Part shown: one piece after another, positions 1 through 64,000 of the stretch
Layout of the letters: every line of letters starts with the position of its first letter
How positions within the stretch are numbered: position 1 is the stretch's first letter
Virus record (IMG/VR): IMGVR_UViG_2857089846_000001
Span: 1-64,000 of that record
DNA: 64,000 bases
Reading direction: 5' to 3' (one strand)
DNA from: a virus
Lineage: Duplodnaviria > Caudoviricetes
Notes under the pieces: model-generated
Seen by the model: the letters and a program-made list of their open reading frames with translations, nothing else
Database searches by the model: none
What the model was told of the DNA's origin: nothing
Position numbers and translations under genes: made by a program

Positions 1-1767
1 TCAGGCGATCAGGCCGCGGCGGCGGACGTGCGGCTCGTACACGGCGAGCAGGATGCCTTCGGCGCGGTCGGGGCTCTTCATGCCGCGGGCCTTCATCTGC
101 TTCTTCGACTCCACGACGGCGTAGCCGCCGCTGTTGTTGCCGAGGTTGGGGGTCGTGAGCTGGATGCCGGCCTGGCGGTCGACGCGCAGGCGCAGTCGGC
201 CGGAGCCCGTTGCGGGGTCGGGCTGGAGCAGGGCGCGGCCGGCGAGCCACATCTCGTCCCGCTTCCGGTACGGGCGCATCACGGCGCCCGGGTCGTCCCG
301 CTCGGGAGATTCAGAGACCATCACGCCGATGATCTCGGAGTCGTGCTTGCCGTTGTCTCCCCACACGGTGAGCATGCTGACCGCGCCGTGGCCGAGACCG
401 TTCTTGTCGATCTTGACGTGGACCTTCGCGGTGGAGCCGAGGGCCTGCGCCAGGCGCTCCGCGGCGTGGACCTCTTCGAGGATCTTCTTGGCGACGGTGA
501 CCTGGTTGTCGTTCGCGGCGCCGCTGGAGTGGTGGCGGTGCTCGACGGCGTCGCCGACCACCCGGTAGATGGTGAACTCGTCGCCGCCGTCCGCGGCGAC
601 GTCGATACCGAGGCGTACCCAGGAGCCGCGCTTGACGGTGTGCGTGGCGGTCTCGCCCTTCAGGCCGAGGTCGCACAGGCGGACCCAGCCGGGCCCGGTG
701 GGGTCCTCGTTCTGCTGGGCGTCCTCGACCCACGTGACGGGGATGACCTTGCCGCCGCCGCCCTTGGGGAAGCGGGCGTACACCTTGGCCTGGACGTACG
801 GGTGGTCTTCTCCGTACTCGCGGATGGTGCGGTCGATCCAGTCCTGATCGGGCAGGTGGATCGCGAGGGAGTGCTTCGGTACGCCCGGGGGGCAGTCGTT
901 GCAGAACGGGACGCGTTCGTTGGTGATGGCCGGGCTGTCGAAGGTGGCGATCGGGACGGTGACGGTGCCGGGTTCTTCGGGGTCGTCGCCTTCCTCGCAG
1001 AGGCCTTCGAACCAGGAGCGGGGGTCGTCGGCCGGCGGGTTGCCGATGGCGAGCATCCGCGCGTCACCGGTGAGGAGGTTGTTCGTTCCGTTGCCGATGG
1101 TGCGGGCGATACCGCCGGCCTCGTCCACGATGATCAGCAGTTTCGGCGTGCCGTGGATGCCCTGCATGGCCGCCTCGTCGTTCTCCGGGGCGGTGAAGCC
1201 GTACGCGACGACGACGTCGTTGCCGTAGGCGTCGGGGATCTTCCACTGGGTGGTGTCGCACCATCCGGGCAGGCCTGCGCGGGCGACGGTCTTGCGGATG
1301 TGGGGCCACAGCTGGTTGCGGACCTGCCGGAACCGGGTCGCGGTGGTGACGATGACCATGGTGCCGGGCGGGTTCACGGCCCCGGCCCACGCGACCAGGC
1401 GCCCGGCGATCCATGTCTTGCCGACTCCGAAGCCCGCGGGGCAGGCCACCCTTTTGTGGAAGGGGATGGCGTCGACGATCTCCCGCTGTTTCGACCAGAT
1501 CGACTCCCCCAGCACGTCCTCGATGAACCCGGACGGGGTGTCGTGCCAGAGCCCGTACATGGAGCCGGTCTCGCGCTCGACCTCGGTGAGGACGTGCGCC
1601 AGGTCCACGTTGTCGAGGGTCTTGATGGCCGCGCGGCGCACAGGTACCGGGGCGCGGAGCAGCATGTCGGCGATGCTGGCGGCGTCGGAGGAGCGGACGC
1701 CTTGTCGCTTCTCCTTGGAGGCGTGGGCGGCCACCACGGCGGGGGTCGGGGTGTGCGGGGTGGCCAT
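1..1767 (-). CDS. terL: Phage terminase large subunit
   Basis: Walker A (AGFGVGKT), Walker B (LIIVDEA), coupling motif IGNP, RNase H-like nuclease motifs (LGIDVA, SPDRAE). The ATG at 1767 sits 7 nt after the late-promoter -10 box (leaderless). Confidence 0.9.
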   Translation of the reverse strand: MATPHTPTPAVVAAHASKEKRQGVRSSDAASIADMLLRAPVPVRRAAIKTLDNVDLAHVLTEVERETGSMYGLWHDTPSGFIEDVLGESIWSKQREIVDAIPFHKRVACPAGFGVGKTWIAGRLVAWAGAVNPPGTMVIVTTATRFRQVRNQLWPHIRKTVARAGLPGWCDTTQWKIPDAYGNDVVVAYGFTAPENDEAAMQGIHGTPKLLIIVDEAGGIARTIGNGTNNLLTGDARMLAIGNPPADDPRSWFEGLCEEGDDPEEPGTVTVPIATFDSPAITNERVPFCNDCPPGVPKHSLAIHLPDQDWIDRTIREYGEDHPYVQAKVYARFPKGGGGKVIPVTWVEDAQQNEDPTGPGWVRLCDLGLKGETATHTVKRGSWVRLGIDVAADGGDEFTIYRVVGDAVEHRHHSSGAANDNQVTVAKKILEEVHAAERLAQALGSTAKVHVKIDKNGLGHGAVSMLTVWGDNGKHDSEIIGVMVSESPERDDPGAVMRPYRKRDEMWLAGRALLQPDPATGSGRLRLRVDRQAGIQLTTPNLGNNSGGYAVVESKKQMKARGMKSPDRAEGILLAVYEPHVRRRGLIA

Positions 1768-1774
1768 GGCGCGC

Positions 1775-1805
1775 ACCGTGCATGGCCTGCCCGGCTACCG
1801 TCCCG
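1775..1805 (-). promoter_or_regulatory. Late-promoter motif (terL copy)
   Basis: CGGGACGGTAG-N14-CACGGT-N7-ATG; the same architecture occurs at 10 sites. Confidence 0.7.
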
Positions 1806-1842
1806 GGCCACCGCCAACGTCGGGGGCCACCGCCAACGTCGG
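1805..1842. repeat. 19-bp tandem duplication
   Basis: gggccaccgccaacgtcgg x2. Confidence 0.85.
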
Positions 1843-1978
1843 GGGCAGTAGTCGTATCGAGCCCATCGAAGTCGCGAGAGGGCGGTGAGCGGGCGGTGAG
1901 CGGGCGTACGGCGACGTTCCGGCGCTTGCTACCACGAATGTCTACCTGCGGCCGTCTCGACACGGTGAAATAGGCGGC

Positions 1979-3139
1979 ATGTCCTATCGCAGAATCGCCC
2001 AGTTACACGCCGCTCGCAGCGCGGCTACCAGCCGTGCCCTATCCCGGCCACGACCTCGTGCGGTCAACCGCGTGGTGCGCACTGCGCGAGTCCTGGTTCC
2101 GGTCGCCCCGTCGCCTCGGCGCCGGGCGGGTGCCGCTGGTGGCCACGAGCAGGGCGGTGGTTTGGACTGGGCGCGTCGAATAGAACTGGTCACGGTCGTT
2201 GTCGCGGCGGTCGTAGCGGTGGCTGGGTTGTGGTACTCGAACGTGCAGGCTCGGGAGCAGCGGGCAACGGAGTACGAAGGTCAGATCACCGACCGCTACA
2301 CCGCGGCCGTGGAGAACCTCGGCGACGATGCGATCGATGTACGGCTCGGCGGCATCTACGCCCTGCAGCGCATCATGCAGGACTCGGTCCGCGACCACCC
2401 CACCATCGTGAACGTCCTGACCGCCTACATCCGCAGCCACGCCCCCCTGCCCGAGGCGCCACGGCGCTCGGCAGAAGCTGAAGACCAGAAGAAGGAGCAG
2501 TCGAAACCGACTGAGCCGGATGCCGATGTCCAAGCCGCGCTGTCCGTCCTGGGCCGGCGCAACCCCATCCATGACGCTGGCCGCACCTGGATCGATCTGC
2601 ACAGAGCGGACCTGCGCGGCGCGGACCTGAGCAGCGCGGACCTGAGCAGCGCGGACCTGCGCGGCGCGGACCTGCGCGGCGCGACCCTGGGGAGCACGGA
2701 CCTGAGCGGAGCGGACCTGTTAATGGCGAACCTGCGCGGCGCGGACCTGGACGATGCGGACCTGAGCAGCGCGGACCTCCGCGGCACGGACCTCACTGGC
2801 GCGGGCCTCCGCGCCGCGGACCTCACTGGCGCGGAACTGAGCAGCGCGGACCTCCGCGACGCGGACCTGCGCGGCGCGGGCCTCCGCGACGCGGGCCTCC
2901 GCGGCGCGGACCTCCGCGCCGCGGACCTCACTGGCGCGGATCTGAGCAGCGCGGACCTCACTGGCGCGGACCTCCGCGGCGCGGACCTCCGCGGCGCGAA
3001 TCTCAGAAACTGTCGCGTCTCTGCAGGGCAGGTGGCAGCAGCGGTGCTCAATGCGTACACGAGGTTGCCGTCCGAAATTGCATCCGATCCGAAGGTGTGG
3101 GAGCGGGCCGCTCATCCGTTGCCGGCGGGTGCCCGTTGA
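1979..3139 (+). CDS. Membrane-anchored pentapeptide repeat protein
   Basis: TM segment, [12 protein letters not shown] domain, long A(D/N)LxG/ADLSS run; in-frame TTA codon at 2720. Start uncertain. Confidence 0.85.
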
Positions 3140-3298
3140 TCAGCCGCACGGTGCGGCCCCCGTCCGGTCTCGTGCCTCCGCTGCGGCCACCAGGGGAGTT
3201 GGGTGGGAGCGGTGCGCGATCGGGGACGGGGGCCGGCGGCTGGTGGGGGCGGCCCGGTTGGGGCCGGGCCGCCCCGTGAGCGGGTTGCTGACCTACCT

Positions 3299-3322
3299 CG
3301 TGAAGGGGGTGGGCCCTTCACG
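3299..3322. terminator. Hairpin between convergent genes
   Basis: cgtgaaggg-ggtggg-cccttcacg. Confidence 0.45.
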
Positions 3323-3373
3323 GCCATAGACGGAGTGACCCGCGAAAGCGTTACAGGTTCCGCGGAGGGACTT

Positions 3374-4408
3374 TCAGGTGTTCTCCGCGGGGGCCACGAC
3401 CCTGGCGACGACCTTCGGGTCCCGGTCGATGGCCTCGGCGATCTGCGTGCGGCTCCAGCTGTACGGGGCGGCGTGCATCACGCGAATCGCCGCGTCGCGG
3501 ATCTCGATGGCCGCGGACCGTCGAGCCTGCGCGGCCTCGTACTCCTTGGCGATATCGGGGAGGGTCGAGGCGGCGTCCTCGAGGAACGGCACGCCGGCGG
3601 CGCGGGCCGCGGCGGGCTGGTCGGCCCTCTTGGGCGGCTCGCTGTCGCGGGGGAGCCCGAGGGCGCGGGTCAGGACGCGCTTGAGCGAGTTCCGGTTGAT
3701 GCCCGCGGAGTAGTACACGCCGCGGGCGGTGGTGTAGAAGGCGAGACTGCACACCGCGGCGTCCCGCTCGGGCAGCAGGGTCGCGGCCTCCTCCTCCGCC
3801 TGGTCGACGGCCTCGGCGGCGCGGCGCAGCCGCTCCTCCGGGGAGACGGCGAGCTTGGCGAACTCCTCCACGATCTCCTTGCGGGCCTGCTCGCGGATGG
3901 CGTCGAAGTCGGGGCGCTCCAGGGCTTCGACTGCCACGCGGCCGCCGGCGGTGCGGACGGCTTCGTGCGCGGCCTCCAGGTGCGCGAGGGCGGCGCCGCG
4001 GCGGGCTTCGGCGTACTCGTACCGTTCGGCGACGGCGGCGGCCTGGTCCACGACGTTCTTCGGGTGCGGGATACCGGCGTCGGCAGCGGCCTTCGCCCGG
4101 TCCGCGGGCCAGCTCGGCGGGCTGACCGGGTCTTCGAGGCCTCCGAGGAGCTCGCTCATGGCCAGCCGCTTGAGGTGGGTGCGGGTGATCCCGAACCGCT
4201 CGTGCAGCTGGGGAGCGTACTCGTACAGGGCCGCGGCGGCGATGAGCTGCTGCCACTCGCTCCTCCGCGAGGCGAGCTCCATGTGCGCCTGGTCGCGGAT
4301 TTCCTCGGCGACGGTGCGCCGCTCGAAGGGGTCCTTCACCTCGGCGAGTTCGGCGTTGACCTCGGCTTTCGCCGCGGCGCGGAGCTTGGCGTAGTCGGTG
4401 CTGCTCAT
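3374..4408 (-). CDS. Hypothetical multi-HTH protein with internal duplication
   Basis: Two similar segments (ITRTHLKRL..AAADAGIP..YEYAEARR / INRNSLKRV..AARAAGVP..YEAAQARR) and a C-terminal HTH-like WSRTQIAEAIDRDPKVV. Confidence 0.7.
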   Translation of the reverse strand: MSSTDYAKLRAAAKAEVNAELAEVKDPFERRTVAEEIRDQAHMELASRRSEWQQLIAAAALYEYAPQLHERFGITRTHLKRLAMSELLGGLEDPVSPPSWPADRAKAAADAGIPHPKNVVDQAAAVAERYEYAEARRGAALAHLEAAHEAVRTAGGRVAVEALERPDFDAIREQARKEIVEEFAKLAVSPEERLRRAAEAVDQAEEEAATLLPERDAAVCSLAFYTTARGVYYSAGINRNSLKRVLTRALGLPRDSEPPKRADQPAAARAAGVPFLEDAASTLPDIAKEYEAAQARRSAAIEIRDAAIRVMHAAPYSWSRTQIAEAIDRDPKVVARVVAPAENT

Positions 4409-4488
4409 GGCGGTGTCCCGTTTCCGGGCGCGCGCCCTGGGGGCGCTGGTGGCAGGGGCCTCCCCTAGCCGTTCATCCTTGGCCCGAA

Positions 4489-4503
4489 ACTGTACACCAC
4501 GTC
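4489..4503 (-). promoter_or_regulatory. Early promoter/operator motif GACGTGGTGTACAGT
   Basis: Repeated motif ending in a TACAGT -10-like hexamer, ~80 bp upstream of the 4408 start. Confidence 0.6.
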
Positions 4504-4631
4504 TCGACTGGGGAGGGTTGTGCGGCTGAGGTCCAGGAGCGCGAGGAGCAGCAGGGTGTCCATCACGGGCGGCCGGCCCGCTTCCAGGCGGACGCGTGGC
4601 GGGATGGTCCGCGGGGGTGTGGCGGTGGCGG

Positions 4632-5060
4632 TCATCGCTTCCCCTTCCGGGCGCGCTTGGCCTCCCAGTACGGGCGGTACTCGGCGGCCGAGCACAGGTA
4701 CATGACGTAGACGGTGCGGGAGGCGAGCGTGACGCTGATGCCGTAGGGCCGGGGGCCGCCGCGCATCCATCCGGTGCTGATGGGGACGGAGGTGCCGGTG
4801 CGCCACCCGCCGACGGTCCACCGTCCGATGAGGCGTCCGCCGAAGTCGCGCCACCAGGAGTCGTGGATGGCGAGGCCGACGGTCGGCCCGAGGCGGGCCA
4901 GGCTGATCGTCAGGCGCCACATGCTCAGGGTGACGCCGACGGTGCGCATGCGGGCCCTGTCGGGGTCGTAGGCGCGCATGGGGCCGATGGCGAAGCGGGA
5001 GCCGCCGCGCCACAGCAGCAGGTGCCAGCACAGGGTGAGCTGGATGGTGCGGGCCTTCAT
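4632..5060 (-). CDS. Hypothetical protein
   Basis: ATGA-coupled to the HNH gene. Confidence 0.55.
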   Translation of the reverse strand: MKARTIQLTLCWHLLLWRGGSRFAIGPMRAYDPDRARMRTVGVTLSMWRLTISLARLGPTVGLAIHDSWWRDFGGRLIGRWTVGGWRTGTSVPISTGWMRGGPRPYGISVTLASRTVYVMYLCSAAEYRPYWEAKRARKGKR

Positions 5061-5437
5061 CGTGCACCGCCGGCGTGGGCGTAGCGGATGGGCGGCGCGA
5101 TGCGGGAGCGGGTGCCGTCGGGGTGGAGGACGTACTCGGCTCCGCTCGGGTAGCGGACGGGCATCTCCCCGGGGAGCATCGGCCTGCGGACCTTCCAGCC
5201 GTGGCTGTAGGACTCGCGGGGGTGGTCCTCGAACCAGCCATTACAGGTAGTGCAGGTGAGGAGCAGGTTATGCGGCTCGTTGATCCACTCCTCCCGGGCG
5301 CCGCCCATGCCCCGGTTGACGCGGTGGTGGATGGTCAAGTCCCGGACGGTGTTGCAGCGCACGCAGCGCCCGCCGTCGCGCAGGTGGACGAGTTGGCGGA
5401 CCGTGTCCGTGGGGCCTGTGCGGCGTCGAGAGGCCAC
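5057..5437 (-). CDS. HNH endonuclease
   Basis: RDGGRCVRC..HHRVNRGMGG..NLLLTCTTCN; GTG start inferred; late-promoter motif at 5510-5540. Confidence 0.85.
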   Translation of the reverse strand: MASRRRTGPTDTVRQLVHLRDGGRCVRCNTVRDLTIHHRVNRGMGGAREEWINEPHNLLLTCTTCNGWFEDHPRESYSHGWKVRRPMLPGEMPVRYPSGAEYVLHPDGTRSRIAPPIRYAHAGGAR

Positions 5438-5552
5438 GGCAGGGGTTCTCCGTCCCGCCCCGCACGCTGGGCCGCGACGGCGGCCGCGGGGAGCGGCGAG
5501 GCGGGACGGAACATGCACGCCCGGGACGGCTACCGTCGCGGGCTGCCGGCGA

Positions 5553-6047
5553 TCAGTGGCGCAGCTTGTTGACCGCGGTCATCAGGGTCTGCATCGCTTC
5601 CCGGGCCCGGTCACGGCTGCCCGCGTCGAGAACAGCGAGCGCGGCCGCTGCGGCTTCGCGTACGGAGTGGGGCAGTTCCTCGGTGGCCGCGACCTGGTAA
5701 GCGGTGGCACGGCGGGCGCGGCGCTCTTCGGCGGAGACTGCGTCGTCGCCGGAGAGGGGGAAGACGGACGCCTCGTACATGGCGATCTTGACCAGGGTCA
5801 TGTGGGCGATGCCTTCGGCGTAGCCGCGCGCGGCGGCTTCACCGCGGGCCTTGGTGAGGTTGGCCAGGGTGCGCCGGCGAACAAGCTGGGTGCCGATGGC
5901 CGTGCCGCCGCCGAGGGACACTGCGGCGATGAGGCCGAGCGCCGGGCCTTCCAGGATGGCGCCGAGGGCAGCGCCGATAGCGGCTGCGCAGGTAACCATC
6001 GTGGTCATGAGCAGCAGGTATTCGCGTCTGGGGTCGTGCCGGGCCAT
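5553..6047 (-). CDS. Hypothetical membrane protein
   Basis: Two N-terminal hydrophobic helices. Confidence 0.65.
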   Translation of the reverse strand: MARHDPRREYLLLMTTMVTCAAAIGAALGAILEGPALGLIAAVSLGGGTAIGTQLVRRRTLANLTKARGEAAARGYAEGIAHMTLVKIAMYEASVFPLSGDDAVSAEERRARRATAYQVAATEELPHSVREAAAAALAVLDAGSRDRAREAMQTLMTAVNKLRH

Positions 6048-6119
6048 GGGGTGCAGTGTGCCAGCCGGGTGCGACAGCGTGGCGGGGCGGGACCGGCAGC
6101 GCGGGCCCGCCCCGGCTGC

Positions 6120-6620
6120 TCAGGAGGTCGCGGCGGCCTCGCGTTGCTGTCGCTCGCGCGCGGTGCTCATGGCGTCGAGGAGCTCGACGGCGTACGGGAC
6201 GGGCACGTAGGCAACGAAGACGCGGCCGGTGTTGGCGTCGTTGCCGCCGAGGACGACTTCGTACTCCGCGCCGGTCTGTTCGTCGTCGTAGTTGTACGTG
6301 CCGGGTCCTTCGTCTTCCAGGGGACCGTCGGCGTGGTCGAACCAGGCGATCCCGAAGACTTCGTCCACGGCTTCGGCGATCACCGCGTTCGGTACGTCGT
6401 CGAGCTCGACGGTGGCGCGGGTGTCGTCATCGACGCACACCCGGCCTGCGCCGAGGTCGTTCGGCCGGTCGATGTGGAGCATGACGGGGCAGCAGTAGGT
6501 CGGGGTCTTGGTGTGGTCGAGGCCGGGCAGCGCCAGGCGCAGCGCGTTGACGGCGCTCTCCTGGAGGCTGTCGGACGCTTCTTTCCACGCTTCGAGGGCG
6601 TTCATCACGGTGGGCTTCAT
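6120..6620 (-). CDS. Hypothetical acidic protein
   Basis: Typical high-GC codon usage from the ATG at 6620, RBS-like ggaaaga. Confidence 0.7.
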   Translation of the reverse strand: MKPTVMNALEAWKEASDSLQESAVNALRLALPGLDHTKTPTYCCPVMLHIDRPNDLGAGRVCVDDDTRATVELDDVPNAVIAEAVDEVFGIAWFDHADGPLEDEGPGTYNYDDEQTGAEYEVVLGGNDANTGRVFVAYVPVPYAVELLDAMSTARERQQREAAATS

Positions 6621-6844
6621 GGTGCTCTTTCCGGTCGTTCGTGCCGGGCGTGCCGATGGGGTCGGCTGCCTGGCCTGGAGCGGTCGGAGCTGATGAAGCC
6701 GGCTGAAGGGGTTTGCGTCCCGGGTGAGGCCGCTTGTCGGCCGAGGATGCCGGTGACCACGGCGCGGCCGCAGCGGCTCACCGGGGTCCGCTACGGCCCT
6801 TGTTCGTCTTCTTCCTTCGGTTGTGTTGGGTTCTTCTTGTTTAC

Positions 6845-6966
6845 GTGCGCTGCAGCGCATCAGGCCAGGTGCGGTGTAGCGCACGTGGCCAGGTACGCCA
6901 CAGCGCACGTGGATTTCACCTGATGCGCTGCAGCGCACTAGGAAACCCTGATGCGCTGGAGCGCAC
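6845..6966. repeat. Array of five 16-bp palindromes RTGCGCTGCAGCGCAY
   Basis: Copies at 6845, 6869, 6893, 6923, 6951. Confidence 0.85.
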
Positions 6967-6971
6967 TTGGG

Positions 6972-7157
6972 CTATTTCCGCAGGCCACGACGGACACGGC
7001 GCAGGCGCTTCAGGCTGGAGGCGAGCATTCGGTCCAGGGCATCCCGGCCGGGCGGGTGGGCGTAGACGATCCGCGGGGGCACGGTCTCGCCGATCACCAG
7101 CCGGGAGGAAACGACACCGCCGGAGGGCCGGGCATCGGGTGCGGAGCTGTCAGTCAT
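6972..7157 (-). CDS. Small hypothetical protein (leaderless, late promoter)
   Basis: ATG lies 7 nt after GACGGTAG-N14-TACGTT (7165-7195). Confidence 0.6.
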   Translation of the reverse strand: MTDSSAPDARPSGGVVSSRLVIGETVPPRIVYAHPPGRDALDRMLASSLKRLRRVRRGLRK

Positions 7158-7199
7158 GGGCGGGAACGTAGACGCGGCCGCGTACTACCGTCCCGTGCG

Positions 7200-7559
7200 T
7201 CAGCGTGCCTCGCGGAACGCGGCGATCATGGCGGCCGTCTCCTCGTCGGTGAACCCGTCAGCGGCCTCCAGAGCGGCCTCCGGGAGCGGGTCGTCGGCCG
7301 AGTGCCCCAGTGCGGGCTCTCCGTCCAGGTGCCCACACATTGCGTCCAGGTGGTCCAAGAGCGTCGCCTGCCGGGCCTGCTCGGCGCTGAGGGAGCGCCA
7401 CCACTCATACCGACCGCGCACATCGTGCGGACGCGGCGGGAGGCTGCGGCGCAGCATGTCGGCCCGGGCTGCGAGCGTGATCCGCACGGCGAGGCGCAGA
7501 GCGTCCGGGCTGGCTGCCGTACCGGTCGCGGAGGCCGTGGGGGCGGAACCGGTGACCAT
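7200..7559 (-). CDS. Hypothetical protein
   Basis: ORF with protein-like composition. Confidence 0.6.
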   Translation of the reverse strand: MVTGSAPTASATGTAASPDALRLAVRITLAARADMLRRSLPPRPHDVRGRYEWWRSLSAEQARQATLLDHLDAMCGHLDGEPALGHSADDPLPEAALEAADGFTDEETAAMIAAFREAR

Positions 7560-7646
7560 GTGGCCACAGTGCCACCCGGGACTGACACGACCCGACGCCC
7601 CGGGCGACGGGCAGTCGTCCGGGGCGCGCGGATCATCCGGCCGGGC

Positions 7647-7862
7647 CTACAGGTAGCGGATCACCGCGGTGGCGCCGAGCCGGCCGAACGCGATCGACTC
7701 CCCGGTGAGGGTGACGGTGGCGGCCCGGCCACCGACGCGGATACGGATGGTGGAACCGAGCGGCGCTGCGCTAACGAAGGTGATCTCGCGGTCGCCGAAG
7801 AGCGGCTGGCCGTTGATCACGACGTACGTGCGCGGACGCGCGGCGGCGTTGTTCTGGCCCAT
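7647..7862 (-). CDS. Small hypothetical protein
   Basis: RBS gaaagg before ATG 7862; beta-rich composition. Confidence 0.6.
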   Translation of the reverse strand: MGQNNAAARPRTYVVINGQPLFGDREITFVSAAPLGSTIRIRVGGRAATVTLTGESIAFGRLGATAVIRYL

Positions 7863-7961
7863 TGGATGGCCTTTCGGTGCGGGGTTGCGACGCCAGGTTG
7901 GGCGCCTCACCCCTTCGGCGCGGTCGTGCGGGGTAGGACAGCATGACCGCGCAGGATTCGC

Positions 7962-8405
7962 TCAGGCCGCTGCCGCTATGTCTTCCTGCGCGAGCGTGGC
8001 GCCCTTGTAGGTCTTCAGGGCCTGCCGCGCCTTGACGACATCTTCCGGGGAGCAGTGCTGCCGGACGGCGTTCCAGTGCGGGTGACAGCTGACGTCGATC
8101 GCGCGCTCGCGGGCCTGCGCCCACAGCCGGTCATACTCGGCGTTCTGCTCGTCGGTCCAGCCGCCGGTTTCCGGCCGCGCGGTCTCCCGCCACCGTCCGC
8201 TGCCGGTGTCGTCCCATCCCCCGCCGGGCTCGACCGACCACGGCAGGTCAGGGTTCGCGCTGAAGGCGTGCAGTTCGGCGTAGGCGGCGGCAAGCGCCTG
8301 CTGCTTCTGGACCAGGTCGGGCGGGAAGTACAGGGGGTCGAACGGCTGCTCGTCGGCGGTGGAGGCGTTGTTCGTCGGGTTCTGCTCGGGGGAGGTGCTC
8401 GGCAT
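7962..8405 (-). CDS. Hypothetical protein
   Basis: Trp-rich ORF starting MPSTSPEQ. Confidence 0.6.
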   Translation of the reverse strand: MPSTSPEQNPTNNASTADEQPFDPLYFPPDLVQKQQALAAAYAELHAFSANPDLPWSVEPGGGWDDTGSGRWRETARPETGGWTDEQNAEYDRLWAQARERAIDVSCHPHWNAVRQHCSPEDVVKARQALKTYKGATLAQEDIAAAA

Positions 8406-8493
8406 GTTCGGGGATGTTAGTTCGAGGCTCTGACATGCGGGGGCACCCCGCCGCGCGCCTGGCGGCGGGGTGCCTCGCGGGGCGGGACGAGGT

Positions 8494-8862
8494 TCAGGAG
8501 GAGGCGCCGCCGGTGACGGCGCCGGCGTCCGTGCCGGACGTCGTACCGGTGGTCGTGCCGCCGTCTGTGCCGGACGTCCCGCCGGACGTCGTACCGGTGG
8601 TCGTGCCGCCGTCCGTGCCGGACGTCGGGGCCGGGCCGGGGCCGCCGCCGGTCGTCGTGCCCGCGTCCGTGCCGCCGGTCGGCGTCGGGCTGGTGGGCGA
8701 CGGGACCGGCGTAGTGGCGGTGGGCGACGGGGCCGGCCCGGGGCCGGGCGCACTCGGGCTGCCACCGAACACAGCGATGAGGGCGACGACGATGCCGAGG
8801 ACGACCAGGGCGAGACCGAGAAGCTCGGCGGCGCTGCGCAGCGAGGTCCGGGAGTCGGACAT
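8494..8862 (-). CDS. Membrane-anchored Thr/Gly/Pro-rich protein
   Basis: One TM helix, repeated TSGTDGGTTTG; late-promoter motif at 8896-8926. Confidence 0.65.
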   Translation of the reverse strand: MSDSRTSLRSAAELLGLALVVLGIVVALIAVFGGSPSAPGPGPAPSPTATTPVPSPTSPTPTGGTDAGTTTGGGPGPAPTSGTDGGTTTGTTSGGTSGTDGGTTTGTTSGTDAGAVTGGASS

Positions 8863-8948
8863 GGGGAACCTTCCTGTCGGAGACGAATCCGCGGGAGGGT
8901 CGCCTACCGTCACGCCTTGCGTCGCGTCCTGCCGCCTACTCTCGAACC

Positions 8949-9257
8949 ATGGACACCAGCACGGAACCGGAGCAGGCACCGCCGTGGCGGCCGGAAGACG
9001 GACCCGCGCCGACGGTGTGGCTCTGGCCTGCCGGGAACCGCCCGGGTCTGTTCGTGCTGGTGAACGGGCGATGGCGGTATGCCGTCGTGCAGGCCCGGCA
9101 CGACTACCCGGACGGCCGGGTCTCGTATCAGGTGGAAGTCGACGTGCACGGCTCGACGTCGATCACCTCCCGTTCGTACTGGTGGCCGCAGGAAGGGCTC
9201 AAGGCGGCGCACGGCAGCACAGTGGAGCCGACTCGCTTCCAGGGCCGGTACGGCTGA
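8949..9257 (+). CDS. Hypothetical protein
   Basis: Protein-like, beta-rich ORF. Confidence 0.65.
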   Translation: MDTSTEPEQAPPWRPEDGPAPTVWLWPAGNRPGLFVLVNGRWRYAVVQARHDYPDGRVSYQVEVDVHGSTSITSRSYWWPQEGLKAAHGSTVEPTRFQGRYG

Positions 9258-9300
9258 CCGCGTAGCCGTCAGTAGGTGGAGCCGATGAGCGCCGGGCCGG

Positions 9301-9636
9301 TCAGTGGTGTCCGTAGTCGCGGGCGGGACGGGAGCGGCGGACCGGGGCCAGGGCTGGCTGTCGGGGCGCGGGCGCGGTGAGCTGCGCGGACACGTCCGTC
9401 ATCCAGGCCCGGAGTCCGTTGGGCGTACCCGAGCCGGCCCGCTCGATGACCGTCCGTACCTGCGCTGCCGTCGCGATCCCCAGCAGGCCGTTCGGCGATG
9501 CGGGGAGCAGCGGGCCGGGCGGGAACGGGACGCCGAGCGCGGCGGCCAGGTCCCGGGTGAACCAGACGGGCTCACCGCCGCGCACGCGGACCCGCACAGG
9601 GGTGTGGGCGTAGCGGAAGACGCGCGTGCGGCTCAC
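9301..9636 (-). CDS. BRO-N-like (antirepressor-type) protein
   Basis: FRYAHTPVRVRVRGGEPVWFTRDLAAALG resembles the BRO N-terminal domain; GTGA overlap with the upstream gene. Confidence 0.6.
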   Translation of the reverse strand: MSRTRVFRYAHTPVRVRVRGGEPVWFTRDLAAALGVPFPPGPLLPASPNGLLGIATAAQVRTVIERAGSGTPNGLRAWMTDVSAQLTAPAPRQPALAPVRRSRPARDYGHH

Positions 9637-10088
9637 AGCACCGTCACCGGGTCCGTGTCGTAGGCCAGGACGAAGCTCAGCGCCAGGCCCACGGCGCGCG
9701 CCTCCGGTCCGCCCTTCTGGGACTGCCGCTTCGCCTCGTGGTGCAGGCGGTCCCGCATGGCTTCGAGCCGTTCGATACGGCGCCGGTTCAGGGCGATCGT
9801 CGCCTGATGGTTCTCCATGCCGCACCGGTGCGCGGTGTTCATGCTGTGCACCAGGCCGTTGGCTACGCTCAGGCGGATTTCGGCCGGGGCGTGCCCGAGT
9901 GCCCACAGCAGATGCCCGCCGCTGGTCATCTCCTCGTACGGCTCGATGGGTTCCTCACCGGCGCGGAGCCGCGCCACTTCGGCGCGCAGCTGCTTCACCT
10001 CGTCCGCCAGGGCGGCGTTCACCTTCGTGCCGGACATGTCGCTGCCTATGGGCACGCAGATGAAGCCGGGGTGCGGGTGGTGGTTCAT
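9633..10088 (-). CDS. Hypothetical coiled-coil protein
   Basis: RBS gagagga; heptad pattern EVKQLRAEVARLR. Confidence 0.65.
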   Translation of the reverse strand: MNHHPHPGFICVPIGSDMSGTKVNAALADEVKQLRAEVARLRAGEEPIEPYEEMTSGGHLLWALGHAPAEIRLSVANGLVHSMNTAHRCGMENHQATIALNRRRIERLEAMRDRLHHEAKRQSQKGGPEARAVGLALSFVLAYDTDPVTVL

Positions 10089-10186
10089 GGGGTCCTCTCG
10101 GTGCGGTGGAGTCGCCACGTAGACGGAGTGAGGGGGCGAATGCGTTACACCCCGCCGCCGGGCGCGGCGGGGCGCAGCGGCGCGGG

Positions 10187-10729
10187 TCAGACCAGGGCCC
10201 ACTTGCCGGAGACGTCGAACTCGCCGGTGGCCAGGTTCACGACCAGGTGCGCGCCGTCGGCCGGGGGCGCAGCGCGGGAGTAGTCGGCCAGCAGGGTCCG
10301 GAACTTTCCGTCCCGGGCCGTCTGCACCGGGTCGTCGTCGGGGTTCTCGAAGTCGACCGGGACGGGCTCGTCATGCCCGTCGATGTGGACGTAGACGGTG
10401 CTGTCGTCCCAGTACACGCCGTCCTCGTAGTTCGAGGTGGTGACGAACTCGATGTGCGTCACGCGCGGACTGCCGGGCTCACCCGCGCCGATGTCGCGCA
10501 GCAGCCGCAGCAACTCGCCCTCGGTGCGGCTGTCCGCTTCCCCGATCACGATGTCGGCCAGGGCGTACAGCTGCTCCCGGGTCCACGACGTGAGCAGCGG
10601 CAGCACGCGCTCCCTGTCGGTCAGGAACCCCGGGTCCAGGTGCGCGGAGACAATGCCGCCGGGGGCGTAGCCGACCGGCCCGCGCGTCGTGCCGACGTCG
10701 ATGGTGTCGCCAGTGCCGTACAGGTTCAT
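10187..10729 (-). CDS. Hypothetical protein
   Basis: Coupled ORF in the leftward operon. Confidence 0.7.
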   Translation of the reverse strand: MNLYGTGDTIDVGTTRGPVGYAPGGIVSAHLDPGFLTDRERVLPLLTSWTREQLYALADIVIGEADSRTEGELLRLLRDIGAGEPGSPRVTHIEFVTTSNYEDGVYWDDSTVYVHIDGHDEPVPVDFENPDDDPVQTARDGKFRTLLADYSRAAPPADGAHLVVNLATGEFDVSGKWALV

Positions 10730-11049
10730 GCGGGCTCTCCGTCCTCGCGGATCTCGGGCAGGGTGAATCCGGCGCGTTCCAGGTCCGTCACCAGGTCGTT
10801 GACGTCCAGGCCGCCGACGTTGTTCGACTCGGTGACGTGCTCCGCGATCAGGCGGAGGATCACCTCGTGCGGCGGGGCCGGCTCAGGGTTCGGCCACCAC
10901 ATCTCGCCGATGGGCTCACGCGTGTACGGGCCGATGAGCACGGCGTGATGCCGCTCGTCGGGCCCGTGTGGGGCCAGATCGCACGTGACGTCGATGCCCT
11001 CTTCTTCGTCGCGGCCGGGCGCTCCGCACAGGGCAGGCGTAGCGGTCAT
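10726..11049 (-). CDS. Hypothetical protein (Cys/His motif)
   Basis: RBS ggagga; C..CDLAPH..H. Confidence 0.7.
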   Translation of the reverse strand: MTATPALCGAPGRDEEEGIDVTCDLAPHGPDERHHAVLIGPYTREPIGEMWWPNPEPAPPHEVILRLIAEHVTESNNVGGLDVNDLVTDLERAGFTLPEIREDGEPA

Positions 11050-11118
11050 GGGCTCCTCCAGGGAGTGAGGTTGGGGGTTGGGCCGCCCGGCGTACGTGCC
11101 GGGCGGCCGGAGAGGTGG

Positions 11119-11385
11119 TCAGGCGGTGACGGGCTCGAAGCCTTCGACCTCATCAATCAGGCCCTCGGCGTCGAAGCCGTCCCGGACGTACTCCTCAAAC
11201 GCGCGCTGCACGGCGTCGGCGTGCCGGTCCACGTCGAACGCGCACGACCACGCCATCGAGTCGGCGTCGTCCTGGTCCTCGACAAGGGCGTCGATGGTCG
11301 CCTGGTCGCCGTCCTCCACCTGGTGGGACTCGGTGATCACGAGGTTCCCGCCGTGGTCCCAGCGGCCGAGCAGCAGAGTGGACAT
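11119..11385 (-). CDS. Small acidic hypothetical protein
   Basis: RBS gaaagga; D/E-rich. Confidence 0.65.
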   Translation of the reverse strand: MSTLLLGRWDHGGNLVITESHQVEDGDQATIDALVEDQDDADSMAWSCAFDVDRHADAVQRAFEEYVRDGFDAEGLIDEVEGFEPVTA

Positions 11386-11450
11386 GAGATGTCGGGGTCC
11401 TTTCGAGGGGCCCGCCCGGCGTACCGGCCGGGCGGGCGCGGCAGGGGTGG

Positions 11451-12002
11451 TCAGGCGGAGAGGGAGAGCGGCGCAGCAGCGTTTACGGCAGACGCCGAAG
11501 CAGCGGCGGCCTGCTCGCGGCGCAGGTCGCTGTACGCGCCCCACGCGGGTATGCCGGGGTGGGACTCGTCGGCGACGAACAGCACGTCCGGCGCCTGGCC
11601 GTCCGGGGCGCCCAAAGGGCGCTGCCCCTCGAACCACTCCCGAAAAGAGGGCAGGCCGGTGAGGGTACGGCGCGCGTCGTCCAGGTCGCGGGCGCAGACG
11701 ACGAAGCCGTACGGCTTCTCTCCGTCGTGGCGCTCCAGTCCGGCGAACGTCAGCGTGAACGCCTCCCCGGGCACCGGCTCACCGCACAGGGCGACCAGCT
11801 CGCCGACCAGCTCGGCGAGGAACTCGGCCGCCTGCAGCGCGTTGGTGGCGCGGGTCTCGTCGTAGTCCGCGTAGCGGCGGGGGTCCGCGTCGCCGTCGGC
11901 GCCCAGGTACGGGGCGAGGCTCTCCGTGTGGCACGCGTCCATGTCGCGGTACCGGCGCACCAGGCCGTGGACGTAGCCGACGTAGTCGATGGTGTCGCTC
12001 AT
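11451..12002 (-). CDS. Hypothetical protein
   Basis: ORF in the leftward operon. Confidence 0.7.
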   Translation of the reverse strand: MSDTIDYVGYVHGLVRRYRDMDACHTESLAPYLGADGDADPRRYADYDETRATNALQAAEFLAELVGELVALCGEPVPGEAFTLTFAGLERHDGEKPYGFVVCARDLDDARRTLTGLPSFREWFEGQRPLGAPDGQAPDVLFVADESHPGIPAWGAYSDLRREQAAAASASAVNAAAPLSLSA

Positions 12003-12067
12003 GATCAGAGGCTTTCTGCGAGGGCCGCGCCCGGGCCGGCATCGGGCCCGGGCGCGGGAGGGCGGGT

Positions 12068-12322
12068 CTAAGCGGCGGCAGGCGTGGGGCAGACGGTGCA
12101 GCCGTCCCCCACGCAGCTGTGCAGCTCGATGCCGTCGACCGCGTCAAGGTCTGCGGTGTGCGGCTCGATGGCGATGTCCTCGATCTCGACTCCGCCCTGT
12201 GTGAACGACTCCTCGAACTTGGTCTCGCTGATGGCGTCGATGGCGTCGCGGGCGGCGTCCTCGCTGTCGGCGGTGACGGTGAGCTTCGCGGTCAGCGTGG
12301 CGGTGAACTCGAACGTGGGCAC
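12068..12322 (-). CDS. Small acidic protein with C-terminal Cys cluster
   Basis: RBS aaaggag; HSCVGDGCTVC. Confidence 0.7.
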   Translation of the reverse strand: MPTFEFTATLTAKLTVTADSEDAARDAIDAISETKFEESFTQGGVEIEDIAIEPHTADLDAVDGIELHSCVGDGCTVCPTPAAA

Positions 12323-12386
12323 GGGGCACTCCTTTCTGGGCGGGGCTCGAGCCGGTCGTCGGCCCGAGCCCCGGGGGCGTAGCGGG

Positions 12387-12605
12387 TCAGATGGCGGCGG
12401 GAAGGACCGGAGTCACGTCCGGCTGCTCGGCGGTGAGGTCGCCCTCGACGCGCCGGAGGATCTTCCTGGCCGTGTCGGCGTCGAACAGCATCAGCAGATC
12501 CGTGACCAGGTCACTGGCCTGCCAGTGCTCGGGCTCCTTGGCCTCACCGGGCCCGCAGTTGCCGACGTACGCGGCCAGCGCTGCCTCTGCGGCCTTGCGG
12601 TTCAT
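12387..12605 (-). CDS. Hypothetical protein
   Basis: RBS ggagg, ATGA overlap. Confidence 0.65.
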   Translation of the reverse strand: MNRKAAEAALAAYVGNCGPGEAKEPEHWQASDLVTDLLMLFDADTARKILRRVEGDLTAEQPDVTPVLPAAI

Positions 12606-13054
12606 CGGGTCGCCTCCGGGCCCTCGGCGAGGCGGTCGGCGAGCTCCCCGGAAACCTCGGCGTACTTCGTGAGCGGACAGCGGGGGAAGCCGTACGCCCA
12701 CATGTCACGGATGGCCTGGCGCGCCTCCAGTTCGGCGGCCCGGGCCTCGGTGACCGTGTCCGGCAGGGCGGCGAGCTGGTCGGAGAGCACTTCGGCGCGC
12801 AGCGTCCCCAGTCGGGCGAGGACGGCGCGGGCGACGCTGCCCAGGTGGCGGCCGTGCCCGCCGGTGCGCTCCGCGTATCGGTCGTTGGCCAGGGCCATGA
12901 GTTGAGTCGTCGGGCTGTGCCCGTCGGTGGTGAGGACGGCGAGCATGTCCGGGGTCGCGCGCAGGAGGTCCCGGGCCATCTCCTCGATGACGGGGTGGTC
13001 GGCGAGCTCGCGCACGGACTGGTCGTGAGCGGGGGACAGAGCAGTGAGCGACAT
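12602..13054 (-). CDS. Hypothetical protein
   Basis: ORF in the leftward operon. Confidence 0.65.
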   Translation of the reverse strand: MSLTALSPAHDQSVRELADHPVIEEMARDLLRATPDMLAVLTTDGHSPTTQLMALANDRYAERTGGHGRHLGSVARAVLARLGTLRAEVLSDQLAALPDTVTEARAAELEARQAIRDMWAYGFPRCPLTKYAEVSGELADRLAEGPEATR

Positions 13055-13166
13055 CGGTTGTTCCGTTCAGTGCAGGGCACGGCAGCGGGCCGGGCTCGGT
13101 GCTGGGGTAGGAGGATGGGGGGCGGGAGCGGCTTGGGTCGCGCGCTCCCGCCGGGGGGTGCGGCCG

Positions 13167-14300
13167 TCAGGCGGTGCCGTTGGCGATGGCGCGCAGCTCG
13201 GCGAGCGTGAGCGGGGCGGGGTGGGCAACTGCGGCCGTGGCGAACTCGAACGCGGCCCGCTCGTGCTCCGGGGTGGGCGCGTACTCGGCGCGCATCGCCT
13301 CGATGGCGGGCGCCTCTTCGCGCAGGAAGGCGAACCAGGCGGCACGCGGGCCCTTGGCCTCCCAGCGCTTGCGGGCGAGGTCCAGGGCGTGCCCGGCGCT
13401 CATCGCGTGGGGGAAGCCGTAGCGGGTCAGGCCGCGCGCGGTGAGCTGCTGGTCGACGGCGTGCCAGTCCTGTCCGGCGCAGAGCTGCTCGGCGGGGACG
13501 ACGGAATGCAGGGGCAGGTCGGCCCAGCGGGCGCCGGTGAGTGGCGAGTCGGTGTGGAGCAGCACCTGCCAGGAGCGGGGGTTCTTGGCGAGGGTGACGC
13601 CGGTAGACGTCTCCGGCTGCTCGTCGTCCTGGTCGTCGTCTTCGGCGGTGGCGGCCGCCGTGGCGGCGGCGAGCACGGCGCGCGCCTCGGCGATCAGCTC
13701 GTTCTCCCGGTCGCCGGAGAGGGTCCCGGCGACGGCGAGGTCGTCCACGTGGTTCCACGTGGCGATCAGGGCCGCAACGGGCGTGCGCTCCTCGGTGTAG
13801 TGGGCCATGGCGTCGGGGCCGTAGTCGCCGAGCACGTCACCGATCTGGGCCCAGATCTCGGCCGGGGTGAACTGCGGGCCGCCTTCGGCAACGGTGTCGT
13901 CGGCGTTCGCCTGGAAGGCGGTGACCACGTAGGAGGCGGTGTAGCAGGTCTCACCGAAGATGAACGCGGCCGTCGCGCGCTGGTCCTGGCGCTTTTCCTC
14001 GGCGAGCTCCGCTTCCCACGCGGCGTCCTCGGCGGCGCGCTTCTGCGCCTCGGGGTGGCTGGCGACCTTGGCCTCAGCCTTGGCGCGGCACCGGTCGTGG
14101 ATGTTGGAGAGGGGGAACGCCTCGGCGTCGGCCAGCGTGCGGAACCACGTCCAGTCGCGGTGCCCGTGGGCGCGGATGCGGCGGTTGCACAGGGCGTGGC
14201 CGTCGGCGTCGAACGCGTGCCAGAGCTGGAGGTTCGACTCCGTGCAGTTCCACACCGTGGAGCTGGTCAGGTAGGAGGTCCACTGCGGGTCGGCGGACAT
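13167..14300 (-). CDS. Hypothetical protein, first gene of an operon
   Basis: RBS gaagggg before ATG 14300; preceded by the conserved promoter and hairpin leader. Confidence 0.75.
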   Translation of the reverse strand: MSADPQWTSYLTSSTVWNCTESNLQLWHAFDADGHALCNRRIRAHGHRDWTWFRTLADAEAFPLSNIHDRCRAKAEAKVASHPEAQKRAAEDAAWEAELAEEKRQDQRATAAFIFGETCYTASYVVTAFQANADDTVAEGGPQFTPAEIWAQIGDVLGDYGPDAMAHYTEERTPVAALIATWNHVDDLAVAGTLSGDRENELIAEARAVLAAATAAATAEDDDQDDEQPETSTGVTLAKNPRSWQVLLHTDSPLTGARWADLPLHSVVPAEQLCAGQDWHAVDQQLTARGLTRYGFPHAMSAGHALDLARKRWEAKGPRAAWFAFLREEAPAIEAMRAEYAPTPEHERAAFEFATAAVAHPAPLTLAELRAIANGTA

Positions 14301-14321
14301 GGTGTCCCCTTCGGTCGGTTC

Positions 14322-14384
14322 GGAGCGTTGGCGTTGGTCCCGCTCGCTCGTGCGGTCCAACAAGGGAAACTGTACACCATGTCC
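14322..14384 (-). promoter_or_regulatory. Early promoter + ACGAGCGA hairpin + CAACGCTCC leader element
   Basis: GGACATGGTGTACAGT .. GTTGGaCCGC[ACGAGCGA]GCGGgaCCAAC .. CAACGCTCC. Confidence 0.75.
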
Positions 14385-14430
14385 GACCAGGTTGACAGGG
14401 AATCCCCGCTCCTCCGGGGATCGTTGGTAG

Positions 14431-15051
14431 TCAGCGGCGCACACGCGCCCGGGCCCGGGCGATGAACGCGGCCCGTATCGCAGGGTCGATCACCCGGAAG
14501 TGCGCGGAGAACGACACCGGCCCGTCACCGATCTCCGGGTACCGGTGCACGACCAGCGTCCCGCCGGGGAAGTACACGGACGGCTCCATGACCTGGAACA
14601 CGACCCGGGAGCGGCCCATGCGGCGCACCCACGCGTACGTGACCCCGTCGTGGTCGGGCATCGAGTACCGGGCCGGCCCGATGCTCAGCCGGTACCGGGT
14701 GCACGCCGTCGGCGCCGCCGGGTTGTCGTGCTCCCCCTTCCAGTGCCCGCACCGGGCGCAGCACGGAGTGAGCGGCGGCCGCTCGCACGGCACGGCACGG
14801 AACACCGGCCCGAGCTCGGCGGGCGCCATGCACGCGATCTGCCCGAACGTCAGCAGCACCGTGCCCGTGTCGGGTTCGACGGCGGCCGCGCCCCGGGAGT
14901 GGAGCGCGGACGCCAGCAGGGAGCGCAGCAGCGCACCGGACACCGGGGCCGGTGAACTGTCGCGGTCGGCGTTGCTCAGGGCGTAGGCGGTCGCGGTGGC
15001 GTCCAGCGGCCGGGCGATGGCGTGGGCGGACGGGGCGGCGACGGTGGTCAT
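14431..15051 (-). CDS. Hypothetical protein with CxxC-H..H-C Zn motif
   Basis: CARCGHWKGEH..C. Confidence 0.65.
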   Translation of the reverse strand: MTTVAAPSAHAIARPLDATATAYALSNADRDSSPAPVSGALLRSLLASALHSRGAAAVEPDTGTVLLTFGQIACMAPAELGPVFRAVPCERPPLTPCCARCGHWKGEHDNPAAPTACTRYRLSIGPARYSMPDHDGVTYAWVRRMGRSRVVFQVMEPSVYFPGGTLVVHRYPEIGDGPVSFSAHFRVIDPAIRAAFIARARARVRR

Positions 15052-15131
15052 GATCGGTTCCTCTCGGACGGGAATGGGCGGTTGCAGGGCCCGGGGCGCA
15101 GCACGCGGCGCGCCCCGGGCCCACTGGCTGG

Positions 15132-15635
15132 TCAGGGCTCTTCGCGGCGCAGCGTCACGGCGTGCGCTTCCTCGCGGCCCCGGGCGTACAGGCCGTCCAG
15201 CCCTTCGGGTTGGGCCGTGCACCTGTCGGCCGTCCACCGGTACTCGGCGGCGCCGAGCGCGAACACGGCCTGCCCGGCGGTGTGCGGCACGTGGTCACCC
15301 CACTCGTCCCACGACCACATGCCGCCGATGGCGTACCGGCCGTGGCCGTCCGGAGCGATGCTCTTGGTGCCGCCGTCGCCGTCGTAGTCGCGGGTCCACG
15401 TGAACGTGAGCGTCCCGTCGTCGGCGAACGCGGCCGTCATGCCGCAGTCGTCCTTGTGGAGGTCCTTCACGATCTCCTCGGCCGTCGCCCGGGTGAACAG
15501 GTGCGCGCTGTACGGCGTCCACATGTCGCTCAGCGGCAGAGCGACGTACGGGCCGTACGCGCTGCCCTCCACGGTGAAGAGCTGGACGCTCAGGGGCGTG
15601 CCGTCCGGGAGGGTGGGGTTCGGGTTGCTGCTCAT
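15132..15635 (-). CDS. Hypothetical protein
   Basis: RBS gaaagga; YAIGGMWSW motif. Confidence 0.7.
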   Translation of the reverse strand: MSSNPNPTLPDGTPLSVQLFTVEGSAYGPYVALPLSDMWTPYSAHLFTRATAEEIVKDLHKDDCGMTAAFADDGTLTFTWTRDYDGDGGTKSIAPDGHGRYAIGGMWSWDEWGDHVPHTAGQAVFALGAAEYRWTADRCTAQPEGLDGLYARGREEAHAVTLRREEP

Positions 15636-15730
15636 CGCGCGGGGGTCCTTTCCAAGGGTGCGGGGAGGGTTTCAGGGGCGGCGGGTTTGCGGCGCGGCCC
15701 GGCGCACGGTGCGCAGGGCCGGCCGTTTCC

Positions 15731-16264
15731 TCAGTGGCGCGTGGTGTGCTCGCGGTACTCGGCGTCCAGGGCGCGCAGCGCGTCCGCCCACGCGGGCGTG
15801 CCGGGCCCTACGTCCAGGTCGGCGATGCGGGCCCGCCCGTCGGGCGCCTCGCCACCGGAGCCGTCCGGGTTGGTCCACGCGTACGGCGGCTGCGCGGCGA
15901 CCTTCAGGCACAGCCGGAAGACGTCCTGCGGGGCGTCGTTGTGCTCGCACTCCAGGGGCGCGGCGAGCGGCGCGTTCGGGACGGGGCCGCACTGGCGGTT
16001 GCCCATCGTGGCGCAGTCCCGGCCGGACTCGTCCTCTTCGATGACGCCGTCGCGGTTGTCGTCACCGGCGTTGTACGCGGCCACGGTGTCCTCCTGGTCG
16101 TCTTCGGCAACGACCGTGACCGTGGCAGGCGGCCGGGTGGGACCGGACGGAGCGGAGCGCACGGCCCCGACGACGGCAGCGGCGGCGAGCACCAGCAGGG
16201 CGCCCAGAGCGCCGAGGATGACGGCGGCGCGGATCTGCTCGAAGGTCTGGCGGGAGCGGGTCAT
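15731..16264 (-). CDS. Secreted/membrane protein with EF-hand-like loop
   Basis: N-terminal TM; DDNRDGVIEEDE; four Cys. Confidence 0.7.
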   Translation of the reverse strand: MTRSRQTFEQIRAAVILGALGALLVLAAAAVVGAVRSAPSGPTRPPATVTVVAEDDQEDTVAAYNAGDDNRDGVIEEDESGRDCATMGNRQCGPVPNAPLAAPLECEHNDAPQDVFRLCLKVAAQPPYAWTNPDGSGGEAPDGRARIADLDVGPGTPAWADALRALDAEYREHTTRH

Positions 16265-16330
16265 GACGGGTTCTCCGATCGCGGGAAGGGCGGGGCGCGG
16301 CGGGGTGCCGCGCCCCGGGGAGCAGCAGGG

Positions 16331-17014
16331 CTATGCGAGGACGGCGGCGGCCTGGCGGCGGGTCAGGATCTCGGCGGCGCGGTCGCGCGCCGTGGGCAGG
16401 TTCGGCGCGACGGGGGACAGCACCTCGAAGGTGTGGGTGTGGCGGCGGTCGGCGTGCCGCGTCCAGCCGTTGACCGTGCTGAAGGCGTGACCGCGCGGGT
16501 TCCGGCACGGGTGCGACTCCTGCCGACTCGGGTCGGTGGCGCGGGGCGCGCAGATCGTGCAGTCCCACCCCAGCGCGTGAGGGTTGCCCCCGCCGTACGT
16601 GCCGTCCGGGTTGACCACGGCGGCGAAGTAGACGCGCCCGATCTCCACGGGGATGTCGTGGGGAAGCGGCAGGCCCATGGCGCGCGCGGCGTCCAGCTCG
16701 GCGAGCGCCCGGCGGTACTCGGCGTGAGCCGCCTTCTGCCACCCCCACAAGGTCGGGTCCTCCATCACGGCCCGCGCCTCGCGGTACCGGTTCAGCGCCA
16801 CGACGGGCGCCGTGACGTAGGCCAGCAGACCGGCCGGGGTGATGCACCAGCGCTCATCCGGGTCCAACACCAGGTCGCGCGGGGTGATGACGCTTCCGCA
16901 CGGGCAGTGGAAGCGGCCGTCCGGCCCGGCGGCGAAGTGGTTCTTGCAGCAGTTGGCGCAGACGATGACGGTCACGGGGTCGGGCAGTTCGGGGGCGCGG
17001 TCGATCGCGGGCAC
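16331..17014 (-). CDS. Zn-finger-rich hypothetical protein
   Basis: CANCC..CPCG..CTIC..C..H; RBS aggag. Confidence 0.7.
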   Translation of the reverse strand: MPAIDRAPELPDPVTVIVCANCCKNHFAAGPDGRFHCPCGSVITPRDLVLDPDERWCITPAGLLAYVTAPVVALNRYREARAVMEDPTLWGWQKAAHAEYRRALAELDAARAMGLPLPHDIPVEIGRVYFAAVVNPDGTYGGGNPHALGWDCTICAPRATDPSRQESHPCRNPRGHAFSTVNGWTRHADRRHTHTFEVLSPVAPNLPTARDRAAEILTRRQAAAVLA

Positions 17015-17120
17015 GGCTGATCTCCTGTCGAGGCGTAGCGGGGTGAGCGGGGAAGGGTGGCCGGGCGGCCGGTGAGGGGGGAGTGCCGGGCGCCCGGCCA
17101 GCTGGGGGGCGTAGCGGGTG

Positions 17121-17450
17121 CTACGCGGCGGGGGCGTACTCGGCGGTGCGCTTGTAGGTGGAGAGCGCGATCGTCAGGGCCGGGTCACCCGGCTGGTACT
17201 GGAAGACGGTGCGGAGCTTGCCGTTGACGCGGCGGCGGGTGGTCTGAGGGTCACGGCCGTCGTGGGCGGCCCGGTACGCCTTGGCGGCGTGGCGGCCGAA
17301 CGGGGAGGCGTAGCGCTCCACGAACGCTGTCTCGTACCCGAGGGAGCGCAGGAACGGCTTCACGGTGTGCGGCCGGTTCATGCGGCGGCGGTTGCGGAGT
17401 TCGGCGGCGGCGTTGCGGCGGCGGGCGCGGCGTGCGGCGGCAGCAGACAC
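17121..17450 (-). CDS. Small basic hypothetical protein
   Basis: GTG after aaagggg; Arg-rich; first gene of the left arm. Confidence 0.65.
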   Translation of the reverse strand: MSAAAARRARRRNAAAELRNRRRMNRPHTVKPFLRSLGYETAFVERYASPFGRHAAKAYRAAHDGRDPQTTRRRVNGKLRTVFQYQPGDPALTIALSTYKRTAEYAPAA

Positions 17451-17470
17451 AGGGGTTCCCCTTTGGTTCC

Positions 17471-17702
17471 GGAGCGTTCGGCGGCTGACGGGTGCTCGTT
17501 CCGTCGCTGCCGTTCGGTGCGAGCACCACTCTACATGACCAGAATCAAAAAGTGCACACCACGTCCAAGATTGAATGCGCGCCACGCATAAGAGGCGCGA
17601 TAGATCAGGGGATTCCCGTTAAGGCTGTTGCGCACTGCCGGACAGGGTGTACAGTTCTTCTCGTTGGACGGCACGAGCGAGCCGGCCCAACACCAACGCT
17701 CC
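17471..17702. promoter_or_regulatory. Bidirectional early control region
   Basis: AT-richer gap with divergent motif copies (17551-17566 minus, 17640-17655 plus), each followed by an ACGAGC-loop hairpin and AACGCTCC. Confidence 0.75.
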
Positions 17703-17724
17703 CAACCAACCAAAGGGGACACCC

Positions 17725-18468
17725 ATGCCCGTCACCCTCGGCAAGGCCACCGACACCCCCACCGTCACCGGGCCGGCCCACCTGCACATCACCATCGCCC
17801 AGCTCCCCGACGGGCGTATCTCCAGCGTCGAGATCAGCGGCCCCGCCCCCGACAGCGAAGAGCTCTGGTACGACGAGCCGCGCGCCACCGTGTGGACCGG
17901 CCTCACCCCCGACGCAGACGACGACGACCGCGCGATGGCCACCAAGGTGCTCGACCTCGCCATGAGCCCCGAGTACCGCCAGACCAACGGCCACGACTGG
18001 GCCGAAGGCGAGCGCAACGCCTTCGCCTTCCACTTCGACCACACCGAAGAGCGCGCGTTCCTGCGCACCGTGGAAGCGCACCTCATCCGCGCCGGATACC
18101 TGGACGCGCACGTGGGCAGCGTCGCCTGCCACTCCTTCGGCCTCACCCTCGCGGGCAGCGCCGAGCACTACGCCTACAACGGTGACGGCGGCTGGCGCTT
18201 CGCAACCGAAGACTGCACCACCGCCGAAGGCGCATACGAGTACCGCGCCCCGATCGCCCCGGCCGACGCCACCCCCCGCCGCGTCGCCGCCGCGATCCTC
18301 GTGCACCTCGCCGACGCCGGAGAGATCGAGCCCGCCGCACTCGCCCCGCTGCACCGCATCCCCGTCCGCTACGGCCTGTGGCGCATCACCAACTGGGCCC
18401 ACTTCACCCGCCGCATGGGCCAGCGGCTCGACCGCTACCGGCGCCGCATCACCGCCCGCACCCGCTAG
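17725..18468 (+). CDS. Hypothetical protein, first gene of the right arm
   Basis: RBS aaagggg, ATG 17725. Confidence 0.75.
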   Translation: MPVTLGKATDTPTVTGPAHLHITIAQLPDGRISSVEISGPAPDSEELWYDEPRATVWTGLTPDADDDDRAMATKVLDLAMSPEYRQTNGHDWAEGERNAFAFHFDHTEERAFLRTVEAHLIRAGYLDAHVGSVACHSFGLTLAGSAEHYAYNGDGGWRFATEDCTTAEGAYEYRAPIAPADATPRRVAAAILVHLADAGEIEPAALAPLHRIPVRYGLWRITNWAHFTRRMGQRLDRYRRRITARTR

Positions 18469-18691
18469 CCCCGGCGGGGCGCGCCGCACCCCCCGGCGCG
18501 CCCCGGCCTGCCCGATGAGACCCCCGCCCCGCGCGCGCATAGGACGGTCTCACGAGTTCCACGAGCGTCCCTTTCCGCTGGTCACAGCATTGCCCTTCGT
18601 CGTGCCCGCATCGAGCCGCGGCGCCCTGGTCGCGACCCGGTGCGGGGATGCACGAGCGCCCCACCCACCTATGGCCCTTGGAGGTCTGTAC

Positions 18692-18829
18692 ATGTTCGGC
18701 AAGTCTCCTGACGACGAGCGTCCCGTCACCCGCAAGGAGTTCCGCTTCCTCGCGCTCAGCACGGCCGGTGGCTTCATCTGCACTTCCCTCGCGCTGGCCT
18801 GCCTCCTGGCGCTGGACTTCACGGGCTGA
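18692..18829 (+). CDS. 45-aa single-TM peptide
   Basis: RBS ggagg; C-terminal hydrophobic helix. Confidence 0.55.
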   Translation: MFGKSPDDERPVTRKEFRFLALSTAGGFICTSLALACLLALDFTG

Positions 18830-18988
18830 TCCGTCAGTCGGGGCCGGGGCGTGCGCCCGTCGCCCGCCCCGGCCCCGGCCCCCGACCGCGCCGCTTGTCC
18901 GTCGCGGCCGTGTGCAGGGCGCGCCGTAAGCGAGTCCTGCCGGTCATCCTTCGCGCCCGGTCCCCATCCCGAACCATCTGGAGTAGCT

Positions 18989-19582
18989 GTGTCCGTTCTG
19001 CCGTACGTCCCTGCCGTGTTCACACCGGGGGACCGCATCACGCTCGCCCAGGAGACCCACACCCGCGACGAGCGCGGCCACTGGGCGTGCGACACGCCGC
19101 TGTGCCCGTCCTCCTTCACCGACGACGAGATGCGGCGCTTCTTCGCCGACCCGCGCACCCTTGCCCAGGTCGGGCCGCTGATGATCGCCCCGGCTGACCT
19201 TGCGCCCGGTGACCCGCTGCCCGGCCGTGTCGTGGAGAGCGGGGAGGACCCGTTCGAGCTCAGCCGCCCGTACCTCATGGCCGGTACCGCCGGTCCGTCG
19301 CACATGCCGTTCCAGCCGCTCCGCGATGACGTGCCGGGCCCGTGGGGCTTCGGGCAGCGGACGCGCGTCAGCCACAAGCCGCTCGCCCGCATGCGGTGCT
19401 GGCAGATGACGCTGACGCCGACGGGCGTTGTGTGGCTCCGTCTCCCGAGCGGCACCGGCACGTACGCGTACATCCCGGCCGACGAGCCCGGCGCCGAGCA
19501 GATCGAGGCGCTGATGACCGTGGCCGTGCTGCGCGCCGCGTTCCCGGCCGGGGCCGTGGCGATCGAGCCCGACCGGATCTGA
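18989..19582 (+). CDS. Hypothetical protein
   Basis: GTG after ggag. Confidence 0.65.
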   Translation: MSVLPYVPAVFTPGDRITLAQETHTRDERGHWACDTPLCPSSFTDDEMRRFFADPRTLAQVGPLMIAPADLAPGDPLPGRVVESGEDPFELSRPYLMAGTAGPSHMPFQPLRDDVPGPWGFGQRTRVSHKPLARMRCWQMTLTPTGVVWLRLPSGTGTYAYIPADEPGAEQIEALMTVAVLRAAFPAGAVAIEPDRI

Positions 19583-19676
19583 CTCGGGCCCCGGCGGGGG
19601 CGTACCGCCCGTGCGCCCCCGCCGGCCTGCTGCTCCACCTTCTCCCGTCCCTGTGAGCCCTTGGAGGACTCGACCC

Positions 19677-20483
19677 ATGAGCACCGCCGTTACGCCCCAG
19701 ATGCGCCCGTACGTCGCCGCCATTCACGATGCGCTGAGAGCCGTGGAGGAGCGCGCCAGCACGGAGACGCTCGGGAAGCTGAGCGCGGCCCTGCGCAACG
19801 TCCCGGGCAACGAGCTGGGCGACGTCGCGTTCAGGGCCGTCGACCGCGCCGACCGGCTCGCCACGCACGCCATGGACAGCGACGAGTTCGAGGCTGTGCG
19901 CCGCGTGGAGACGGCCGTGTCTCAGCTCATCCACGACGGGCCCACGGGGGCCGTGCAGGACGACCCGGCGTTCGTCGCTCTGCTGGAGCTGGTCTCCACG
20001 TGCATCGCCCACACCGACGAGAGCGCATCCGTGTTCGCCAAGGCGTGGGACCGCGCGTACTGGCACGGCGTGGAGGCCCTGTCGATCGTGATGCGCGTGG
20101 TCCGTCGCGAAGAGGTGGGCACCGGCGAGTTCGACCGGCGGATGACCGCGTTCCTCACCGCCGCGCGGCGCGCCATCGCGTACCGGGCGCTGAGCGAGGC
20201 CCGTGACGCCGTGGCGCTCGCGGCCGCCGACTTCGGCCTGTTCCCCATCGGCGGCCGTCAGGCCGTGGCCGATGACGAGCACGCGTGGACGCGCCGTATC
20301 GGCTCAGCGCTGTACCGGTTCACCGTCACCCGGCCGTACAACGGCGACGGCGCCCCGCTCGGCCTGGTCGTGGCCGTACGCATCGGCCCCAGCAATGCCG
20401 TGGAGCGGCACGCCCTTGCGCTGTCCCCGTACGCGAGCGAGAAGCGCCGCAACGCCGTGGGAGAGGCGCTGTACCGCATCTGA
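19677..20483 (+). CDS. Hypothetical protein
   Basis: RBS ggagga, ATG 19677. Confidence 0.75.
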   Translation: MSTAVTPQMRPYVAAIHDALRAVEERASTETLGKLSAALRNVPGNELGDVAFRAVDRADRLATHAMDSDEFEAVRRVETAVSQLIHDGPTGAVQDDPAFVALLELVSTCIAHTDESASVFAKAWDRAYWHGVEALSIVMRVVRREEVGTGEFDRRMTAFLTAARRAIAYRALSEARDAVALAAADFGLFPIGGRQAVADDEHAWTRRIGSALYRFTVTRPYNGDGAPLGLVVAVRIGPSNAVERHALALSPYASEKRRNAVGEALYRI

Positions 20484-20567
20484 CCGCCCGTCCGGCCGGG
20501 CGCCCGTCGTCCCGGCCGGACGGCCCCCACCATCCGCGTTCCGCCCGCACCTTCCCGGAGGCTCCCC

Positions 20568-21431
20568 GTGTCCGTACAGACGTCGCCCGTTGCCCTCGCC
20601 CGTCAGATCCTGTCCGCCGCATCCCTGCCCGTGATCGACGGGGAGCCGCTGGAGGACTCCCGCGGCTACCAGCTGCGGGAGAACTCCGACGGGACGGTCA
20701 CGGTCTGCCCGGTACTCGACGGCCGGCCCGGCGCCCCCGCCAATCCCGTGTTCCGTGGCGGCTCCATGAGCGAGTGGCGCGCCATGAACCGTGCCGCGCT
20801 GGACGCGGTGACCGCCGAAGGGTGGGAGCGCACCGGCGACACGTGGGACGGCAATGTCTTCCGCGCCCCGGCGGGCCCGCTGGCGCCGATGGTGAAGGAG
20901 ACCATCCACGTCCTGGAGCGCGACGGGCAGCCCGGCTACGCCCGGTTCGACGTGTCCCCGTACATGGGCGCCGTCAGTATTGACGTCGCGGGCGGCTGGA
21001 ACTGCCGGGAGCTGTCCATCAGTGACGTGGCGCTGCCCGCGCTGCACGCTGCCGGGTTCGACGTCTCGACCGTCCATGAGGGCGAAGGGGCCGAGCGGCG
21101 GGAGTGGGGCACGCTTCACCACCTGGTCGTGCGGCCCCCGGTCGAGCGGCGGGAGGAGTGGGCGCTGGCGCACACGGTGCGCCGTCTCCTCCAGAGCAAG
21201 CACACGCACGTCGGGTGGAACGTCCACATGAAGCCCGCGCTGCCCGAGCGCCTGCCGGAGGACGCGGCCCCGGACGCGCACCGTGGCGCGCTGTTCTTCC
21301 GGTTCGACGGTCACGCCGTCCACGGCCCCCGGGACTTCGACCACACGCTTCAGGACGCCGGATACGTCCTCGGCCCGTCCCGGCACGAGTGGTGGCGCAA
21401 CGTCCGCATCCTGCGGCCCGCCGCGCCGTAG
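20568..21431 (+). CDS. Hypothetical protein
   Basis: RBS ggagg, GTG start. Confidence 0.75.
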   Translation: MSVQTSPVALARQILSAASLPVIDGEPLEDSRGYQLRENSDGTVTVCPVLDGRPGAPANPVFRGGSMSEWRAMNRAALDAVTAEGWERTGDTWDGNVFRAPAGPLAPMVKETIHVLERDGQPGYARFDVSPYMGAVSIDVAGGWNCRELSISDVALPALHAAGFDVSTVHEGEGAERREWGTLHHLVVRPPVERREEWALAHTVRRLLQSKHTHVGWNVHMKPALPERLPEDAAPDAHRGALFFRFDGHAVHGPRDFDHTLQDAGYVLGPSRHEWWRNVRILRPAAP

Positions 21432-21569
21432 CCCTGCCCGGCCGGGGCGCGCCCGTCGCCCGCCCCGGCCCCGCCCGCTGTTCCCTCCCCTCGGCCGTGC
21501 CCGTCGCGGCCGTGAGCAGGGCGCACCGTGCCCCCGCCGTACCGACCGAACCCCCTTGGAGATGACCTC

Positions 21570-22196
21570 GTGTCCACCATGACCTCGACCGTCCCGGCCG
21601 TGCAGCCGGCCATGTTCCCCCCGCCGTCCGTCCCGCTACTCTTCGCCGATGGCGACCGCTACGTGTGGACGCACACCGGGGACGTGTGGACCCGCACCAA
21701 CGGGTCGTGGGTGCCGTCCCGGTACGACGGGCTGAACGACGGCCAGGACGACGGCACCGGCTGGTGGTCCGACGCCCAGGTGAGCGCTGCTCTGGGCCGG
21801 GCCATTGCGAACTGGGACGTGCGGCAGCGGTTCGTGCCCGCCGCCCCGGGCCCCGCCCTGCCGGGGCGGACGCTGCTCGCGCTTCCGCCCATGCGCGACT
21901 CCGCGCAGTACGTGACCGAGCACCAGGGGTCGGGGCTGCTCGTGCCGCTGCGGGACCTGGTGGCGCAGCATGACGAGGACGCGGCGTACGACGTTCCCGG
22001 CGTCATCCCCGGCGACAGGATGCGGGACGTCGTGATGGAAGTCGTCAGCCAGCAGCGACGGCCGCGCGCCACGTACGACGAAGCCGCGGGGCGGGTGTAC
22101 GTCCGGTACGACCTGCCCGTGGACCTGTACGGCCGTCCGGCGATCGTGGAGTGCCTGCACGTGTTCGTGCTCACCGCGACCCCGGCGGAGGCGTAG
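21570..22196 (+). CDS. Hypothetical protein
   Basis: RBS ggaga; Trp-rich N-terminus. Confidence 0.7.
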   Translation: MSTMTSTVPAVQPAMFPPPSVPLLFADGDRYVWTHTGDVWTRTNGSWVPSRYDGLNDGQDDGTGWWSDAQVSAALGRAIANWDVRQRFVPAAPGPALPGRTLLALPPMRDSAQYVTEHQGSGLLVPLRDLVAQHDEDAAYDVPGVIPGDRMRDVVMEVVSQQRRPRATYDEAAGRVYVRYDLPVDLYGRPAIVECLHVFVLTATPAEA

Positions 22197-22198
22197 CC

Positions 22199-22492
22199 GT
22201 GGCAAACGCGAAGGAGCGCGGCCGGCTCGGGGACATCCTCATGCGGGAGCTGTGCGAGTACATCACCGCCCTCACCGAGGCAGGGCACGACTGGGAAGCC
22301 GTCTGGGCCTGGGCTGTGTGGCCCCCGGACAGCCGTCTCCGCTGGTTGCATGGCCGGTTCCTGCTCGCGCGGGAGTGCGCAGCCATGATCGGTCACCGCT
22401 TCACCGACGAGGAGATCACCCAGTTCGGTCGGGAGCAACTGGCCTACCTCGCGCAGTACCCGGCCGGGCTGCCGAGCCTGACCGATGAGTGA
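22199..22492 (+). CDS. Hypothetical protein
   Basis: RBS ggagg, GTG start, coupled to neighbours. Confidence 0.6.
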   Translation: MANAKERGRLGDILMRELCEYITALTEAGHDWEAVWAWAVWPPDSRLRWLHGRFLLARECAAMIGHRFTDEEITQFGREQLAYLAQYPAGLPSLTDE

Positions 22493-22832
22493 ACGATCCT
22501 GGGCCCGCGCGCAGTTGGTGCTGCACGCGGACGCCCTCCGGTACGACCTTGCCCGTCGGCTTCGCGGCACCGTCGAAGCCGACGGAACGGTCGAGACTCG
22601 GCGCATCCGGGCCGTCGTGACCGTCATCGCCGTCCGGGCCGGCCTGGTGCGCGTCACCATCCGCCGCCACGACCGTGCCCGCCCGCCCCTGACCGTCGAG
22701 ATGCCCGTAGAGGGCATCGACGTGGGCGCCGTGGCCGCTGCTGCCCGTGCTGTCGCCCGACGCCCGTGGCAGGCCCGGATCGCCGCTCTTGGCCCTCTTC
22801 TTCACGTCCCCTTCCGTAAAGATCAGGAGTGA
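22485..22832 (+). CDS. Hypothetical basic protein
   Basis: Overlaps both neighbours, consistent with translational coupling. Confidence 0.6.
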   Translation: MSERSWARAQLVLHADALRYDLARRLRGTVEADGTVETRRIRAVVTVIAVRAGLVRVTIRRHDRARPPLTVEMPVEGIDVGAVAAAARAVARRPWQARIAALGPLLHVPFRKDQE

Positions 22833-23917
22833 TCAGCATGACCAGCAATCTGCCGCGCACCGTGTTCCGGTCCGTAGAGCTCACCGCCCGTGTGACGACG
22901 CTGCTCGCCCGCACGCTGCCGGAGTGCGGCCCCGGTGGGCAGGACGGTTTCCGCGTCACGTCGCACGACTACCAGGAGCCGCGCCGGATGTTCGTCCGCT
23001 GGTACGACGATGGACGGAAGGACGGTGTCGAGCAGTACCGCGCCCAGATCGCCGACACGCTCGCCCGTGAGGGGTACGCCGTGACGCTGCCGCCCGGCTG
23101 CTGGGACGTGTACGTGGCGGACCGGCCGGTGAACACCTCCGGGCCCCGGTACGCGCCCATACCTTCCGATCTGCCGTTCGGTGACCCGTGGGTGGTCGTA
23201 GACCAGTGGACGCGTGCGGAGGTGACCACCGCGGCGACGGAGGAGGAGGCGAAGGCGGCAGCGATGCGCGCCGAGCGGCGCCACGCCCTCACCGACGCCC
23301 GCATGGTCACCGCGCCGGAGTTGCACGACCACCTGGTGCGCGCGGACGAGCTGCTGGGCGACGGGCTGACGTGGCTGCGGCGCGAGGTGCATGCCGTCAC
23401 CCGGTACGGGGCGATCGTACGGCGCGAGCGGATAGACGCCCTGGTGCAGGTGGCGAACGCGCTGCGGGCCGGTCGGGCGGTCACGGAGGTGGGCCGCATG
23501 GTGGCTTGGGCGGAACCGGTGCCGATGCTGACCCGGGCGCATCCGCCGCTGACCTACGACGTGCAGTGGGTGCCGAAGAGCGCCGCCCCGGCCGTCGGGT
23601 ACTTCCCCAGCCCGGCATGGCAGCGGGGCCCGGCGGAGAACGCGGCGATCACGCTGCTGATCGAAGGCGGGTTGCAGCCGGTCGTGTACGGCGAGTCCGT
23701 CGGTGACGGCGCATGGATGTGCGAGCAGAACGGGTTCATGGTGAGCGCCGCCGACCCGACCAACCTGTCCGTGCCCGGTATCCACGTTGACGCCATCGGC
23801 CAGTCGGCACACGAGCAGCAGGAACGGGTGCCGGAGGTGCTGCGCGGGGCCGGCTGGAGGGTTGAGGGCGACCGTGGTTGGGCTGGCGCGTGGACGGCGT
23901 TCCCGCCGGCCGGGTAG
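22829..23917 (+). CDS. Hypothetical protein
   Basis: RBS aggag; the start may be ATG 22838. Confidence 0.7.
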   Translation: MISMTSNLPRTVFRSVELTARVTTLLARTLPECGPGGQDGFRVTSHDYQEPRRMFVRWYDDGRKDGVEQYRAQIADTLAREGYAVTLPPGCWDVYVADRPVNTSGPRYAPIPSDLPFGDPWVVVDQWTRAEVTTAATEEEAKAAAMRAERRHALTDARMVTAPELHDHLVRADELLGDGLTWLRREVHAVTRYGAIVRRERIDALVQVANALRAGRAVTEVGRMVAWAEPVPMLTRAHPPLTYDVQWVPKSAAPAVGYFPSPAWQRGPAENAAITLLIEGGLQPVVYGESVGDGAWMCEQNGFMVSAADPTNLSVPGIHVDAIGQSAHEQQERVPEVLRGAGWRVEGDRGWAGAWTAFPPAG

Positions 23918-23928
23918 CCGAGCGCGCC

Positions 23929-23945
23929 TGTTCCCCGGGGGAACA
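23929..23945. repeat. 17-bp palindrome TGTTCCCCNGGGGAACA (parS-like), copy 1
   Basis: Also at 33527, 50547 and 60518. Confidence 0.7.
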
Positions 23946-23992
23946 CCTTGGGCGGGGGCCCGGGACGTGCGCGGGCCCCTACCCCCATCGTC

Positions 23993-24055
23993 GGACACGG
24001 TGTACAGTTTTGCTTGTTGGACGGCACGAGCGAGCCGGACCAACGCCAACGCTCC
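23993..24055 (+). promoter_or_regulatory. Early promoter + ACGAGCGA hairpin + CAACGCTCC leader element
   Basis: Near-identical to 17640-17702. Confidence 0.75.
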
Positions 24056-24078
24056 GCATCAACCAGGAAGGCACCGCT

Positions 24079-24873
24079 GTGCCCACACTCACGAGCACCG
24101 ACTTCACCGCCTCGGCCGTGCTGGAAGCCACGCGCACGGTCCTCGGTACCGGCTGGCAGACGTTCCCCGCCCACAACGGCCAGATCCAGGGCACCGTGCG
24201 GTCCGACCACGGCCACCGCATCGAACTCCTCGGCGCCAACTGCGGCTTCGTCTACGCCGCCGCCATGCTGCCGGACGGCACCCGCTTCGAGGCCAACGCC
24301 GCACCCACCGCGCCGACCGCAGCCGCCTACGGCGTCGCCCTGGCCCAGCTCATCGCCCGGACCCTCGCGCCCGCCCACAACGCGCTCAGCGAGACCCGGG
24401 CGAACGTCGGCAAGATCCGGGCCGCCATCGGCCGCGACGTCACGACGCACTGGAGCTTCGGCCGCGCGACGACCAGCTGGGCGCTCCGCGACGGCGGCCG
24501 CGCCCTGCACCACACCGAGCCGCGCCCCGCGCACCTGGGTGACCCGCCCCAAGGGCCCGGCGCCGAGTCGTGGGTGAGGTTCACGGACCTCAACCCCGAC
24601 CAGGTCGAAACGGTGCTCCGCGCGATCGACACCACCAGCGACGACGTGCGGCAGCACGCCCCGGTACACGGCCTGTTCGCCCAGCGGATGAAGGCCGCAG
24701 CGCCCGGACTGCGCCCCCTGGACACCGTGCGATTCGCGCAGTGGGGCCGCCAGACCATCGCCCTGGGCATCGACGGGCTGGTCAAGGTCGAGTTCGTCGC
24801 CGCCTGCCACTCGACCAACGTCACCGTGACCGGCTCGATCGACAGCCAGGTCCGCGCGGCCGCCGCTCTCTGA
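24079..24873 (+). CDS. Hypothetical protein
   Basis: GTG after aggaagg. Confidence 0.75.
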   Translation: MPTLTSTDFTASAVLEATRTVLGTGWQTFPAHNGQIQGTVRSDHGHRIELLGANCGFVYAAAMLPDGTRFEANAAPTAPTAAAYGVALAQLIARTLAPAHNALSETRANVGKIRAAIGRDVTTHWSFGRATTSWALRDGGRALHHTEPRPAHLGDPPQGPGAESWVRFTDLNPDQVETVLRAIDTTSDDVRQHAPVHGLFAQRMKAAAPGLRPLDTVRFAQWGRQTIALGIDGLVKVEFVAACHSTNVTVTGSIDSQVRAAAAL

Positions 24874-24994
24874 CGCTCCCGGCCGGGGAGGGATCGCCAC
24901 CTCCCCGGCACCGCACACCTCTATCCCCCTTCCCTACCGGCGTGGCCGGCGTGCCCGCGCACCGCCGCGCCCTGCCCGAACCCGGAGCATCCCC

Positions 24995-25993
24995 ATGACC
25001 CCTGACGCTTTCGCCCGACTGTCCACCGGCGCCCGCCACGACGCGCTGCGCGTGGTGCGGCGGATGCAACTCGCCGACGCGCTGGAGAGCGCCCGCGCGG
25101 AGCTCGACGCCGCCCGCGAGACCCGCCGCATGACGAGCACCAAGCTCGACCAAGTGACGGCCCACGCCGAGAAGCTGGCCGGGCACAGCCTGATCTACCC
25201 GTACTCCCAGGACAGGCAGGACCAGCGGACGCACGTCGAAGCGCAGATCACGGAGCTGACGAGGACGGACACGCACGCCAAGGCGCACAAGGCCGCCGCC
25301 AACGTCGTGTACGAGTCCGCTCGGCTGGAGCTCGCGAAGCTGACCCGCCGCTCGCCGCGCGGCAACGAGGAGGCGCAGCGCTTCGCCCGTGTGCTGCGGC
25401 ACCTGCCCCTGGACGTGATGACCCAGTTGGTGCACGCCTCGAGCTACACCGTGACCCGGCTGTCCCTGGACCAGGGCGCCGCTGGCGGCTCTTGGGGGAC
25501 GGTCGATTCTCGCACCGTACGCCGCTCCCGGGTGCGCTCCATGCTCTCCGCATGGGCCAGGGAGCCGCAGACGTACATCCTGCGCGACGCGGACGGCCAG
25601 CTGTTCATCGCTGCCCCGTCGATCCTGCTTGAGCTCGTCCCCGACGACCTCGCGGCCCCGCCCACCGAGGGCGACGCGCTGAGGGCCGCACTCGACGTCT
25701 ACGGCATGACCGCGCGCAAGGACAGCGAAGGCGGCGTCACGTGGCTCGTGGTCCAGGTCGACCCGGAGGACGAGCCGTACGGCGGGCCGCACTTCCGCAT
25801 CTCCTCCGGCGGGCACGCGGACCGTCCGGCCTCCGCCCATGACGAGCTGTGGGGCGCCTCGCTCTACGACGCGGACGGCGCCTACGTGACCACGCTCGAC
25901 GCCGCGCCGGCGGGCTCCACCCTCGCCGAGGACAGCGCGCACATCGCTGGCGCCATCGCCACCTATGTCTGGGCCGTGCTCACCCAGCAGTGA
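24995..25993 (+). CDS. Hypothetical protein (coiled-coil N-terminus)
   Basis: RBS ggag; protein-like ORF. Confidence 0.75.
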   Translation: MTPDAFARLSTGARHDALRVVRRMQLADALESARAELDAARETRRMTSTKLDQVTAHAEKLAGHSLIYPYSQDRQDQRTHVEAQITELTRTDTHAKAHKAAANVVYESARLELAKLTRRSPRGNEEAQRFARVLRHLPLDVMTQLVHASSYTVTRLSLDQGAAGGSWGTVDSRTVRRSRVRSMLSAWAREPQTYILRDADGQLFIAAPSILLELVPDDLAAPPTEGDALRAALDVYGMTARKDSEGGVTWLVVQVDPEDEPYGGPHFRISSGGHADRPASAHDELWGASLYDADGAYVTTLDAAPAGSTLAEDSAHIAGAIATYVWAVLTQQ

Positions 25994-26087
25994 CCCGGAG
26001 CGCCGCACTGCCCGCCCGCGCCCCGGCACGGGCGGGGGTGTGCGGAACCCCGGTTCCCCCCTACCCCACCACCGCGAAAGGCCCCCC

Positions 26088-26810
26088 ATGCGCCCGTCCC
26101 TGCCCTCCGTCATCGTCGGAAACCCTGCCGCGCTGGCCGCGCATCTGGCCGCGCACCACATGCCCGGCCAGCGCTCGAAGACCGCCATCGCCCGCCTACG
26201 CCTCGAACGTCGGCGCCTGAACGCGCCGCTGCCCACGACTCGCCCGCTGCCCGAGCGTGCCCACGACCGGCTGTGGACGTCCGCGATCCGCGAGATCCGC
26301 CGCCGCGGCGGTGAGACCGAGATCGAAAGCAACTACGGCACCGCCGACCTGGAGATCACCGACCGGAAGAACCGCATGGTGCTGATGCACGCTGAAGGCT
26401 GGCGGCGCTACGGCAAGCAGCCGGCGCGGCGGGCCCAGCTCAGCTACCTGTGGGGCCCGGACGACGCTGGGTCCGGCCCTTGGGCCGTCCGCGTTCCCGG
26501 CACCGTGACCACCGTCGCCGATGCCCTGGAGTGGCTCACCCCGGCCGATGTGAAGAAGGCCCTGGAGAAGGGGCTCCGGGTGCGGCGCCAGGGCGACGTG
26601 TATGCGGTCGAGACGACACCGGCGCACGACGGCCGAGGCGTCGAGCTGCTGCCGGAGTCACACGAGTGGCGGCCCGCCACCCGCTACCTGGTCCACCGAC
26701 CCGAGGACGGCCGCCGCCACCTGCCGGTCCGGCTGCCATGGCCGGTCCGGTTCGTCCAGCAGAGCGCCTACGGCATGGGCCGCACCAGCGCGCGGGCCGC
26801 CGCCGACTGA
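26088..26810 (+). CDS. Hypothetical protein
   Basis: RBS gaaagg; RRQGDVY motif. Confidence 0.7.
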   Translation: MRPSLPSVIVGNPAALAAHLAAHHMPGQRSKTAIARLRLERRRLNAPLPTTRPLPERAHDRLWTSAIREIRRRGGETEIESNYGTADLEITDRKNRMVLMHAEGWRRYGKQPARRAQLSYLWGPDDAGSGPWAVRVPGTVTTVADALEWLTPADVKKALEKGLRVRRQGDVYAVETTPAHDGRGVELLPESHEWRPATRYLVHRPEDGRRHLPVRLPWPVRFVQQSAYGMGRTSARAAAD

Positions 26811-26887
26811 CCACCTTCACCGCACCGCCCCTCTCTCAGACAGTGGCCCGGCCGGATCGTCCGGCCGGGCCGGAAGGAAGAAGCCCC

Positions 26888-27880
26888 ATGATCACGCTCA
26901 GCCCCACCGGCGCGCGCATCCTCGACAGCAACAACGACGGCGTCGTCTCTGGCCACGCCGCGGCGATGGCCCGGCTCGAAGCCGACGGCCTGGTGGTCCG
27001 GCACGACCGCGACGGCGGGACGCACTGGATGACCGAGGACGGTTGGACGGCCCTGGACACGTGGCGCCAGAAGAACGGCCGGGCCCCGGCCGCGCCCGTC
27101 ACCATCCCGCGCAGGCTGCCCAAGGCCCAGCACGATGCGATCCTGACGGCCGCCGGCCGACCCGACCAGCTTGTCCCGGGCCGGGACGACGGCGACGTGT
27201 TCGCCGCCGGGGAGACGTGGTTCCGTGGGCCCACGCTGCGCGCCGTCCACGCCGCCGGATACGCGGACTTCTGGCGCCGCCCGGGCGAGGAGAACGCGCC
27301 GTACACGGGCCGGTCCCTGTATCTCACCCCGGCCGGCCGCGAGTACGCCCGGCTGCGCGGCAGCATCGACGTGCACCGCCGCCGGGTCGTGATCATCGCG
27401 TGCGGCTCGGAGAAGCTGCCGCACCCGGGCCGCAACGAGTACGGCAACCTGAACGCGGGCTACCCGGCCGGAGAGCTCTACACCGGCCAGTACCACCGGT
27501 CCCTGCGCCTGGCCGCGGACGCGCTGACTGCCCCATCCCTGATCCGGATAGCGTCCGCGCTGCACGGGCTGGTGGACCTCAAGCGCCCCCTCCTCCCGTA
27601 CGACGTGACGATCGGCGACGAGCGCGCCGTTACCGCCGAGAGAGTCGCCCGCCACGCAGCCGAACTCGGCACCGACGACGCCGACGTCATCTTCCTCGGC
27701 GGTCAGGAGTACGCCGCGCTGCTGCGCCCGGCGATCCCGCACCTGCTCACCCCGCTCGCCGGCGGAATGGGCGAGCACCGCGGACTGTGCAAGCAGGCCC
27801 GCGAGGACGCCGCCGTGCGCGACGCCTGGTGGAAGGAAGCCGCAGAACTTCACGCAGAGCACCACCCGGCCCGCGCCTGA
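26888..27880 (+). CDS. Protein with wHTH-like N-terminus and DUF6884-like C-terminal domain
   Basis: VIIACGSEK..PAGELYTG..SALHGLV..PYDVT..FLGG..PLAG resembles DUF6884. Confidence 0.7.
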   Translation: MITLSPTGARILDSNNDGVVSGHAAAMARLEADGLVVRHDRDGGTHWMTEDGWTALDTWRQKNGRAPAAPVTIPRRLPKAQHDAILTAAGRPDQLVPGRDDGDVFAAGETWFRGPTLRAVHAAGYADFWRRPGEENAPYTGRSLYLTPAGREYARLRGSIDVHRRRVVIIACGSEKLPHPGRNEYGNLNAGYPAGELYTGQYHRSLRLAADALTAPSLIRIASALHGLVDLKRPLLPYDVTIGDERAVTAERVARHAAELGTDDADVIFLGGQEYAALLRPAIPHLLTPLAGGMGEHRGLCKQAREDAAVRDAWWKEAAELHAEHHPARA

Positions 27881-27897
27881 GAGGCTATGGTGGCTTC

Positions 27898-28100
27898 ACT
27901 CTCCCCGCCGCTGCGGGGGTGGTCCAGGCCGACATCTGCCCGGCCGGTCCCTGCTCCCCGCGCAAGCGGGGTTGGCCCCATATCCGTTACACCGTGACGG
28001 ACGAGGCAACTTGCTCCCCGCACAAGCGGGGTTTCCTCCCTCTTGGCCTCCCGATGAGGCTGCACTGTCCGTTGTTCCCCCGCATGTGTGGGGGTGGATC
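27898..28100 (+). CRISPR. Degenerate orphan type I-E-like mini-array (4 repeats, 3 spacers)
   Basis: Repeats like CTGCTCCCCGCGCAAGCGGGGTTGGCCC at 27898, 27951, 28011, 28073; periods 53/60/62 nt; no cas gene in the window. Confidence 0.7.
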
Positions 28101-28113
28101 GAAGGGATTGGCG

Positions 28114-28791
28114 GTGTCTCGTACCCCTTCGCGGCCGCACCCGTTGGCCGCGTACGCGGAGAAGATCGACGTAGAGGCGGTCTACACCCTGCGGCAGGTC
28201 GCCGGGCTGATGGAACTGGCGCCGAGCAGCGTGCAGGCCATGGCTCGCCACGGGTGGCTTCCCGGTAGCCGAGTGCGGCCCCACGCCCGTGGCGGGCGGC
28301 GGTACACGTGGACGGGGAAGCAGCTGCTGCGGCTTGCGAACCGGCCCATCCGGGTCGCGTTCGACCATGAGCTGTTCTCGCCGACGACGCTGTACCGGGT
28401 CGGCTGCCGGTGCCAGACATGTGTGGACGCCCACACGGTAGAGAGCCGGGAGCGTCGCCACCGGCTCTCCGACGAGGCTTTCCCCGAAGAGAAGCAGAAG
28501 CGGCTTCTCGGCCTGGTCGCCGATCAGATGCCCGTGGCCGAGGCCGCAGCAGCAGTCGGGGTGACTCTCGGCCAGGTCTACGGGCGCGCGAACTGGGACC
28601 CCTCGTTCGCCGAGGAATTGGACGAGGCGGCATGGTCCTTGTGCGTGCTGGGCCCGGACTCGCCCGGTTGCAGCACACCGTCGGGGTACCGCGGGTATGC
28701 CCGCGGGCGAGACCCCCGGCCGGCGTGCCGGGGAACCGGGTGCCGGGAGTGGCGCCGGGAGACGTCGCAGCAGGCGCGTGCCGCCGCCTGA
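28114..28791 (+). CDS. DNA-binding protein: excisionase-like HTH + Zn finger + HTH + Zn finger
   Basis: YTLRQVAGLM..MARHGWLPG; YRVGCRCQTC; VAEAAAAVGVTLGQVY; C..GY..C..C; RBS gaaggga. Confidence 0.7.
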   Translation: MSRTPSRPHPLAAYAEKIDVEAVYTLRQVAGLMELAPSSVQAMARHGWLPGSRVRPHARGGRRYTWTGKQLLRLANRPIRVAFDHELFSPTTLYRVGCRCQTCVDAHTVESRERRHRLSDEAFPEEKQKRLLGLVADQMPVAEAAAAVGVTLGQVYGRANWDPSFAEELDEAAWSLCVLGPDSPGCSTPSGYRGYARGRDPRPACRGTGCREWRRETSQQARAAA

Positions 28792-28844
28792 GTCGTGTGC
28801 CGTACGGTTGCATGCGCCGGTGCTGTCTTGCCCGAGACAGCAGT

Positions 28845-28873
28845 AGAGGGGCCCCAGAATCTGGGGCCCCTCT
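28845..28873. terminator. Bidirectional hairpin terminator
   Basis: agaggggccccag-aat-ctggggcccctct between convergent genes. Confidence 0.7.
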
Positions 28874-28917
28874 TGCTTCCGTTCCGCCTGCACCCCCGTG
28901 TCAGGCGAGACGGCGGA

Positions 28918-30492
28918 TCAGGCGGTAAGCGCCGGGGCCTTCGGTGCCGCGGGCAGCACGGGCGCGAGGAGCTTTGCCACGGAGACCAGGGTTCGGTCCG
29001 ACAAGTACGGGCCGATGAGCTGGATCGACATGGGCAGGCCCTCGGCTGTCTTACCCACGGGCAACACGAGCGAGGGCAGACCCACCGGGCTGGCCAGGTT
29101 GATCCAGCTCGTCTGGGCGAAGTACGACCGCTTCTCCCCGTCGACGGTGATGTACCGCTGCGGGACGGGCACGGACGTCTGATCGAGGACGGCGGCAGTC
29201 GGCGCTGCCGGGGTGATGAGGATGTCGTGCTCAGTGAAGTAGTCGGCCCAGATGCCGCGGAGCTTCTGCCGGTCCTCATCGGCGCGCGCCCAGTCCCGGT
29301 GCCGCATGGTGCGGGACTTGAGGAACAGGGCGGCGGGGTCGTCGTCGGCCATGGCGTCGGCGGCCTTGATCTCGTCGGCGAACCCGGCGTCCGTTGCGGT
29401 CGCCGAGGCGGTCGCGTACAGGAGTCGCTGGAACAGGATGTCGCTCGTGGCCATGTCCACGGGCCGGGTGGAGTTGTCGATGATGGCGCCGGCCGTGCGC
29501 AGGGCCGTGGCGACCTGGTTCAGCAGGTTGCGGGTGGCGGAGTCGACACCGCAGTAGGCGTCGTCGGCCCAGATGCCGACGCGGTACTGGCTGAGGCGCG
29601 TCTTGGTGGGCGCGGGCAGGCGGATCTTCCACGCGGCGCTGTCGGCCGGGGACGGTGCGGCGAGCACGTCCAGGAGGAGGGCGAGGTCCGCCGCGGTGCG
29701 GGCGATGGGGCCGAGGGTGACCATGTCGGAACTGGTCAGCCAGTCCGGTGGGCGAGGGATGTGGCCGCGGGTCGGCACGATCGGCGAGGCGCCGCGGGAA
29801 GTCCGCAGCGCGTACACGCCGCAGTACGCGGCCGGGAGGCGCAGGGAGCCCGCGAGGTCGGAGCCGACTTCAAGGGGGGTCAGTCCCGCGGCGACGGCGG
29901 CGGCCGGCCCGCCGGAGGAGCCGCCCGCAGTGCGGTCCTCGGCGAAGGGGTTCTTGGTCTTGCCGAAGATGGGGTTGCTGGTCTGGATGTCCTGGCACAG
30001 CGTCGGGACGTTGGTCTTGCCGATGATGATGGCGCCGGCGGCGCGCAGGAGCGCGACGGCGTCGGCGTCCGTGTCCGGGACGTGGTCGGTGAGGTCGGTG
30101 GACCCGCACGTGGTGCGCATCCCCTTGGTCTCCAACGCGTCCTTCACGGTCAGGGGCAGGCCGTGTAGCGGGCCCAGCGTCCGGCCGGTCGCTGCGAGGT
30201 ACTTATCGGCTTTGTCGGCGGCGGCGCGCGCGCCCTCGATGTCGAGGGTGACGACCGCGTTGAGGCCCGGGTTGACCCTTGCGTGGTGCTCCAGCAGCTG
30301 GTCGAGCAGCGCGCGGCTGGATATCTGACGGTTGCGCAGGGCACTGACCTGCGTGCGTGCGGGGGCGAGGTGCATCTGGCCGGTGCCGCCGCCGGCGGCG
30401 GCGGGCTTCGTCTCGGCTGCGGCGGCGGTGCGCGGCAGACCGATGACGCTTGCAGCGGCCGCGGAGGCGGCGAGGAGGCTGCGACGGGACAT
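28918..30492 (-). CDS. Tat-exported amidase (amidase signature family)
   Basis: SRRSLL Tat signal; LTVKD, GGSSGG, GSDLAGSLRLP (Ser-cisSer-Lys triad motifs). Confidence 0.9.
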   Translation of the reverse strand: MSRRSLLAASAAAASVIGLPRTAAAAETKPAAAGGGTGQMHLAPARTQVSALRNRQISSRALLDQLLEHHARVNPGLNAVVTLDIEGARAAADKADKYLAATGRTLGPLHGLPLTVKDALETKGMRTTCGSTDLTDHVPDTDADAVALLRAAGAIIIGKTNVPTLCQDIQTSNPIFGKTKNPFAEDRTAGGSSGGPAAAVAAGLTPLEVGSDLAGSLRLPAAYCGVYALRTSRGASPIVPTRGHIPRPPDWLTSSDMVTLGPIARTAADLALLLDVLAAPSPADSAAWKIRLPAPTKTRLSQYRVGIWADDAYCGVDSATRNLLNQVATALRTAGAIIDNSTRPVDMATSDILFQRLLYATASATATDAGFADEIKAADAMADDDPAALFLKSRTMRHRDWARADEDRQKLRGIWADYFTEHDILITPAAPTAAVLDQTSVPVPQRYITVDGEKRSYFAQTSWINLASPVGLPSLVLPVGKTAEGLPMSIQLIGPYLSDRTLVSVAKLLAPVLPAAPKAPALTA

Positions 30493-31715
30493 CACGTACT
30501 GGCTCCATGGTTGGCGCTGGGGGCGAGCGAATCGGAAGGAGTCTCCGGCCCGGGTGCAGCAAAGAACGAAGCGACACGCAGGAGGTGCGCCTGCTCAGCC
30601 TCGACCGTGTCGAGGGTGAGAGCAGCGTCGGCGAAATCCGCCGGTTCGGCGACCGGCTTGCCCCGTCCGAGGAGCACGATCGCGTGCCGCAGCTGGTCGG
30701 CGGTGACGGCCGCGGCGAGCTTCTCCCCGGTGAGGCCTTCCTGACGGCGGCAGGCCTCGGCCTCGGTACGGACCGCGGAGGACAGGTACGGCCGCAAAGC
30801 GACCTGTCCGTCGCGGATCTCGGTGCGGCGACGGATCAGGGGAAAGTGGATGCTCTCCCGCTTGCGCAGGTAGTCCCGCTGGGGCGTCGGCTCGATGAGG
30901 ACGATGCTCGGGTCTGCGTGCACCAGCGCCGCCCACAGCCTGTCGAGACGGGCGTAGCTGTAGTGCTCGTAGGCGAAGGTGTACAGCGCCCTGGCGCGGA
31001 TGGCGAGGACCGGAAGGAAGTACCCGATCTGAGTCAGGGTGGCGCCGATGTCGCCGCAGGCCCACGCGAACTCGTTGAGGTGCTGGACAGTGAAGCCGAC
31101 TTCTGCCCCGACGATGGCCGCGATGCGGATGCCGCTGTAGCCGAGGGTGATGATGGCGCCGACCGTGACGAGGCGCAGGCCGACGGCGATGGACCGGGTG
31201 GAGGCGTTGCGGGCGTACTTCCAGCAGGCGCGGGCCAGGTAGATTTCCGCGGCCGTGTACGTGCCGAAGTACAGCAGGACGTACGCCTGGTAGAAGGGGT
31301 CGTGCGCGTAGTACGTCGCGAAGTCCACGGGCCGCTGGGTGGCCGGGGTGAGCAGCGTGAACAGGACGGCCATGCCGACGATGACCACGCCGCCCGTGAT
31401 GAGCAGCTTCCGGGAGCGGTAGCGGGCCTCCTCCGGCGGCTTCGACCAGTACGCGATGACGCTGCACTGGAGTGCCAGGACGGCGATCACGAAGGACTGC
31501 GCGATCGGTACGACGATGTTGGGGACTCCGAAGAAGCCGTCGACGCGCACCCATACCCACGTGATGGATACGGCGTAGCTGAGGGCGGAGGCAAGGAACG
31601 CGGCGGCGAGGGCGACCAGGGCGCGGTCGCGCCGGTCACGCCTGAGATCGCGGAGCAGGACGAGGAACCCTGTGCCCGCGATGACCAGGCACAGGGGGTG
31701 GAGGATGTCTTTCAA
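30492..31715 (-). CDS. MAB_1171c-family membrane protein (DUF6545-like C-terminus)
   Basis: About 7 TM helices followed by RRRTEIRDG..LRPY. Confidence 0.8.
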   Translation of the reverse strand: MKDILHPLCLVIAGTGFLVLLRDLRRDRRDRALVALAAAFLASALSYAVSITWVWVRVDGFFGVPNIVVPIAQSFVIAVLALQCSVIAYWSKPPEEARYRSRKLLITGGVVIVGMAVLFTLLTPATQRPVDFATYYAHDPFYQAYVLLYFGTYTAAEIYLARACWKYARNASTRSIAVGLRLVTVGAIITLGYSGIRIAAIVGAEVGFTVQHLNEFAWACGDIGATLTQIGYFLPVLAIRARALYTFAYEHYSYARLDRLWAALVHADPSIVLIEPTPQRDYLRKRESIHFPLIRRRTEIRDGQVALRPYLSSAVRTEAEACRRQEGLTGEKLAAAVTADQLRHAIVLLGRGKPVAEPADFADAALTLDTVEAEQAHLLRVASFFAAPGPETPSDSLAPSANHGAST

Positions 31716-32299
31716 CGGAACCTTCGCAGGAGCGTGCGGGATATGGGGTCGTCTCGGTCCTGGAGGCCCGAGTGGCTTGAGTGGACGTGCTCCAGGAGGA
31801 GAGAGCCGATGGTCTCGGCATCCGCTTCGTCGGGTTCGGTGTAGCGGGTACGGCCGACGAGCATCCGGATCAGAGCTGGGGTCATGTCGGGCAGCACCCC
31901 GCCGAGGGTGCCGACGCCGGCGAGGAGCTCGTCATCCACGGTGCGGTGGCGCAGCAGGATGTGGCCGAGCTCGTGGCCGATGATGCCGTCGGAGTGGGCA
32001 CGGCTGGTCGTGGCGTCGTAGAAGATGTGGTCGGCCGTGTCGGTCGCGAGCCAGAGGCCGCACGGGGCCGAGGCATCCAGGGCCTCGGGGAAAGCCTTCG
32101 GGTCGGCGGGCATGAGTTTGATGGCGCGGCCGGTCCGCTGCTCCACGAAGGGCAGCAGGTCGTGGATGCTGCTGACCGGGGGGAGCTGGAGCTCGGCGAG
32201 GAAGTCGCGGACGCGCTGCTGGTCCTGCTCCTGCGCGCGGCGGCGCTCTTCGGCCTCCGATTCGGCTGCACGAGTCGCCGTGCGGCGGCGCTTCCACAT
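31712..32299 (-). CDS. HExxH ImmA/IrrE-like regulatory protein
   Basis: PCGLWL..HELGHILL..RTRY..E.DAE; start may be 32338. Confidence 0.75.
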   Translation of the reverse strand: MWKRRRTATRAAESEAEERRRAQEQDQQRVRDFLAELQLPPVSSIHDLLPFVEQRTGRAIKLMPADPKAFPEALDASAPCGLWLATDTADHIFYDATTSRAHSDGIIGHELGHILLRHRTVDDELLAGVGTLGGVLPDMTPALIRMLVGRTRYTEPDEADAETIGSLLLEHVHSSHSGLQDRDDPISRTLLRRFR

Positions 32300-32343
32300 G
32301 GCGACTCCTTTCGCGAGCAGGAAGTGGGCGTTCCGCATCAGTA

Positions 32344-32850
32344 TCAGGCCGGGGTTTCCGGCGTTGAAGGCAGGCCCTCCATGGCTCGGGCCGCCTCGAC
32401 CATCTTCAGGAGTGCTTCCTGACTGGCCGGGGACAGGCCGGCGGCACGCATGGCGATGTTCTTCACGCCCTGGTCGTGCAGCTGCTGGACGAGGGAGAAC
32501 TGGGCCACGATGCGCTCGGTCACAGCGTCCTCGACGAAGTAGCCGGCCGGGACCTCGAAGAACCGGGCCAGCAGGCGCACCACGCGGATGGTGGGGTTCT
32601 CACCCGCAGGTCCACGCAGCTTGCCGATGTAGGCCGCAGTCAGAGTGCCCTGGCCGTAGGACGAGATCGTCTCGGCTACGTAGGTATGAAGGAACTCGCC
32701 GGTGCGCGGGTTCGTCTTGGCCGGGTCGCCGTCCCGGGGACGCAGGACATCAAACAGGTAGTTGAGTCGCTCGGCGAACGTCGAGCCAGGTCCGGGCGCA
32801 GGGACTAGGTCCCGCGTCTTTTCGGCATCCTGAGCTTTCCGGTACGGCAT
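32344..32850 (-). CDS. XRE/EspR-like HTH regulator
   Basis: FAERLNYLF..YIGKLRG..NPT..LARFFEVPAGYF..IAMRAAGLS. Confidence 0.8.
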   Translation of the reverse strand: MPYRKAQDAEKTRDLVPAPGPGSTFAERLNYLFDVLRPRDGDPAKTNPRTGEFLHTYVAETISSYGQGTLTAAYIGKLRGPAGENPTIRVVRLLARFFEVPAGYFVEDAVTERIVAQFSLVQQLHDQGVKNIAMRAAGLSPASQEALLKMVEAARAMEGLPSTPETPA

Positions 32851-32876
32851 CGATGGGCTGCTCTCCTCGGGCGTGC

Positions 32877-32942
32877 TAAACAATAGTTGACTATGCCACA
32901 GGCAAAGGGGAGCATCGGCAGGGCCAGGCGAACTATTGTTTA
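32877..32942. promoter_or_regulatory. AT-rich 12-bp inverted repeat, probable operator pair
   Basis: TAAACAATAGTT-N42-AACTATTGTTTA between divergent genes. Confidence 0.65.
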
Positions 32943-33026
32943 CTGACGAGTGATCGGGGGACTCACCGGGCCCCCGCTCGCGCACCACAGCACTGACCAG
33001 CAATACCGCAGGGGACGGAACGCACA

Positions 33027-33518
33027 GTGACCACCACGCCGGAGCATTGGACTCCGCCCGACGGCAGGCGCTTCGAGCCGTGGCTGACACTGCCCAAAGG
33101 CCCCTCGTTCCTCCTCAAGAGGCCCGCCCTGCCCAACGGCCTCGCCGTCACCCGGCGCACCCGCTTCCCCGTTCCTGCCAACGGCACCGCCGCCATCCAG
33201 GCGCGCACGGTCATCCGGCCCGTACTGATGCTCATGCTCGGCATCGGCGAGCTCGCGGAGACCCTCACCCGGCGAATCGAAACGTGCCTGTCCGAGCTGG
33301 TCGCCGTCGCCTACACCCACACCAGCGACGACCACTTGCTGTGCTCCGTATGGACGGACGCCGAGCACGCCTTCCTTTCCGTCGAGCACGACCAGCCCCT
33401 CCCGCAGGACGATGACTCGACCATGTACCTGCATGTCGTCAGAGCTCTCGCCGACGACTACGGCACCCACGTCTCCGAAGGCACCCATCAGACCTGGGTC
33501 GCTCTGCGCCGACCCTGA
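33027..33518 (+). CDS. HATPase_c/RsbW-like ATP-binding protein
   Basis: CLSELVA.A..H; LSVEHD; LHVVRALADDYG..TWV (degenerate N and G boxes). Confidence 0.65.
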   Translation: MTTTPEHWTPPDGRRFEPWLTLPKGPSFLLKRPALPNGLAVTRRTRFPVPANGTAAIQARTVIRPVLMLMLGIGELAETLTRRIETCLSELVAVAYTHTSDDHLLCSVWTDAEHAFLSVEHDQPLPQDDDSTMYLHVVRALADDYGTHVSEGTHQTWVALRRP

Positions 33519-33526
33519 GCCACGGG

Positions 33527-33543
33527 TGTTCCCCGCGGGAACA
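33527..33543. repeat. 17-bp palindrome, copy 2 (may double as a terminator)
   Basis: TGTTCCCCGCGGGAACA. Confidence 0.65.
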
Positions 33544-33560
33544 CCGTTCCCCGGCGCCCC

Positions 33561-34979
33561 TCACCGCGGCTCCGCCGCGGCTGGCGGGTGGAACTCCCAC
33601 GTCGCACCCGCGTGAGCACGCCGCACCTCCGAGAGCTCCTCGATCTCCGCCCACAGTTCCTCGCCCGAGCGGAACCTCGGCGCCTTCTCCATCGCAGCCC
33701 TGAGCTCGTCGGACGTGCACAGGACCCTGTCCGGCCGGGCATCGGCCAAGCCCCGCGGAACCCGCCGCGCCCTCCGCACCCCCTGCGGCACCGCCGCGCG
33801 CGCGGTCTCCCGCAACGATGCCGTCTGCGACCAGCGTTCCTCGGCCTCGCTCCGGCGCCGCGCCAGCCATCCCTGGTACCGGCCATCGTCGCTCGCGGCC
33901 TGGCGGTACGGGGCCACCGAGCCGTCCGGCAGGAACAGTGCCCCGGAGTTCACCCGGCGGCGGATCTCCGACCGGACGTAGGACGCCACGTGCCGGGGCC
34001 GAAGTGGAACGCTCCAGCGGGCGAGCTCGCGAGCCACTTCCTCACCCGACCAGCCAGCGGCGAAGAACGGCCGCAGGGCGAACGCGAGCTGCCGCCGGCA
34101 GGAGCTCTGAGCCCACCAGGTGTGCAGCGCGACGAACTCGCTCTGAGCCATCGCGTACGCGGCCTGCCTCGGGGTCCAGCCCGTCGAACCCTTGGCTCGG
34201 TGCGTGAGTGATGTCTGCGAACGTGCCGCGCGCCGGCGCGGCCTGTCTTTAAACCCCCCATCAACAGAACGGGAAGTACGTGGCTGAGGTACCACAACAG
34301 AAGGGGTGCACGAACCCGCGTTATCCACAGGACTCTGGGAGCTCCCGCGAGCCCGGTCCTCGTGCCGGTCGCGGGCATCGCCGATGGCCCGTTCCCTGCC
34401 CGCGTCCGTGACGCCCTGGAGGCGCGCGCCGTACCCCTCGCCCTCGATCCGGTGCCCCATCGCCTCGTCCCACGCCGGCGGCGCGACCGGGGCGTAGATG
34501 GTCGCCGTGCGCTTGAACCCGACGCCTGGACCGAACGCGTCACCGAGGCGAGTGCGTAGCGCGTTGCGCTGCGAGCTCCCCTGTTCCGCCCAGGCCAGCA
34601 AACCCAGCTCCCGCAGGATCTGAACGTGCATGGCGATGCACCGCTTCGACAGACGGAGCCGCTGCACCATGCCCGCAAGGCAGTAGGCCACGGTGCCGTC
34701 CTTGCTGCGCGGCATCCGGTCGGCGATGTCCTCGGCGACCAGGATCGTGGTCGCGTTGGCGCCCTTGCGGAAGCCCCCCGCCACCATGCAGGTCACCGCG
34801 CGCAGCCATTCCCCGCGGCGGCGGATGCGGCGCGAGCGTGTACGGCTGACCCACTGCTCGGCTTCGGAGCGCACGAGCGAGAAGCCGAGGACAGCAGTCT
34901 CGGCGGGGGCATCCGCGTCATTCATTTGTCGGCGCGTCGCCGGGATGGGCTGGCAGCGCGCGCGGGCATGAGGCATCAT
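33561..34979 (-). CDS. Putative plasmid-type replication initiator (wHTH)
   Basis: wHTH MVQRLRLSKRCIAMHVQILRELGLLAW followed by RTATIYAP; long upstream control region; start uncertain (34925-34979). Confidence 0.5.
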   Translation of the reverse strand: MMPHARARCQPIPATRRQMNDADAPAETAVLGFSLVRSEAEQWVSRTRSRRIRRRGEWLRAVTCMVAGGFRKGANATTILVAEDIADRMPRSKDGTVAYCLAGMVQRLRLSKRCIAMHVQILRELGLLAWAEQGSSQRNALRTRLGDAFGPGVGFKRTATIYAPVAPPAWDEAMGHRIEGEGYGARLQGVTDAGRERAIGDARDRHEDRARGSSQSPVDNAGSCTPSVVVPQPRTSRSVDGGFKDRPRRRAARSQTSLTHRAKGSTGWTPRQAAYAMAQSEFVALHTWWAQSSCRRQLAFALRPFFAAGWSGEEVARELARWSVPLRPRHVASYVRSEIRRRVNSGALFLPDGSVAPYRQAASDDGRYQGWLARRRSEAEERWSQTASLRETARAAVPQGVRRARRVPRGLADARPDRVLCTSDELRAAMEKAPRFRSGEELWAEIEELSEVRRAHAGATWEFHPPAAAEPR

Positions 34980-35403
34980 GACTCCGTGCTCTTGGGGTTC
35001 TGAGAGCGCAAAAGGACCCTCAGCGATGGGGGTTCGGGAGGAACCCGGTGAAACCGCGCATAACGCGCGGGGAGCCAACGGGCCTGGTCAAAGGCCCGAG
35101 TAACGAAACGGCCGAGAGCTCGACGCCACATCGAGCGAACAGCCTGGAGGACTGGTCAGGGCGAACCCGCGCCACACGGGAACGGCCCACTCACAGACCC
35201 TCCGCAGCGAGTTAGGTCACGACGACCTCCACAGGGGGAGCGATAGGCAGAGGAGACGGACCGCACTCACCAAACGCACTTGGGCCCACCGGAAGCCGGC
35301 GCACGACGCGCCACCCGGTGGGCCTGCTTGTTGCGTGATCCCGCCTGGAGGCGGGTACATTGGTGGTCATCGAGACCGATCCTCTATGTAGGTCTCCCGA
35401 ATG

Positions 35404-35468
35404 AGCCCCGCCGGGTGCTCCGCTGCGAAGGTTGGACGCCTCATTTGCAGCCGAGCGGCGGGGCTTTT
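35404..35468 (+). terminator. Long hairpin with T-run, antisense to the rep leader
   Basis: gagccccgcc..ggcggggct followed by tttc. Confidence 0.5.
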
Positions 35469-35614
35469 CGGTTGTATGGGTCTGGTACTCGGCGCCACCA
35501 CCGACCCGCACGCTGGGGGCAGGATACTGACGACGGTATTCGTGGGGACAGACTAGACCTTTGCGTCCCCCAGCTGGGCCATCTTGACTGGCGCGCCGTG
35601 TCGCTGACGTGTAG

Positions 35615-36166
35615 TCACCCTGGTCGACTCCGGCGCGCGAACCGTTCGGATGCCTGCTCGGCCTGGTACTCGGCGAGCTCCTGGTCACAGTGGTAGCTCA
35701 CCGGCAGATCCTCCCGGGTGTCCCAGATCGCCCACGGGAGCGGCCTTCCCTTGTACCGCTGGCCGTCCTCCGGCCGGTGCCGGACCTCGTACCGCGGCCC
35801 CGGCAACCGCCGGTCGCCCAGCGGGCCTGCCGAGCGGAACAGGCTCATGATCCGCTCCTCCGTGGCAGGAGAGGCCGACTCGGGCTCGGCAAGGGCGGGC
35901 GAGGAGTGCGGCGGAGCGGGCCAGGTGTTGGTGTCGAGGCCCACGGCCGCGAGCTCCGGCAGCGGCGTTCCGGTGCTGCGCGCCAGCAGGTAGGCGCGCT
36001 GCTCCTCGGCCGTGCCGAGCCGGCGCTCGCCGAGGAGGATGTGCGCACCCATGAGCTCGGCCGCGAGCTGCGCCGCCTCGCCGTCCAGGCCGTCCATCTG
36101 AGCGGCTCTCAGGCGGCGCACCATGCGTGTGCGCCAGGTGCTGAAGCCGCCGAGGTCCGCGTTCAT
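35615..36166 (-). CDS. Hypothetical protein
   Basis: Protein-like ORF; PWAIWDT. Confidence 0.65.
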   Translation of the reverse strand: MNADLGGFSTWRTRMVRRLRAAQMDGLDGEAAQLAAELMGAHILLGERRLGTAEEQRAYLLARSTGTPLPELAAVGLDTNTWPAPPHSSPALAEPESASPATEERIMSLFRSAGPLGDRRLPGPRYEVRHRPEDGQRYKGRPLPWAIWDTREDLPVSYHCDQELAEYQAEQASERFARRSRPG

Positions 36167-36256
36167 CCGTCCATTCCCGAGTCGCCAGGTTGTTGGGCCT
36201 GCTCGTAGGTCTCGACGCGCCTACCCTGGAAGGCGTTCCGAGGCACCAGTTTTCAC

Positions 36257-36366
36257 GATAACCGGCCCCAGGCCCCCCGTCTCCCAACTGCGCCTTTTCG
36301 ATGCGCGAGGGCCGGGCCGCGCGCACGCGCGGGCACCTGAGAACAGCAGGCCTGGGGCCGGTTATC
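36257..36366. repeat. Perfect 18-bp inverted repeat enclosing 74 bp
   Basis: gataaccggccccaggcc / ggcctggggccggttatc. Confidence 0.8.
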
Positions 36367-36372
36367 AATCGT

Positions 36373-36753
36373 TCAGTCCGACCCATCGGGCACCTCGCCA
36401 GCGTAAATCTCCGCGATGTCGCGGTTGGTCAGGGGGATGCCGAACTGGTCGATGTCGTGGAGGGCATCAGGGTGGTCCGGGTCGCTGGGGAGGAGGTCGA
36501 AGCGGTAGCGGGAGAGCGCGCCGCGCGCGGCCTCCAGCCGCTCACGGTCGATCCCGAACTCGGCGGCCACCACGTCGAAGCTCTCGCGCAGCGCGTCGTC
36601 CACGCTCATGTGGCGGCGGGCGTTGACCTCCCGGGTCTGGAAGATGCGGTCCTCGACGTCCTCGTGGAAGACCACGTCCAGCGGGCCCTTGTACCAGCCT
36701 GAGAGGTACAGGGCCATCAGGTCGACGTCCGTCTCGCCGCTCGGGCGGGTCAC
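36373..36753 (-). CDS. Hypothetical acidic protein
   Basis: GTGA-coupled to the upstream gene. Confidence 0.65.
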   Translation of the reverse strand: MTRPSGETDVDLMALYLSGWYKGPLDVVFHEDVEDRIFQTREVNARRHMSVDDALRESFDVVAAEFGIDRERLEAARGALSRYRFDLLPSDPDHPDALHDIDQFGIPLTNRDIAEIYAGEVPDGSD

Positions 36754-36989
36754 GCGCGGGCCCCGTCGGGACGCATCTGCGGGAGCGGGTGCCGGCGGAC
36801 GCGCTTGAACAACACGTGCCCGGAACTCTCTTCGCGCCGCACGGTGATGCTGCCGCGGCGGCGGCCGGCGCGGAGCACCTTCTCCGCCTCGGCGGCCGGC
36901 AGCCCGATGCGCTGGGCGCTCTCGTCGGCGCGCAGCCAGGTCTCGAACGGCAGTCGGTTGATCTGGTCAGCCAGGCGGGCACCTTGCAT
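36750..36989 (-). CDS. Small wHTH-like protein
   Basis: RBS ggagg; SAQRIGLPAAEAEKVLRAGRRRG; preceded by the early motif (37052-37067) and an ACGAGCAA hairpin (37016-37032). Confidence 0.6.
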   Translation of the reverse strand: MQGARLADQINRLPFETWLRADESAQRIGLPAAEAEKVLRAGRRRGSITVRREESSGHVLFKRVRRHPLPQMRPDGARA

Positions 36990-37385
36990 GGTCGCCTCCC
37001 CCCTACTGGTTGGCTCTGGTTGCTCGTCCCAGGGCGATGACCACACACCATAGTGCACGCCACGTCCAGATTCAGCAGTGGCGGCGGCTCGGTGGCATGG
37101 CTGCCCTGAATCCGGAGAGAAGGACTCCGCGACACGCGAACGCTCTGTAACGGTTCCGTAACAGCCGTGGAGTGGTTGAGTGCTCGTCAGGCCCGGAAGG
37201 TGGGTGCAACGTCCCCTATTGCTCCGGTGCGAACAGGGATCAACCATCTCGTCCTCATGCAATGAACGCTTTTGCCGTGCAGCAGAAGTTTTCGATCTGT
37301 CGTGCGAATTGATGGTGGCGCACGTGTTCACGGCTGTCGGAAGATGGCGTTTCAGAGGCCGATCAAGACCGGGGAGCGAGGCGGC

Positions 37386-38087
37386 ATGCCGAAGACGCCC
37401 AGCGGCGAGACCACGTCGGGCCAGGGCGAGTTCGCGCACCCCCTGGAAGCCGCCGCCGCCATGGCGGCCGAGGACCCGACGAACAAGGCCGCCCTTGCCG
37501 AGCTGTTCAACGGCATGTACGAGCCGGTCGTTCGATTCATGCACGCGCGCATCCAAGACCCCGTCACCGCAGAGGACTTGGCGCAAGAGGTCTTCGTCAA
37601 GATCGTCCAGAACATCGGCGGCTACACCGGCGGCGGCGTCTTCGCGTGGGTGTGGCGGATCGCCCGCAACGTCTACAACGACTACTTCCGCCCGATGAAG
37701 AACCGCGGCATCGAACAGCCCACCGGCGACTTCTGGCATCTCGACGCCCCGAGCGCCGAGATGGGCCCGGAGGAGACCGCCGAATGGAGCGACCTCCGCC
37801 TGGCCATCAGGGGCAAGCTGGACAAACTGCCCGAAGCTCAGCACATGGTGCTTGCCCTCCGCATCACCTGCGGGTACTCCACCGCCGAGACTGCGGAGAT
37901 CATGGGCAAGCCAGTGGGTACCATTCGCGTATTGCAGTGCCGAGCACTAGCCAAACTCCGCGGATTGATGCCGGAATGTGACAGCAACCTGGCAACGTAT
38001 CTGCTGTCTGCTTCGAACACGGAGCAGGACGAGGACGCAGCTCCGGTGAAGCTGAGGGAGAAGAACGATGTTGGGTCGCAGGGATAG
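37386..38087 (+). CDS. ECF sigma-70 factor, BldN-like
   Basis: Region 2 AEDLAQEVF..AWVWRIARN; region 4 STAETAEIMGKPVGTIRVLQCRAL. Confidence 0.88.
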   Translation: MPKTPSGETTSGQGEFAHPLEAAAAMAAEDPTNKAALAELFNGMYEPVVRFMHARIQDPVTAEDLAQEVFVKIVQNIGGYTGGGVFAWVWRIARNVYNDYFRPMKNRGIEQPTGDFWHLDAPSAEMGPEETAEWSDLRLAIRGKLDKLPEAQHMVLALRITCGYSTAETAEIMGKPVGTIRVLQCRALAKLRGLMPECDSNLATYLLSASNTEQDEDAAPVKLREKNDVGSQG

Positions 38088-38454
38088 CGCCGTCGCAGCG
38101 CAGCTTGACCGCTGCCTGTCCGGCGACGCCGAGCCCGCAGGCCCCGAGATATCCGGCATGGTGATGGCCGCAGCAGCACTGCGCCCGCGTCGCCCCATCA
38201 GCGAGAGCGCCCGCCAGCGCGCGTTCGACGCGATGATGCGCGAGGCCGACCGGCAGGCCCGCGGCGCGCACGCCGACGCCGCGCACACCGAAGACCTCAC
38301 CGACCCAGGCGTCCACGCCCGCGTCGCCCAAGCCGGTCCCGGCATGCGCCTCAGTGTCGCCGACATCGAATCAATCGATGACGAGCGCCTGGAGGACATC
38401 GCCGCGCGTCTCGCGGCCCGTCTCGGCCAGAGCGCCCCGGACCGCAATCAGTGA
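38068..38454 (+). CDS. Putative anti-sigma/partner protein
   Basis: Overlaps the sigma gene stop; function inferred from context. Confidence 0.5.
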   Translation: MLGRRDSAVAAQLDRCLSGDAEPAGPEISGMVMAAAALRPRRPISESARQRAFDAMMREADRQARGAHADAAHTEDLTDPGVHARVAQAGPGMRLSVADIESIDDERLEDIAARLAARLGQSAPDRNQ

Positions 38455-40133
38455 GCCGAGCCACTCAGGAACTGCGCGTCCTCGAGGAGGACATGGGCGC
38501 AGATGCGATCACCTTCGAGAACTACGACGAGGGCGTGACGTACCTGTTCGTGCGCCCGGGCCAGTCCTTCGACTCCGCCGTCAAGAGCATCCTGCGCGTC
38601 TGCCCAGAGATGAGCCTGCCGCGCGTGCAGGACCTCGTGCGCACCCACTGCCCGCACATCGTGGAGATGAACGAGCGGCTGGGTGCCGACCAGGTCGTTC
38701 CCCGGTTCGAGGCAGCTCCCGACGCCGGCGTCGTCCCGCCCGTGCCGATGAAGCCGACCGGCGCTCACCGGCGGCCGCGGCCGCCGCGCTGGGCCAGGAT
38801 CGCTTCGGTGGCCGCGCCTGCGCTGGTCGGCGGCGCCTTCCTCGCCCAGTGGCTCAACCCCGGCGTCTCCAAGGACGGTGCCTCCGCCGCCTCTTCCGTC
38901 AGCCAGGGCGACAACGTCGCAGCCGACACGTACAAGAACCCCTCGTTCCTGAAGATCGCCCAGGGCGGCCGGATGACGTGCGACCCCATCGGGGCCTTCG
39001 AGGCCAAGTGCGTGGACGTGGACGGCAAGGTCATGTACAGCGAGGCGTCCGTCGGCACCAGCACCGCCTTTACCTTCTCCTACGACCTCCACAAGATCGG
39101 CTTCCGGCTCTTCCCGGACATGGCATCTGCCACGACCTGGACCGCTGAGGCCGCCAACAGGTCCAGCTTCCGCAACATTCGGCAGCACGGCCGTGTCGTG
39201 CTGTGGGGCACCGACCTGACGCGCATCACCGATTGGGAACGCGCGCTCAGCAACGGCGACCGGGACAATCAGCACCGGGTGGCATCGGGGGGCATGACCT
39301 CATCCGCGGCCGTGTCCGAGTACCAGCCCGGCCGGTCGAGCTCCACGGCCAGGTCCGAGGCCCAGCCCTTCGCGTCGTACGGGGCAGCGGCCTCGCGGAT
39401 CAACCCGGAGCCGCAGAGCCGCGCGTACCCGCAGCACAACCCCGTGACGCCGGCGGGCGCGCTCGCACAGGGCACCCAGATATCGGCGTACACGCCCCTA
39501 CCGGATCGCCTTGCAGTTCTCGCATTCGGCACCCTCGGCGTGACGGAAGAAGCGCTTGAGCAGGCCGTGACGAGCGATGACACGCGGTCCGTGCAGCTCG
39601 TCCAGGCCGTCAGGCTCGTCCTCGGCAGTGCCGAGACCAGCCACTTCGGCGTCGTGCCGGCGGGCCCCAACGACGCCGTCGCCATCGTCCTGGACGCGGC
39701 CACCGAGCCGCCGGACGCAGACCCCGACGTTCTCGCATACGGCAAGTCGAAGGGGCCTCTCGTCATCCAGCCGCCTGCCGTTCCGCCGGTAGGCCCGAGG
39801 CCGGTGGTGCCCGCCACCCAGCGGCCCCCCGCGCCCACTCCCGCCCCTGCCCCTGCGCCGGCGCCCGAGCAGCAGGAGGCGGTCGCGCCCAGGCCGCAGC
39901 CGGAGCCCGAGCCGGAGCGCGAGGCGCCGGAGGCAGTCGAGCCCGAGCCCGAGCCGGAGGTAGTCGAGCCCGAGCGCGAGGCGCCGGAGGCAGTCGAGCC
40001 CGAGCCCGAGCAGGCGGAGACGCCCGACCGCGCCCCTGATGCAGAAACGTCTCCGGCCCCTCCGCAGACGGAGGAGCCGGATGACGACGGGCTTTCCCTG
40101 GACGCGCTGCCCCCGGTGTGGGCGGCAGCCTAG
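38451..40133 (+). CDS. Single-TM protein with Pro/Glu-rich tail
   Basis: TM near residue 120; repeated [13 protein letters not shown]. Confidence 0.7.
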
Positions 40134-40585
40134 AAGGGCGGCTCTTGTGGGGTGCCGCCGTTCGCCCACGGATCGGCGGCCGCAGTGTTCGCGGCATGAG
40201 GGGTAGGACCGGGCCGCTGAGCTGACACCTTGGTCACCGTCGCCGTCGCCCGCGTCAGCGACGGGCCGACCTCGTCCACATCCAGCTCGTAGACCGTGCG
40301 CTTCACCCCCTCGCGGTCCTCGTACGAGCGCTGCTTGAGCCGCCCCTGCACGATCACGCGCACTCCGCGCTGGAGTGATTCGGCGGCGTTCTCAGCCGCC
40401 TGCCGCCACACCGAGCAGGTCAGGAACAGACTGTCCCCGTCCTTCCACTCGTTGGTCTGCCGGTCGAAGGTCCGCGGAGTGGACGCGACGCGGAACTTCG
40501 CGACCGCGGCGCCGGATGGGGTGAAGCGGAGCTCGGGATCGTCAACCAGGTTGCCGACGACGGTGATGACGGTTTCGCCTGCCAC
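40130..40585 (-). CDS. ssb: Single-stranded DNA-binding protein
   Basis: Actinobacterial SSB pattern ([20 protein letters not shown]-terminal PPF). Confidence 0.95.
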
Positions 40586-40647
40586 AGAGGTGACCTTTCA
40601 TGATGCGTACGGCGGCCGGCCCGCAGGTGTGCAGGCCGGCCGGGGGG

Positions 40648-41577
40648 TCAGGAGAACAGCAGCTTCCAGGTGAGCGGACCCGGCAGACCGTCGGCGTCGC
40701 CTCGCAGCTCGTTGCGCGAGCGCTGGAAGGCCTCGACGTTCTTGCGGTCGGCATCTGACCAGCGCGGGCCCGGGCCGCTCGTGTAGTGCTTGCCGAAGCC
40801 CTTACGGACGAGCTGGTGCCCGAGGAGCGTGATGCTCCCATTGGACTTCCCCGGGCCGAACTTGTCCCTGCCCGGGAAGGGCGGGACCGGCTTCGGCCTC
40901 GGCTTCCCGCCGCCCGACGCTGGCGGCTTCGGCTTCCCGCCGCCGGTCATTCCCTTCGCCTTCGCTTTCGCCTTCGCCACGATCCTCGCGAACGGGATGT
41001 TGCCGGGGTCGCCGTGCGAGTTCTCCGGCGCGTGCAGGTGACCGCAGATGCCCTTGAAGGCCCGCCACTCGTCGTGCGTCATGCGCGCGGACGTCGCGCC
41101 GTACGAGGACGGGTAGGCCGGCCACTCGGTCGGGCCGGACAGCGGCACACCGTTGCGGACGTGCTGCCAGGCCAGGAACTCGGCGAGGTCGTCCAGCGCC
41201 CAGTCCGGCGCCTCCGGCCAGTAGATGTAGTGCACTCCGGCCTGCAGCTTGCCCCAGGTCTTGCGGTGCTTGGGGTCGCACGTGCCGATCAGCTCGACCT
41301 GGACGATGTCGTCAGTGTTGGTCTCGACCCCGCCCGGCTTGTTGACCAGGGCCCGCGCGGACTGGTCGAACGGGTAGTGCTGGTACCAGTCGAGCTGCGA
41401 CTTGCCGAAGTTCGGCTTGGCGGTGATGTTCGGCGCGTTGGCGCCCTTGGCGTAGTCGACCAGGCTGGTGCCCTCAGTCGTGTGGAGGCCGACCTTGTCG
41501 GGGTCCATGTCGGCCCCCTTGAAGCGGTCGGAGAAGTCGTAGGCGCGGCTGGCGCCCGGGTAGTAGCGAACGGTCAC
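40648..41577 (-). CDS. Endolysin (Zn amidase + peptidoglycan-binding domain)
   Basis: LHTTEG, GHLHAPENSHGDPG, C-terminal AFQ..DGLPGPLTW; late promoter at 41614-41644. Confidence 0.85.
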   Translation of the reverse strand: MTVRYYPGASRAYDFSDRFKGADMDPDKVGLHTTEGTSLVDYAKGANAPNITAKPNFGKSQLDWYQHYPFDQSARALVNKPGGVETNTDDIVQVELIGTCDPKHRKTWGKLQAGVHYIYWPEAPDWALDDLAEFLAWQHVRNGVPLSGPTEWPAYPSSYGATSARMTHDEWRAFKGICGHLHAPENSHGDPGNIPFARIVAKAKAKAKGMTGGGKPKPPASGGGKPRPKPVPPFPGRDKFGPGKSNGSITLLGHQLVRKGFGKHYTSGPGPRWSDADRKNVEAFQRSRNELRGDADGLPGPLTWKLLFS

Positions 41578-41647
41578 GGTGCTTCCTCCGGAGCTGGCGA
41601 GCAGGGAGGGAGCACCGTGCGGGTTCGCGGGGGCTTGCGTCCCGGGC

Positions 41648-42262
41648 TCACTCGGCGGCCGAGTCGTCATCGTCCTGGTCGTCGTTGGCTTCGGGGTACT
41701 GAAGGGCGTGGAGCGTCTCGGCGAGGCGGGTGGCGAGGTCGGCGGCGGGGCCGGTGTTCTCGATGCTGACGGGCCCGCCGGCCGCGCCCGTGAGCTCCAC
41801 CTCCAGGTGGTCCTCCTTGCCGTACTGCTTGCGGTGCTGCCGCTCCAGGTACCAGGCGGCTGCACGCCAGTCCGGGGGCGTCGTGATGGTCTCCTCCAGC
41901 ACCTTGCCGGAGTGCGGGTCGAACTTGCGGTGGGTGGTGACGATGCCGCCGCGGCTGGCGCGGCGGATGTCGAGGGCGGCTGCCAGGGCGGCAGCGGCAC
42001 GGGCCCGCTCGACCTTCTCGAAGAACTCCACGAACACGTCGAGTTCGGGGTCCGGGTCTTTCCCGGCAGCCCGGTCTACCTGCTCGGTGCGGCCATAGGC
42101 CATCCAGCGCAGGAACGTGGCGCGGCTGATGCCCGCGGTGACGGCCGCCAGGTCCACGGCCAGGCCGGCGCGGCTCGCCTCGATGAGGCGTGCCTCCACG
42201 TCCGGCGTGAGCAGCCGGGCGCGCGCCGGGGCGGCGGAGCGACGGTGTTTGCGGCGGGCCAT
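41648..42262 (-). CDS. Terminase small subunit-like HTH protein
   Basis: AAVTAGISRATFLRWM, PDWRAAAWYLER, VELTGAAGGPV; leaderless late promoter at 42270-42300. Confidence 0.65.
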   Translation of the reverse strand: MARRKHRRSAAPARARLLTPDVEARLIEASRAGLAVDLAAVTAGISRATFLRWMAYGRTEQVDRAAGKDPDPELDVFVEFFEKVERARAAAALAAALDIRRASRGGIVTTHRKFDPHSGKVLEETITTPPDWRAAAWYLERQHRKQYGKEDHLEVELTGAAGGPVSIENTGPAADLATRLAETLHALQYPEANDDQDDDDSAAE

Positions 42263-42289
42263 GGCGGGGACCGTAGATCGGCTTCCGGA

Positions 42290-42925
42290 CTACCGTCCCG
42301 GGCTGAACAGATGACCACAGGCCGGGCAGCACACCGCGCCTGTGCGTTCGTTGTCGCCGCTGTCGGCGTACCCGTCGTCCGGGAAGTCGTCGCCGAGCTG
42401 CGGCTCCTTCTCGGGGGCGTCGCTGCCGTCGGGGCCCTGCGGAAGGCCCTCGGGATCGACCTGGCGCAGCAGCTCCTCCATCTCGTCGTCGGAGATGCAC
42501 AGCGAGTCGAACAGGTCGGCGTCGGACGTGGCCAGGTCTTCAAGGATCTCGGCGAGAGCGCCCGGGTCCCATCCGCCGGCGGCGCTGAGCCGGTTGAGGA
42601 GGATCAGCACGGCATGGGCCTGGCGGTCGCTGGTCGAGGACCAGCCGCGGGTCACGGGGACCAGCCATCCGCCGTCGTCGTCCAGGAGCAGCCCGTCCGG
42701 AACGGGTTCGCCGCGGACCTGCATCTCGATCAGGGACGCGCGGCGGCCGTGTCCGGCGATGACCAGGTTGGTGCGCTCGTCCACGACGGGGGTGTCGATG
42801 AATCCGTGGTCCTTGATGGACTGGATGATCCGCTCGATCTCGTGCTTCTTCGGGTTGGCCGGGTCCGGTGGGAGGTCGGTGAGCGGGATGTAGCTGATGT
42901 AGCGGGGGGCGGCGAGTCCGGACAC
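42290..42925 (-). CDS. ParB/Srx N-terminal domain protein with C-terminal Zn ribbon
   Basis: NPKKH..SIKDHGF..PVVDE..IAGHGRR; CPACGH. Confidence 0.8.
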   Translation of the reverse strand: MSGLAAPRYISYIPLTDLPPDPANPKKHEIERIIQSIKDHGFIDTPVVDERTNLVIAGHGRRASLIEMQVRGEPVPDGLLLDDDGGWLVPVTRGWSSTSDRQAHAVLILLNRLSAAGGWDPGALAEILEDLATSDADLFDSLCISDDEMEELLRQVDPEGLPQGPDGSDAPEKEPQLGDDFPDDGYADSGDNERTGAVCCPACGHLFSPGR

Positions 42926-43209
42926 GGCTGCTCCTGTCGCGCAGCTGGGCCGGAGTGAGGAGCGGCCGTTGGTCAGCGAGCCCGCGGACTCGTACCGCGG
43001 CGCCCCGGCTCGCTACCGGGACATGCCGTCATGGCCGGACCGTTCGGCCGCTCCTCGGCCGGCGTCGCCCCACGTGTCCGGACGGGGCTGTGCCGGGGTC
43101 CGGCTGGGGAGTTCGGCGGGTGCGCGTTCCGCCGGCCCCCTGCTGGACCAGGCACAAGACAGTCATCGAGCAGTCGTTTGCGTCCTCTTGTCCATCTCGC
43201 CACCGGGGT

Positions 43210-43337
43210 GGACGTGGTGTACAGTTCCGAACCGTGGCTGCACGAGCGAGCAGCTGCACCCGGTCTGGTGTAACGAATTCGGCCCTCACTCCGTCCATAG
43301 CGGCGGAAGGCCACCAGCAGCAGACCTTCAACGCTCC
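43210..43337 (+). promoter_or_regulatory. Early promoter + ACGAGCGA hairpin, with distal CAACGCTCC
   Basis: GGACGTGGTGTACAGT; GCTGC[ACGAGCGA]GCAGC; box at 43329-43337. Confidence 0.7.
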
Positions 43338-43377
43338 AAAGCCGGTCACAGCCGGCAAACCAGAGAGGTACGCACGG

Positions 43378-43950
43378 ATGCCCGAGAAGGACGACGCCCC
43401 GACCGTCGCTGTCGATCAGAGCGACCTGGCGCTGAGGGCAGCGGTGGCCTACCGCGTGAAGAAGAGGGTCGCAGCCATCTGCGACCCGGTGATCAACGCC
43501 AACGCCGACCAGATCAACGCCACCAAGGGCATGCGCAGCGTGGCGACGGAACTGCCGCTTCCCGACGGCGGCGTCATGCCGCTCGGCACCTTCACCCGCT
43601 CCATGGCGAAGGCGAAGTTCTCCGTCACGGACCCGAAGAAGGTGCTCGAGTACGCCGACGAGCAGGGCGAAACCGAGTACGTGATCCGCCCCTCCTTCGA
43701 GAAGGCGCTGCTCGCCCGCGTAGTCCTCGACCCGAAGACCAGCGAGGTCATCGACTCGGTGACCGGCGAGATTGTCGAGGGCATCAGCTACATCCCGGGC
43801 GGCCTGACGGACACCGTCGGCCCGAAGTGGAGCGACGCAGGGGTCGAGGCCCTGGACGCCCTGCTCGGCTTCGTGGACGCGGCACTGGAGAAGCTGCCCG
43901 AACTGACGGCGGCCGACTTCTCCCTCCCGGTGCTGGAGGCAGGCCAGTGA
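43378..43950 (+). CDS. Hypothetical phage protein (possibly Gam/Gp157-like)
   Basis: RBS gagagg; FSVTDPKK..VIDSVTGEIVEGI; family assignment weak. Confidence 0.6.
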   Translation: MPEKDDAPTVAVDQSDLALRAAVAYRVKKRVAAICDPVINANADQINATKGMRSVATELPLPDGGVMPLGTFTRSMAKAKFSVTDPKKVLEYADEQGETEYVIRPSFEKALLARVVLDPKTSEVIDSVTGEIVEGISYIPGGLTDTVGPKWSDAGVEALDALLGFVDAALEKLPELTAADFSLPVLEAGQ

Positions 43951-44258
43951 GCACTCCCACCTTCATGCTCGAAGCACCGTGCTCGCGCATCGACCCCGAG
44001 ATCATGTTCCCGAATCCGCGGGACGCCAAGGGGATCAAGCTCGCCAAGTCCACGTGCGGACGGTGCCCCTTCACGGCCCAGTGCCTGGAGCGGTCGCTCG
44101 ATCCGGCCACCCGCTGCGACTCCGGAGTCTTCGGCGGCCTCACCGAGGACGAGCGCAAGAAGCTGATCAGGACCAGGAAACTCGGCCGGGCCGTGCCCAT
44201 CAACTACGGGCCCATACCGCCCAAGTCGAGGCGCATGAAGGTCGCCGCCGCAGCTTGA
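43947..44258 (+). CDS. WhiB-family transcription factor
   Basis: C..DPEIMFP..AKSTCGRCP..C..GVFGGLTEDER. Confidence 0.9.
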   Translation: MSTPTFMLEAPCSRIDPEIMFPNPRDAKGIKLAKSTCGRCPFTAQCLERSLDPATRCDSGVFGGLTEDERKKLIRTRKLGRAVPINYGPIPPKSRRMKVAAAA

Positions 44259-44326
44259 TCGCCCGCACGCTCTGCCCGCCCCCGCCTTGCGCGCGGGGGC
44301 TCAGGCACCTCTCGCAAGGAACCCTC

Positions 44327-44647
44327 GTGATCTCCAGCGATACCCGCCTGGCGCTGATCGACCGGGCCACCGATCTCCTCGGCGACCCCGGGCTCAGCCC
44401 GGCAACGCTCACCGCCTTCGTGCGGAACCTGCGGCGCCGCGATCTCGACGTGTGCGACTGGCACCGCTGCGACGACTTCGCCACGGCCGCCGGCCTCACC
44501 CACCACCAGGCGCGCACCGCGCTCGGGCAGCTCGTCCGCACCGGGCTGATGGAGCGCGACGTCGTCCCGCACCGCATCGGCCGCCAGGACGCCCGCTACA
44601 CCGTCTACCGCCTGTCCCACACCACGCCGGAAGGGGTGACGCAGTGA
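44327..44647 (+). CDS. Small wHTH protein
   Basis: FATAAGLTHHQARTALGQLVRTGLMER. Confidence 0.6.
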   Translation: MISSDTRLALIDRATDLLGDPGLSPATLTAFVRNLRRRDLDVCDWHRCDDFATAAGLTHHQARTALGQLVRTGLMERDVVPHRIGRQDARYTVYRLSHTTPEGVTQ

Positions 44648-45603
44648 CCGCTCACGACCCCGCTGACCTGGAAGAGCAGGTAGAGGCCACGCTGGGCCGC
44701 AAGGCTCCATACTCGCGGATTCCCGACTGGGTGACGCTGCACCCCGACGTCGAACCGCAGGCCATCGCGCTGTACTGCGTGCTGGCCGCGCACGTGAACA
44801 TCTCCCGTTCCGACAGTCTGGTGTGGCCGACACGGCTGGCCATGGCGGAGATGCTCGGCTACACCCGCCCGCAGTCGGTGGACAAGTACATCAAGCAGCT
44901 CGAAGCCATCGGCGCGATCGACACCGAGGACTTCTCCCGGCCCAACGGCGCCAAGGGGAAGCGGTACACCGTCCACGAGACTCCGCCGGACGACTTCGAC
45001 GGCGTTCACACGTTGTCCGCCTGGTACAAGCGGCGCCGCGAAGGCCTCGCCGCAGCCGGGCCTGCCCCGAAGCCGGGCCGCCCCCGCAAGAAGACGCCGG
45101 CCAAGGCGGATCAGGTTGCCGAGGCGCCGAAGCCTGCGGCGAAGAAGGCAGCCGCCCCGAAGCCTGCGGCGAAGGAGAAGACGCCCGAGGAGCTCGCTCT
45201 CGATGAGCAGGCCCGGAACGGCGCCGACAGGTGGTGGGAGCAGGCGGGCGAGCTGGTCACGAAGAAGAAGATGGGTCCCCTCATGGGGACCCCGAAGCAG
45301 AAGAGCGGCTACTACCTGAACGTGCGCACCCGCATCCGGGAGGCCCTGGCAGCGGGCTACGACTCGCGCGTCATCTGGCAGGCCCTGCACGACATCGGTG
45401 AGTGGTCGCCCGCGAAGCGGGAGCTGGACCGGGCCCTGCGGCGCCTGTCCGGTGTCCGCCCGTCGCGTGCGAACAGCCACGGCCGGGCCCCCATCTTCAC
45501 CAACGACCAGTGGCAGCAGAACCAGCCCGAGCAGGACGCTACGCCCGCGGTGCCTGCCGCCCCGGACCTGGCGGTGTTCGGTGTCCAGTCCGATGGTGTC
45601 TGA
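44644..45603 (+). CDS. Phage replication initiator (HTH_36-like)
   Basis: YSRIPDWV..LYCVLA..WPTRLAMAEMLG..SVDKYIKQLEAIGAI; upstream of a DnaC-like gene. Confidence 0.75.
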   Translation: MTAHDPADLEEQVEATLGRKAPYSRIPDWVTLHPDVEPQAIALYCVLAAHVNISRSDSLVWPTRLAMAEMLGYTRPQSVDKYIKQLEAIGAIDTEDFSRPNGAKGKRYTVHETPPDDFDGVHTLSAWYKRRREGLAAAGPAPKPGRPRKKTPAKADQVAEAPKPAAKKAAAPKPAAKEKTPEELALDEQARNGADRWWEQAGELVTKKKMGPLMGTPKQKSGYYLNVRTRIREALAAGYDSRVIWQALHDIGEWSPAKRELDRALRRLSGVRPSRANSHGRAPIFTNDQWQQNQPEQDATPAVPAAPDLAVFGVQSDGV

Positions 45604-45634
45604 CCAGCCGACCGACGAGAGGAGGACCGACGAC

Positions 45635-46441
45635 ATGTCGATCGCTCTGCCTGCCCCCGCCCCTCCCGAGAGCCGCGAGCCGGTGCCCGCCGCCAGCCCG
45701 GTGGCCGCCGTCAGGGAGATCCTGCTGCGCCGTGGGCTCGACCCCAGCAAGGCAGCGCTCACGGAAGACCGGCCGGACAGCACCGAGGACTACCAGCGGC
45801 AGGTGTACCGGCAGGCGTGGGTGAACTCCCTCGCCCTCTCCGGCCACGCGGAGTACGCGCGCTACACGCTCGACTCGCTGGACGAGGCACAGTTCCCCCA
45901 GCATCTGCGGGAGTACGTCGGTCAGCTTTCGGCCGCACGCCGCCACAACCGCGAGCAGGCCAAGCTCGACCCCGAGGACCGGCGGATACTGCGGCCGAAC
46001 ATCCTCAACCTCATCGCGGCCGGTGGTGTCGGCGCGGGCAAGACAGTCGCCGCGGCGGCGGCCGGCGCGTTCGCCGTCGAGTGCGGCCTGATGGCGCGCT
46101 TCGTGTCCCACTCCATGTACCTGTCGTGGCTCCAGCCGGACAACGCCCCGGCGGGGCTGACCAAGGTTCAGGTGCGGGAGCGCTACGAGCGGTGCGATCT
46201 GCTGATCGTGGACGACCTGTGCAACGAGATGGACCAGTACGCCACGAACCACGTACGCACCAACACCTCGGACCTGATCACGTCCCGGATCAACTCCGGC
46301 CGCGCGACGCTGTTCACGACCAACCTCAACTTCGACCAGGTCGCCGAAGTCCTCGGCGAGCGGCTGGCGTCCCGCGTCGGCAACCGTGCGACGGTGCTGA
46401 AGATGATGGGAGATGACCGGCGAAAGCCGCAAAGGTGGTAG
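45635..46441 (+). CDS. DnaC/IstB-like helicase loader ATPase
   Basis: GGVGAGKT, DLLIVDDL, TLFTTN, GERLASR, GDDRR. Confidence 0.85.
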   Translation: MSIALPAPAPPESREPVPAASPVAAVREILLRRGLDPSKAALTEDRPDSTEDYQRQVYRQAWVNSLALSGHAEYARYTLDSLDEAQFPQHLREYVGQLSAARRHNREQAKLDPEDRRILRPNILNLIAAGGVGAGKTVAAAAAGAFAVECGLMARFVSHSMYLSWLQPDNAPAGLTKVQVRERYERCDLLIVDDLCNEMDQYATNHVRTNTSDLITSRINSGRATLFTTNLNFDQVAEVLGERLASRVGNRATVLKMMGDDRRKPQRW

Positions 46442-46520
46442 CAGTGGCGAGGCTTTGACGGCATAACGACAAAGTGACACGGTCGAGAGGCTGAGGGTGA
46501 TCTAGGCTGTCCGGGACCGG

Positions 46521-46556
46521 GCGCTCACGAGCAAGAGCGCACCAGGGCAACGCTCC
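46521..46556 (+). promoter_or_regulatory. ACGAGCAA hairpin + CAACGCTCC leader element
   Basis: GCGCTC[ACGAGCAA]GAGCGC then CAACGCTCC abutting the SD aggagg; TAGGCT -10 at 46503. Confidence 0.7.
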
Positions 46557-46570
46557 AGGAGGACAGCAAC

Positions 46571-47794
46571 GTGGCCCGATCCCTCTCGACCGCGCGCCTT
46601 GCCACCATGTCCGAGGCGGAGATTCGATCCGCTGAACGCACCCTGAAGAACGGGACCTGGGCAATCACTGCCGGGGCCTTGCTCTTCAGCGTGCTCACCG
46701 TCACCCCGCTCGTCCGATCGGTCAGCCCGGCTGGCTGGGAATGGACCGCGCCCATCCTGCCGCTCGTCGTGGACGCCGCGGTGATCATCGTCGTGAAGCT
46801 CGACTCGGTGGTCTCCAGGCTCGGTAGCACCGGCGGCGCCTGGCCGGCGCTGCTGCGGTGGATGACCGGCATGATGACGCTCGCTCTCAACGTCGGCCAC
46901 AGCGCCCTGCACGGCGACTGGGTCGGTGTGGCCGTGCACTCCGTCGCGCCGCTCTTGCTGATCGTCACCGCGGAGGCGGGCCTTGCCTACCGGCGCGCGA
47001 TCAGCTCCGCTTTGGACCGCATCGCCGCCGAGGAAGCCGCCGCCGAAGCGCGGAGGCAGACCGAGCGCGAGGCGAAGGAGCAGCGCCTGCGTGAGGAGCG
47101 GGAGCGCGAGCGCGCGGCGCGGGAACAGGCTGCTCGGGAAGAGCGCGAGCACGCGGAGCAGATCGAGCGTGAGCGCCAGGAGCGCGAGGACGCCCGCCTG
47201 CGCGCCGAGCGCGAGCACGCCCTGACCGTCGAGCGGGAGCGGGCGGAGCGCGAAGCGCAGCAGGAGAAGGAGCGCGCTGAGCGAGAAGAGCGCATCGAGC
47301 GCCAGCGTGCCGAGCGGGCAGCGGCCGAGCGCCGCCACCAGGAGGAGCGCGAGCGCAAGGAGCGCATCGAGCGGGAGCGCCAGGACCGCGCGGAGCGCCA
47401 GCGCCGGGAACAGGAGCTCGCGGCGCAGACCTCCGCAGCGGCCGCGGCTCCCGCTCCCGCCCGGCAGCCGGTGAGCGCGAAGGCCCACACGCGGCCGCCC
47501 CGTGTGGTGCAGCCCGTCGTCATGGAGAACGAGTTCGCCGGCATGACGCAAGCCGAGGCGGAGGCGGCGCTGTTCGAGCTGTACCGCGCTGCCCGTGACG
47601 CGAGCACGTACCCGGAGTGGGAGCAGGACCCGCTGGCCCAGCCGGGCGGGGAGTTCTGCGGCAGCCGGCTCGGGGTTCGGCTGGGCCGTTCGGACGCGTC
47701 GGGCCGCGCGAAGGTCAAGCCCAAGTTCGAGCGGTGGTACGCGGAGCACCTTGAGAAGAAGGCCGAAGAGCGGGAGCTCGTCGGCGTGGGCTGA
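46571..47794 (+). CDS. SpdB/DUF2637-like plasmid spread membrane protein
   Basis: 4 TM helices (APILPLVVDAA, TLALNV, HSVAPLLLIVTAE), long E/R coiled coil, C-terminal HTH-like segment. Confidence 0.7.
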   Translation: MARSLSTARLATMSEAEIRSAERTLKNGTWAITAGALLFSVLTVTPLVRSVSPAGWEWTAPILPLVVDAAVIIVVKLDSVVSRLGSTGGAWPALLRWMTGMMTLALNVGHSALHGDWVGVAVHSVAPLLLIVTAEAGLAYRRAISSALDRIAAEEAAAEARRQTEREAKEQRLREERERERAAREQAAREEREHAEQIERERQEREDARLRAEREHALTVERERAEREAQQEKERAEREERIERQRAERAAAERRHQEERERKERIERERQDRAERQRREQELAAQTSAAAAAPAPARQPVSAKAHTRPPRVVQPVVMENEFAGMTQAEAEAALFELYRAARDASTYPEWEQDPLAQPGGEFCGSRLGVRLGRSDASGRAKVKPKFERWYAEHLEKKAEERELVGVG

Positions 47795-47880
47795 CCCCAC
47801 ATGCATTCCGTGACGGCGGGCGCCTCATATCCTCGGGGCGCCCGCCGTCGTCGTTCCGGCTCATCGAATGGACCTTTCTC

Positions 47881-48318
47881 ATGGACCGCTCCCAGCAGGC
47901 AGCCGAGGCGCGGCTGATTGCGGCCGCGCATGCGCGTGAGGCCTCTGACTTCGCCCGGGCGATCGTCGGTTCCACATCCGGTGCGGACACCGCGGCGGAG
48001 CGCATCCGTGCCGGGCGCCGGCTGAGGCTGTTGAGCCTGCAAGTGCTCCAGTGGACTGTTCGGGCGGAGATCCTGCGCGGCACCCCGTGGCCGGAGCTGG
48101 CGGCGGCCCTCGGTCGCGACGAGGAGTCGCTGAGGGCCGAGTACGAGGCGGGCACGTTGCAGTGGGCCGATCGGTTGGCCGACGACGCGGCGGCCGCCGA
48201 GCAGAGCGTCGAGGCCGCGCGCGCCCTGGATGCCTGGTACCGGACGCACGCCGAGGAGCTGATCGACCCGGCCGAAGACGCCCCGGTATCAGGGCTTTTC
48301 ACGCCCCCAAACGGCTGA
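47881..48318 (+). CDS. Hypothetical HTH-like protein
   Basis: GTPWPELAAALGRD. Confidence 0.6.
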   Translation: MDRSQQAAEARLIAAAHAREASDFARAIVGSTSGADTAAERIRAGRRLRLLSLQVLQWTVRAEILRGTPWPELAAALGRDEESLRAEYEAGTLQWADRLADDAAAAEQSVEAARALDAWYRTHAEELIDPAEDAPVSGLFTPPNG

Positions 48319-48379
48319 CCTGGGTGGTAAACTGACCACCATGTCCAAGAGGGGATCTTAGGCCCCTCCGCAGCGCATC

Positions 48380-48417
48380 ATGCCCCGGTACGAGCAAGCC
48401 GTGGGCATCAACGCTCC
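48380..48417 (+). promoter_or_regulatory. ACGAGCAA hairpin + CAACGCTCC leader element
   Basis: ATGCCC-CGGT[ACGAGCAA]GCCG-t-GGGCAT then CAACGCTCC; the following leader nearly matches 24047-24081. Confidence 0.7.
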
Positions 48418-48440
48418 GCATCAACCAGAAAGGCACCGCC

Positions 48441-50210
48441 GTGGCCGGACGCGTCGCACCCGAGCGCCAACGAACCAGTCTCAAGCCGAACGGCCTCCCG
48501 TCATGGCCCATGCTTCTGCTTGCGGGGACGGAGAAGTCCGGCAAGTCCTATGAGGCCGCCGCGTTCTCGGGGAGCGACCTGATCGGCCGGACGTTCTGGA
48601 TCGAGATTGGCGAAGGCGAGGGACACCACTACGGTGCCGTGCCCGGGGCCCGCTACGAACTCGTGCCCCACGACGGCAGCCTCCGCGACATTCTCGACGC
48701 CGTCCGATGGGCTGTCTGGCAGCCGCGGGGCGAGGACGGCAAGCCGAACGCCATCGTGCTCGACTCGGTGAGCGTCCTGTGGGAACTCCTCGGTGACGAG
48801 CAAGCTGTGATCTCCCGCCGGCGGGCTGCGGAACGCGCCGCCCGGCAGAAGCAGCCGGCCCCGACCGATCCCACCGACTACACCATCACCACCGACCAGT
48901 GGAACGTGGCCAAGAAGCGCTGGGGACTGGTTATCGACGCCCTGCGCCACCACGACGGCCCCGTCATCCTCTGCGCCCGTATGGACGAGGTCACGCTGTT
49001 CGATGCCGCTGGCCAGCCGACCAAGGACCGCACATGGAAGATCCAGGCGGAGAAGAAGCTGCCCTTCGAGGTCACCGGGACGCTCCAGCTTCGCGGGTAC
49101 CGACGGGCATTCCTCACAGGGATGCGCAGCCTCACTCTGAACATCACCCCGGACAAGACGGTGCCCTACCCGGGATTCTCTCTCGACAAGCTGATGCGCG
49201 ACCTCGGGCTGCACGAGTTGGAGGCCGCGCCGCGTACGTACGTCGCGCCCCAACCGGAGGCGTACGTGGAGGAGCACGACTCGGAACTGGCCCGACTGGC
49301 GGATCGGAACAACCGCTCACGCGAAGCACGGCAGAACGCGGCTCAAGGACAGCTTCCGGACCCGGAGGCGGTCTCGCGCGCCATCCGGGCGGCGTTCGAG
49401 TCGCGCAGCGACAAGCGGCGGGAGCTGGTCAAGGTGCGTGCCCACTACGGCGCCAGTGTTCTGGCTCAGGTGGTGGTGAGCACGCCGTGGGGTGAGATGG
49501 ACGCCAACGCGGCGATCGACACGGCGCTCCTCAACATCGAGCCCGCCACGCCGGGCGAGCAGGCTGGCCGTCCCCAGCCCTCCGGCCCGGCCCCGGCTGC
49601 CCTGCCACTGGACGCGGACGAGATCGAGCGGCGGCTCGCCGAGGCGCTGTCAGCGCCCGACGCTGAGCAGCGTCTCCACACGATGCGCGAGGAGTACGGA
49701 GCCGCGCCGCTCGCGCAGACCGTCGTACAGACGGAGTGGGGAACGGTCGACGCGAACAGCGCGATCACCATGGCGCTCATGAGCGGGAACGAACGACAGT
49801 CGGCCGGTAGTGCACCCGCCCCGGCCCCCGAGCCCGCACCGCAGCAGAGCCCGCCCGTCGAGCCGCCCGCCCCGCCAGCTCCTCGAACCGCCCCGCGCCG
49901 CGCAAGCATGACCGCCGAGGAACGCGCGCGGGCCAACATGATCGCCGAGCTGGAGTTGCAGGCGCAGATGCTCGGGATGAACACCACGGAGTTCGTCGCC
50001 GACCTTCTCCCAGCGGGAGCCACCAGCGTCGAGGACATCAGGGGCGGCAGCCGCCTCCAGGACCACATCCGGGGCCACCGAGCCCAGGTTCTCGCGGCGT
50101 TCACCAAGCGGGGGATGGCGCAGGCGGCGGCCGAGTACGCGAAGTTCGGCGACCGTGTTCCGGCGAGGAACATCAACCAGTTCATCACTGGCGTGCTTCA
50201 GGGGAAGTGA
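48441..50210 (+). CDS. AAA_24/Sak4-like ATPase (phage recombination) with repeated C-terminal domain
   Basis: GTEKSGKS, IVLDS; duplicated LAQ.VV.T.WG..DAN.AI..AL. Confidence 0.7.
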   Translation: MAGRVAPERQRTSLKPNGLPSWPMLLLAGTEKSGKSYEAAAFSGSDLIGRTFWIEIGEGEGHHYGAVPGARYELVPHDGSLRDILDAVRWAVWQPRGEDGKPNAIVLDSVSVLWELLGDEQAVISRRRAAERAARQKQPAPTDPTDYTITTDQWNVAKKRWGLVIDALRHHDGPVILCARMDEVTLFDAAGQPTKDRTWKIQAEKKLPFEVTGTLQLRGYRRAFLTGMRSLTLNITPDKTVPYPGFSLDKLMRDLGLHELEAAPRTYVAPQPEAYVEEHDSELARLADRNNRSREARQNAAQGQLPDPEAVSRAIRAAFESRSDKRRELVKVRAHYGASVLAQVVVSTPWGEMDANAAIDTALLNIEPATPGEQAGRPQPSGPAPAALPLDADEIERRLAEALSAPDAEQRLHTMREEYGAAPLAQTVVQTEWGTVDANSAITMALMSGNERQSAGSAPAPAPEPAPQQSPPVEPPAPPAPRTAPRRASMTAEERARANMIAELELQAQMLGMNTTEFVADLLPAGATSVEDIRGGSRLQDHIRGHRAQVLAAFTKRGMAQAAAEYAKFGDRVPARNINQFITGVLQGK

Positions 50211-50348
50211 TGGCGTGACGTGCCGATCTCCGGGGCACTGCGACGTGCTCCGGAGATCAGCCAGGGTGGCCCGCTCGTTGCGTCACGTCACGTCACGTCC
50301 TCTCCATCGGCCTCCGCGCCTGGCGGGTGCACCGATCCGAACGGGCGG

Positions 50349-50919
50349 GGTACGGGGTACGGCCCTGGGGCGGGGTACGGGGTACGGCTCGGCGAGCGGT
50401 ACGGCTCGGCGAGGGGTACGGGGTACGCCGGGCGCCTCTCGGGGGTACGGGTACGGCTCGGGTACGGGTACGGGCGGCGCGGAGGTACGGGTACGGCTGA
50501 AGGGGTACGCCCCCTTCAGCCCTCCGCGCGCGAATGCGGCGCAAGGTGTTCCCCCGGGGAACAGCGCCACCCCTGCAGAACGAGGGTGCGGCTCCCGTCA
50601 CACCCCGACCACCCACGGTACGGGCCGGGTGCACCCCATCTGACCTGCGTATATGACCGTACCTTGTGGGAGGCTCTCCGTACCCGTACCCGTACCTGAA
50701 GGTGGCGGCGTACCCGTACCCGAACGCCGTACCCGTACCTCGGCTTACCCGTACCGCGTACCTGCGTACCCCTGCGCCCGGCGGCCGTACCCCGTCCCCG
50801 GCGGAGACCCCGGGGGACGGGGAAGGAACGCCGTACCCCCGTACCCAGAGGCGCGGGGGTACGGGGTACGGGGGTACGGGGTACGCGCATGGAACGAGGG
50901 CGCACCCGCATGGGGTACG
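50349..50919. repeat. GGTACG/CGTACC hexamer repeat field
   Basis: About 34 copies by manual count in three oriented blocks; contains palindrome copy 3 at 50547-50563. Confidence 0.9.
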
Positions 50920-50941
50920 CCCTCGAAGCGAACGACTCGAC

Positions 50942-51499
50942 CTACTGGCCAGCCGCGTCGCGCTGCCTCTTGCGTTCGGCCGTTCGCTCCGCGGCCCGCG
51001 CCCGGTCGGCCTCTTCCTCCGCGCGCACCAGCTCCAGGAACCGCTCGGGGTACTCGTCGGCGAGACGGCGACGCGCTCGAGAACGGGGACTGGGCTCCGG
51101 CATCAGGTGGCCCCGGCGCGCCACCATTCCCGCCTGCACCCGGAACAGGATCTCCGCTTCGTGTTCCGCCCTGGCCCGGACCTGAGCCAGGCGGCGGCGA
51201 TGTGCGTTGTTGGACTCACCGGGAACGGCGGGCAGGTACTTCTCCGGCTCCCGCACGATGTCCGGAATCAGGCGCCGGGCCTTGCGGACGAGCTCGGGCG
51301 AGCGGATCGCGTACGCCACGACCTGGTCGCGGTCGTCGTTGTCCGTTGCGATGAAGGCAGCAAGCTCCGCGGCGAACTCTCGGTTGGTCAGAGCGCTGAG
51401 GGCCTTGATCTGCTCGGTGACTGCAACCAGGTCAGGTTCTGTCCATCGACTCTGGCGGGAGCCCCGGCCGTCAGGCGCGTCTTGCTGCGGTGCCGCCAT
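50942..51499 (-). CDS. Hypothetical Arg-rich protein
   Basis: RBS aggagg. Confidence 0.7.
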   Translation of the reverse strand: MAAPQQDAPDGRGSRQSRWTEPDLVAVTEQIKALSALTNREFAAELAAFIATDNDDRDQVVAYAIRSPELVRKARRLIPDIVREPEKYLPAVPGESNNAHRRRLAQVRARAEHEAEILFRVQAGMVARRGHLMPEPSPRSRARRRLADEYPERFLELVRAEEEADRARAAERTAERKRQRDAAGQ

Positions 51500-51806
51500 C
51501 CCGGCTGGCCCTCCTGGGATCGATCATGGTCGGCCGAAGCCGACAGCGGTATAGGGGAAGGTGGCCGCCCTGCGCCCGATCTCCCCGCGAGCCGGATCAT
51601 CCCGGATAGCGGCCAGTACCCGACCCTGGGCCCCCGGAGGGGCGCAGTTTGCTTGGCGCTTCCCTGCGGTCAACGCTCCGGGCCCAACCAGTAGGACAGC
51701 CCCGAAAGCCGCAAGGTCGCTTCCTGCGACGGCGAGATCGGCGGCACGGCGGCCACCTTATGCGGATGATACCCGCGTGACCCGGCAGGGCCTGTATCCA
51801 GCAGCT

Positions 51807-52133
51807 CTATCCGGCCGCTGAGCCGGCTTTCGGACTGGTGGCGGACTCGATGGCCGGGGCGATTCTGGTGGGCTTCCAGATCAGGTCATAGGTGCTCTGG
51901 GACGCGGCGAGGACGGTGGCGATGGTTCCGAGGGTCGGGAGTCCGTGCTGGAACTGATCCAGCCCGCCCACGGAGGCGACCGTGACAACGCCGGCGGCCA
52001 GCGCCATGGCGACCGCGACGATCTGCTTCGCCCGCACGGACCACTGAGGCCGCTGCACGATGGCGGTGAGGAGCGGCAGGAGCGTGCCGACGGCGGAGCC
52101 TGCGGCGACGGAGTTGAGCGTGAGCGAGGACAT
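51807..52133 (-). CDS. Holin
   Basis: 108 aa, 2-3 TM helices, follows the tail module; late promoter at 52170-52200. Confidence 0.7.
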   Translation of the reverse strand: MSSLTLNSVAAGSAVGTLLPLLTAIVQRPQWSVRAKQIVAVAMALAAGVVTVASVGGLDQFQHGLPTLGTIATVLAASQSTYDLIWKPTRIAPAIESATSPKAGSAAG

Positions 52134-52220
52134 AGGACGTCTCCCGTCTGTCGGTGATGAGTAGGCGGGACTGTGCTGCCCGGCCGCCGCTTGCGTCCCG
52201 GGCGGCGACGGCGGCCGGGG

Positions 52221-52724
52221 TCACCGGTCGAGGCTGGCGATGTCGGCCGCGATCTCCTCGGGCGGCTCCGGCGCGGAGCGGCCGAGGGCCTTCACCACCA
52301 GGCCGCGAAGGTCGCGGATGTAGTCCAGCGCGGCAGCCTTCCAGCGGCGATCCTTGCGCTGCTCTTCCTGGAGCTCGCGGACTTCGCGGGTGAGCTCCAG
52401 CTGCCCGGCCTCCAGCATCGCCACCCGTTGGACGGTCTGGGCATGCATGGTGCGTTCCTGGTCCAGGAGGACGCGCTGCTGATCGAGCATCCCGCGCTGC
52501 TGGTCGAGGAGCGAGGAGAACCCCGCCGTGACCGTCTTCATCGCCTCGACGTACGTCTGGCCCTCTGCGGCTTCGGCGGCGGCCTTGGCCTGTACGGCGG
52601 CCACATTCTCGTCGGCGTCGCCCCTCCGCTTGACCTGCCGGTAGCTGAAGAAGGCGCCAACGATGACGCCGAGCGAGCCGAAAATGGGGGCAACGATGGG
52701 CGCCGCGGAAGTGAGCCAGTCCAT
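52221..52724 (-). CDS. Membrane coiled-coil protein (lysis-cassette associated)
   Basis: N-terminal TM, coiled coil, YIRDLR..PEPPEE. Confidence 0.7.
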   Translation of the reverse strand: MDWLTSAAPIVAPIFGSLGVIVGAFFSYRQVKRRGDADENVAAVQAKAAAEAAEGQTYVEAMKTVTAGFSSLLDQQRGMLDQQRVLLDQERTMHAQTVQRVAMLEAGQLELTREVRELQEEQRKDRRWKAAALDYIRDLRGLVVKALGRSAPEPPEEIAADIASLDR

Positions 52725-52851
52725 GGCGCCTCCTCGTGGATGGATCGGTCAGTGAGGGTGCGCGGGAGCCGCGGGCGCTGACTGGCACCCGCGGCTCCCC
52801 GCAGGCCGAACGGTGCAGGGCCGCCGGCCTAACGTCGCGGCCTCGTCTCTA

Positions 52852-53223
52852 TCAGGGCTCCGACGAGTACGGCGGGGCGCCGTTGTATCCGGCGAGGACG
52901 TTCCACGCCGCGCTCACCGCGGTGACGATCTGCTCGTCGGTGAGCGCGGCCTGGGCGCTGTCCGGGTCGCCTTCGATCGCGCCGGCCGCGGCCGCGGTGG
53001 AGATAGTCGGGTCGGCGGCGATGACGGAGGCGTTGCCGGGGCTGGTGAAGTCGCCGGGGGTGAGCACCGTGCGGGCGAAGCCGACGCGGAGCGGGTTGCC
53101 GGGGGTGGCGGGGTCCTCGTTCAGGACGTCGCGGGCGACCCGGATGAGGGCCATGCGGACGCGGGAGCCGAACTTGGGGTTGCAGAGAAGGTCGTGCTCG
53201 GCGAGCAGGGTGGAGAGGGGCAC
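52852..53223 (-). CDS. Hypothetical tail-associated protein
   Basis: RBS aggagg, directly after the tail fibre gene. Confidence 0.65.
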   Translation of the reverse strand: MPLSTLLAEHDLLCNPKFGSRVRMALIRVARDVLNEDPATPGNPLRVGFARTVLTPGDFTSPGNASVIAADPTISTAAAAGAIEGDPDSAQAALTDEQIVTAVSAAWNVLAGYNGAPPYSSEP

Positions 53224-53236
53224 CGGGTTCCTCCTG

Positions 53237-56200
53237 TTACTTGGTGTAGGTGACGCGGAGCAGTGGGGGGTAGGTCTCCCCGACGCCGCGGGCGGAGCCG
53301 TAGTACGTCGAGGAAGTCGAGTTGGGGTCCAGGGCGATGCCGCGCCACGTCGTGGAGTCGAACACGCTGGTGATATTGACCCATTTGCCCTCATTGCGTT
53401 TCCAGGCGACGGACATGGACTCGGCGTCGGAGGAGAACGTCGACGGGCGGGATGCGTGCTTGTGGGCCTTGATGACGGCCGTGCCGCCGGCGTTGGCGTA
53501 CCAGTGGTCGAAGTAGAGGTAGACCTCCGCCTTGTTGATCACGGCCCCGGACAGGTCGGTCGCCAGCTGGGGGTGGAAGCCGACGAGGGACGCCTGCACG
53601 CCGTTGGTCGACGACACGTAGCCGCACATCATCTGGTTGCCGTAGTAGCTGTTGTAGGACCCGCGGTTGGCGTACGAGCCGGACCAGGACGCGGCGTAGG
53701 TCTTGGTGACCGTCGTCTTCGGCGGGGTGGACGAGCCGCCGCCGGTGTTGAACACGCCGGTGTCCGGGACGGCCGGGCCGGTGTCCTCGATGTAGAACAG
53801 GCCGGGCCACCCCGTACTGCCCTTGAGGGCCACGTTCTGCCCTGCGGGGCCGCCGCTGCAGCGGAAGGTCGACAGCAGGCGGTGGAGCCCGGCACCGAAC
53901 TGGGCGCCGGACTTGATCAGCTCCATGCGGACTCGGCGGAGACCGTCCGTCGTCATCGGGTAGATGCCGGACTGGATCTGCGGGGAGCCGATGCTGGGGG
54001 CGGACGCACCGCCGTCCTTGAACACCAGCACCAGCTCGCCGCCGGCCACGGACGGGTCGGCGTAGACGTCCAGGACGACGCGGTACATGCGGCTCGCGTC
54101 GGCCTCGAAGGCGAGCTCGACGTATCCGAAGTCGGTCGTGCCCGCGGTGACCGTCCCGGACTGCTGGCTCTGGGCGATGATCCCGCGGGCGCCGTTGGCG
54201 AGGAGGCCGTCGATGGGGTCGCCGCCCACGGTGAAGCTGCCGGCGACGGCCAGGTCGCCGAAACCCGCGTTGCCGTGCTGGTCGATCGTGGCCACGGGGA
54301 GGCCGTCGGTGGACATGGTGAGGTAGTTGGGGCGGCCGGTCACCAGGGCCACGGCCTCCTGGCCGTCGCCGTCGAACAGCGTCAGCCCCATCGGGGACAG
54401 CTCCGCGCGGCCGCCGGCGATTCCGGAGGCGAGGACGGGCCGTGCTTCGACGTTGTCGTACGCCACGGTGCCGGCGGTGGAGTCCACGGTGGACAGGGCG
54501 ACGCGGACGCGGACGGTGTTCGGCGGGGCGGCCTCGGTGGGGACGCCGGCGACGCGCTGCCAGGAGCCGAGGACCACGTTCCCCGCTCCGGGGGTCACGG
54601 TGCTGAAGCCGAGGGTGTTTCCCGCCGCGTCCTCCCAGCGGGCGTAGATGCTGACCCGCACCCCCAGCCAGTCGGTGGACGCGAGGTAGTCCATGGCCAG
54701 GAACATCTTCTGCCCGGGGGTGGCGGGTGCGAGGGCGAGGGTGTGGGTGCGGGTGACGGCGGCCGCGGCCGTGGCGTTCACCTGAACCCCGCGGGGGGTG
54801 CCGTTGCCGGTGGCCAGGCTCCAATGCGTCTGTCCGACCAGGCGCTGGTCGGTGACGGCGCCCTCGAACGACGGGTCGGCGATGAGGTTGCCGTCGCTGC
54901 CGAGTGACAGCTTGTCCGCGCTGATCGACCCGGCCTTGATGTGGACGGCGTCGATCGCCCCCGCTTCGATCTTGGAGGCGGTGACGGAGTTGACGGCCAG
55001 CTTGTCCGCGGTCACCGAGAGGGCGGCGAGCTTGTCCGTGGTGATCGCGAGAGAGGCGATCTTCTCCGCGGTCACGGCCAGGGCGAGGAGCTTGTCGGTG
55101 GTGATGGCCCCGGCGAGGATCTTCGGGGCGGTGATCGCGCCGTCCGCGATCTGCACCCCCGGGACGACCGGGCGCAGCGCGGCGTTGTCGAACCAGGCGT
55201 CGCCCGCGGTGGTGTTGGCGTTCTGCAGGCGGATGCTCGCCCGGGTCGTCCCGGCCGGGGCGGTGACGGTGGCCGCGAACCGGGTCCACGCCTCCCGGAT
55301 CGGGCTGGTGCCGGTGCCGGCGACGCCGTAGCCGAGGATGTTCCCGGCCGCGTCCTCCCAGCGGGCGTAGAGGTTGGCCGAGTTCCCCGCCCAGTCGGCC
55401 GAGAGGTAGTAGTCGCATGCCAGGTAGAGCTGGTCGCCTTCCAGGGCGGGGATCAGGGTGAGCGGGACGTCCCGGTAGACGGGGGTGGCCGAGCGGCCAT
55501 CGATCTTCACGGAGGATGCGGAGCCGTTCCCGCGGGTCTTGTCCTGGGTGGCGTAGGACAGGCCGGAGACGAGGGTCGCGGTCAGGGCGCCCTCGAACGA
55601 GGGGTCGGGGAGGATGTTGGAGCCGCCGGTGACGGTCAGCTTGTCGGTGGTCACCGCGCCCGCGGCGATCTCCGCGGCGGTGACCGAGTTGGCCTGGAGC
55701 TCCCGGGCGCCGATCGTGTCCGCTGCGACCTTCCCCGCGATCACGGCATCCGTGGCGATGGCCCCGGCGGTGACCGAGCCGGTGACCAGGTTGGTCGAGT
55801 TGACGACACCGGTGCGCAGGGCCTCGATCGTGAAGACGTCGACCTCCATGACCGACGCCGTCGACTTGCCGAAGTTCAACCAGAGCACGGGCCGCAGGAA
55901 GCGCACGTTGGCGTGCGTGGTGCCGGGAAGGCGCGGGTCGGTCTGCGGGCCGGCGGGAGCGGTGGCGCCCTGCGCGGCGCGGCCCTGGAGGTAGCCGACG
56001 TACGTCTTCCAGCCGTCGGCGACGGTGAGGGTGCCGCCGTTGGTGCCGCAGTAGTAGTGCATCGAGTTCGACGCGAGGCCCGAGCGGTTGACCAGCGTGA
56101 TGCCGTCGTCGGCGACGCCGACCGCGCCGACGTACAGGGTGGCCGGGCCGCTGGGGTCCTGCGCGGTGGCCCGGACCCGGGCCATGACCCGGTACAGGGT

Positions 56201-57130
56201 GTCGGTGTCCTGCGCGGCGAGCGCCTTCCCGGCGAGCTGCACGTCCCCGGTGGCGGTGAGCAGCCCGCCGCCGGACGGGGTGCCGGTGGCCGCGGGGTCG
56301 ATGACCCACGTGCCGCCGCCGGACGCGGCGAGCTGCTGCCAGCTCGCCGGGTCGCGGAAAATGTCGACGTACCGCTGGGTCGCGGAGTCGCCCAGCGGGC
56401 CGCCGAGGGCGTTGAGGGTGACCGCCCCTTGGGCGAGCGCGGCCTGGGTGACGCTGTTCTTGGCGAGCTTGTCGGCGAGGACCGCGCCGTCGGCCAGGGC
56501 CGCGGAGTTCACCGCGGCAAGGGCGATCTTCGCGGCGGTCACGGCGCTCGCGGCGAGCTTGGTCTCGGTGACGATGCCGTCGACCAGGTCCTGCTCGACA
56601 GCCTGCCGCGGGGTGCCTTCCGTCGCGGCCGAGGGCGGGCCGGTGATGGCGGCGGTGTTCGCGCCGACCAGGCGGACGTACACCGTGGCGTAGCCCTCGA
56701 TGGCGACGGTGACGGTGCCGCCGAGCGGGGCGGTGATCGTGGCGACGAGGGTGGACACGTCGGGCGTGAAGTCGGCGGCCGGCCCGACGTGGACCTGGAT
56801 CAGGGAGAAGTCGGTGGGGGTGGTGTACGAGTCGTCCCACAGTCCGTCCCAGCCGATGAGGAGTCCGGCGAGAACAGGCTCGACCGTGGGCGCGGTCGGC
56901 GTGGGCGGTGCGGGGGTGTTGACGGGGACCAGGGCGACACCGCCGTCGGGCTGGACACCCACGGAGCCCTTGAGCTGCCCCTCGGCGTCGTAAATGTCCA
57001 TCGCGCCGCCCTCGATGGACGTGTACGGCGCCTGCGTCTCGCGCTCCAGCGCCTGCAGGCGCCGGTCGTAGTCGTGCAGGAGCTGCGCGATTCTCCGGGC
57101 TTCGCGCTGGTCGTCGAGGAATGTCGCCAT
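53237..57130 (-). CDS. Large minor tail/receptor-binding protein with two CBM-like domains
   Basis: (A/S)VTAxKL repeats; two NxxxDPSFEG..WEDAAGN..DN domains; leaderless ATG at 57130. Confidence 0.85.
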   Translation of the reverse strand: MATFLDDQREARRIAQLLHDYDRRLQALERETQAPYTSIEGGAMDIYDAEGQLKGSVGVQPDGGVALVPVNTPAPPTPTAPTVEPVLAGLLIGWDGLWDDSYTTPTDFSLIQVHVGPAADFTPDVSTLVATITAPLGGTVTVAIEGYATVYVRLVGANTAAITGPPSAATEGTPRQAVEQDLVDGIVTETKLAASAVTAAKIALAAVNSAALADGAVLADKLAKNSVTQAALAQGAVTLNALGGPLGDSATQRYVDIFRDPASWQQLAASGGGTWVIDPAATGTPSGGGLLTATGDVQLAGKALAAQDTDTLYRVMARVRATAQDPSGPATLYVGAVGVADDGITLVNRSGLASNSMHYYCGTNGGTLTVADGWKTYVGYLQGRAAQGATAPAGPQTDPRLPGTTHANVRFLRPVLWLNFGKSTASVMEVDVFTIEALRTGVVNSTNLVTGSVTAGAIATDAVIAGKVAADTIGARELQANSVTAAEIAAGAVTTDKLTVTGGSNILPDPSFEGALTATLVSGLSYATQDKTRGNGSASSVKIDGRSATPVYRDVPLTLIPALEGDQLYLACDYYLSADWAGNSANLYARWEDAAGNILGYGVAGTGTSPIREAWTRFAATVTAPAGTTRASIRLQNANTTAGDAWFDNAALRPVVPGVQIADGAITAPKILAGAITTDKLLALAVTAEKIASLAITTDKLAALSVTADKLAVNSVTASKIEAGAIDAVHIKAGSISADKLSLGSDGNLIADPSFEGAVTDQRLVGQTHWSLATGNGTPRGVQVNATAAAAVTRTHTLALAPATPGQKMFLAMDYLASTDWLGVRVSIYARWEDAAGNTLGFSTVTPGAGNVVLGSWQRVAGVPTEAAPPNTVRVRVALSTVDSTAGTVAYDNVEARPVLASGIAGGRAELSPMGLTLFDGDGQEAVALVTGRPNYLTMSTDGLPVATIDQHGNAGFGDLAVAGSFTVGGDPIDGLLANGARGIIAQSQQSGTVTAGTTDFGYVELAFEADASRMYRVVLDVYADPSVAGGELVLVFKDGGASAPSIGSPQIQSGIYPMTTDGLRRVRMELIKSGAQFGAGLHRLLSTFRCSGGPAGQNVALKGSTGWPGLFYIEDTGPAVPDTGVFNTGGGSSTPPKTTVTKTYAASWSGSYANRGSYNSYYGNQMMCGYVSSTNGVQASLVGFHPQLATDLSGAVINKAEVYLYFDHWYANAGGTAVIKAHKHASRPSTFSSDAESMSVAWKRNEGKWVNITSVFDSTTWRGIALDPNSTSSTYYGSARGVGETYPPLLRVTYTK

Positions 57131-57186
57131 GGCCGCGGATGCTGCGGCCCGCGGCCCCTTAACGTCGCGCCCTGCCCGGCGGCCGG

Positions 57187-58392
57187 TCAGTACACGAAGG
57201 AATCGCTGCGGCGCAGGCCGAGGACGCAGGTGCCGCCGTCCGCGCTGATCTCCTCGGAGACGATGCGGTGCCACAGGTCGATGTCGCCGTACCACGGCAC
57301 GTGGACCTGGACGCGGATGTCGTCGCCGAGCTGCCAGGAACCGAACCGGGCGTTGGGGTGGTTGATGAGCTGGATCGCGGGAATCTGGATCGACCCGGTG
57401 CGGGCGTTCAGCTCCTTCATCCCGCGGGCCCGCATCGCGGCCGCGGTCTTGAGGGACTTGTCCGCGACCGTCACGACCCGCCGCAGCCGGCCCGCCTCGT
57501 AGCGGTGGACCTGGAACCGCCACATCTTCCGGCCCTCGCCCTTGCCGAGGACCATCACCTCGTTCGCGTACTCATCGCCCATACCCTCCGGCTTGGCGAT
57601 GGCCGCGATGTTCTCCCCGTCGGCGAACCGCAGGTCGTCGCGCTTGCGGCCGAGCCGGGGCCGGCCGAGCCGGATACGGGAGTCGATCTGGTTGCCCGTC
57701 CCGGTCCAGGCGTGGGTCTCGATCCAGTCGAACGGGATGCTCTGGGCGAGCTGGTCGAGTGCCTGCCCGCAGTCGGGATGGTTCCACCAGGCGAGCTCCC
57801 ACGGGTCGGAGCCGTCGGCCGCGCCGAGGAGCTCCCCCAGGTACCCGTCATCGATCGTCAAGCCGATGTTCCCGTACGGCCGCGACTGGATGTGGTTCCA
57901 GATGTTCCGGAAGGCCACGAACGCGTCGATCCGCGGCCCCCCGTACGGCTTCGGCGGCGGCGGGACCTTCTGCTTGCCCTTCTTCCCGTCCACCCAGCCG
58001 TCGTTGTTCTTGTCCTTGCCCGCGTACGGGTCCTTCGGGGTGATCAGCGGCCCGGACAGCATGTGACTCTCGTACGGGATGCCGTGCGCGTACGCGGAGA
58101 ACCCCTCGCACTGCACCATCGCCTTCGGCCCGTCGAACGAGGTCTTGGTGACGATGCCGCCCCACCGCAGAGCTCCGTCGACTTCGAGGAACAGCTTGGT
58201 GCCCCACTCCTCGATGATCGGCCTGCCGTCCGGGCCGAGGAGCCGGCTGTACTCCGGCTCGATCGCGCCGTTCATCGACCCCGGCCCGGACAGGTCCCGG
58301 CGCGGGTTCGATGACAGGGTCAGCGGCACCTCCCAGTCGAGAACCTCCTCCGGCAGCGCGCGCACGGCGATGAACCGCCAGCCCTCCGCCAT
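57187..58392 (-). CDS. Minor tail protein (Tal/hub-like)
   Basis: LRWGGIV, LRFADGENI, YANEVMVLGKGEG, LGDDIRV; position in the tail module. Confidence 0.8.
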   Translation of the reverse strand: MAEGWRFIAVRALPEEVLDWEVPLTLSSNPRRDLSGPGSMNGAIEPEYSRLLGPDGRPIIEEWGTKLFLEVDGALRWGGIVTKTSFDGPKAMVQCEGFSAYAHGIPYESHMLSGPLITPKDPYAGKDKNNDGWVDGKKGKQKVPPPPKPYGGPRIDAFVAFRNIWNHIQSRPYGNIGLTIDDGYLGELLGAADGSDPWELAWWNHPDCGQALDQLAQSIPFDWIETHAWTGTGNQIDSRIRLGRPRLGRKRDDLRFADGENIAAIAKPEGMGDEYANEVMVLGKGEGRKMWRFQVHRYEAGRLRRVVTVADKSLKTAAAMRARGMKELNARTGSIQIPAIQLINHPNARFGSWQLGDDIRVQVHVPWYGDIDLWHRIVSEEISADGGTCVLGLRRSDSFVY

Positions 58393-59378
58393 CAGAAGGT
58401 GTCCTCACGCGGGGCTTCCTCGAACTCGATGTCGAAGAACATCGTGCTGCCCGCGTCCGCAAGGAGCTGCCCCGTGTAGGCCACGGCACCGGAGCCCTCG
58501 AGGACTCCGTCCTGGACGGTCCCGCGAATCGACGCGGGAATGTCGATCTGCCCGCCCCCGACGAAGGTGTGCCGCTGCGCAGTGCCTTCCCAGTCGCAGT
58601 CGAAGTTGGTGATGAGCGTGGTGGCCGACCCGAGGCGGGCCCGGAGGTAGCCGTAGGAGTCCTTGGCGTTCTTCTGGTTCAGCCCGGACCAGGTGGCGAT
58701 GATCGTGGCCCGGGTCGCCCACGGCGGGATCTCGATGGGCCACCGGCAGCCCTGCGGGAACTCCTCCCACGCCGGCAGCTTGACGTCGCCGACCGAGTCG
58801 CCGCCGGTGCGGTGGCCGTGCATGTACCGCACCTGGCGCTGCCGCCGCGGGTTCGCCATCTCCCGCAGGTCCTTGATCATGGCCTGGGTGATGGACGACG
58901 TGTTCGCCGGGATGTCGATGCGGGCGAGGGTGATCGCCGAGAAGTTCCCGGTGACCTGCCGGACGCTCTTGGTGGTGTTCGGCACCCCGGAGATCACCCG
59001 GGTGAAGACGTACGGGCCCACCTTCGGGTCCGACGGGTTCGGCCAGGTCTCCCCGTAGCTGTACGGGTTCTCGATACGTGCCACGATCAGGTCGCTGCGG
59101 GCCGTCGAGCCGGTGCCGGGGATGTCCACGGTGTCGGTGGTGGGCAGCCGGGCGGCGTAGGCCTGGTAGGTGGAGCCCGATGCCCGGTTGAGGATCGCAC
59201 ACGCCCCCGGCATGACCTGGATCTTCGCGGCCGGTGAGGAGAGAGCCTTCACCTGCAGATCGGCTGAGCCGATGGTGCCCTCGTGACCGCCGAACGCGGC
59301 GTATCCGAGCACTCGCGCGACCTCGCTGGAGTGCTCGGCGCCCCCCTCGGTGAACCAGGGAACGGAATCCCACGGCAT
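58392..59378 (-). CDS. Minor tail/baseplate protein
   Basis: RSDLIVARIENP, LARIDIPANTSSITQAMIKDLR. Confidence 0.75.
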   Translation of the reverse strand: MPWDSVPWFTEGGAEHSSEVARVLGYAAFGGHEGTIGSADLQVKALSSPAAKIQVMPGACAILNRASGSTYQAYAARLPTTDTVDIPGTGSTARSDLIVARIENPYSYGETWPNPSDPKVGPYVFTRVISGVPNTTKSVRQVTGNFSAITLARIDIPANTSSITQAMIKDLREMANPRRQRQVRYMHGHRTGGDSVGDVKLPAWEEFPQGCRWPIEIPPWATRATIIATWSGLNQKNAKDSYGYLRARLGSATTLITNFDCDWEGTAQRHTFVGGGQIDIPASIRGTVQDGVLEGSGAVAYTGQLLADAGSTMFFDIEFEEAPREDTF

Positions 59379-59464
59379 GGCTGTACCTCCGCTGATTGGT
59401 GTTCTCAGCGGCGGACTGTCGCCTGGCCGAGGGCCTTACGTCGCGCCCTGCTTCCCCCTCCGCC

Positions 59465-60403
59465 CTACATGTAGGCGTAGGCGTCACGCCAGGCGACGGT
59501 CATGTACGCCATGCCCGTCGGGTCGGAACCGCGCAGGATGAAGTCCTGCCGGCCGACGGGCAGCCGCAGGTTCGCCAGCACCGGGGAGTCCCGGGTGACC
59601 TTCCCGGCGACGTTCGCGCCGTTCCGCAGCACGGTGCGCGCCCACGGGCGGGGGTCGATGACGACGCGCTCGCCCGCCGCGAGGTTGAGGTCGAGGCTCA
59701 CCTTCCACCGGCCGACGAGTTCGCACGCCGGCTTGGCGATCGGCCCGAAGATGGTGATGACGGGCCAGGTCGGCTTGGAGCCGCGGATGAGGACCTCGCC
59801 CGGGACCTTGCTGGAGCCCGCCCCGGTCATCGACAGCGGCGTGGTCAGCGGACCGACGAGCCCGCGGTGCGGTGCCGGGATGATGTCGATACGGATGTTC
59901 TGCTCGACGTCGTCGTACGCGGTGTCGTCCAGGCACGCGAAGGTGGCCACGACCGGGGTGTAGCCCTGGCGGGTCAACCGCGACCCGGCCGGGGCACACT
60001 TCCGCGGGCGGCCGAAGAACCGTCGCGCCCGCCCGGCCTGCATCGTCCGCAGCACTGCCGGGGTACCGAAGCGGCGGCGGACCGCCTCGCCATCCCACGC
60101 CTGCAGCATCACCGAGACCGCGTCGAGGTTCGCGCCATGGCGGCCGGCCGCGGTGGGCGCGTCGTCTACCGTGTCCACGCCCACCTCGAACGTGAGGGTC
60201 GCCGGGCCTTTCCAGTCCTGCCCGAGCCGGATGCCGTCCTCCCGCGGCATGGCGACGTCGCCGGCGTCCATATCGCCGTACGCGATCTCCACCGGCTCAA
60301 GCAGGTAGTAGCCGCTCGCGATGGTGCCGAACGTGAAGTCCGCGGCCGGGTGGATGCCGTTGGCGGCGTACTGCAGGTTCCACTCACCCTCAGCCAAAGG
60401 CAT
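59465..60403 (-). CDS. Distal tail protein (Dit-like)
   Basis: Immediately after the TMP; FGRPR, WPVITIFGP, WRDAY. Confidence 0.75.
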   Translation of the reverse strand: MPLAEGEWNLQYAANGIHPAADFTFGTIASGYYLLEPVEIAYGDMDAGDVAMPREDGIRLGQDWKGPATLTFEVGVDTVDDAPTAAGRHGANLDAVSVMLQAWDGEAVRRRFGTPAVLRTMQAGRARRFFGRPRKCAPAGSRLTRQGYTPVVATFACLDDTAYDDVEQNIRIDIIPAPHRGLVGPLTTPLSMTGAGSSKVPGEVLIRGSKPTWPVITIFGPIAKPACELVGRWKVSLDLNLAAGERVVIDPRPWARTVLRNGANVAGKVTRDSPVLANLRLPVGRQDFILRGSDPTGMAYMTVAWRDAYAYM

Positions 60404-63400
60404 GTGCGCCTCCCCGGCGGATACGGCGGAGCTCGAACATCGTCTCTCCCAGGGCCTGCGCCGGCCGCATCGGCTCGGCGGTCATGGTCAGGTTCAGGTC
60501 CCCGCCGACGAGCGCGGTGTTCCCCTGGGGAACAGCAGCGCGCGGTGCCGTGGCGGTGGAGCGTGTGCTGCGGTGGGCAGCCATGGCGCCGCCGGTCTGG
60601 TCGTGGATGCCTCCATTGGCGAACCAGGCGACCGCGCCACCGAACCGGCGGACAACCTCCTCCACGATCGCCTTGGAGCGGCCCCGCTTGGACTCGGCCA
60701 AAGGCACGTACGCCTCTCCGTGAGTCTCCGGCTCTCCAAAGACCCGCCACGAGCCGGCGGGGACGATCTGTGCGATGTGCCTCTCCGCGCGGCGAATCCC
60801 TCCGTTGGCGAACTGCTGAATCCTCTTGGCGGCCTCGGTGATGCCGCCGTTGGCGAAGTAGTCCACGACGCCGCCGTTGGCCTGCGGCACTGCCTGGATG
60901 AGGTCGGGAACACCGTTGGCGTCCCGGTCCCAAGAGGTGGCCTTGAGGTAGACGCCGATGCCGACGTTGCGGGGCGCAATGGTGTTGATCTTCCTGTTGA
61001 TGGCGTCCACGTTGGCGTTCACGGTGCCAGGAGGCGCGGTGATCTTGAGTTGCTTGGCGCCCTTCGCCCCGGGAACCGCCTCGACCTTGAAGCCAAGGTT
61101 CCGGAGTGCGGTCACCGCATCGCCGGTGAGCGCCTTCATGGTGAAGGGCTTGTCCTTGAACCTCGCGACCCGTTCGGCGACAGCTCTGAGGTCTTCGTGT
61201 GCCTTGGCAGTCTGCGCAGCGACGCTGACGGACTTGTTCGCCGGCATCGTGTTGGCCGTGTCGATGAAGGTGGTCAGGTTGGCTCTCGCGTCTTCGGTCT
61301 TCGCGATGACCTCGAACCGGCCGTCCTCCAGGTTCTTGACCTCGAAGCCGAGGGTCTCCAGCTTCTCCCGGGCGCCTTCGTCAAGCATGTTGACCGTGAT
61401 CGACTTCGGGTCTCCGAGGCCGTCGAACTGGGCCTGGATACCGGCCATGGCGACGGTGACGGCGTCCTGGCCCTCCAGCTTGAGGCCCGTCACGACACTG
61501 TCGGGAATGAGACCCATCTGGTCAGCGATCTTCTCGGCGTCCTGGGCGCCCACGCCGAGGGATCTCAGCCAGGCGACCAGCGAACCGCGGCCCTTCTCCG
61601 CTTCGATCCGCGCGGCCGCCAACTGTTCCACGAGCGGCTTGCCGGCGGCCCCGGCCTTGTCGAACGCGGCCTGCACCTTGCCGAGGGCGTCATCGGCGAG
61701 CCCTGTCGAGAGCCGGTAGATGTCCTGGCCGAGCTTAGAACTGGTGTCGAGGAGGCCGTCCTTGAGGATGGGCTTACCCTTGGCCGCGCCGGCGTTCTCC
61801 TTGGCGAACTCCCGCATCTCCAGCAGGCGGGCATTGAGCCTCTGCGTCGCTTCGGCGTACGAGCGCGTCTTGCCGGACAGGGCCTCGATGAGGCTCTTCA
61901 ACGCCGACGTACGGGATTCGGCGTCACCTGTCGAGTCAGCCAGCCTCTGAACGGCATCCCGCACCCGGTCGTATGCGGTCACGCCCTTGCGGGCGAATGC
62001 GTCCTGGAGCACACCAGTCTCTTCGAGCTCCTTGCGGGCGTCGGCCAGGCTCGTGCCGTGCTTGCCGATCGCGTCGGCCGCAGCAAGCGCCGCTTTGCCC
62101 TCCTCGGTCATTGTGCGAATGGTGGACTTGCCGCCCGCTACGTCCTTCCAGTATTCGGTGGCCTTCGCGGCAGCCCGCAGCTTCTTTTCGAGCGCGTCCA
62201 GGTCGGTGCCCTGCCCGAGGATCGCCCGGGTCAGCTGTTCCGTGCTGACGCCGGCCTTCGAGGCCGCCTTGCCCCACTCGGACTCGACAGCGAGCTTGCG
62301 AGCTTGGGCCACGACGTTGTCATCGATGGCGCCGTTGGACATGCGCAGGGCGTCAACGAGCGTCTGGACCTGCGCCCGGTGCTCGGCAGCGGCCTGCGCG
62401 GCGTCCTGCTGCCGGTCGGCGAAGGCCATGAGGGCAACGGCACCCACGCCGAGGGCGAGGCCAAGGGGACCACCGACCAGGCCCAACACTCCGGTGAGAC
62501 CGCGGGACATGACGCGAGTCGCAGCGGTCGCTCCGCGTGCGGCGCCGGCGATTCCGCCAGTCTGCTGCGAGATGCGCTGGTACACGAGTCCAGCCCGGTG
62601 CCACGCGCTGGTGACGGCTGCGATCCGCGCCGGCTGACCGGCCAGAGCGGTACCGGCTCCCGCGATGGAGGTACCCAGCGCCGTGAACATGCTGGACACG
62701 CCGCGCAGCACCTTGAGGGCGAGCAGTACGCCGAGCAAGGAGCCGAGCGCTGTTCCAAGGCCGGGGACGGCCTGGAAGGCGCTGTTGATGGCGACTGCCA
62801 GGGAGGCGAAGGCCTTCACGACGACGGCCAGGCCGAGCCCTGCCGTGGCCAGGTTCTCGAAGATGCCTGCCAGTGACGACAGCAGGCTGATCAGCTCCGG
62901 GCCCACCGTGCGGCCGAGCTGGTCGAGGAAGCTACCGACGGACGGCATGAGCTCGTAGCGGATCTGGCGCACCAGTTTCACCAGGCTCTTGTCGGTGGCC
63001 ATCTTCGCGAGTCCCTTGCCGAGATCGCCGAGCAGGCCGATGGTCTCTCGGTACACGGGGAGCGACTGGTCGAAGAAGGCCTTCATGCGCTTCTGGCCCT
63101 CTGCGGAGTTCGCCCAGGCGTTGAAGTAGCGCATCTGGAACTCAAGGCCCTTGAGCAGCGAGTTGCCGGATGCGCTCGCGGCGCGCCCCATGCCGGCCAG
63201 GCCGTGGCCGAGGTCGATGGTGGTGCGCAGCAGCTGCTTGCTCTTGTCGATGGACCGCTGCAGGAACCGGTCGATGGAGCCGTCAGCGCGGTTGGACTCG
63301 GTGGCTACGCGCAGCCAGTTCGCCCATCCCTCACCCAGCGCGGCCACCCGCTGGACCGCGGGGCCAGAGGCGACGACGAAGTCGCCGACGGCGTGGCCGA

Positions 63401-64000
63401 TGCTCTTCAGCCCGGCAATCAGGGACCCGGCGACCTTGTTGCTGGAAGCGGCGACCTGGTCGAAGTCCTTCTTGAACGAGTTGGTCTGGGCGCCTTTCGA
63501 CATGGCGCGGAGCAGGTTGCCGACCTGGCCCGCGGACGAGCCGAGTGCCGACTCAAACCGCGGGAGGATCGCGTTCGTAAGCGGCTCGACCTGGTCGGCA
63601 ATTTTGGAGAAGAGCGACTCCTGGACGCTCTTCCGCATGTCCTTCCACTTGTCGCTGACGCCGGAGATCGCCTTGACGGTCGCGCGGGCCGACTTCGACA
63701 AGCCCTTCATCGCCTGGTCGAGCTTCTTCTGCTGGGCCTCAGTCAGCTTCCCGCCGGCTGCGAGCTGGGTCTGGGCCTTGAGCGACTCCTTCAGGGCGTC
63801 GGCGAAGCCTCCGAAAGCGACCCTGGCGCCGATCGCTGCGATGCCGGCGCCGGCGATCAGGCCAGGGAGCGTGCCGAGAATGCCGACCGCGGGCGCGGCC
63901 GCGCTGGCGAGCGCGGTGAGTCCGGCACCGAGCTGCGTGACCCACGCGACGGCAGGCTGAGCGAGCGCGACGATCGCCCCGAGGAGGAGGCCACGCATCC
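60390..64000 (-). CDS. Tape measure protein (5' end outside the window)
   Basis: >1200 aa, Ala/Gly-rich helical; FANGGI repeats and FGEPETHGEAYVPL near the C-terminus. Confidence 0.9.
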   Translation of the reverse strand, partial: MRGLLLGAIVALAQPAVAWVTQLGAGLTALASAAAPAVGILGTLPGLIAGAGIAAIGARVAFGGFADALKESLKAQTQLAAGGKLTEAQQKKLDQAMKGLSKSARATVKAISGVSDKWKDMRKSVQESLFSKIADQVEPLTNAILPRFESALGSSAGQVGNLLRAMSKGAQTNSFKKDFDQVAASSNKVAGSLIAGLKSIGHAVGDFVVASGPAVQRVAALGEGWANWLRVATESNRADGSIDRFLQRSIDKSKQLLRTTIDLGHGLAGMGRAASASGNSLLKGLEFQMRYFNAWANSAEGQKRMKAFFDQSLPVYRETIGLLGDLGKGLAKMATDKSLVKLVRQIRYELMPSVGSFLDQLGRTVGPELISLLSSLAGIFENLATAGLGLAVVVKAFASLAVAINSAFQAVPGLGTALGSLLGVLLALKVLRGVSSMFTALGTSIAGAGTALAGQPARIAAVTSAWHRAGLVYQRISQQTGGIAGAARGATAATRVMSRGLTGVLGLVGGPLGLALGVGAVALMAFADRQQDAAQAAAEHRAQVQTLVDALRMSNGAIDDNVVAQARKLAVESEWGKAASKAGVSTEQLTRAILGQGTDLDALEKKLRAAAKATEYWKDVAGGKSTIRTMTEEGKAALAAADAIGKHGTSLADARKELEETGVLQDAFARKGVTAYDRVRDAVQRLADSTGDAESRTSALKSLIEALSGKTRSYAEATQRLNARLLEMREFAKENAGAAKGKPILKDGLLDTSSKLGQDIYRLSTGLADDALGKVQAAFDKAGAAGKPLVEQLAAARIEAEKGRGSLVAWLRSLGVGAQDAEKIADQMGLIPDSVVTGLKLEGQDAVTVAMAGIQAQFDGLGDPKSITVNMLDEGAREKLETLGFEVKNLEDGRFEVIAKTEDARANLTTFIDTANTMPANKSVSVAAQTAKAHEDLRAVAERVARFKDKPFTMKALTGDAVTALRNLGFKVEAVPGAKGAKQLKITAPPGTVNANVDAINRKINTIAPRNVGIGVYLKATSWDRDANGVPDLIQAVPQANGGVVDYFANGGITEAAKRIQQFANGGIRRAERHIAQIVPAGSWRVFGEPETHGEAYVPLAESKRGRSKAIVEEVVRRFGGAVAWFANGGIHDQTGGAMAAHRSTRSTATAPRAAVPQGNTALVGGDLNLTMTAEPMRPAQALGETMFELRRIRRGGAHAFG
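60518..60534. repeat. 17-bp palindrome, copy 4, inside the TMP coding sequence
   Basis: TGTTCCCCTGGGGAACA. Confidence 0.65.

Follow-up and report, generated by a model that had tools for sequence, protein, structure and literature searches.

The DNA analysed here (the window, the whole stretch of 64,000 nucleotides) raises the question of which signal precedes so many of its early genes, and what reads it. The initial annotation had described eight hairpins carrying nearly the same loop on different stems, most of them followed by a short box (AACGCTCC). This observation is confirmed and is stronger than first described, and the interpretation attached to it is partly supported. Each site was found where it had been placed and with the stem assigned to it; all eight stand in sense orientation in leaders, upstream of a start codon, and the box precedes the ribosome-binding site in seven of them, at a distance in the 43-kb copy and missing only from the 37-kb copy. 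The motif looks like a candidate new shared control signal at many early genes of a large Streptomyces phage-plasmid.

Architecture of the leader motif

The motif consists of a hairpin with the loop ACGAGC(G/A)A on complementary but varying stems, followed by an (A/C)ACGCTCC box. The hairpin has 9-10 bp, commonly with an internal loop, and a loop of 8 nt (ACGAGCRA); the box ACGCUCC comes 8-14 nt further on, and the Shine-Dalgarno (SD) sequence 8-15 nt past the box. Copies with the box lie on the sense strand closely 5' of the ribosome-binding site of seven window genes; the boxless 37-kb copy is the eighth, and two further copies lie beyond the window (Table 1). Per element the motif is found at 8-10 operons, which are early or non-structural (replication, recombination and many unknown genes). 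A box-bearing variant with another hairpin loop lies in a conserved non-coding region at 51 kb, and its membership in the motif family is doubtful.

Table 1. Coordinates of the leader motif copies and associated features in the window
Feature	Coordinates	Strand	Parts	Match to covariance model R1	Gene(s) headed
P1-type promoter element, no hairpin or box	4488-4504	-			
Leader copy	14320-14365	-	hairpin 14333-14361 (GTTGG-a-CCGC / GCGG-ga-CCAAC), loop 14344-14351 ACGAGCGA, box 14322-14329	65.4 bits, E 1.1e-15	13167-14300 and ~10-kb leftward gene array
P1 promoter-like element	14368-14384	-	GGACATGGTGTACAGTT; TACAGT -10-like; hairpin base starts 8 nt later		
Gene of 109-aa protein with N-terminal arginine-rich helix, candidate RNA-binding partner	17121-17450	-			
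Variant leader copy	17469-17513	-	stem GACGG/CCGTC 17487-17505, 9-nt loop AACGAGCAC, box 17471-17478	29.7 bits, E 1e-5	Arg-rich protein gene
P1 + leader copy	17640-17704	+	P1 17640-17656, hairpin 17663-17691, loop 17673-17680, box 17695-17702	60.5 bits	17725-18468 and rightward array
P1 + leader copy	23993-24057	+	P1 23993-24009, hairpin 24016-24044, loop 24026-24033, box 24048-24055	63.0 bits	24079-24873
Hairpin-only variant	37016-37067	-	hairpin 37016-37032 (CTGG/CCAG), loop GACGAGCAA, box absent, P1-like element 37051-37067	missed	36750-36989; opposite ECF-like sigma factor gene 37386-38087 (+)
P1 + leader copy	43210-43337	+	P1 43210-43226, hairpin 43234-43259 (8 bp, two of them G-U), loop 43242-43249, insert 43262-43326, box 43330-43337 (80 nt past loop)		Gam-like/WhiB/replication operon starting at 43378
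P2 + leader copy	46499-46558	+	P2 GATCTAGGCT 46499-46508, hairpin 46517-46546 (inner stem GCGCTC/GAGCGC), loop 46527-46534, box 46549-46556	41.1 bits	46571-47794
Leader copy	48378-48419	+	hairpin 48380-48408 (ATGCCC-CGGT / GCCG-t-GGGCAT), loop 48390-48397, box 48410-48417	39.5 bits	AAA_24-like gene 48441-50210
Box-bearing variant, other hairpin loop	51632-51681	+		22.9 bits, E 8e-4	no ORF behind

The distant box of the 43-kb copy is separated from its hairpin by a 65-nt insert closed by a helix of its own (GGTCTG.../...CAGACC), and in the minimum free energy (MFE) fold of this leader the hairpin is kept, the insert is closed and the box is single-stranded. The orthologous copy in the plasmid retains both helices with changes, and in the predicted structure the closed insert keeps the box adjoining the hairpin.

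The motif is not tied to one promoter. The exact sequence GGTGTACAGTT occurs five times in the genome, always within the window, and a P1 element stands alone at 4488-4504, which shows the promoter to be a module separable from the leader motif. Among 69 distinct copies, with promoter classes assigned by regular expression, 39 follow P1, 7 follow P2 and 23 follow other contexts; no fewer than five promoter contexts are found ahead of the motif, which is thus a modular leader RNA element. With transcript 5' ends predicted from -10-like hexamers alone, the base of the hairpin in the P1 and P2 classes lies 8-9 nt past the hexamer, i.e. at the very 5' terminus. For the other classes the predicted distance between start and hairpin is 14-30 nt, with a second hairpin preceding it in one of them, which does not fit a pure 5'-end stabiliser.

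Distribution in phage-plasmids

The covariance-model search that the initial annotation had proposed confines the motif to a phage-plasmid element and its relatives. In the 7.29-Mb genome model R1 gave eight matches with E <= 2.2e-4, all at 7.037-7.145 Mb (next best E 0.0099); these strong copies fall within one element of ~125 kb, colinear with a circular phage-plasmid. The reference plasmid has nine copies by covariance model, and seven related Streptomyces genomes have 5-10 copies each on a single contig of 131-138 kb; R1 matches with E <= 1e-3 in seven related genomes all fall on one contig of 88-138 kb. Among 150 other genomes of the genus only one had an R1 match at E <= 1e-5. The motif-bearing family comprises Streptomyces phage-plasmids of ~125-135 kb. 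In Rfam, a check also suggested by the initial annotation, the motif matches no family.

An oriented multi-copy motif at non-structural gene starts in an actinobacterial temperate phage setting resembles the start-associated sequences (SAS/ESAS) of Cluster K mycobacteriophages. These are reported to occur in 11-19 oriented copies per genome, tied to the points where translation of non-structural genes begins; an upstream inverted repeat accompanies about half of them, and the consensus varies by subcluster; the SAS (GGGATAGGAGCCC) overlaps the ribosome-binding site, the ESAS has conserved 17-bp arms around a variable spacer (PMC3203893, PMC12699233), and the function of both still awaited test as of the 2025 paper (PMC12699233). 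They share no sequence similarity with the present motif and belong to another host genus and element type; moreover, ESAS arms are conserved and the spacer varies, whereas here the arms vary and covary around a fixed loop.

Chance controls and covariation

The loop ACGAGCRA occurs 12 times in the window against 6.05 +/- 2.54 expected (2 of 100 shuffles reach 12), seven times in the hairpins and five times in unrelated positions within coding sequence; AACGCTCC occurs nine times against 2.04 +/- 1.50 (0 of 100 shuffles). The whole genome contains 18 hairpins with this loop on a 4-bp stem; the eight at 7.037-7.145 Mb are all followed by the box, the other ten never.

Two alignments bear out the proposal of a covarying RNA-type hairpin with conserved loop and box in operon leaders. 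In 39 hand-picked copies 89.3% of pair cells are paired, versus 71.2% when shuffled (0 of 500 shuffles as high) and 24.8-56.1% when slid, and both sides have changed in 8 of 9 pairs. In the 69 distinct copies, drawn from 10 elements and fitted to the covariance model, which biases them towards structure, the value is 92.9% versus 66.0% shuffled and 20.6-56.7% slid, with 96.7% for the inner helix and double changes in 8 of 8 pairs. A compensatory change is seen directly between the 46-kb copy and its plasmid orthologue (GCGCTC/GAGCGC to GCGTCC/GGGCGC). Cells with G-U outnumber those with A-C by 29 to 12 among 546, favouring the sense RNA strand. Single-sequence folding energies are not significant in ten leaders (z -2.46 to +0.27). 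We put the probability that these leaders carry a genuine structured RNA signal at about 0.9.

Switch of loop and box in a sister family

A sister lineage from this host genus shares the architecture but carries the loop CACAGCGA and the box CCACACAC (17 copies; 79.3% of cells paired versus 59.8% shuffled). Promoter and 3' half of the loop (AGCGA) are kept, and the 5' half of the loop and the entire box are switched. The two families are separated by their models: R2, built for the sister family, has no matches in genomes G000 and G401, and R1 finds nothing below E 0.06 in three sister-family loci. A host site (rRNA, NusB/E, Rho) would be expected to stay constant from one sister family to the other; the switch speaks against a loop-box pseudoknot and a host boxA-like site, and for a partner encoded by the element, which we consider probable. 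Drift in a cis-acting structure could also produce such a switch, the comparison being one of two families.

A candidate partner protein

The central divergent control region encodes, behind its own variant motif copy, the Arg-rich protein of 109 aa that had been named as a possible partner. Its structural model is confident (helix 3-31, pLDDT 91.4) and predicts a folded alpha/beta C-terminal domain; matches were found neither in Pfam nor in PHROG nor among PDB folds. The family is present in 11 of 13 elements examined, each time directly behind a variant motif copy; its N-terminal ~12 residues are not the same in the two motif families, and its C-terminus ends in ...AA. It was not found in G408 or G403 (whole-genome profile; ORF scan of 20 kb), whose elements still have six and five strong motif copies, which means that the partner role belongs to something else or is shared. 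Conservation, the arginine-rich helix and the variant copy 5' of the gene thus uphold its nomination, but not as sole partner; on sequence evidence it may be regarded as the best candidate.

Mechanistic readings

We favour, as a proposal from sequence comparison, a bipartite RNA operator that would be read by a partner encoded on the same element, the Arg-rich protein being the best candidate, and that would set the fate of the mRNA after initiation. The outcome would be control of translation and/or mRNA stability, perhaps in a repressor-type or autoregulatory circuit, although the observations fit an activator as well. This outcome, tentative as it is, ranks above antitermination because of the constant closeness to the SD sequence, the predicted 5'-end position of the hairpin behind P1 and P2, and the lack of T-runs after intergenic hairpins; furthermore, a regulator lost by two elements is likelier to be dispensable, as a repressor, than essential. 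In bipartite translational operators (CsrA-type; phage T4 RegA, gene 32 leader) one factor acts on many mRNAs through a short motif that is presented by a hairpin loop and recurs in unpaired RNA near the SD sequence, and the regulator's own mRNA is autoregulated. The present leaders likewise combine a hairpin-loop site with a second single-stranded site near the SD sequence on many mRNAs, but their motif is unrelated and without GGA, their box is set 8-15 nt ahead of the SD sequence instead of covering it, and no homologous protein is encoded here.

The second-ranked reading, which we hold to be rather doubtful, is N/nut-like processive antitermination, with the Arg-rich protein binding the nascent hairpin loop, the box helping to assemble a modified RNA polymerase, and intergenic GC hairpins being read through. 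As in lambda, a hairpin loop as specificity element is combined with a nearby linear box, and a small protein that begins with an Arg-rich helix is encoded first behind its own site in a divergent early region. Lambdoid phages fall into specificity classes whose loop and protein N-terminus vary jointly, as they do between the two related families here, and the ...AA protein end suggests a short-lived regulator. The sites stand at the heads of arrays that are indeed rich in strong GC hairpins (25 of 35 co-directional gaps, uninterrupted stem >= 9 bp), but a need for antitermination does not follow, as T-runs are absent after them (4 terminator-like sites versus 3.8 expected). An essential antiterminator should also persist in all elements. 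The boxA analogy is not supported: the box comes on the 3' side of the hairpin, does not resemble the boxA-like elements of the host's own rrn leader, and is family-specific, which argues against a host NusB/E site. The loop has 8 nt and is no GNRA-like pentaloop, each element has 8-10 sites, every one straight after its own promoter and beside a ribosome-binding site, and the candidate protein has a folded C-terminal domain and lacks homology to known antiterminators; a NusG paralogue was not found in the element.

We regard as unlikely an autonomous cis-acting RNA that uses host machinery only, through a 5' hairpin and/or a pseudoknot, as mRNA stabiliser, ribosome-loading enhancer or gate, or put-like on RNA polymerase. 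The ompA-type 5' hairpin and HK022 put are leader RNAs acting in cis without a dedicated protein, and here too the predicted position of the hairpin is at or close to the transcript 5' end, and at its extreme behind P1 and P2; the motif is also kept in both elements without the Arg-rich protein. However, 5' stabiliser stem-loops require no fixed loop or box, which here are constant within a family and switched between sister families that should share host-read signals, and put is a larger, two-hairpin RNA. The suggested pseudoknot has some points in its favour: loop GAGCG and box CGCUC of the first family are complementary (chance ~2% by our own estimate, ~20 registers x 4^-5), although both sides are invariant and so show no covariation; this pairing is the one adopted by the nested MFE fold in 2 of 10 leaders; and connecting loops of 2 nt, 1 nt and 9-13 nt would suit an H-type pseudoknot provided that the outer helix opened. 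Yet it is weakened on several counts. In about a third of the loops an A occupies the fifth pairing position, and that pair is lost without a matching change in the box; the outer helix and the pseudoknot are incompatible where the helix-box gap is 1-3 nt; and the sister-family loop and box are not complementary, so that such a fold would not be common to both families. In both families the box opens with a repeat of the stem's 3' strand (CCAAC or CCCAC), which would permit alternative pairings.

A DNA-level signal, i.e. a regulator-bound operator or cruciform, or a promoter-proximal pause element for a Q-like factor or the ECF-like sigma factor, would fit the position directly downstream of promoters, the match of box ACGCT to nAnnnT (A and T of a -10-like hexamer) and the element's own sigma factor gene, but is very improbable, as varying arms around a fixed asymmetric centre are the reverse of a dimer operator, G-U is tolerated over A-C, orientation relative to the gene is strictly sense, the closed-helix insert keeps adjacency at the RNA level, and at least five promoter types lie upstream of the motif.

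Structure and distribution of the leader motif

The motif, a hairpin in sense-strand leaders with the loop ACGAGCRA on varying stems, followed by the box ACGCTCC ahead of the Shine-Dalgarno sequence, is strongly backed by covariation and is compact, spanning about 45 nucleotides. All eight hairpins named in the initial annotation were recovered in place with the stems ascribed to them. In a MAFFT alignment of 39 copies 89.3% of the cells are paired, as against 71.2% upon shuffling (none of 500 shuffles scored as high) and 24.8-56.1% when the partners are slid, with both-side changes in 8 of 9 pairs. For 69 distinct copies the corresponding figures are 92.9% versus 66.0% shuffled, with double changes in 8 of 8 pairs and an inner helix paired in 96.7%, values which lean towards structure because this alignment was fitted to the model. 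The inner stems seen are CGGC, CCGC, GCGC, ACGG, CGGU, GCUC, GUCC, GGGG and CCGA, each with its complement, and compensatory changes also distinguish the window from its plasmid orthologues (e.g. GCGCTC/GAGCGC versus GCGTCC/GGGCGC). The loop is 8 nt long in the 69 copies (7-9 nt in variants), and in three copies the helix is more extensive than earlier described (GTTGG-a-CGGC ... GCCG-ga-CCAAC). The non-Watson-Crick cells comprise 29 G-U as against 12 A-C, a bias in favour of the sense RNA strand; a signal acting at the level of DNA, ranked last among the explanations considered here, is highly improbable. Folding of single sequences recovers the hairpin in 8 of 10 leaders, with leader energies that are ordinary for their G+C content (z -2.46 to +0.27). 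In the copy at 43 kb the 65 nt between hairpin and box form a closed helix of their own, with the box staying beside the hairpin, an arrangement kept in the plasmid orthologue.

The window contains 12 occurrences of the loop word versus 6.05 expected and 9 of the box word versus 2.04 expected. Across the host genome (G000; a single 7.29-Mb contig of 71% G+C, in which the window is C1:7023616-7087615), 18 hairpins present this loop on a 4-bp stem; the eight that lie within 7.037-7.145 Mb each have the box and a start codon behind them, and the other ten are scattered elsewhere and lack the box. The first search for relatives, with a pattern combining promoter word, loop core and box, recovered 20 loci from 8 further Streptomyces genomes, almost always on a contig or plasmid 131-138 kb long, together with two viral genomes in IMG/VR (134 and 137 kb). 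A match in a Solibacteraceae MAG was rejected as chance (best E-value 0.0017 with the covariance model R1), and the looser pattern ACGAGC..AACGCTCC was uninformative in 400 genomes of the same genus because of a background of about 2 chance matches per genome. The model R1, built from 39 copies, obtained 8 matches in G000 at E <= 2.2e-4, all in the element (next best E 0.0099). In seven related genomes (7.7-10.7 Mb) all matches at E <= 1e-3 fall on one element contig each, with 5 to 9 copies per element; an eighth genome, in fragments, yielded 10 copies and the reference plasmid 9. When 150 further species of the genus were sampled, each by one genome, matches at E <= 1e-5 occurred in 1 genome. 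At least 13 elements carry the motif, some of them deposited as plasmids and others as viral genomes. It is absent from Rfam: searched against Rfam 15 at gathering score, the whole window has 0 matches, and the segment 17400-17760, with its two motif copies, has 0 even at E <= 10. Literature searches on the element family and the motif words, supplements being outside their scope, found nothing; the available part of PMC13659240 contains nothing on the family, and motif strings used as queries returned only unrelated primers. We conclude that this is a real, previously uncatalogued and family-specific leader RNA motif.

The gene content of the window shows that the motif resides in a phage-plasmid-like element; in addition to the genes in the table, it codes for AAA_24-like, DnaC/IstB-like loader, SSB, WhiB, Gam-like and replication-initiator-like proteins. 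The element is situated about 140 kb from the right end of the G000 contig; between the start of the window and about 7.148 Mb its sequence is colinear (66-86% identity) with NZ_CP107821.1, relative to which it is permuted. The latter is a circular 132,597-bp plasmid of Streptomyces sp. NBC_00536, annotated with major capsid protein, portal, ParA/ParB, ERF, FtsK/SpoIIIE and 7-deazaguanine genes. Relatives of the element are mostly separate contigs of 127-138 kb, and homologues of one element protein occur on contigs of 8.1 and 9.6 Mb; hence, the family seems to occur in a free as well as an integrated form. A 92-nt module was matched in the plasmid collection only by NZ_CP107821.1, and the phage collection had no DNA match to this module or to a 20-kb region. 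The G000 element remains colinear over a helicase-family gene of this plasmid (see table); the plasmid annotation also lists a pair of NUDIX hydrolases, a member of the 2'-5' RNA ligase family and a gene cluster for 7-deazaguanine synthesis.

Coordinates of the element, motif-associated sites and genes (positions in the window unless a record is named)
Feature	Position	Strand	Description
Element holding the whole window	G000, 7,023,607 to about 7,148,500		About 125 kb, inside the chromosome contig
Boxed motif copies outside the window	G000, 7,142,649 and 7,144,797		Two of the eight boxed copies
P1 without motif	4488-4504
Arg-rich protein gene	17121-17450	-	109 aa
Central divergent control region	17451-17724		A pair of P1-like elements and a pair of leader motifs, arranged back to back
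ECF-like sigma factor gene	37386-38087
P2 example	46499-46508
Non-coding region	51560-51770	+	73-87% identity in six other elements
Tail genes	59-64 kb		Tape-measure-like and Dit-like
Helicase-family gene	NZ_CP107821.1, 45587-61330		One DEAD/DEAH-box helicase family gene of 15.7 kb (about 5,250 aa)
Gene replacing the Arg-rich gene	L127 (G408), 708-1289	-	Unrelated 194-aa protein with CxxC pairs, preceded by the variant leader

Promoter contexts and genes headed by the motif

Two promoter-like elements, P1 and P2, precede motif copies. With all promoter calls resting on TAnnnT-type hexamers only, 39 of the 69 distinct copies are preceded by P1, GGACnnGGTGTACAGTT, and 7 by GTGATCTAGGCTGTC (both as regular expressions); the remaining 23 stand in other contexts with TAnnnT-like hexamers, including one class with an intervening UUCG-type hairpin. 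The P1 class includes a few Arg-rich gene leaders, in which the P1-like element is further upstream. The exact word GGTGTACAGTT is found five times in the genome, every time inside the window, and no canonical sigma-70 consensus promoters were detected in 8001-28000. P1 also occurs by itself, and the motif is a module of the leader that is separable from any one promoter. On the Arg-rich gene side of the central divergent region we observed a second -10-like hexamer (TAGAGT), followed by a small GGTGC..GCACC hairpin and then by the variant motif.

The genes behind the motif are of early type, namely a Gam-like/WhiB/replication operon, a DUF2637-like gene and a gene in the AAA_24/ERF position. 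It also stands ahead of long arrays of genes without an assigned function and of the region that precedes FtsK/SpoIIIE, and no virion genes are headed by it. The motif would define the early regulon of a common, undescribed family of Streptomyces phage-plasmids of about 130 kb.

A sister motif family and the Arg-rich protein

A search for relatives of the Arg-rich protein uncovered four further elements, one of which has the R1 motif; in the other three, from Streptomyces sp. NPDC001536, NPDC058751 and NPDC093707 (L168, L172 and L173), R1 had no match below E 0.06 within 20 kb. These three carry a sister motif (family 2, that of the window being family 1), with a recognisably related promoter (CGTTCGTACTGTAyGGTTTTCC), a 9-10-bp helix starting 8 nt past TACGGT, an 8-nt loop, and the box CCACACAC followed by the Shine-Dalgarno sequence. 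Across 17 copies 79.3% of the cells are paired versus 59.8% shuffled, with both-side changes in 9 of 10 pairs. The corresponding model, R2, detects 7, 7 and 5 copies, confined in each genome to a single contig of 125-133 kb, and has no matches in G000 or in a second genome, G401. The loops of the two families have their 3' half (AGCGA) in common and differ in the 5' half, and the boxes differ entirely. One word is common to the 5' half of the loop and the box (ACG in family 1, CAC in family 2); as a general rule this was rejected, as it fails for variants within a family. The two non-cross-hitting versions make a swap experiment possible in the search for a partner.

The Arg-rich protein has 43 homologues, all unannotated and mostly on Streptomyces contigs of 122-138 kb, a set that implies some 40 or more elements, and its gene is always the first behind a variant motif copy. 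It has 9-11 arginines in residues ~5-26, within a modelled helix at residues 3-31 (block pLDDT 82-94; model pLDDT 91.4) that stands on a small alpha/beta domain. Over its first dozen residues the protein is of a different type in each motif family, namely MSAAAxRRxRRR... with ACGAGCGA and MPKARTHRPRR... with the family-2 loop, CACAGCGA. A third N-terminal type, MSAA-ARRARRR, is joined to a body like that of family 2. Searches for known N or antiterminator homology gave no Pfam or PHROG match, Foldseek against the PDB had a best E-value of 1.1, and the protein atlas returned unnamed clusters only. The initial annotation had named this protein among the possible partners of the hairpin; the N-terminal Arg-rich helix agrees with this, but a whole-genome profile search and ORF scan did not find the protein in two family-1 genomes, G408 and G403, which keep 6 and 5 strong motif copies. 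In G408 the leader is conserved and the gene that normally follows it has been replaced by another (see table). No other obvious candidate for an element-encoded partner emerged besides the Arg-rich protein. The C-terminus of the family is almost invariably ...AA (residues PAA, TAA or VAA), resembling a C-terminal degradation tag, and in the alignment of homologues (A3) the protein of the window is shortened by an internal deletion of ~15 residues compared with its relatives of 123-129 aa.

Functional implications

The most likely explanation, to which we assign a probability of roughly 0.4, is that the motif is a bipartite operator read by an element-encoded factor, which would act on early mRNAs by controlling their translation and/or stability. 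A box read by the host (NusB/E, rRNA or Rho) should be constant in sister elements, and it is not, as it switches between the two families within one host genus. Further, the analogy to boxA drawn in the initial annotation was rejected upon comparison with five host rrn leaders, which have GTTCCTTGAGAAC and GGTTCCTTTGAAWAAC in common as against ACGCTCC in the motif. This combination of a box that differs between sister elements and is unlike the host rrn leaders points to a partner that would be encoded by the element. A scan for anti-box and anti-loop words, as might mark a trans-acting antisense RNA, had a background too noisy to read.

N-like antitermination by the Arg-rich protein, which ranks second, is doubtful. 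The arginine-rich N-terminal helix is of the kind expected for such a protein, and the intergenic GC hairpins from which an antitermination setting had been proposed are present: among the co-directional gaps of 40-230 nt in 3000-53000, 25 of 35 have, immediately past the stop codon, a GC-rich stem of 9-19 bp without interruption. However, no T-runs follow these hairpins and terminator-like sites are at expectation (4 versus 3.8), the protein lacks known antiterminator homology, and two elements that keep the motif lack the protein, so that the case for antitermination is weak. An RfaH/LoaP-type system was likewise rejected, as the element encodes no NusG paralogue and the sole PF02357 match in the genome is at 4.03 Mb; nor does the 8-nt loop correspond to the GNRA-like pentaloop boxB of lambda nut. 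Candidate roles for the intergenic stems themselves include a 3'-end stabiliser, a processing barrier or a non-canonical terminator.

Third in rank, and somewhat less probable still, is an autonomous RNA that uses the host machinery. It draws on the loop-box pseudoknot suggested in the initial annotation, for which GAGCG and CGCUC in family 1 are complementary (about 2% by chance, by our own estimate), their pairing being chosen in two MFE folds, but the loop and box of family 2 are not complementary. Neither strand of GAGC/GCUC varies in family 1, so covariation cannot test the pairing; the fifth pair forms only in loops with G and is lost without compensation in those with A. Hence, the pseudoknot is not a feature common to both families, and the switch of the box within one host genus also argues against an autonomous RNA. 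As a 5'-terminal stabiliser, the helix would be suitably placed in the P1 and P2 classes, where it starts 8-9 nt past the -10-like hexamer and is predicted to lie at the very 5' end of the mRNA, but in the other classes this distance is 14-30 nt.

By analogy, the hairpin and the Arg-rich protein might constitute an independently evolved arginine-rich-peptide/RNA-hairpin pair like lambdoid N-boxB, with at least two orthogonal classes and with about ten early operons under its coordination, a proposal that we regard as unlikely. If true, Actinobacteria would have their first system of this kind, and Streptomyces, an industrially important genus, an orthogonal RNA-protein toolkit; were the Arg-rich protein the partner, it would represent a new peptide-RNA recognition module and an orthogonal expression switch. 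To our knowledge, almost nothing has been established on how Streptomyces phages and phage-plasmids regulate their genes, and no leader RNA signal of this type has been catalogued. Going by the available parts of the two papers, the closest described features of the same kind are the SAS/ESAS repeats of Cluster K mycobacteriophages, the function of which is still untested (PMC3203893, PMC12699233). SAS has a 13-bp consensus at the RBS and ESAS has conserved 17-bp inverted-repeat arms, as described in the accessible portion of PMC3203893; the SAS consensus given there is absent from the leaders read. In SAS/ESAS, as far as these excerpts describe them, the arms are conserved and the spacer is variable, whereas the motif of the window shows the reverse, with varying arms and a fixed loop.

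A further conserved non-coding region at 51.5-51.8 kb has near-invariant inverted arms of ~22 bp (AGGTGGCCGCCcTGC..CCGATCTC / GAGATCGG..GCAcGGCGGCCACCT), for which covariation gives no answer because of their invariance. No family-2 counterpart was found at two loci checked. For its nature, a structured RNA is one candidate and a DNA site, for instance an origin or a recombination site, is another. Its G-U pairs favour the + strand, and the arms enclose a variable core of ~165 nt without an ORF, which contains an ACGCTCC box.

Follow-up and report, generated by a model that had tools for sequence, protein, structure and literature searches.

Aca proteins are HTH regulators encoded at the 3' end of anti-defense transcription units, and are conserved across different mobile elements. 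Viral CRISPR mini-arrays were reportedly described in inter-virus conflict by Medvedeva et al. in 2019. According to a review (PMC11656645), the repeats of viral mini-arrays are identical to those of the host, their spacers target related viruses, and they rely on host Cas proteins. Both RNA anti-CRISPRs and regulators that resemble crRNAs were discovered only recently. Racrs are RNA anti-CRISPRs consisting of solitary repeat units, with validated type I-E examples, as described by Camara-Wilpert et al. 2023 (PMC10651486), and the SRUFinder search for Racrs left out repeats lying beside other full or partial repeats, as stated in the same source (PMC10651486). Cracr function, in the account of Liu et al. 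(10.1101/2024.10.29.618823), depends on a spacer complementary to a cas or toxin promoter over at least 9 PAM-proximal bp.

Here we describe a leader of four type I-E-like repeats that precedes the gene for a putative DNA-binding protein, P0001, and its relatives on other mobile elements. We will elaborate on the conservation and gene linkage of the repeats, the drift of their spacers, and the possible functions of the leader, which probably interferes with or senses host CRISPR immunity rather than guiding it.

Architecture of the repeat leader

The window (the whole 64-kb stretch of DNA analyzed) is prophage-like, encoding a large terminase, a tape measure protein, tail proteins and a DnaC-like loader. 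The leader (27898-28101) consists of four 29-nt repeats between the hexamer TATGGT and the Shine-Dalgarno sequence and GTG start of the P0001 gene. Its neighbors are a DUF6884 gene and an amidase gene, and cas genes are absent nearby. The features are as follows:

27886-27891, + strand: putative promoter, -10-like hexamer TATGGT (TAnnnT), as read from the sequence
27898-27926, + strand: repeat R1, ACTCTCCCCGCCGCTGCGGGGGTGGTCCA, 29 nt, the best copy against the host repeat (22/29)
27927-27950, + strand: spacer-like stretch S1, 24 nt
27951-27979, + strand: repeat R2, CTGCTCCCCGCGCAAGCGGGGTTGGCCCC, a near-intact class-1 I-E repeat, 27/29 to a natural Streptomyces repeat
27980-28010, + strand: spacer-like stretch S2, 31 nt
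28011-28039, + strand: repeat R3, intact stem and degenerate 3' handle, 22/29 to class 1
28040-28072, + strand: spacer-like stretch S3, 33 nt
28073-28101, + strand: repeat R4, TGTTCCCCCGCATGTGTGGGGGTGGATCG, one G-U stem pair, 8-nt 3' handle adjoining the Shine-Dalgarno sequence
28102-28107, + strand: Shine-Dalgarno sequence AAGGGA, 6 nt ahead of the GTG
28114-28791, + strand: P0001 gene, 225 aa, putative DNA-binding protein, HTH/zinc-finger
28845-28873, + strand: palindrome with perfect 14-bp arms 3' of the gene, terminator-like, without a T-run

All four repeats read in the crRNA sense and share the strand of the downstream gene. TATGGT lies 6 nt past the stop codon of the upstream gene and ends 6 nt ahead of R1, which places the predicted transcript start on the first base of R1 or directly beside it. 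Exact matches to CCCCGC-N4-GCGGGG number three in the window, all of them in the leader; with one mismatch allowed there are seven, four of them in the leader, and 3.8 are expected for the whole window. The centroid fold of the leader retains the R2, R3 and R4 hairpins, with a whole-leader fold z-score of only -1.9. An Rfam scan of positions 25000-31000 places CRISPR-DR28 on R2 at a sub-threshold 20.7 bits (gathering score 35) and BjrC68, weakly and under its gathering score, on the terminator-like palindrome. A scan for E. coli-type promoters and terminators makes no calls at the leader, and leaves the palindrome uncalled too; the palindrome would close a one-gene transcription unit. In an alignment of leaders, S3 lines up with the matching stretch of three other loci (L033, L034 and L045), with many differences.

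A preliminary description had seen a degenerate, cas-less type I-E mini-array of four hairpin repeats ahead of a GTG-initiated gene. The four repeats are borne out, with type I-E identity provided by the 27/29 match of R2, and their degeneracy is evident from a mutual identity of only 15-24/29 positions. The array with the spacer lengths first given (25, 32 and 34 nt, with 13 bp to the GTG) also stands, but with 29-nt repeats the spacers become 24, 31 and 33 nt and 12 nt lie between R4 and the start codon, the earlier lengths having followed from an assumed repeat length of 28 nt. The period of ∼61 nt holds for two of the three intervals (60 and 62 nt) and fails for the 53-nt interval; periods in the family range from 17 to 119 nt. 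The absence of cas genes is true locally but not chromosome-wide, since a complete I-E locus (cas3-cse1-cse2-cas7-cas5-cas6e-cas1-cas2) is present at 1.32-1.33 Mb on the same chromosome, 5.7 Mb away. Arrays of 17 and 22 repeats lie on either side of this locus; the repeats are uniform within these host arrays and differ from those of the leader. Comparison with the host arrays, as had been suggested, upholds the I-E likeness but not identity (16-22/29).

Comparison with described systems

The leader resembles canonical Streptomyces I-E arrays (compared here with the host arrays at 1.32 Mb and the plasmid arrays L054-L058) in repeat sequence, hairpin, 29-nt length, orientation and, in two of three intervals, period. 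In canonical arrays the repeats are identical and the spacers strictly 32 nt long, whereas the leader has neither property, and it lacks a CRISPR leader and cas neighbors. The spacers of canonical arrays are foreign and turn over, whereas those found here have no protospacers in the host genome or in the phage and plasmid collections and look inherited by descent.

Like Racrs, the leader presents repeat mimics on phages and plasmids, in an intergenic position without cas genes and just past a promoter (here putative). Racrs act through the repeat and not the spacer, and the same is proposed here. The one element that speaks for a small-RNA promoter of the kind looked for in Racrs is the conserved -10-like hexamer. 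The differences are that Racrs are solitary, whereas the window has four and its relatives one to six non-identical repeats in tandem, and that the leader always lies 5' of one protein-coding gene family. Phage and plasmid Cracrs, as described (10.1101/2024.10.29.618823), are likewise multiplexed, with repeat-like units that include type I-E and Actinomycetota examples, but the spacers in the window show no complementarity above shuffled nulls to the cas locus of the host (a comparison confined to this one locus), nor does the family conserve its spacers. The leader also shares with viral mini-arrays, as reviewed (PMC11656645), the form of a short cas-less array on a mobile element, but its repeats match those of the host at 16-22/29 only and its spacers have no targets in the phage and plasmid collections. 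As with Aca proteins, P0001 is an HTH protein at the 3' end of a unit found across mobile elements, with co-transcription suggested by the layout; it differs in having two HTH domains and two zinc sites, and an acr protein gene is not evident in the unit.

Linkage of the repeats to one gene family

All 22 full-length P0001 homologue loci (the window, 4 plasmid records, 15 genome contigs and 2 IMG/VR contigs) have 1-5 I-E-like hairpins within 260-300 nt upstream, while upstream repeats are found in none of five truncated homologues. Strict hairpins are enriched ∼65-fold, with 60 in the 5,200 nt upstream of 20 loci compared with 124 in 697,752 strand-nt elsewhere. Carriers include chromosomal prophage-like islands, circular and linear plasmids, and viral contigs (one of 125.9 kb), and pZL1-like loci have nothing but the array and the gene in common with the window. 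The array and gene are an independent module, strictly linked across mobile elements, and cas genes are nearby in only one of 23 homologous loci.

A distant homologue, reached through the leader DNA rather than through the P0001 protein search, is present in Eklok-group Streptomyces phages, where a -10-like TACGAT, six repeats and an RBS precede gp54. The alignment of Eklok gp54 with P0001 covers residues 99-215 of the latter (BLASTP E 1e-10, hhalign probability 98.2%, 33% identity); gp54 lacks the BldC-like N-terminal domain, yet the six repeats are kept. A phage collection search with the 225-aa P0001 gave no match at E 1e-5, and none was found in an IMG/VR search with Eklok gp54. These data agree with the co-occurrence of array and gene and the location on a mobile element that the preliminary description had raised, the latter extending to plasmids, prophage-like islands, viral contigs and phages.

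The surroundings of the repeats are also conserved. In 14 of 23 loci, compared with an expectation of 1.2% per locus, a perfect TAnnnT begins 8-22 nt ahead of repeat 1; its position is -12/-13 in 12 loci. Fourteen of the 22 full-length loci have their last hairpin 35-42 nt ahead of the start codon, whereas it is outside this register in L031, L032, L037, L039, L043, L044, L046 and L047. AAGGGA or AAAGG occurs at the equivalent place in most homologous loci. Individual loci show further arrangements: L044 has a second array copy ahead of a different ORF, L011 has a ParA-like reading frame (a sequence reading) divergent from the module, and L036 has a large terminase gene directly upstream.

The downstream protein

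The four-module description first proposed fits P0001, which comprises a BldC/Xis/MerR-like winged HTH, a CxCxxCxxxH zinc knuckle, an HTH_23-like domain and a C-terminal four-Cys region. The Cys/His residues (C98/C100/C103/H107 and C177/C186/C205/C210) are invariant across 27 homologues, and the gene is single-copy in the genome. In a PDB fold search nothing matched P0001 over its full length (best E 0.045); the resemblance to BldC (6ama_B, probability 1.0 over 54 residues, TM 0.60 to target) is confined to the N-terminal domain. A protein atlas search returned only the protein's own "hypothetical" clusters and generic HTH families. P0001 also has a weak match to a small-terminase PHROG (65 residues, E 3.7e-5). 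A small terminase acting at a pac site, an idea prompted by this match and by the large terminase neighboring the L036 module, was ranked low because the module is also found far from terminases and on large linear plasmids.

Conserved stems and drifting spacers

Purifying selection acts on the repeat hairpins but not on the spacers, which drift. Between loci, stems have pairwise identities of 0.82/0.90, loops of 0.64/0.41, flanks of 0.69/0.56 and spacers of 0.49/0.33, and stem cells are paired at 94.9% and 97.6%, compared with 42-67% when the partners are slid. One-sided stem changes on the sense strand comprise 10 G-U pairs and 1 A-C, a 10:1 excess that points, on sequence grounds, to constraint on the sense RNA. 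Formal covariation is weak, with one two-sided pair change per alignment and observed values reached by 14-116 of 500 shuffles; the stem signal is mostly sequence conservation, and a DNA site would give the same. The flanks outside the stem (5' GCT, 3' GTG/ATG) are conserved too, matching real I-E repeats at up to 27/29.

Repeats within one leader appear to resemble different natural I-E variants. In five loci, R1 matches the natural variant "CTCCGC..GCGGAG" at 25-27/29, R2 shares its 20-nt core with the G000-type repeat, and the repeats further along resemble class 1, although many such assignments are ambiguous because natural variants differ by only 4-8/29.

Spacers across the family contain indels and have irregular lengths from 4 to >60 nt. 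They align position for position between loci, differing by substitutions and indels, and therefore look like products of descent rather than replacement. Spacers of the window have no non-self match in the host genome beyond the chance level of 15-18 nt, and their best ungapped matches to the host cas locus (16/24, 18/31, 19/33 and 20/33) do not exceed shuffled nulls. No spacer-level match is found in 50,697 phage and 72,556 plasmid records, a search of limited sensitivity for 24-33-nt queries. The whole leader gives only repeat-driven matches to phages and plasmids, of which the four plasmid matches examined are ordinary regular arrays. Conversely, 308 unique natural I-E spacers searched against all module-bearing loci reveal no credible protospacer in or near the module.

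Possible functions of the leader

The preliminary description had raised anti-competitor or transcription-repressing guides. In a working guide array of this viral mini-array or Cracr type, host Cascade would take up the spacers and turn them on competitors or on promoters, those of cas genes included. The host does have Cascade, and S1 has the same length (24 nt) as the psiS1 spacer of an I-E Cracr array, as given by Liu et al. (10.1101/2024.10.29.618823). The lack of targets in the host genome, cas locus, phages and plasmids, together with the irregular lengths, the indels and the 33-49% identity of spacers between orthologous loci, speaks against such guides, which we regard as very unlikely. 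Scarcely credible is a decaying orphan array, functionless and hitch-hiking by the gene, despite the degenerate repeats, the irregular spacing and the absence of adjacent cas genes: it is largely refuted by stems that stay 82-90% identical while the linkers are randomized, and by repeats present in every intact homologue on unrelated backbones and in none of the truncated ones. Erosion of spacers among relatives, which had been named as the mark of a relic, does occur, but the module is not a relic, given the strict gene linkage, the spread on mobile elements and the selection on stems despite spacer drift.

The design is conserved, multi-repeat, spacer-independent and tied to one regulator family. 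Our preferred explanation, held tentatively and at rather less than even confidence, is a promoter-driven, multiplexed repeat-mimic RNA, a Racr-like decoy for Cas6e or Cascade, that is co-transcribed with an Aca-like regulator. The promoter, four heterogeneous I-E hairpins, RBS, Zn/HTH gene and terminator-like hairpin would form a single transcription unit, with the repeats as the functional part of the leader and the spacers as meaningless linkers. The leader RNA would mimic crRNA precursors of several Streptomyces I-E variants and would be a ligand, and probably a cleavage substrate, of host Cas6e, perhaps with loading of Cas5/Cas7. Cascade components would thereby be tied up, producing a multiplexed Racr-type RNA anti-CRISPR, while the co-transcribed HTH protein would regulate the locus in the manner of Aca. 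We infer the promoter, the transcription, the Cas6e/Cascade binding, the anti-CRISPR effect and the regulator role alike. A possible target is present, as the host has a complete I-E system and Cas6e occurs in 86 of 200 sampled Streptomyces genomes. Among the other module-carrying genomes, Cas6e is found in 9 of 15, not a clear enrichment over the genus sample, so that dependence of the module on a resident I-E system is not evident. The decoy is weakened by the six carriers without a Cas6e match and by the repeats of the window, which match that of its own host at 16-22/29 only. The clustering of 3-6 repeats, unlike the solitary Racrs, the weak covariation and the ambiguity of many variant assignments also count against it. 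In addition, the constant protein family and the fixed register of hairpin, 8 nt and Shine-Dalgarno sequence suggest that the leader serves the gene and not the reverse.

This register, seen in 14 of 22 loci with the 8-nt handle adjoining AAGGGA or AAAGG, favors a CRISPR-sensing riboregulator, an unlikely candidate that is compatible with the decoy and could coexist with it. The repeats would be a cis-regulatory mRNA leader, processed or occluded by Cas6e or Cascade, such that active I-E machinery would set the level of the regulator while Cas proteins would also be soaked up. The element would in this way learn whether I-E immunity is active in a newly entered cell, and of which kind, and would adjust a DNA-binding master regulator to it. 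After Cas6e cleavage at R4, the mRNA would have a 5'-OH end and open with the 8-nt handle, immediately ahead of the Shine-Dalgarno sequence, or Cas5/Cas7 assembly from the R4 handle would cover the ribosome-binding site. Consistent with this, the repeats share the strand of the gene in crRNA sense, and one protein family lies downstream in every case, including the phage homologue at 33% identity. However, a single cleavage switch needs fewer than three to six repeats, eight loci have the last hairpin out of register, and the six carriers without Cas6e count here too. No description of a CRISPR-repeat leader as a CRISPR-sensing riboregulator was found in the literature searched. Less likely again are DNA-level sites, in which the repeat cores would be operators or centromere-/cosB-like sites for the HTH protein, with CRISPR likeness reflecting origin only, giving autoregulation or another DNA transaction. 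The resemblance of the P0001 N-terminus to BldC, which was solved in complex with DNA (6ama_B), the conservation mostly of sequence with little covariation, the divergent ParA-like frame in L011, the terminase upstream in L036 and the small-terminase PHROG match fit such sites. The repeats in one leader nevertheless differ (15-24/29) and track different CRISPR variants including the non-palindromic flanks, a heterogeneity not expected of a single protein's site; they are spaced at ∼60 nt rather than adjacent, the G-U excess favors sense RNA, and the Eklok homologue keeps six repeats without the BldC-like domain. Cas-independent RNA hairpins of CRISPR origin, serving as mRNA stabilizers, insulators or attenuators, would account for the retained folds of R2-R4, the persistence of the module in genomes without Cas6e and the second array ahead of a different ORF in L044. 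They are improbable, as generic hairpins need neither the conserved non-stem flanks nor I-E matches of up to 27/29, and the fold z-score is only -1.9.

Implications

The module is spread over Streptomyces prophages, ∼125-kb phage-like elements, linear and circular plasmids, and a lytic or temperate phage group. Published searches, as far as their accounts describe them, sought solitary repeats or spacer complementarity and would therefore miss such clusters. On either the decoy or the sensor reading, the search signature would be heterogeneous repeats with a promoter directly upstream and the last repeat adjoining the RBS. A decoy, if true, would be broad-spectrum, since mimics of several I-E variants are mixed in one leader, while a sensor, if true, would give mobile elements a new means of reading host immunity. 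There may also be a practical bearing on phage and plasmid work and on I-E-based genome engineering in Streptomyces.

Repeat cluster and partner gene

The four type I-E-like repeats of the window (R1-R4) lie between the stop codon of a DUF6884-family gene and the start of the gene for P0001, an HTH/zinc-finger DNA-binding protein. They are oriented in the crRNA sense, on the same strand as this downstream gene.

27878-27880 (+), stop codon TGA of the DUF6884-family gene
27886-27891 (+), TATGGT hexamer, ending 6 nt before R1
27898-27926 (+), R1, 29-nt unit
27951-27979 (+), R2, 29-nt unit
28011-28039 (+), R3, 29-nt unit
28073-28101 (+), R4, 29-nt unit, one G-U pair in the stem
28114-28791 (+), gene of P0001, 225 aa, GTG start
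28845-28873, perfect palindrome with 14-bp arms, 3' of the P0001 gene

Each hairpin closes a 4-nt loop with a G+C stem of 6 bp (CCCCGC-N4-GCGGGG), and the units are separated by 24, 31 and 33 nt. Exact matches to the hairpin motif occur three times in the 64-kb window, all within the cluster; with one mismatch allowed there are seven (3.8 expected per window), and a fourth one also falls in the cluster. R2 is identical to a genuine Streptomyces I-E repeat at 27/29 positions, while R1-R4 are far from uniform, with only 15-24/29 positions identical among themselves. The sequence AAGGGA lies directly 3' of the final 8 nt of R4, 6 nt ahead of the GTG. The upstream neighbour (26450-27880, +; also phrog_5935/5436) shares 72% identity with the corresponding protein of a syntenic S. 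solincola contig, where ∼1.4 kb separates the DUF6884-family gene from the array.

P0001 gives only a sub-threshold HTH_23 match in Pfam and, in PHROGs, matches a small-terminase family over 65 residues. Its AlphaFold model (pLDDT 78.9) has three parts, with a winged HTH (residues 10-75), a long helix beyond the first zinc knuckle, and a helical HTH domain (125-172), beyond which the Cys-rich tail is poorly defined. A PDB fold search found no match over the full length; the N-terminal domain is similar to BldC (6ama_B, probability 1.0 over 54 residues). The protein atlas returned its own clusters and the generic HTH_17/HTH_23 families, and nothing else. A protein search gave 66 homologues, all from Streptomyces where an organism is named, mostly annotated as 'hypothetical' (one as 'helix-turn-helix domain-containing protein') and many on contigs of 124-142 kb. 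Residues C98, C100, C103 and H107, together with C177, C186, C205 and C210, are invariant in an alignment of 27 homologues. The gene is present in a single copy in the genome.

Mobile-element context

Judged from its sequence, the window is prophage-like. The following genes have PHROG matches, and nearly all remaining ORFs lack a Pfam family.

1-1776 (-), large terminase
45398-46441 (+), DnaC-like helicase loader
53237-60403 (-), Dit, minor-tail and tail fibre genes
60390-63998 (-), tape measure

A 77%-identical terminase is encoded directly upstream of another copy of the module (repeat leader plus P0001-family gene) in a 125-kb contig (L036), and terminase and module are both present in a 125.9-kb IMG/VR contig (CheckV 95%). 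No terminase match was found in the plasmid pZL1. The minor-tail gene (58852-58883, -) contains a 28/32 match to a spacer at ∼3149 of a regular I-E array on the S. anulatus plasmid NZ_CP109402.1 (L054), with 15 contiguous matches at the spacer 5' (PAM) side and CAG as the 3 nt upstream, which hints that Streptomyces I-E arrays may target the phage family of the window.

Linkage of repeats and gene

Upstream regions were compared for 22 full-length loci, comprising the window, four plasmids (circular pZL1, typed conjugative, and the linear plasmids of S. microflavus, NBC_00445 and pFRL3), 15 genome contigs and two IMG/VR contigs. The co-occurrence of array and gene, proposed as a check in the preliminary description, was borne out, with I-E-like hairpins within 260-300 nt ahead of the start codon in 22/22 loci and at least two hairpins in 20/22. 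Strict hairpins in the 20 formally counted loci number 60 in 5,200 nt upstream versus 124 in 697,752 strand-nt elsewhere. None were found upstream of truncated or partial homologues (0/5; L012 and L048-L051). The backbones vary: S. solincola and S. pseudogriseolus have island genes in common with the window, and for the pZL1-like loci the overlap with it is limited to array and gene. In 14/22 loci the last hairpin lies 35-42 nt ahead of the start codon, and its 8-nt handle touches the Shine-Dalgarno sequence.

A phage version was found by comparing the leader DNA with phage records, where 16 records matched, all from a set of eight Streptomyces phages that are close relatives of each other (Eklok, AxeJC, Piccadilly, Ignacio, Vondra, Cumberbatch, Eastland and HFrancette), with the matches in an unannotated gap.

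2321-2633 of Eklok (L053, MT521991), six I-E-like repeats with 49-61-nt spacing, after a TACGAT hexamer
2648-3136 of Eklok, gene 54, directly 3' of the repeats, with an RBS between

The 162-aa product of gene 54 aligns to P0001 residues 99-215 (BLASTP E 1e-10; hhalign probability 98.2%), spanning the zinc knuckle, the HTH and the second Cys motif, and lacks the BldC-like N-terminal domain. Within the phage collection, this homologue is restricted to the Eklok group.

In 14/23 loci (the 22 full-length loci and Eklok), a perfect TAnnnT has its first base 8-22 nt ahead of repeat 1 (-12/-13 in 12 loci), against a chance of 1.2% per locus, and most other loci have near variants (e.g. CATAGT or CATCAT) at the same position. 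An E. coli-type promoter scanner found nothing. The conserved position predicts, from consensus only, a promoter at repeat 1, so that the transcript would begin at the first repeat.

Several loci show further arrangements. In L044 the leader is duplicated in tandem (6916-7160 and 7763-7996, ∼850 nt apart), with another ORF (∼150 aa) behind the first of the two copies, so the leader can also stand ahead of a gene other than that of the P0001 family. Cas genes are nearby in only 1/23 loci, the linear plasmid NZ_CP107915.1 (L031, 1-6000), which encodes helicase-cse1-cas7-cas5e-cas6e (cas1/cas2 are unannotated in the stretch shown), followed directly by a mini-array with three repeats of a CCCCAC..GTGGGG variant and, ∼0.9 kb beyond it, a P0001 homologue annotated as 477 aa. 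On plasmid NZ_CP109103.1 (L056, 1815-2317) the terminal repeats of a regular array are progressively degenerate, and the array ends ∼110 nt ahead of a small hypothetical gene; it might be an intermediate between array and leader.

Host type I-E system and repeat variants

The array was earlier described as Cas-less, which holds only for its immediate neighbourhood, because the same 7.29-Mb chromosome encodes a complete I-E locus (cas3, cse1, cse2, cas7, cas5, cas6e, cas1 and cas2) ∼5.7 Mb from the window. On either side of these genes lies an array, one with 17 and one with 22 identical repeats (GTCCTCCCCGCCGACGCGGGGGTGTTCCG) separated by spacers of exactly 32 nt, and the window repeats are identical to this repeat at 16-22/29 positions.

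By Pfam score, Cas6e hits from a sample of 200 Streptomyces genomes mostly form two groups (roughly 125-160 and 185-240 bits). In arrays adjoining the lower-scoring group the repeats end in ..GGTGnnCCG, and their variants include that of the host and a 'CTCCGC..GCGGAG' type; arrays adjoining the higher-scoring group have repeats CTGCT/GTGGT-CCCCGC-N4-GCGGGG-(A/T/C)TGnnCCC. Cas6e occurs in 9/15 other carrier genomes, which are not independent, versus 86/200 in the genus sample, and an enrichment among module carriers is not clear.

Different units within single leaders resemble different natural variants. R1 of five pZL1-like loci agrees with the CTCCGC type at 25-27/29 (other types ≤24), R2 of these loci contains the 20-nt core found in repeats of the host type, and subsequent units resemble class 1, one natural Streptomyces I-E repeat class; R2 of the window belongs to class 1 (27/29) and R1 is nearest the host type (22/29), although many single assignments are ambiguous because natural variants differ mutually at only 4-8/29. 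The pattern is suggestive of 'multiplexing' of several I-E repeat variants within one leader.

Conservation, spacers and targets

Selection was measured in two leader alignments.

Mean pairwise identity in the first and second leader alignments (seven loci each)
Stems: 0.82, 0.90
Loops: 0.64, 0.41
5' and 3' repeat flanks: 0.69, 0.56
Spacers: 0.49, 0.33

Gaps are commoner in spacers. Standard pairs fill 94.9% and 97.6% of stem cells, versus 42-67% with partners slid by 1-3 columns. Covariation is sparse, with one two-sided pair change per alignment, and the observed values were reached by 14-116 of 500 shuffles. One-sided stem changes in genuine repeats, read on the sense strand, comprise 10 G-U versus 1 A-C; because nearly all are sense-strand wobble pairs, constraint at the RNA level is favoured, some changes possibly being shared by descent.

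Spacers align position for position across loci and are distinguished by substitutions and indels, with irregular lengths (repeat periods 17-119 nt); on these alignments, spacer replacement by acquisition is not occurring. In the host genome, non-self matches to the three window spacers do not extend beyond 15-18 nt, and the best ungapped matches of these spacers in the host cas locus (16/24, 18/31 and 19/33) do not exceed shuffled controls, nor does that of a 'virtual' fourth spacer, the gene's own 5' end (20/33). Searches of 50,697 phage and 72,556 plasmid records, of limited sensitivity for queries so short, gave repeat-driven matches only, and 308 natural I-E spacers gave no credible match in or near the module.

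A non-CRISPR hairpin, CTTCCC-N4-GGGAAG, occurs ∼145-149 nt ahead of the gene start in L036 and L041, where it is perfect, with similar sequence aligned in L035, L039, L042 and L044. It sits in the second linker of pZL1-like leaders, directly before the next repeat.

Possible functions of the leader

Eroded spacers had been put forward as one mark of a relic. The spacers are indeed eroded, yet the stems are kept and repeats and gene travel together, so a decayed array is excluded as an explanation, or at best very improbable. Guide function, suggested previously, is disfavoured and quite improbable, because the spacers drift without acquisition and no targets were found in the host genome, its cas locus, or phage or plasmid records. 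What remains is a probable repeat-based function of the leader. The encoded BldC-like protein could use the repeats as operators on the DNA, a reading that ranks third and is unlikely, or the repeats could be hairpins acting independently of Cas, which is improbable.

The closest known system is Racr (RNA anti-CRISPR), in which phages and plasmids encode mimics of CRISPR repeats close behind a promoter, and these trap Cas6 and Cas7 (PMC10651486); the repeats of the window leader likewise lie on a mobile element, with a predicted promoter just before them. Racrs, however, are solitary by definition and the published search left out clustered repeats, whereas the window has four. Cracr (crRNA-like regulatory RNA) arrays are multiplexed and need spacer complementarity to cas promoters (bioRxiv 10.1101/2024.10.29.618823); the window leader is also multi-unit, but such complementarity was not found for it in the host cas locus. 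No published account of the repeat-leader architecture or of the P0001 family was found, the Racr and Cracr supplementary candidate tables aside, which might include some module loci.

Since Racr is the closest class and Cracr-type complementarity was not found, we tentatively favour a multiplexed Racr-like decoy, in which the repeat mimics of the leader RNA would act on host I-E proteins and P0001 would be an accompanying Aca-like (anti-CRISPR-associated) regulator. Ranked second, and a doubtful possibility, is a leader that responds to Cas6e or Cascade and thereby controls the regulator gene, as suggested by the invariable partner gene and by the fixed register of hairpin, handle and RBS. 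The two are mutually compatible, and the same leader RNA may both occupy host I-E proteins and respond to them.
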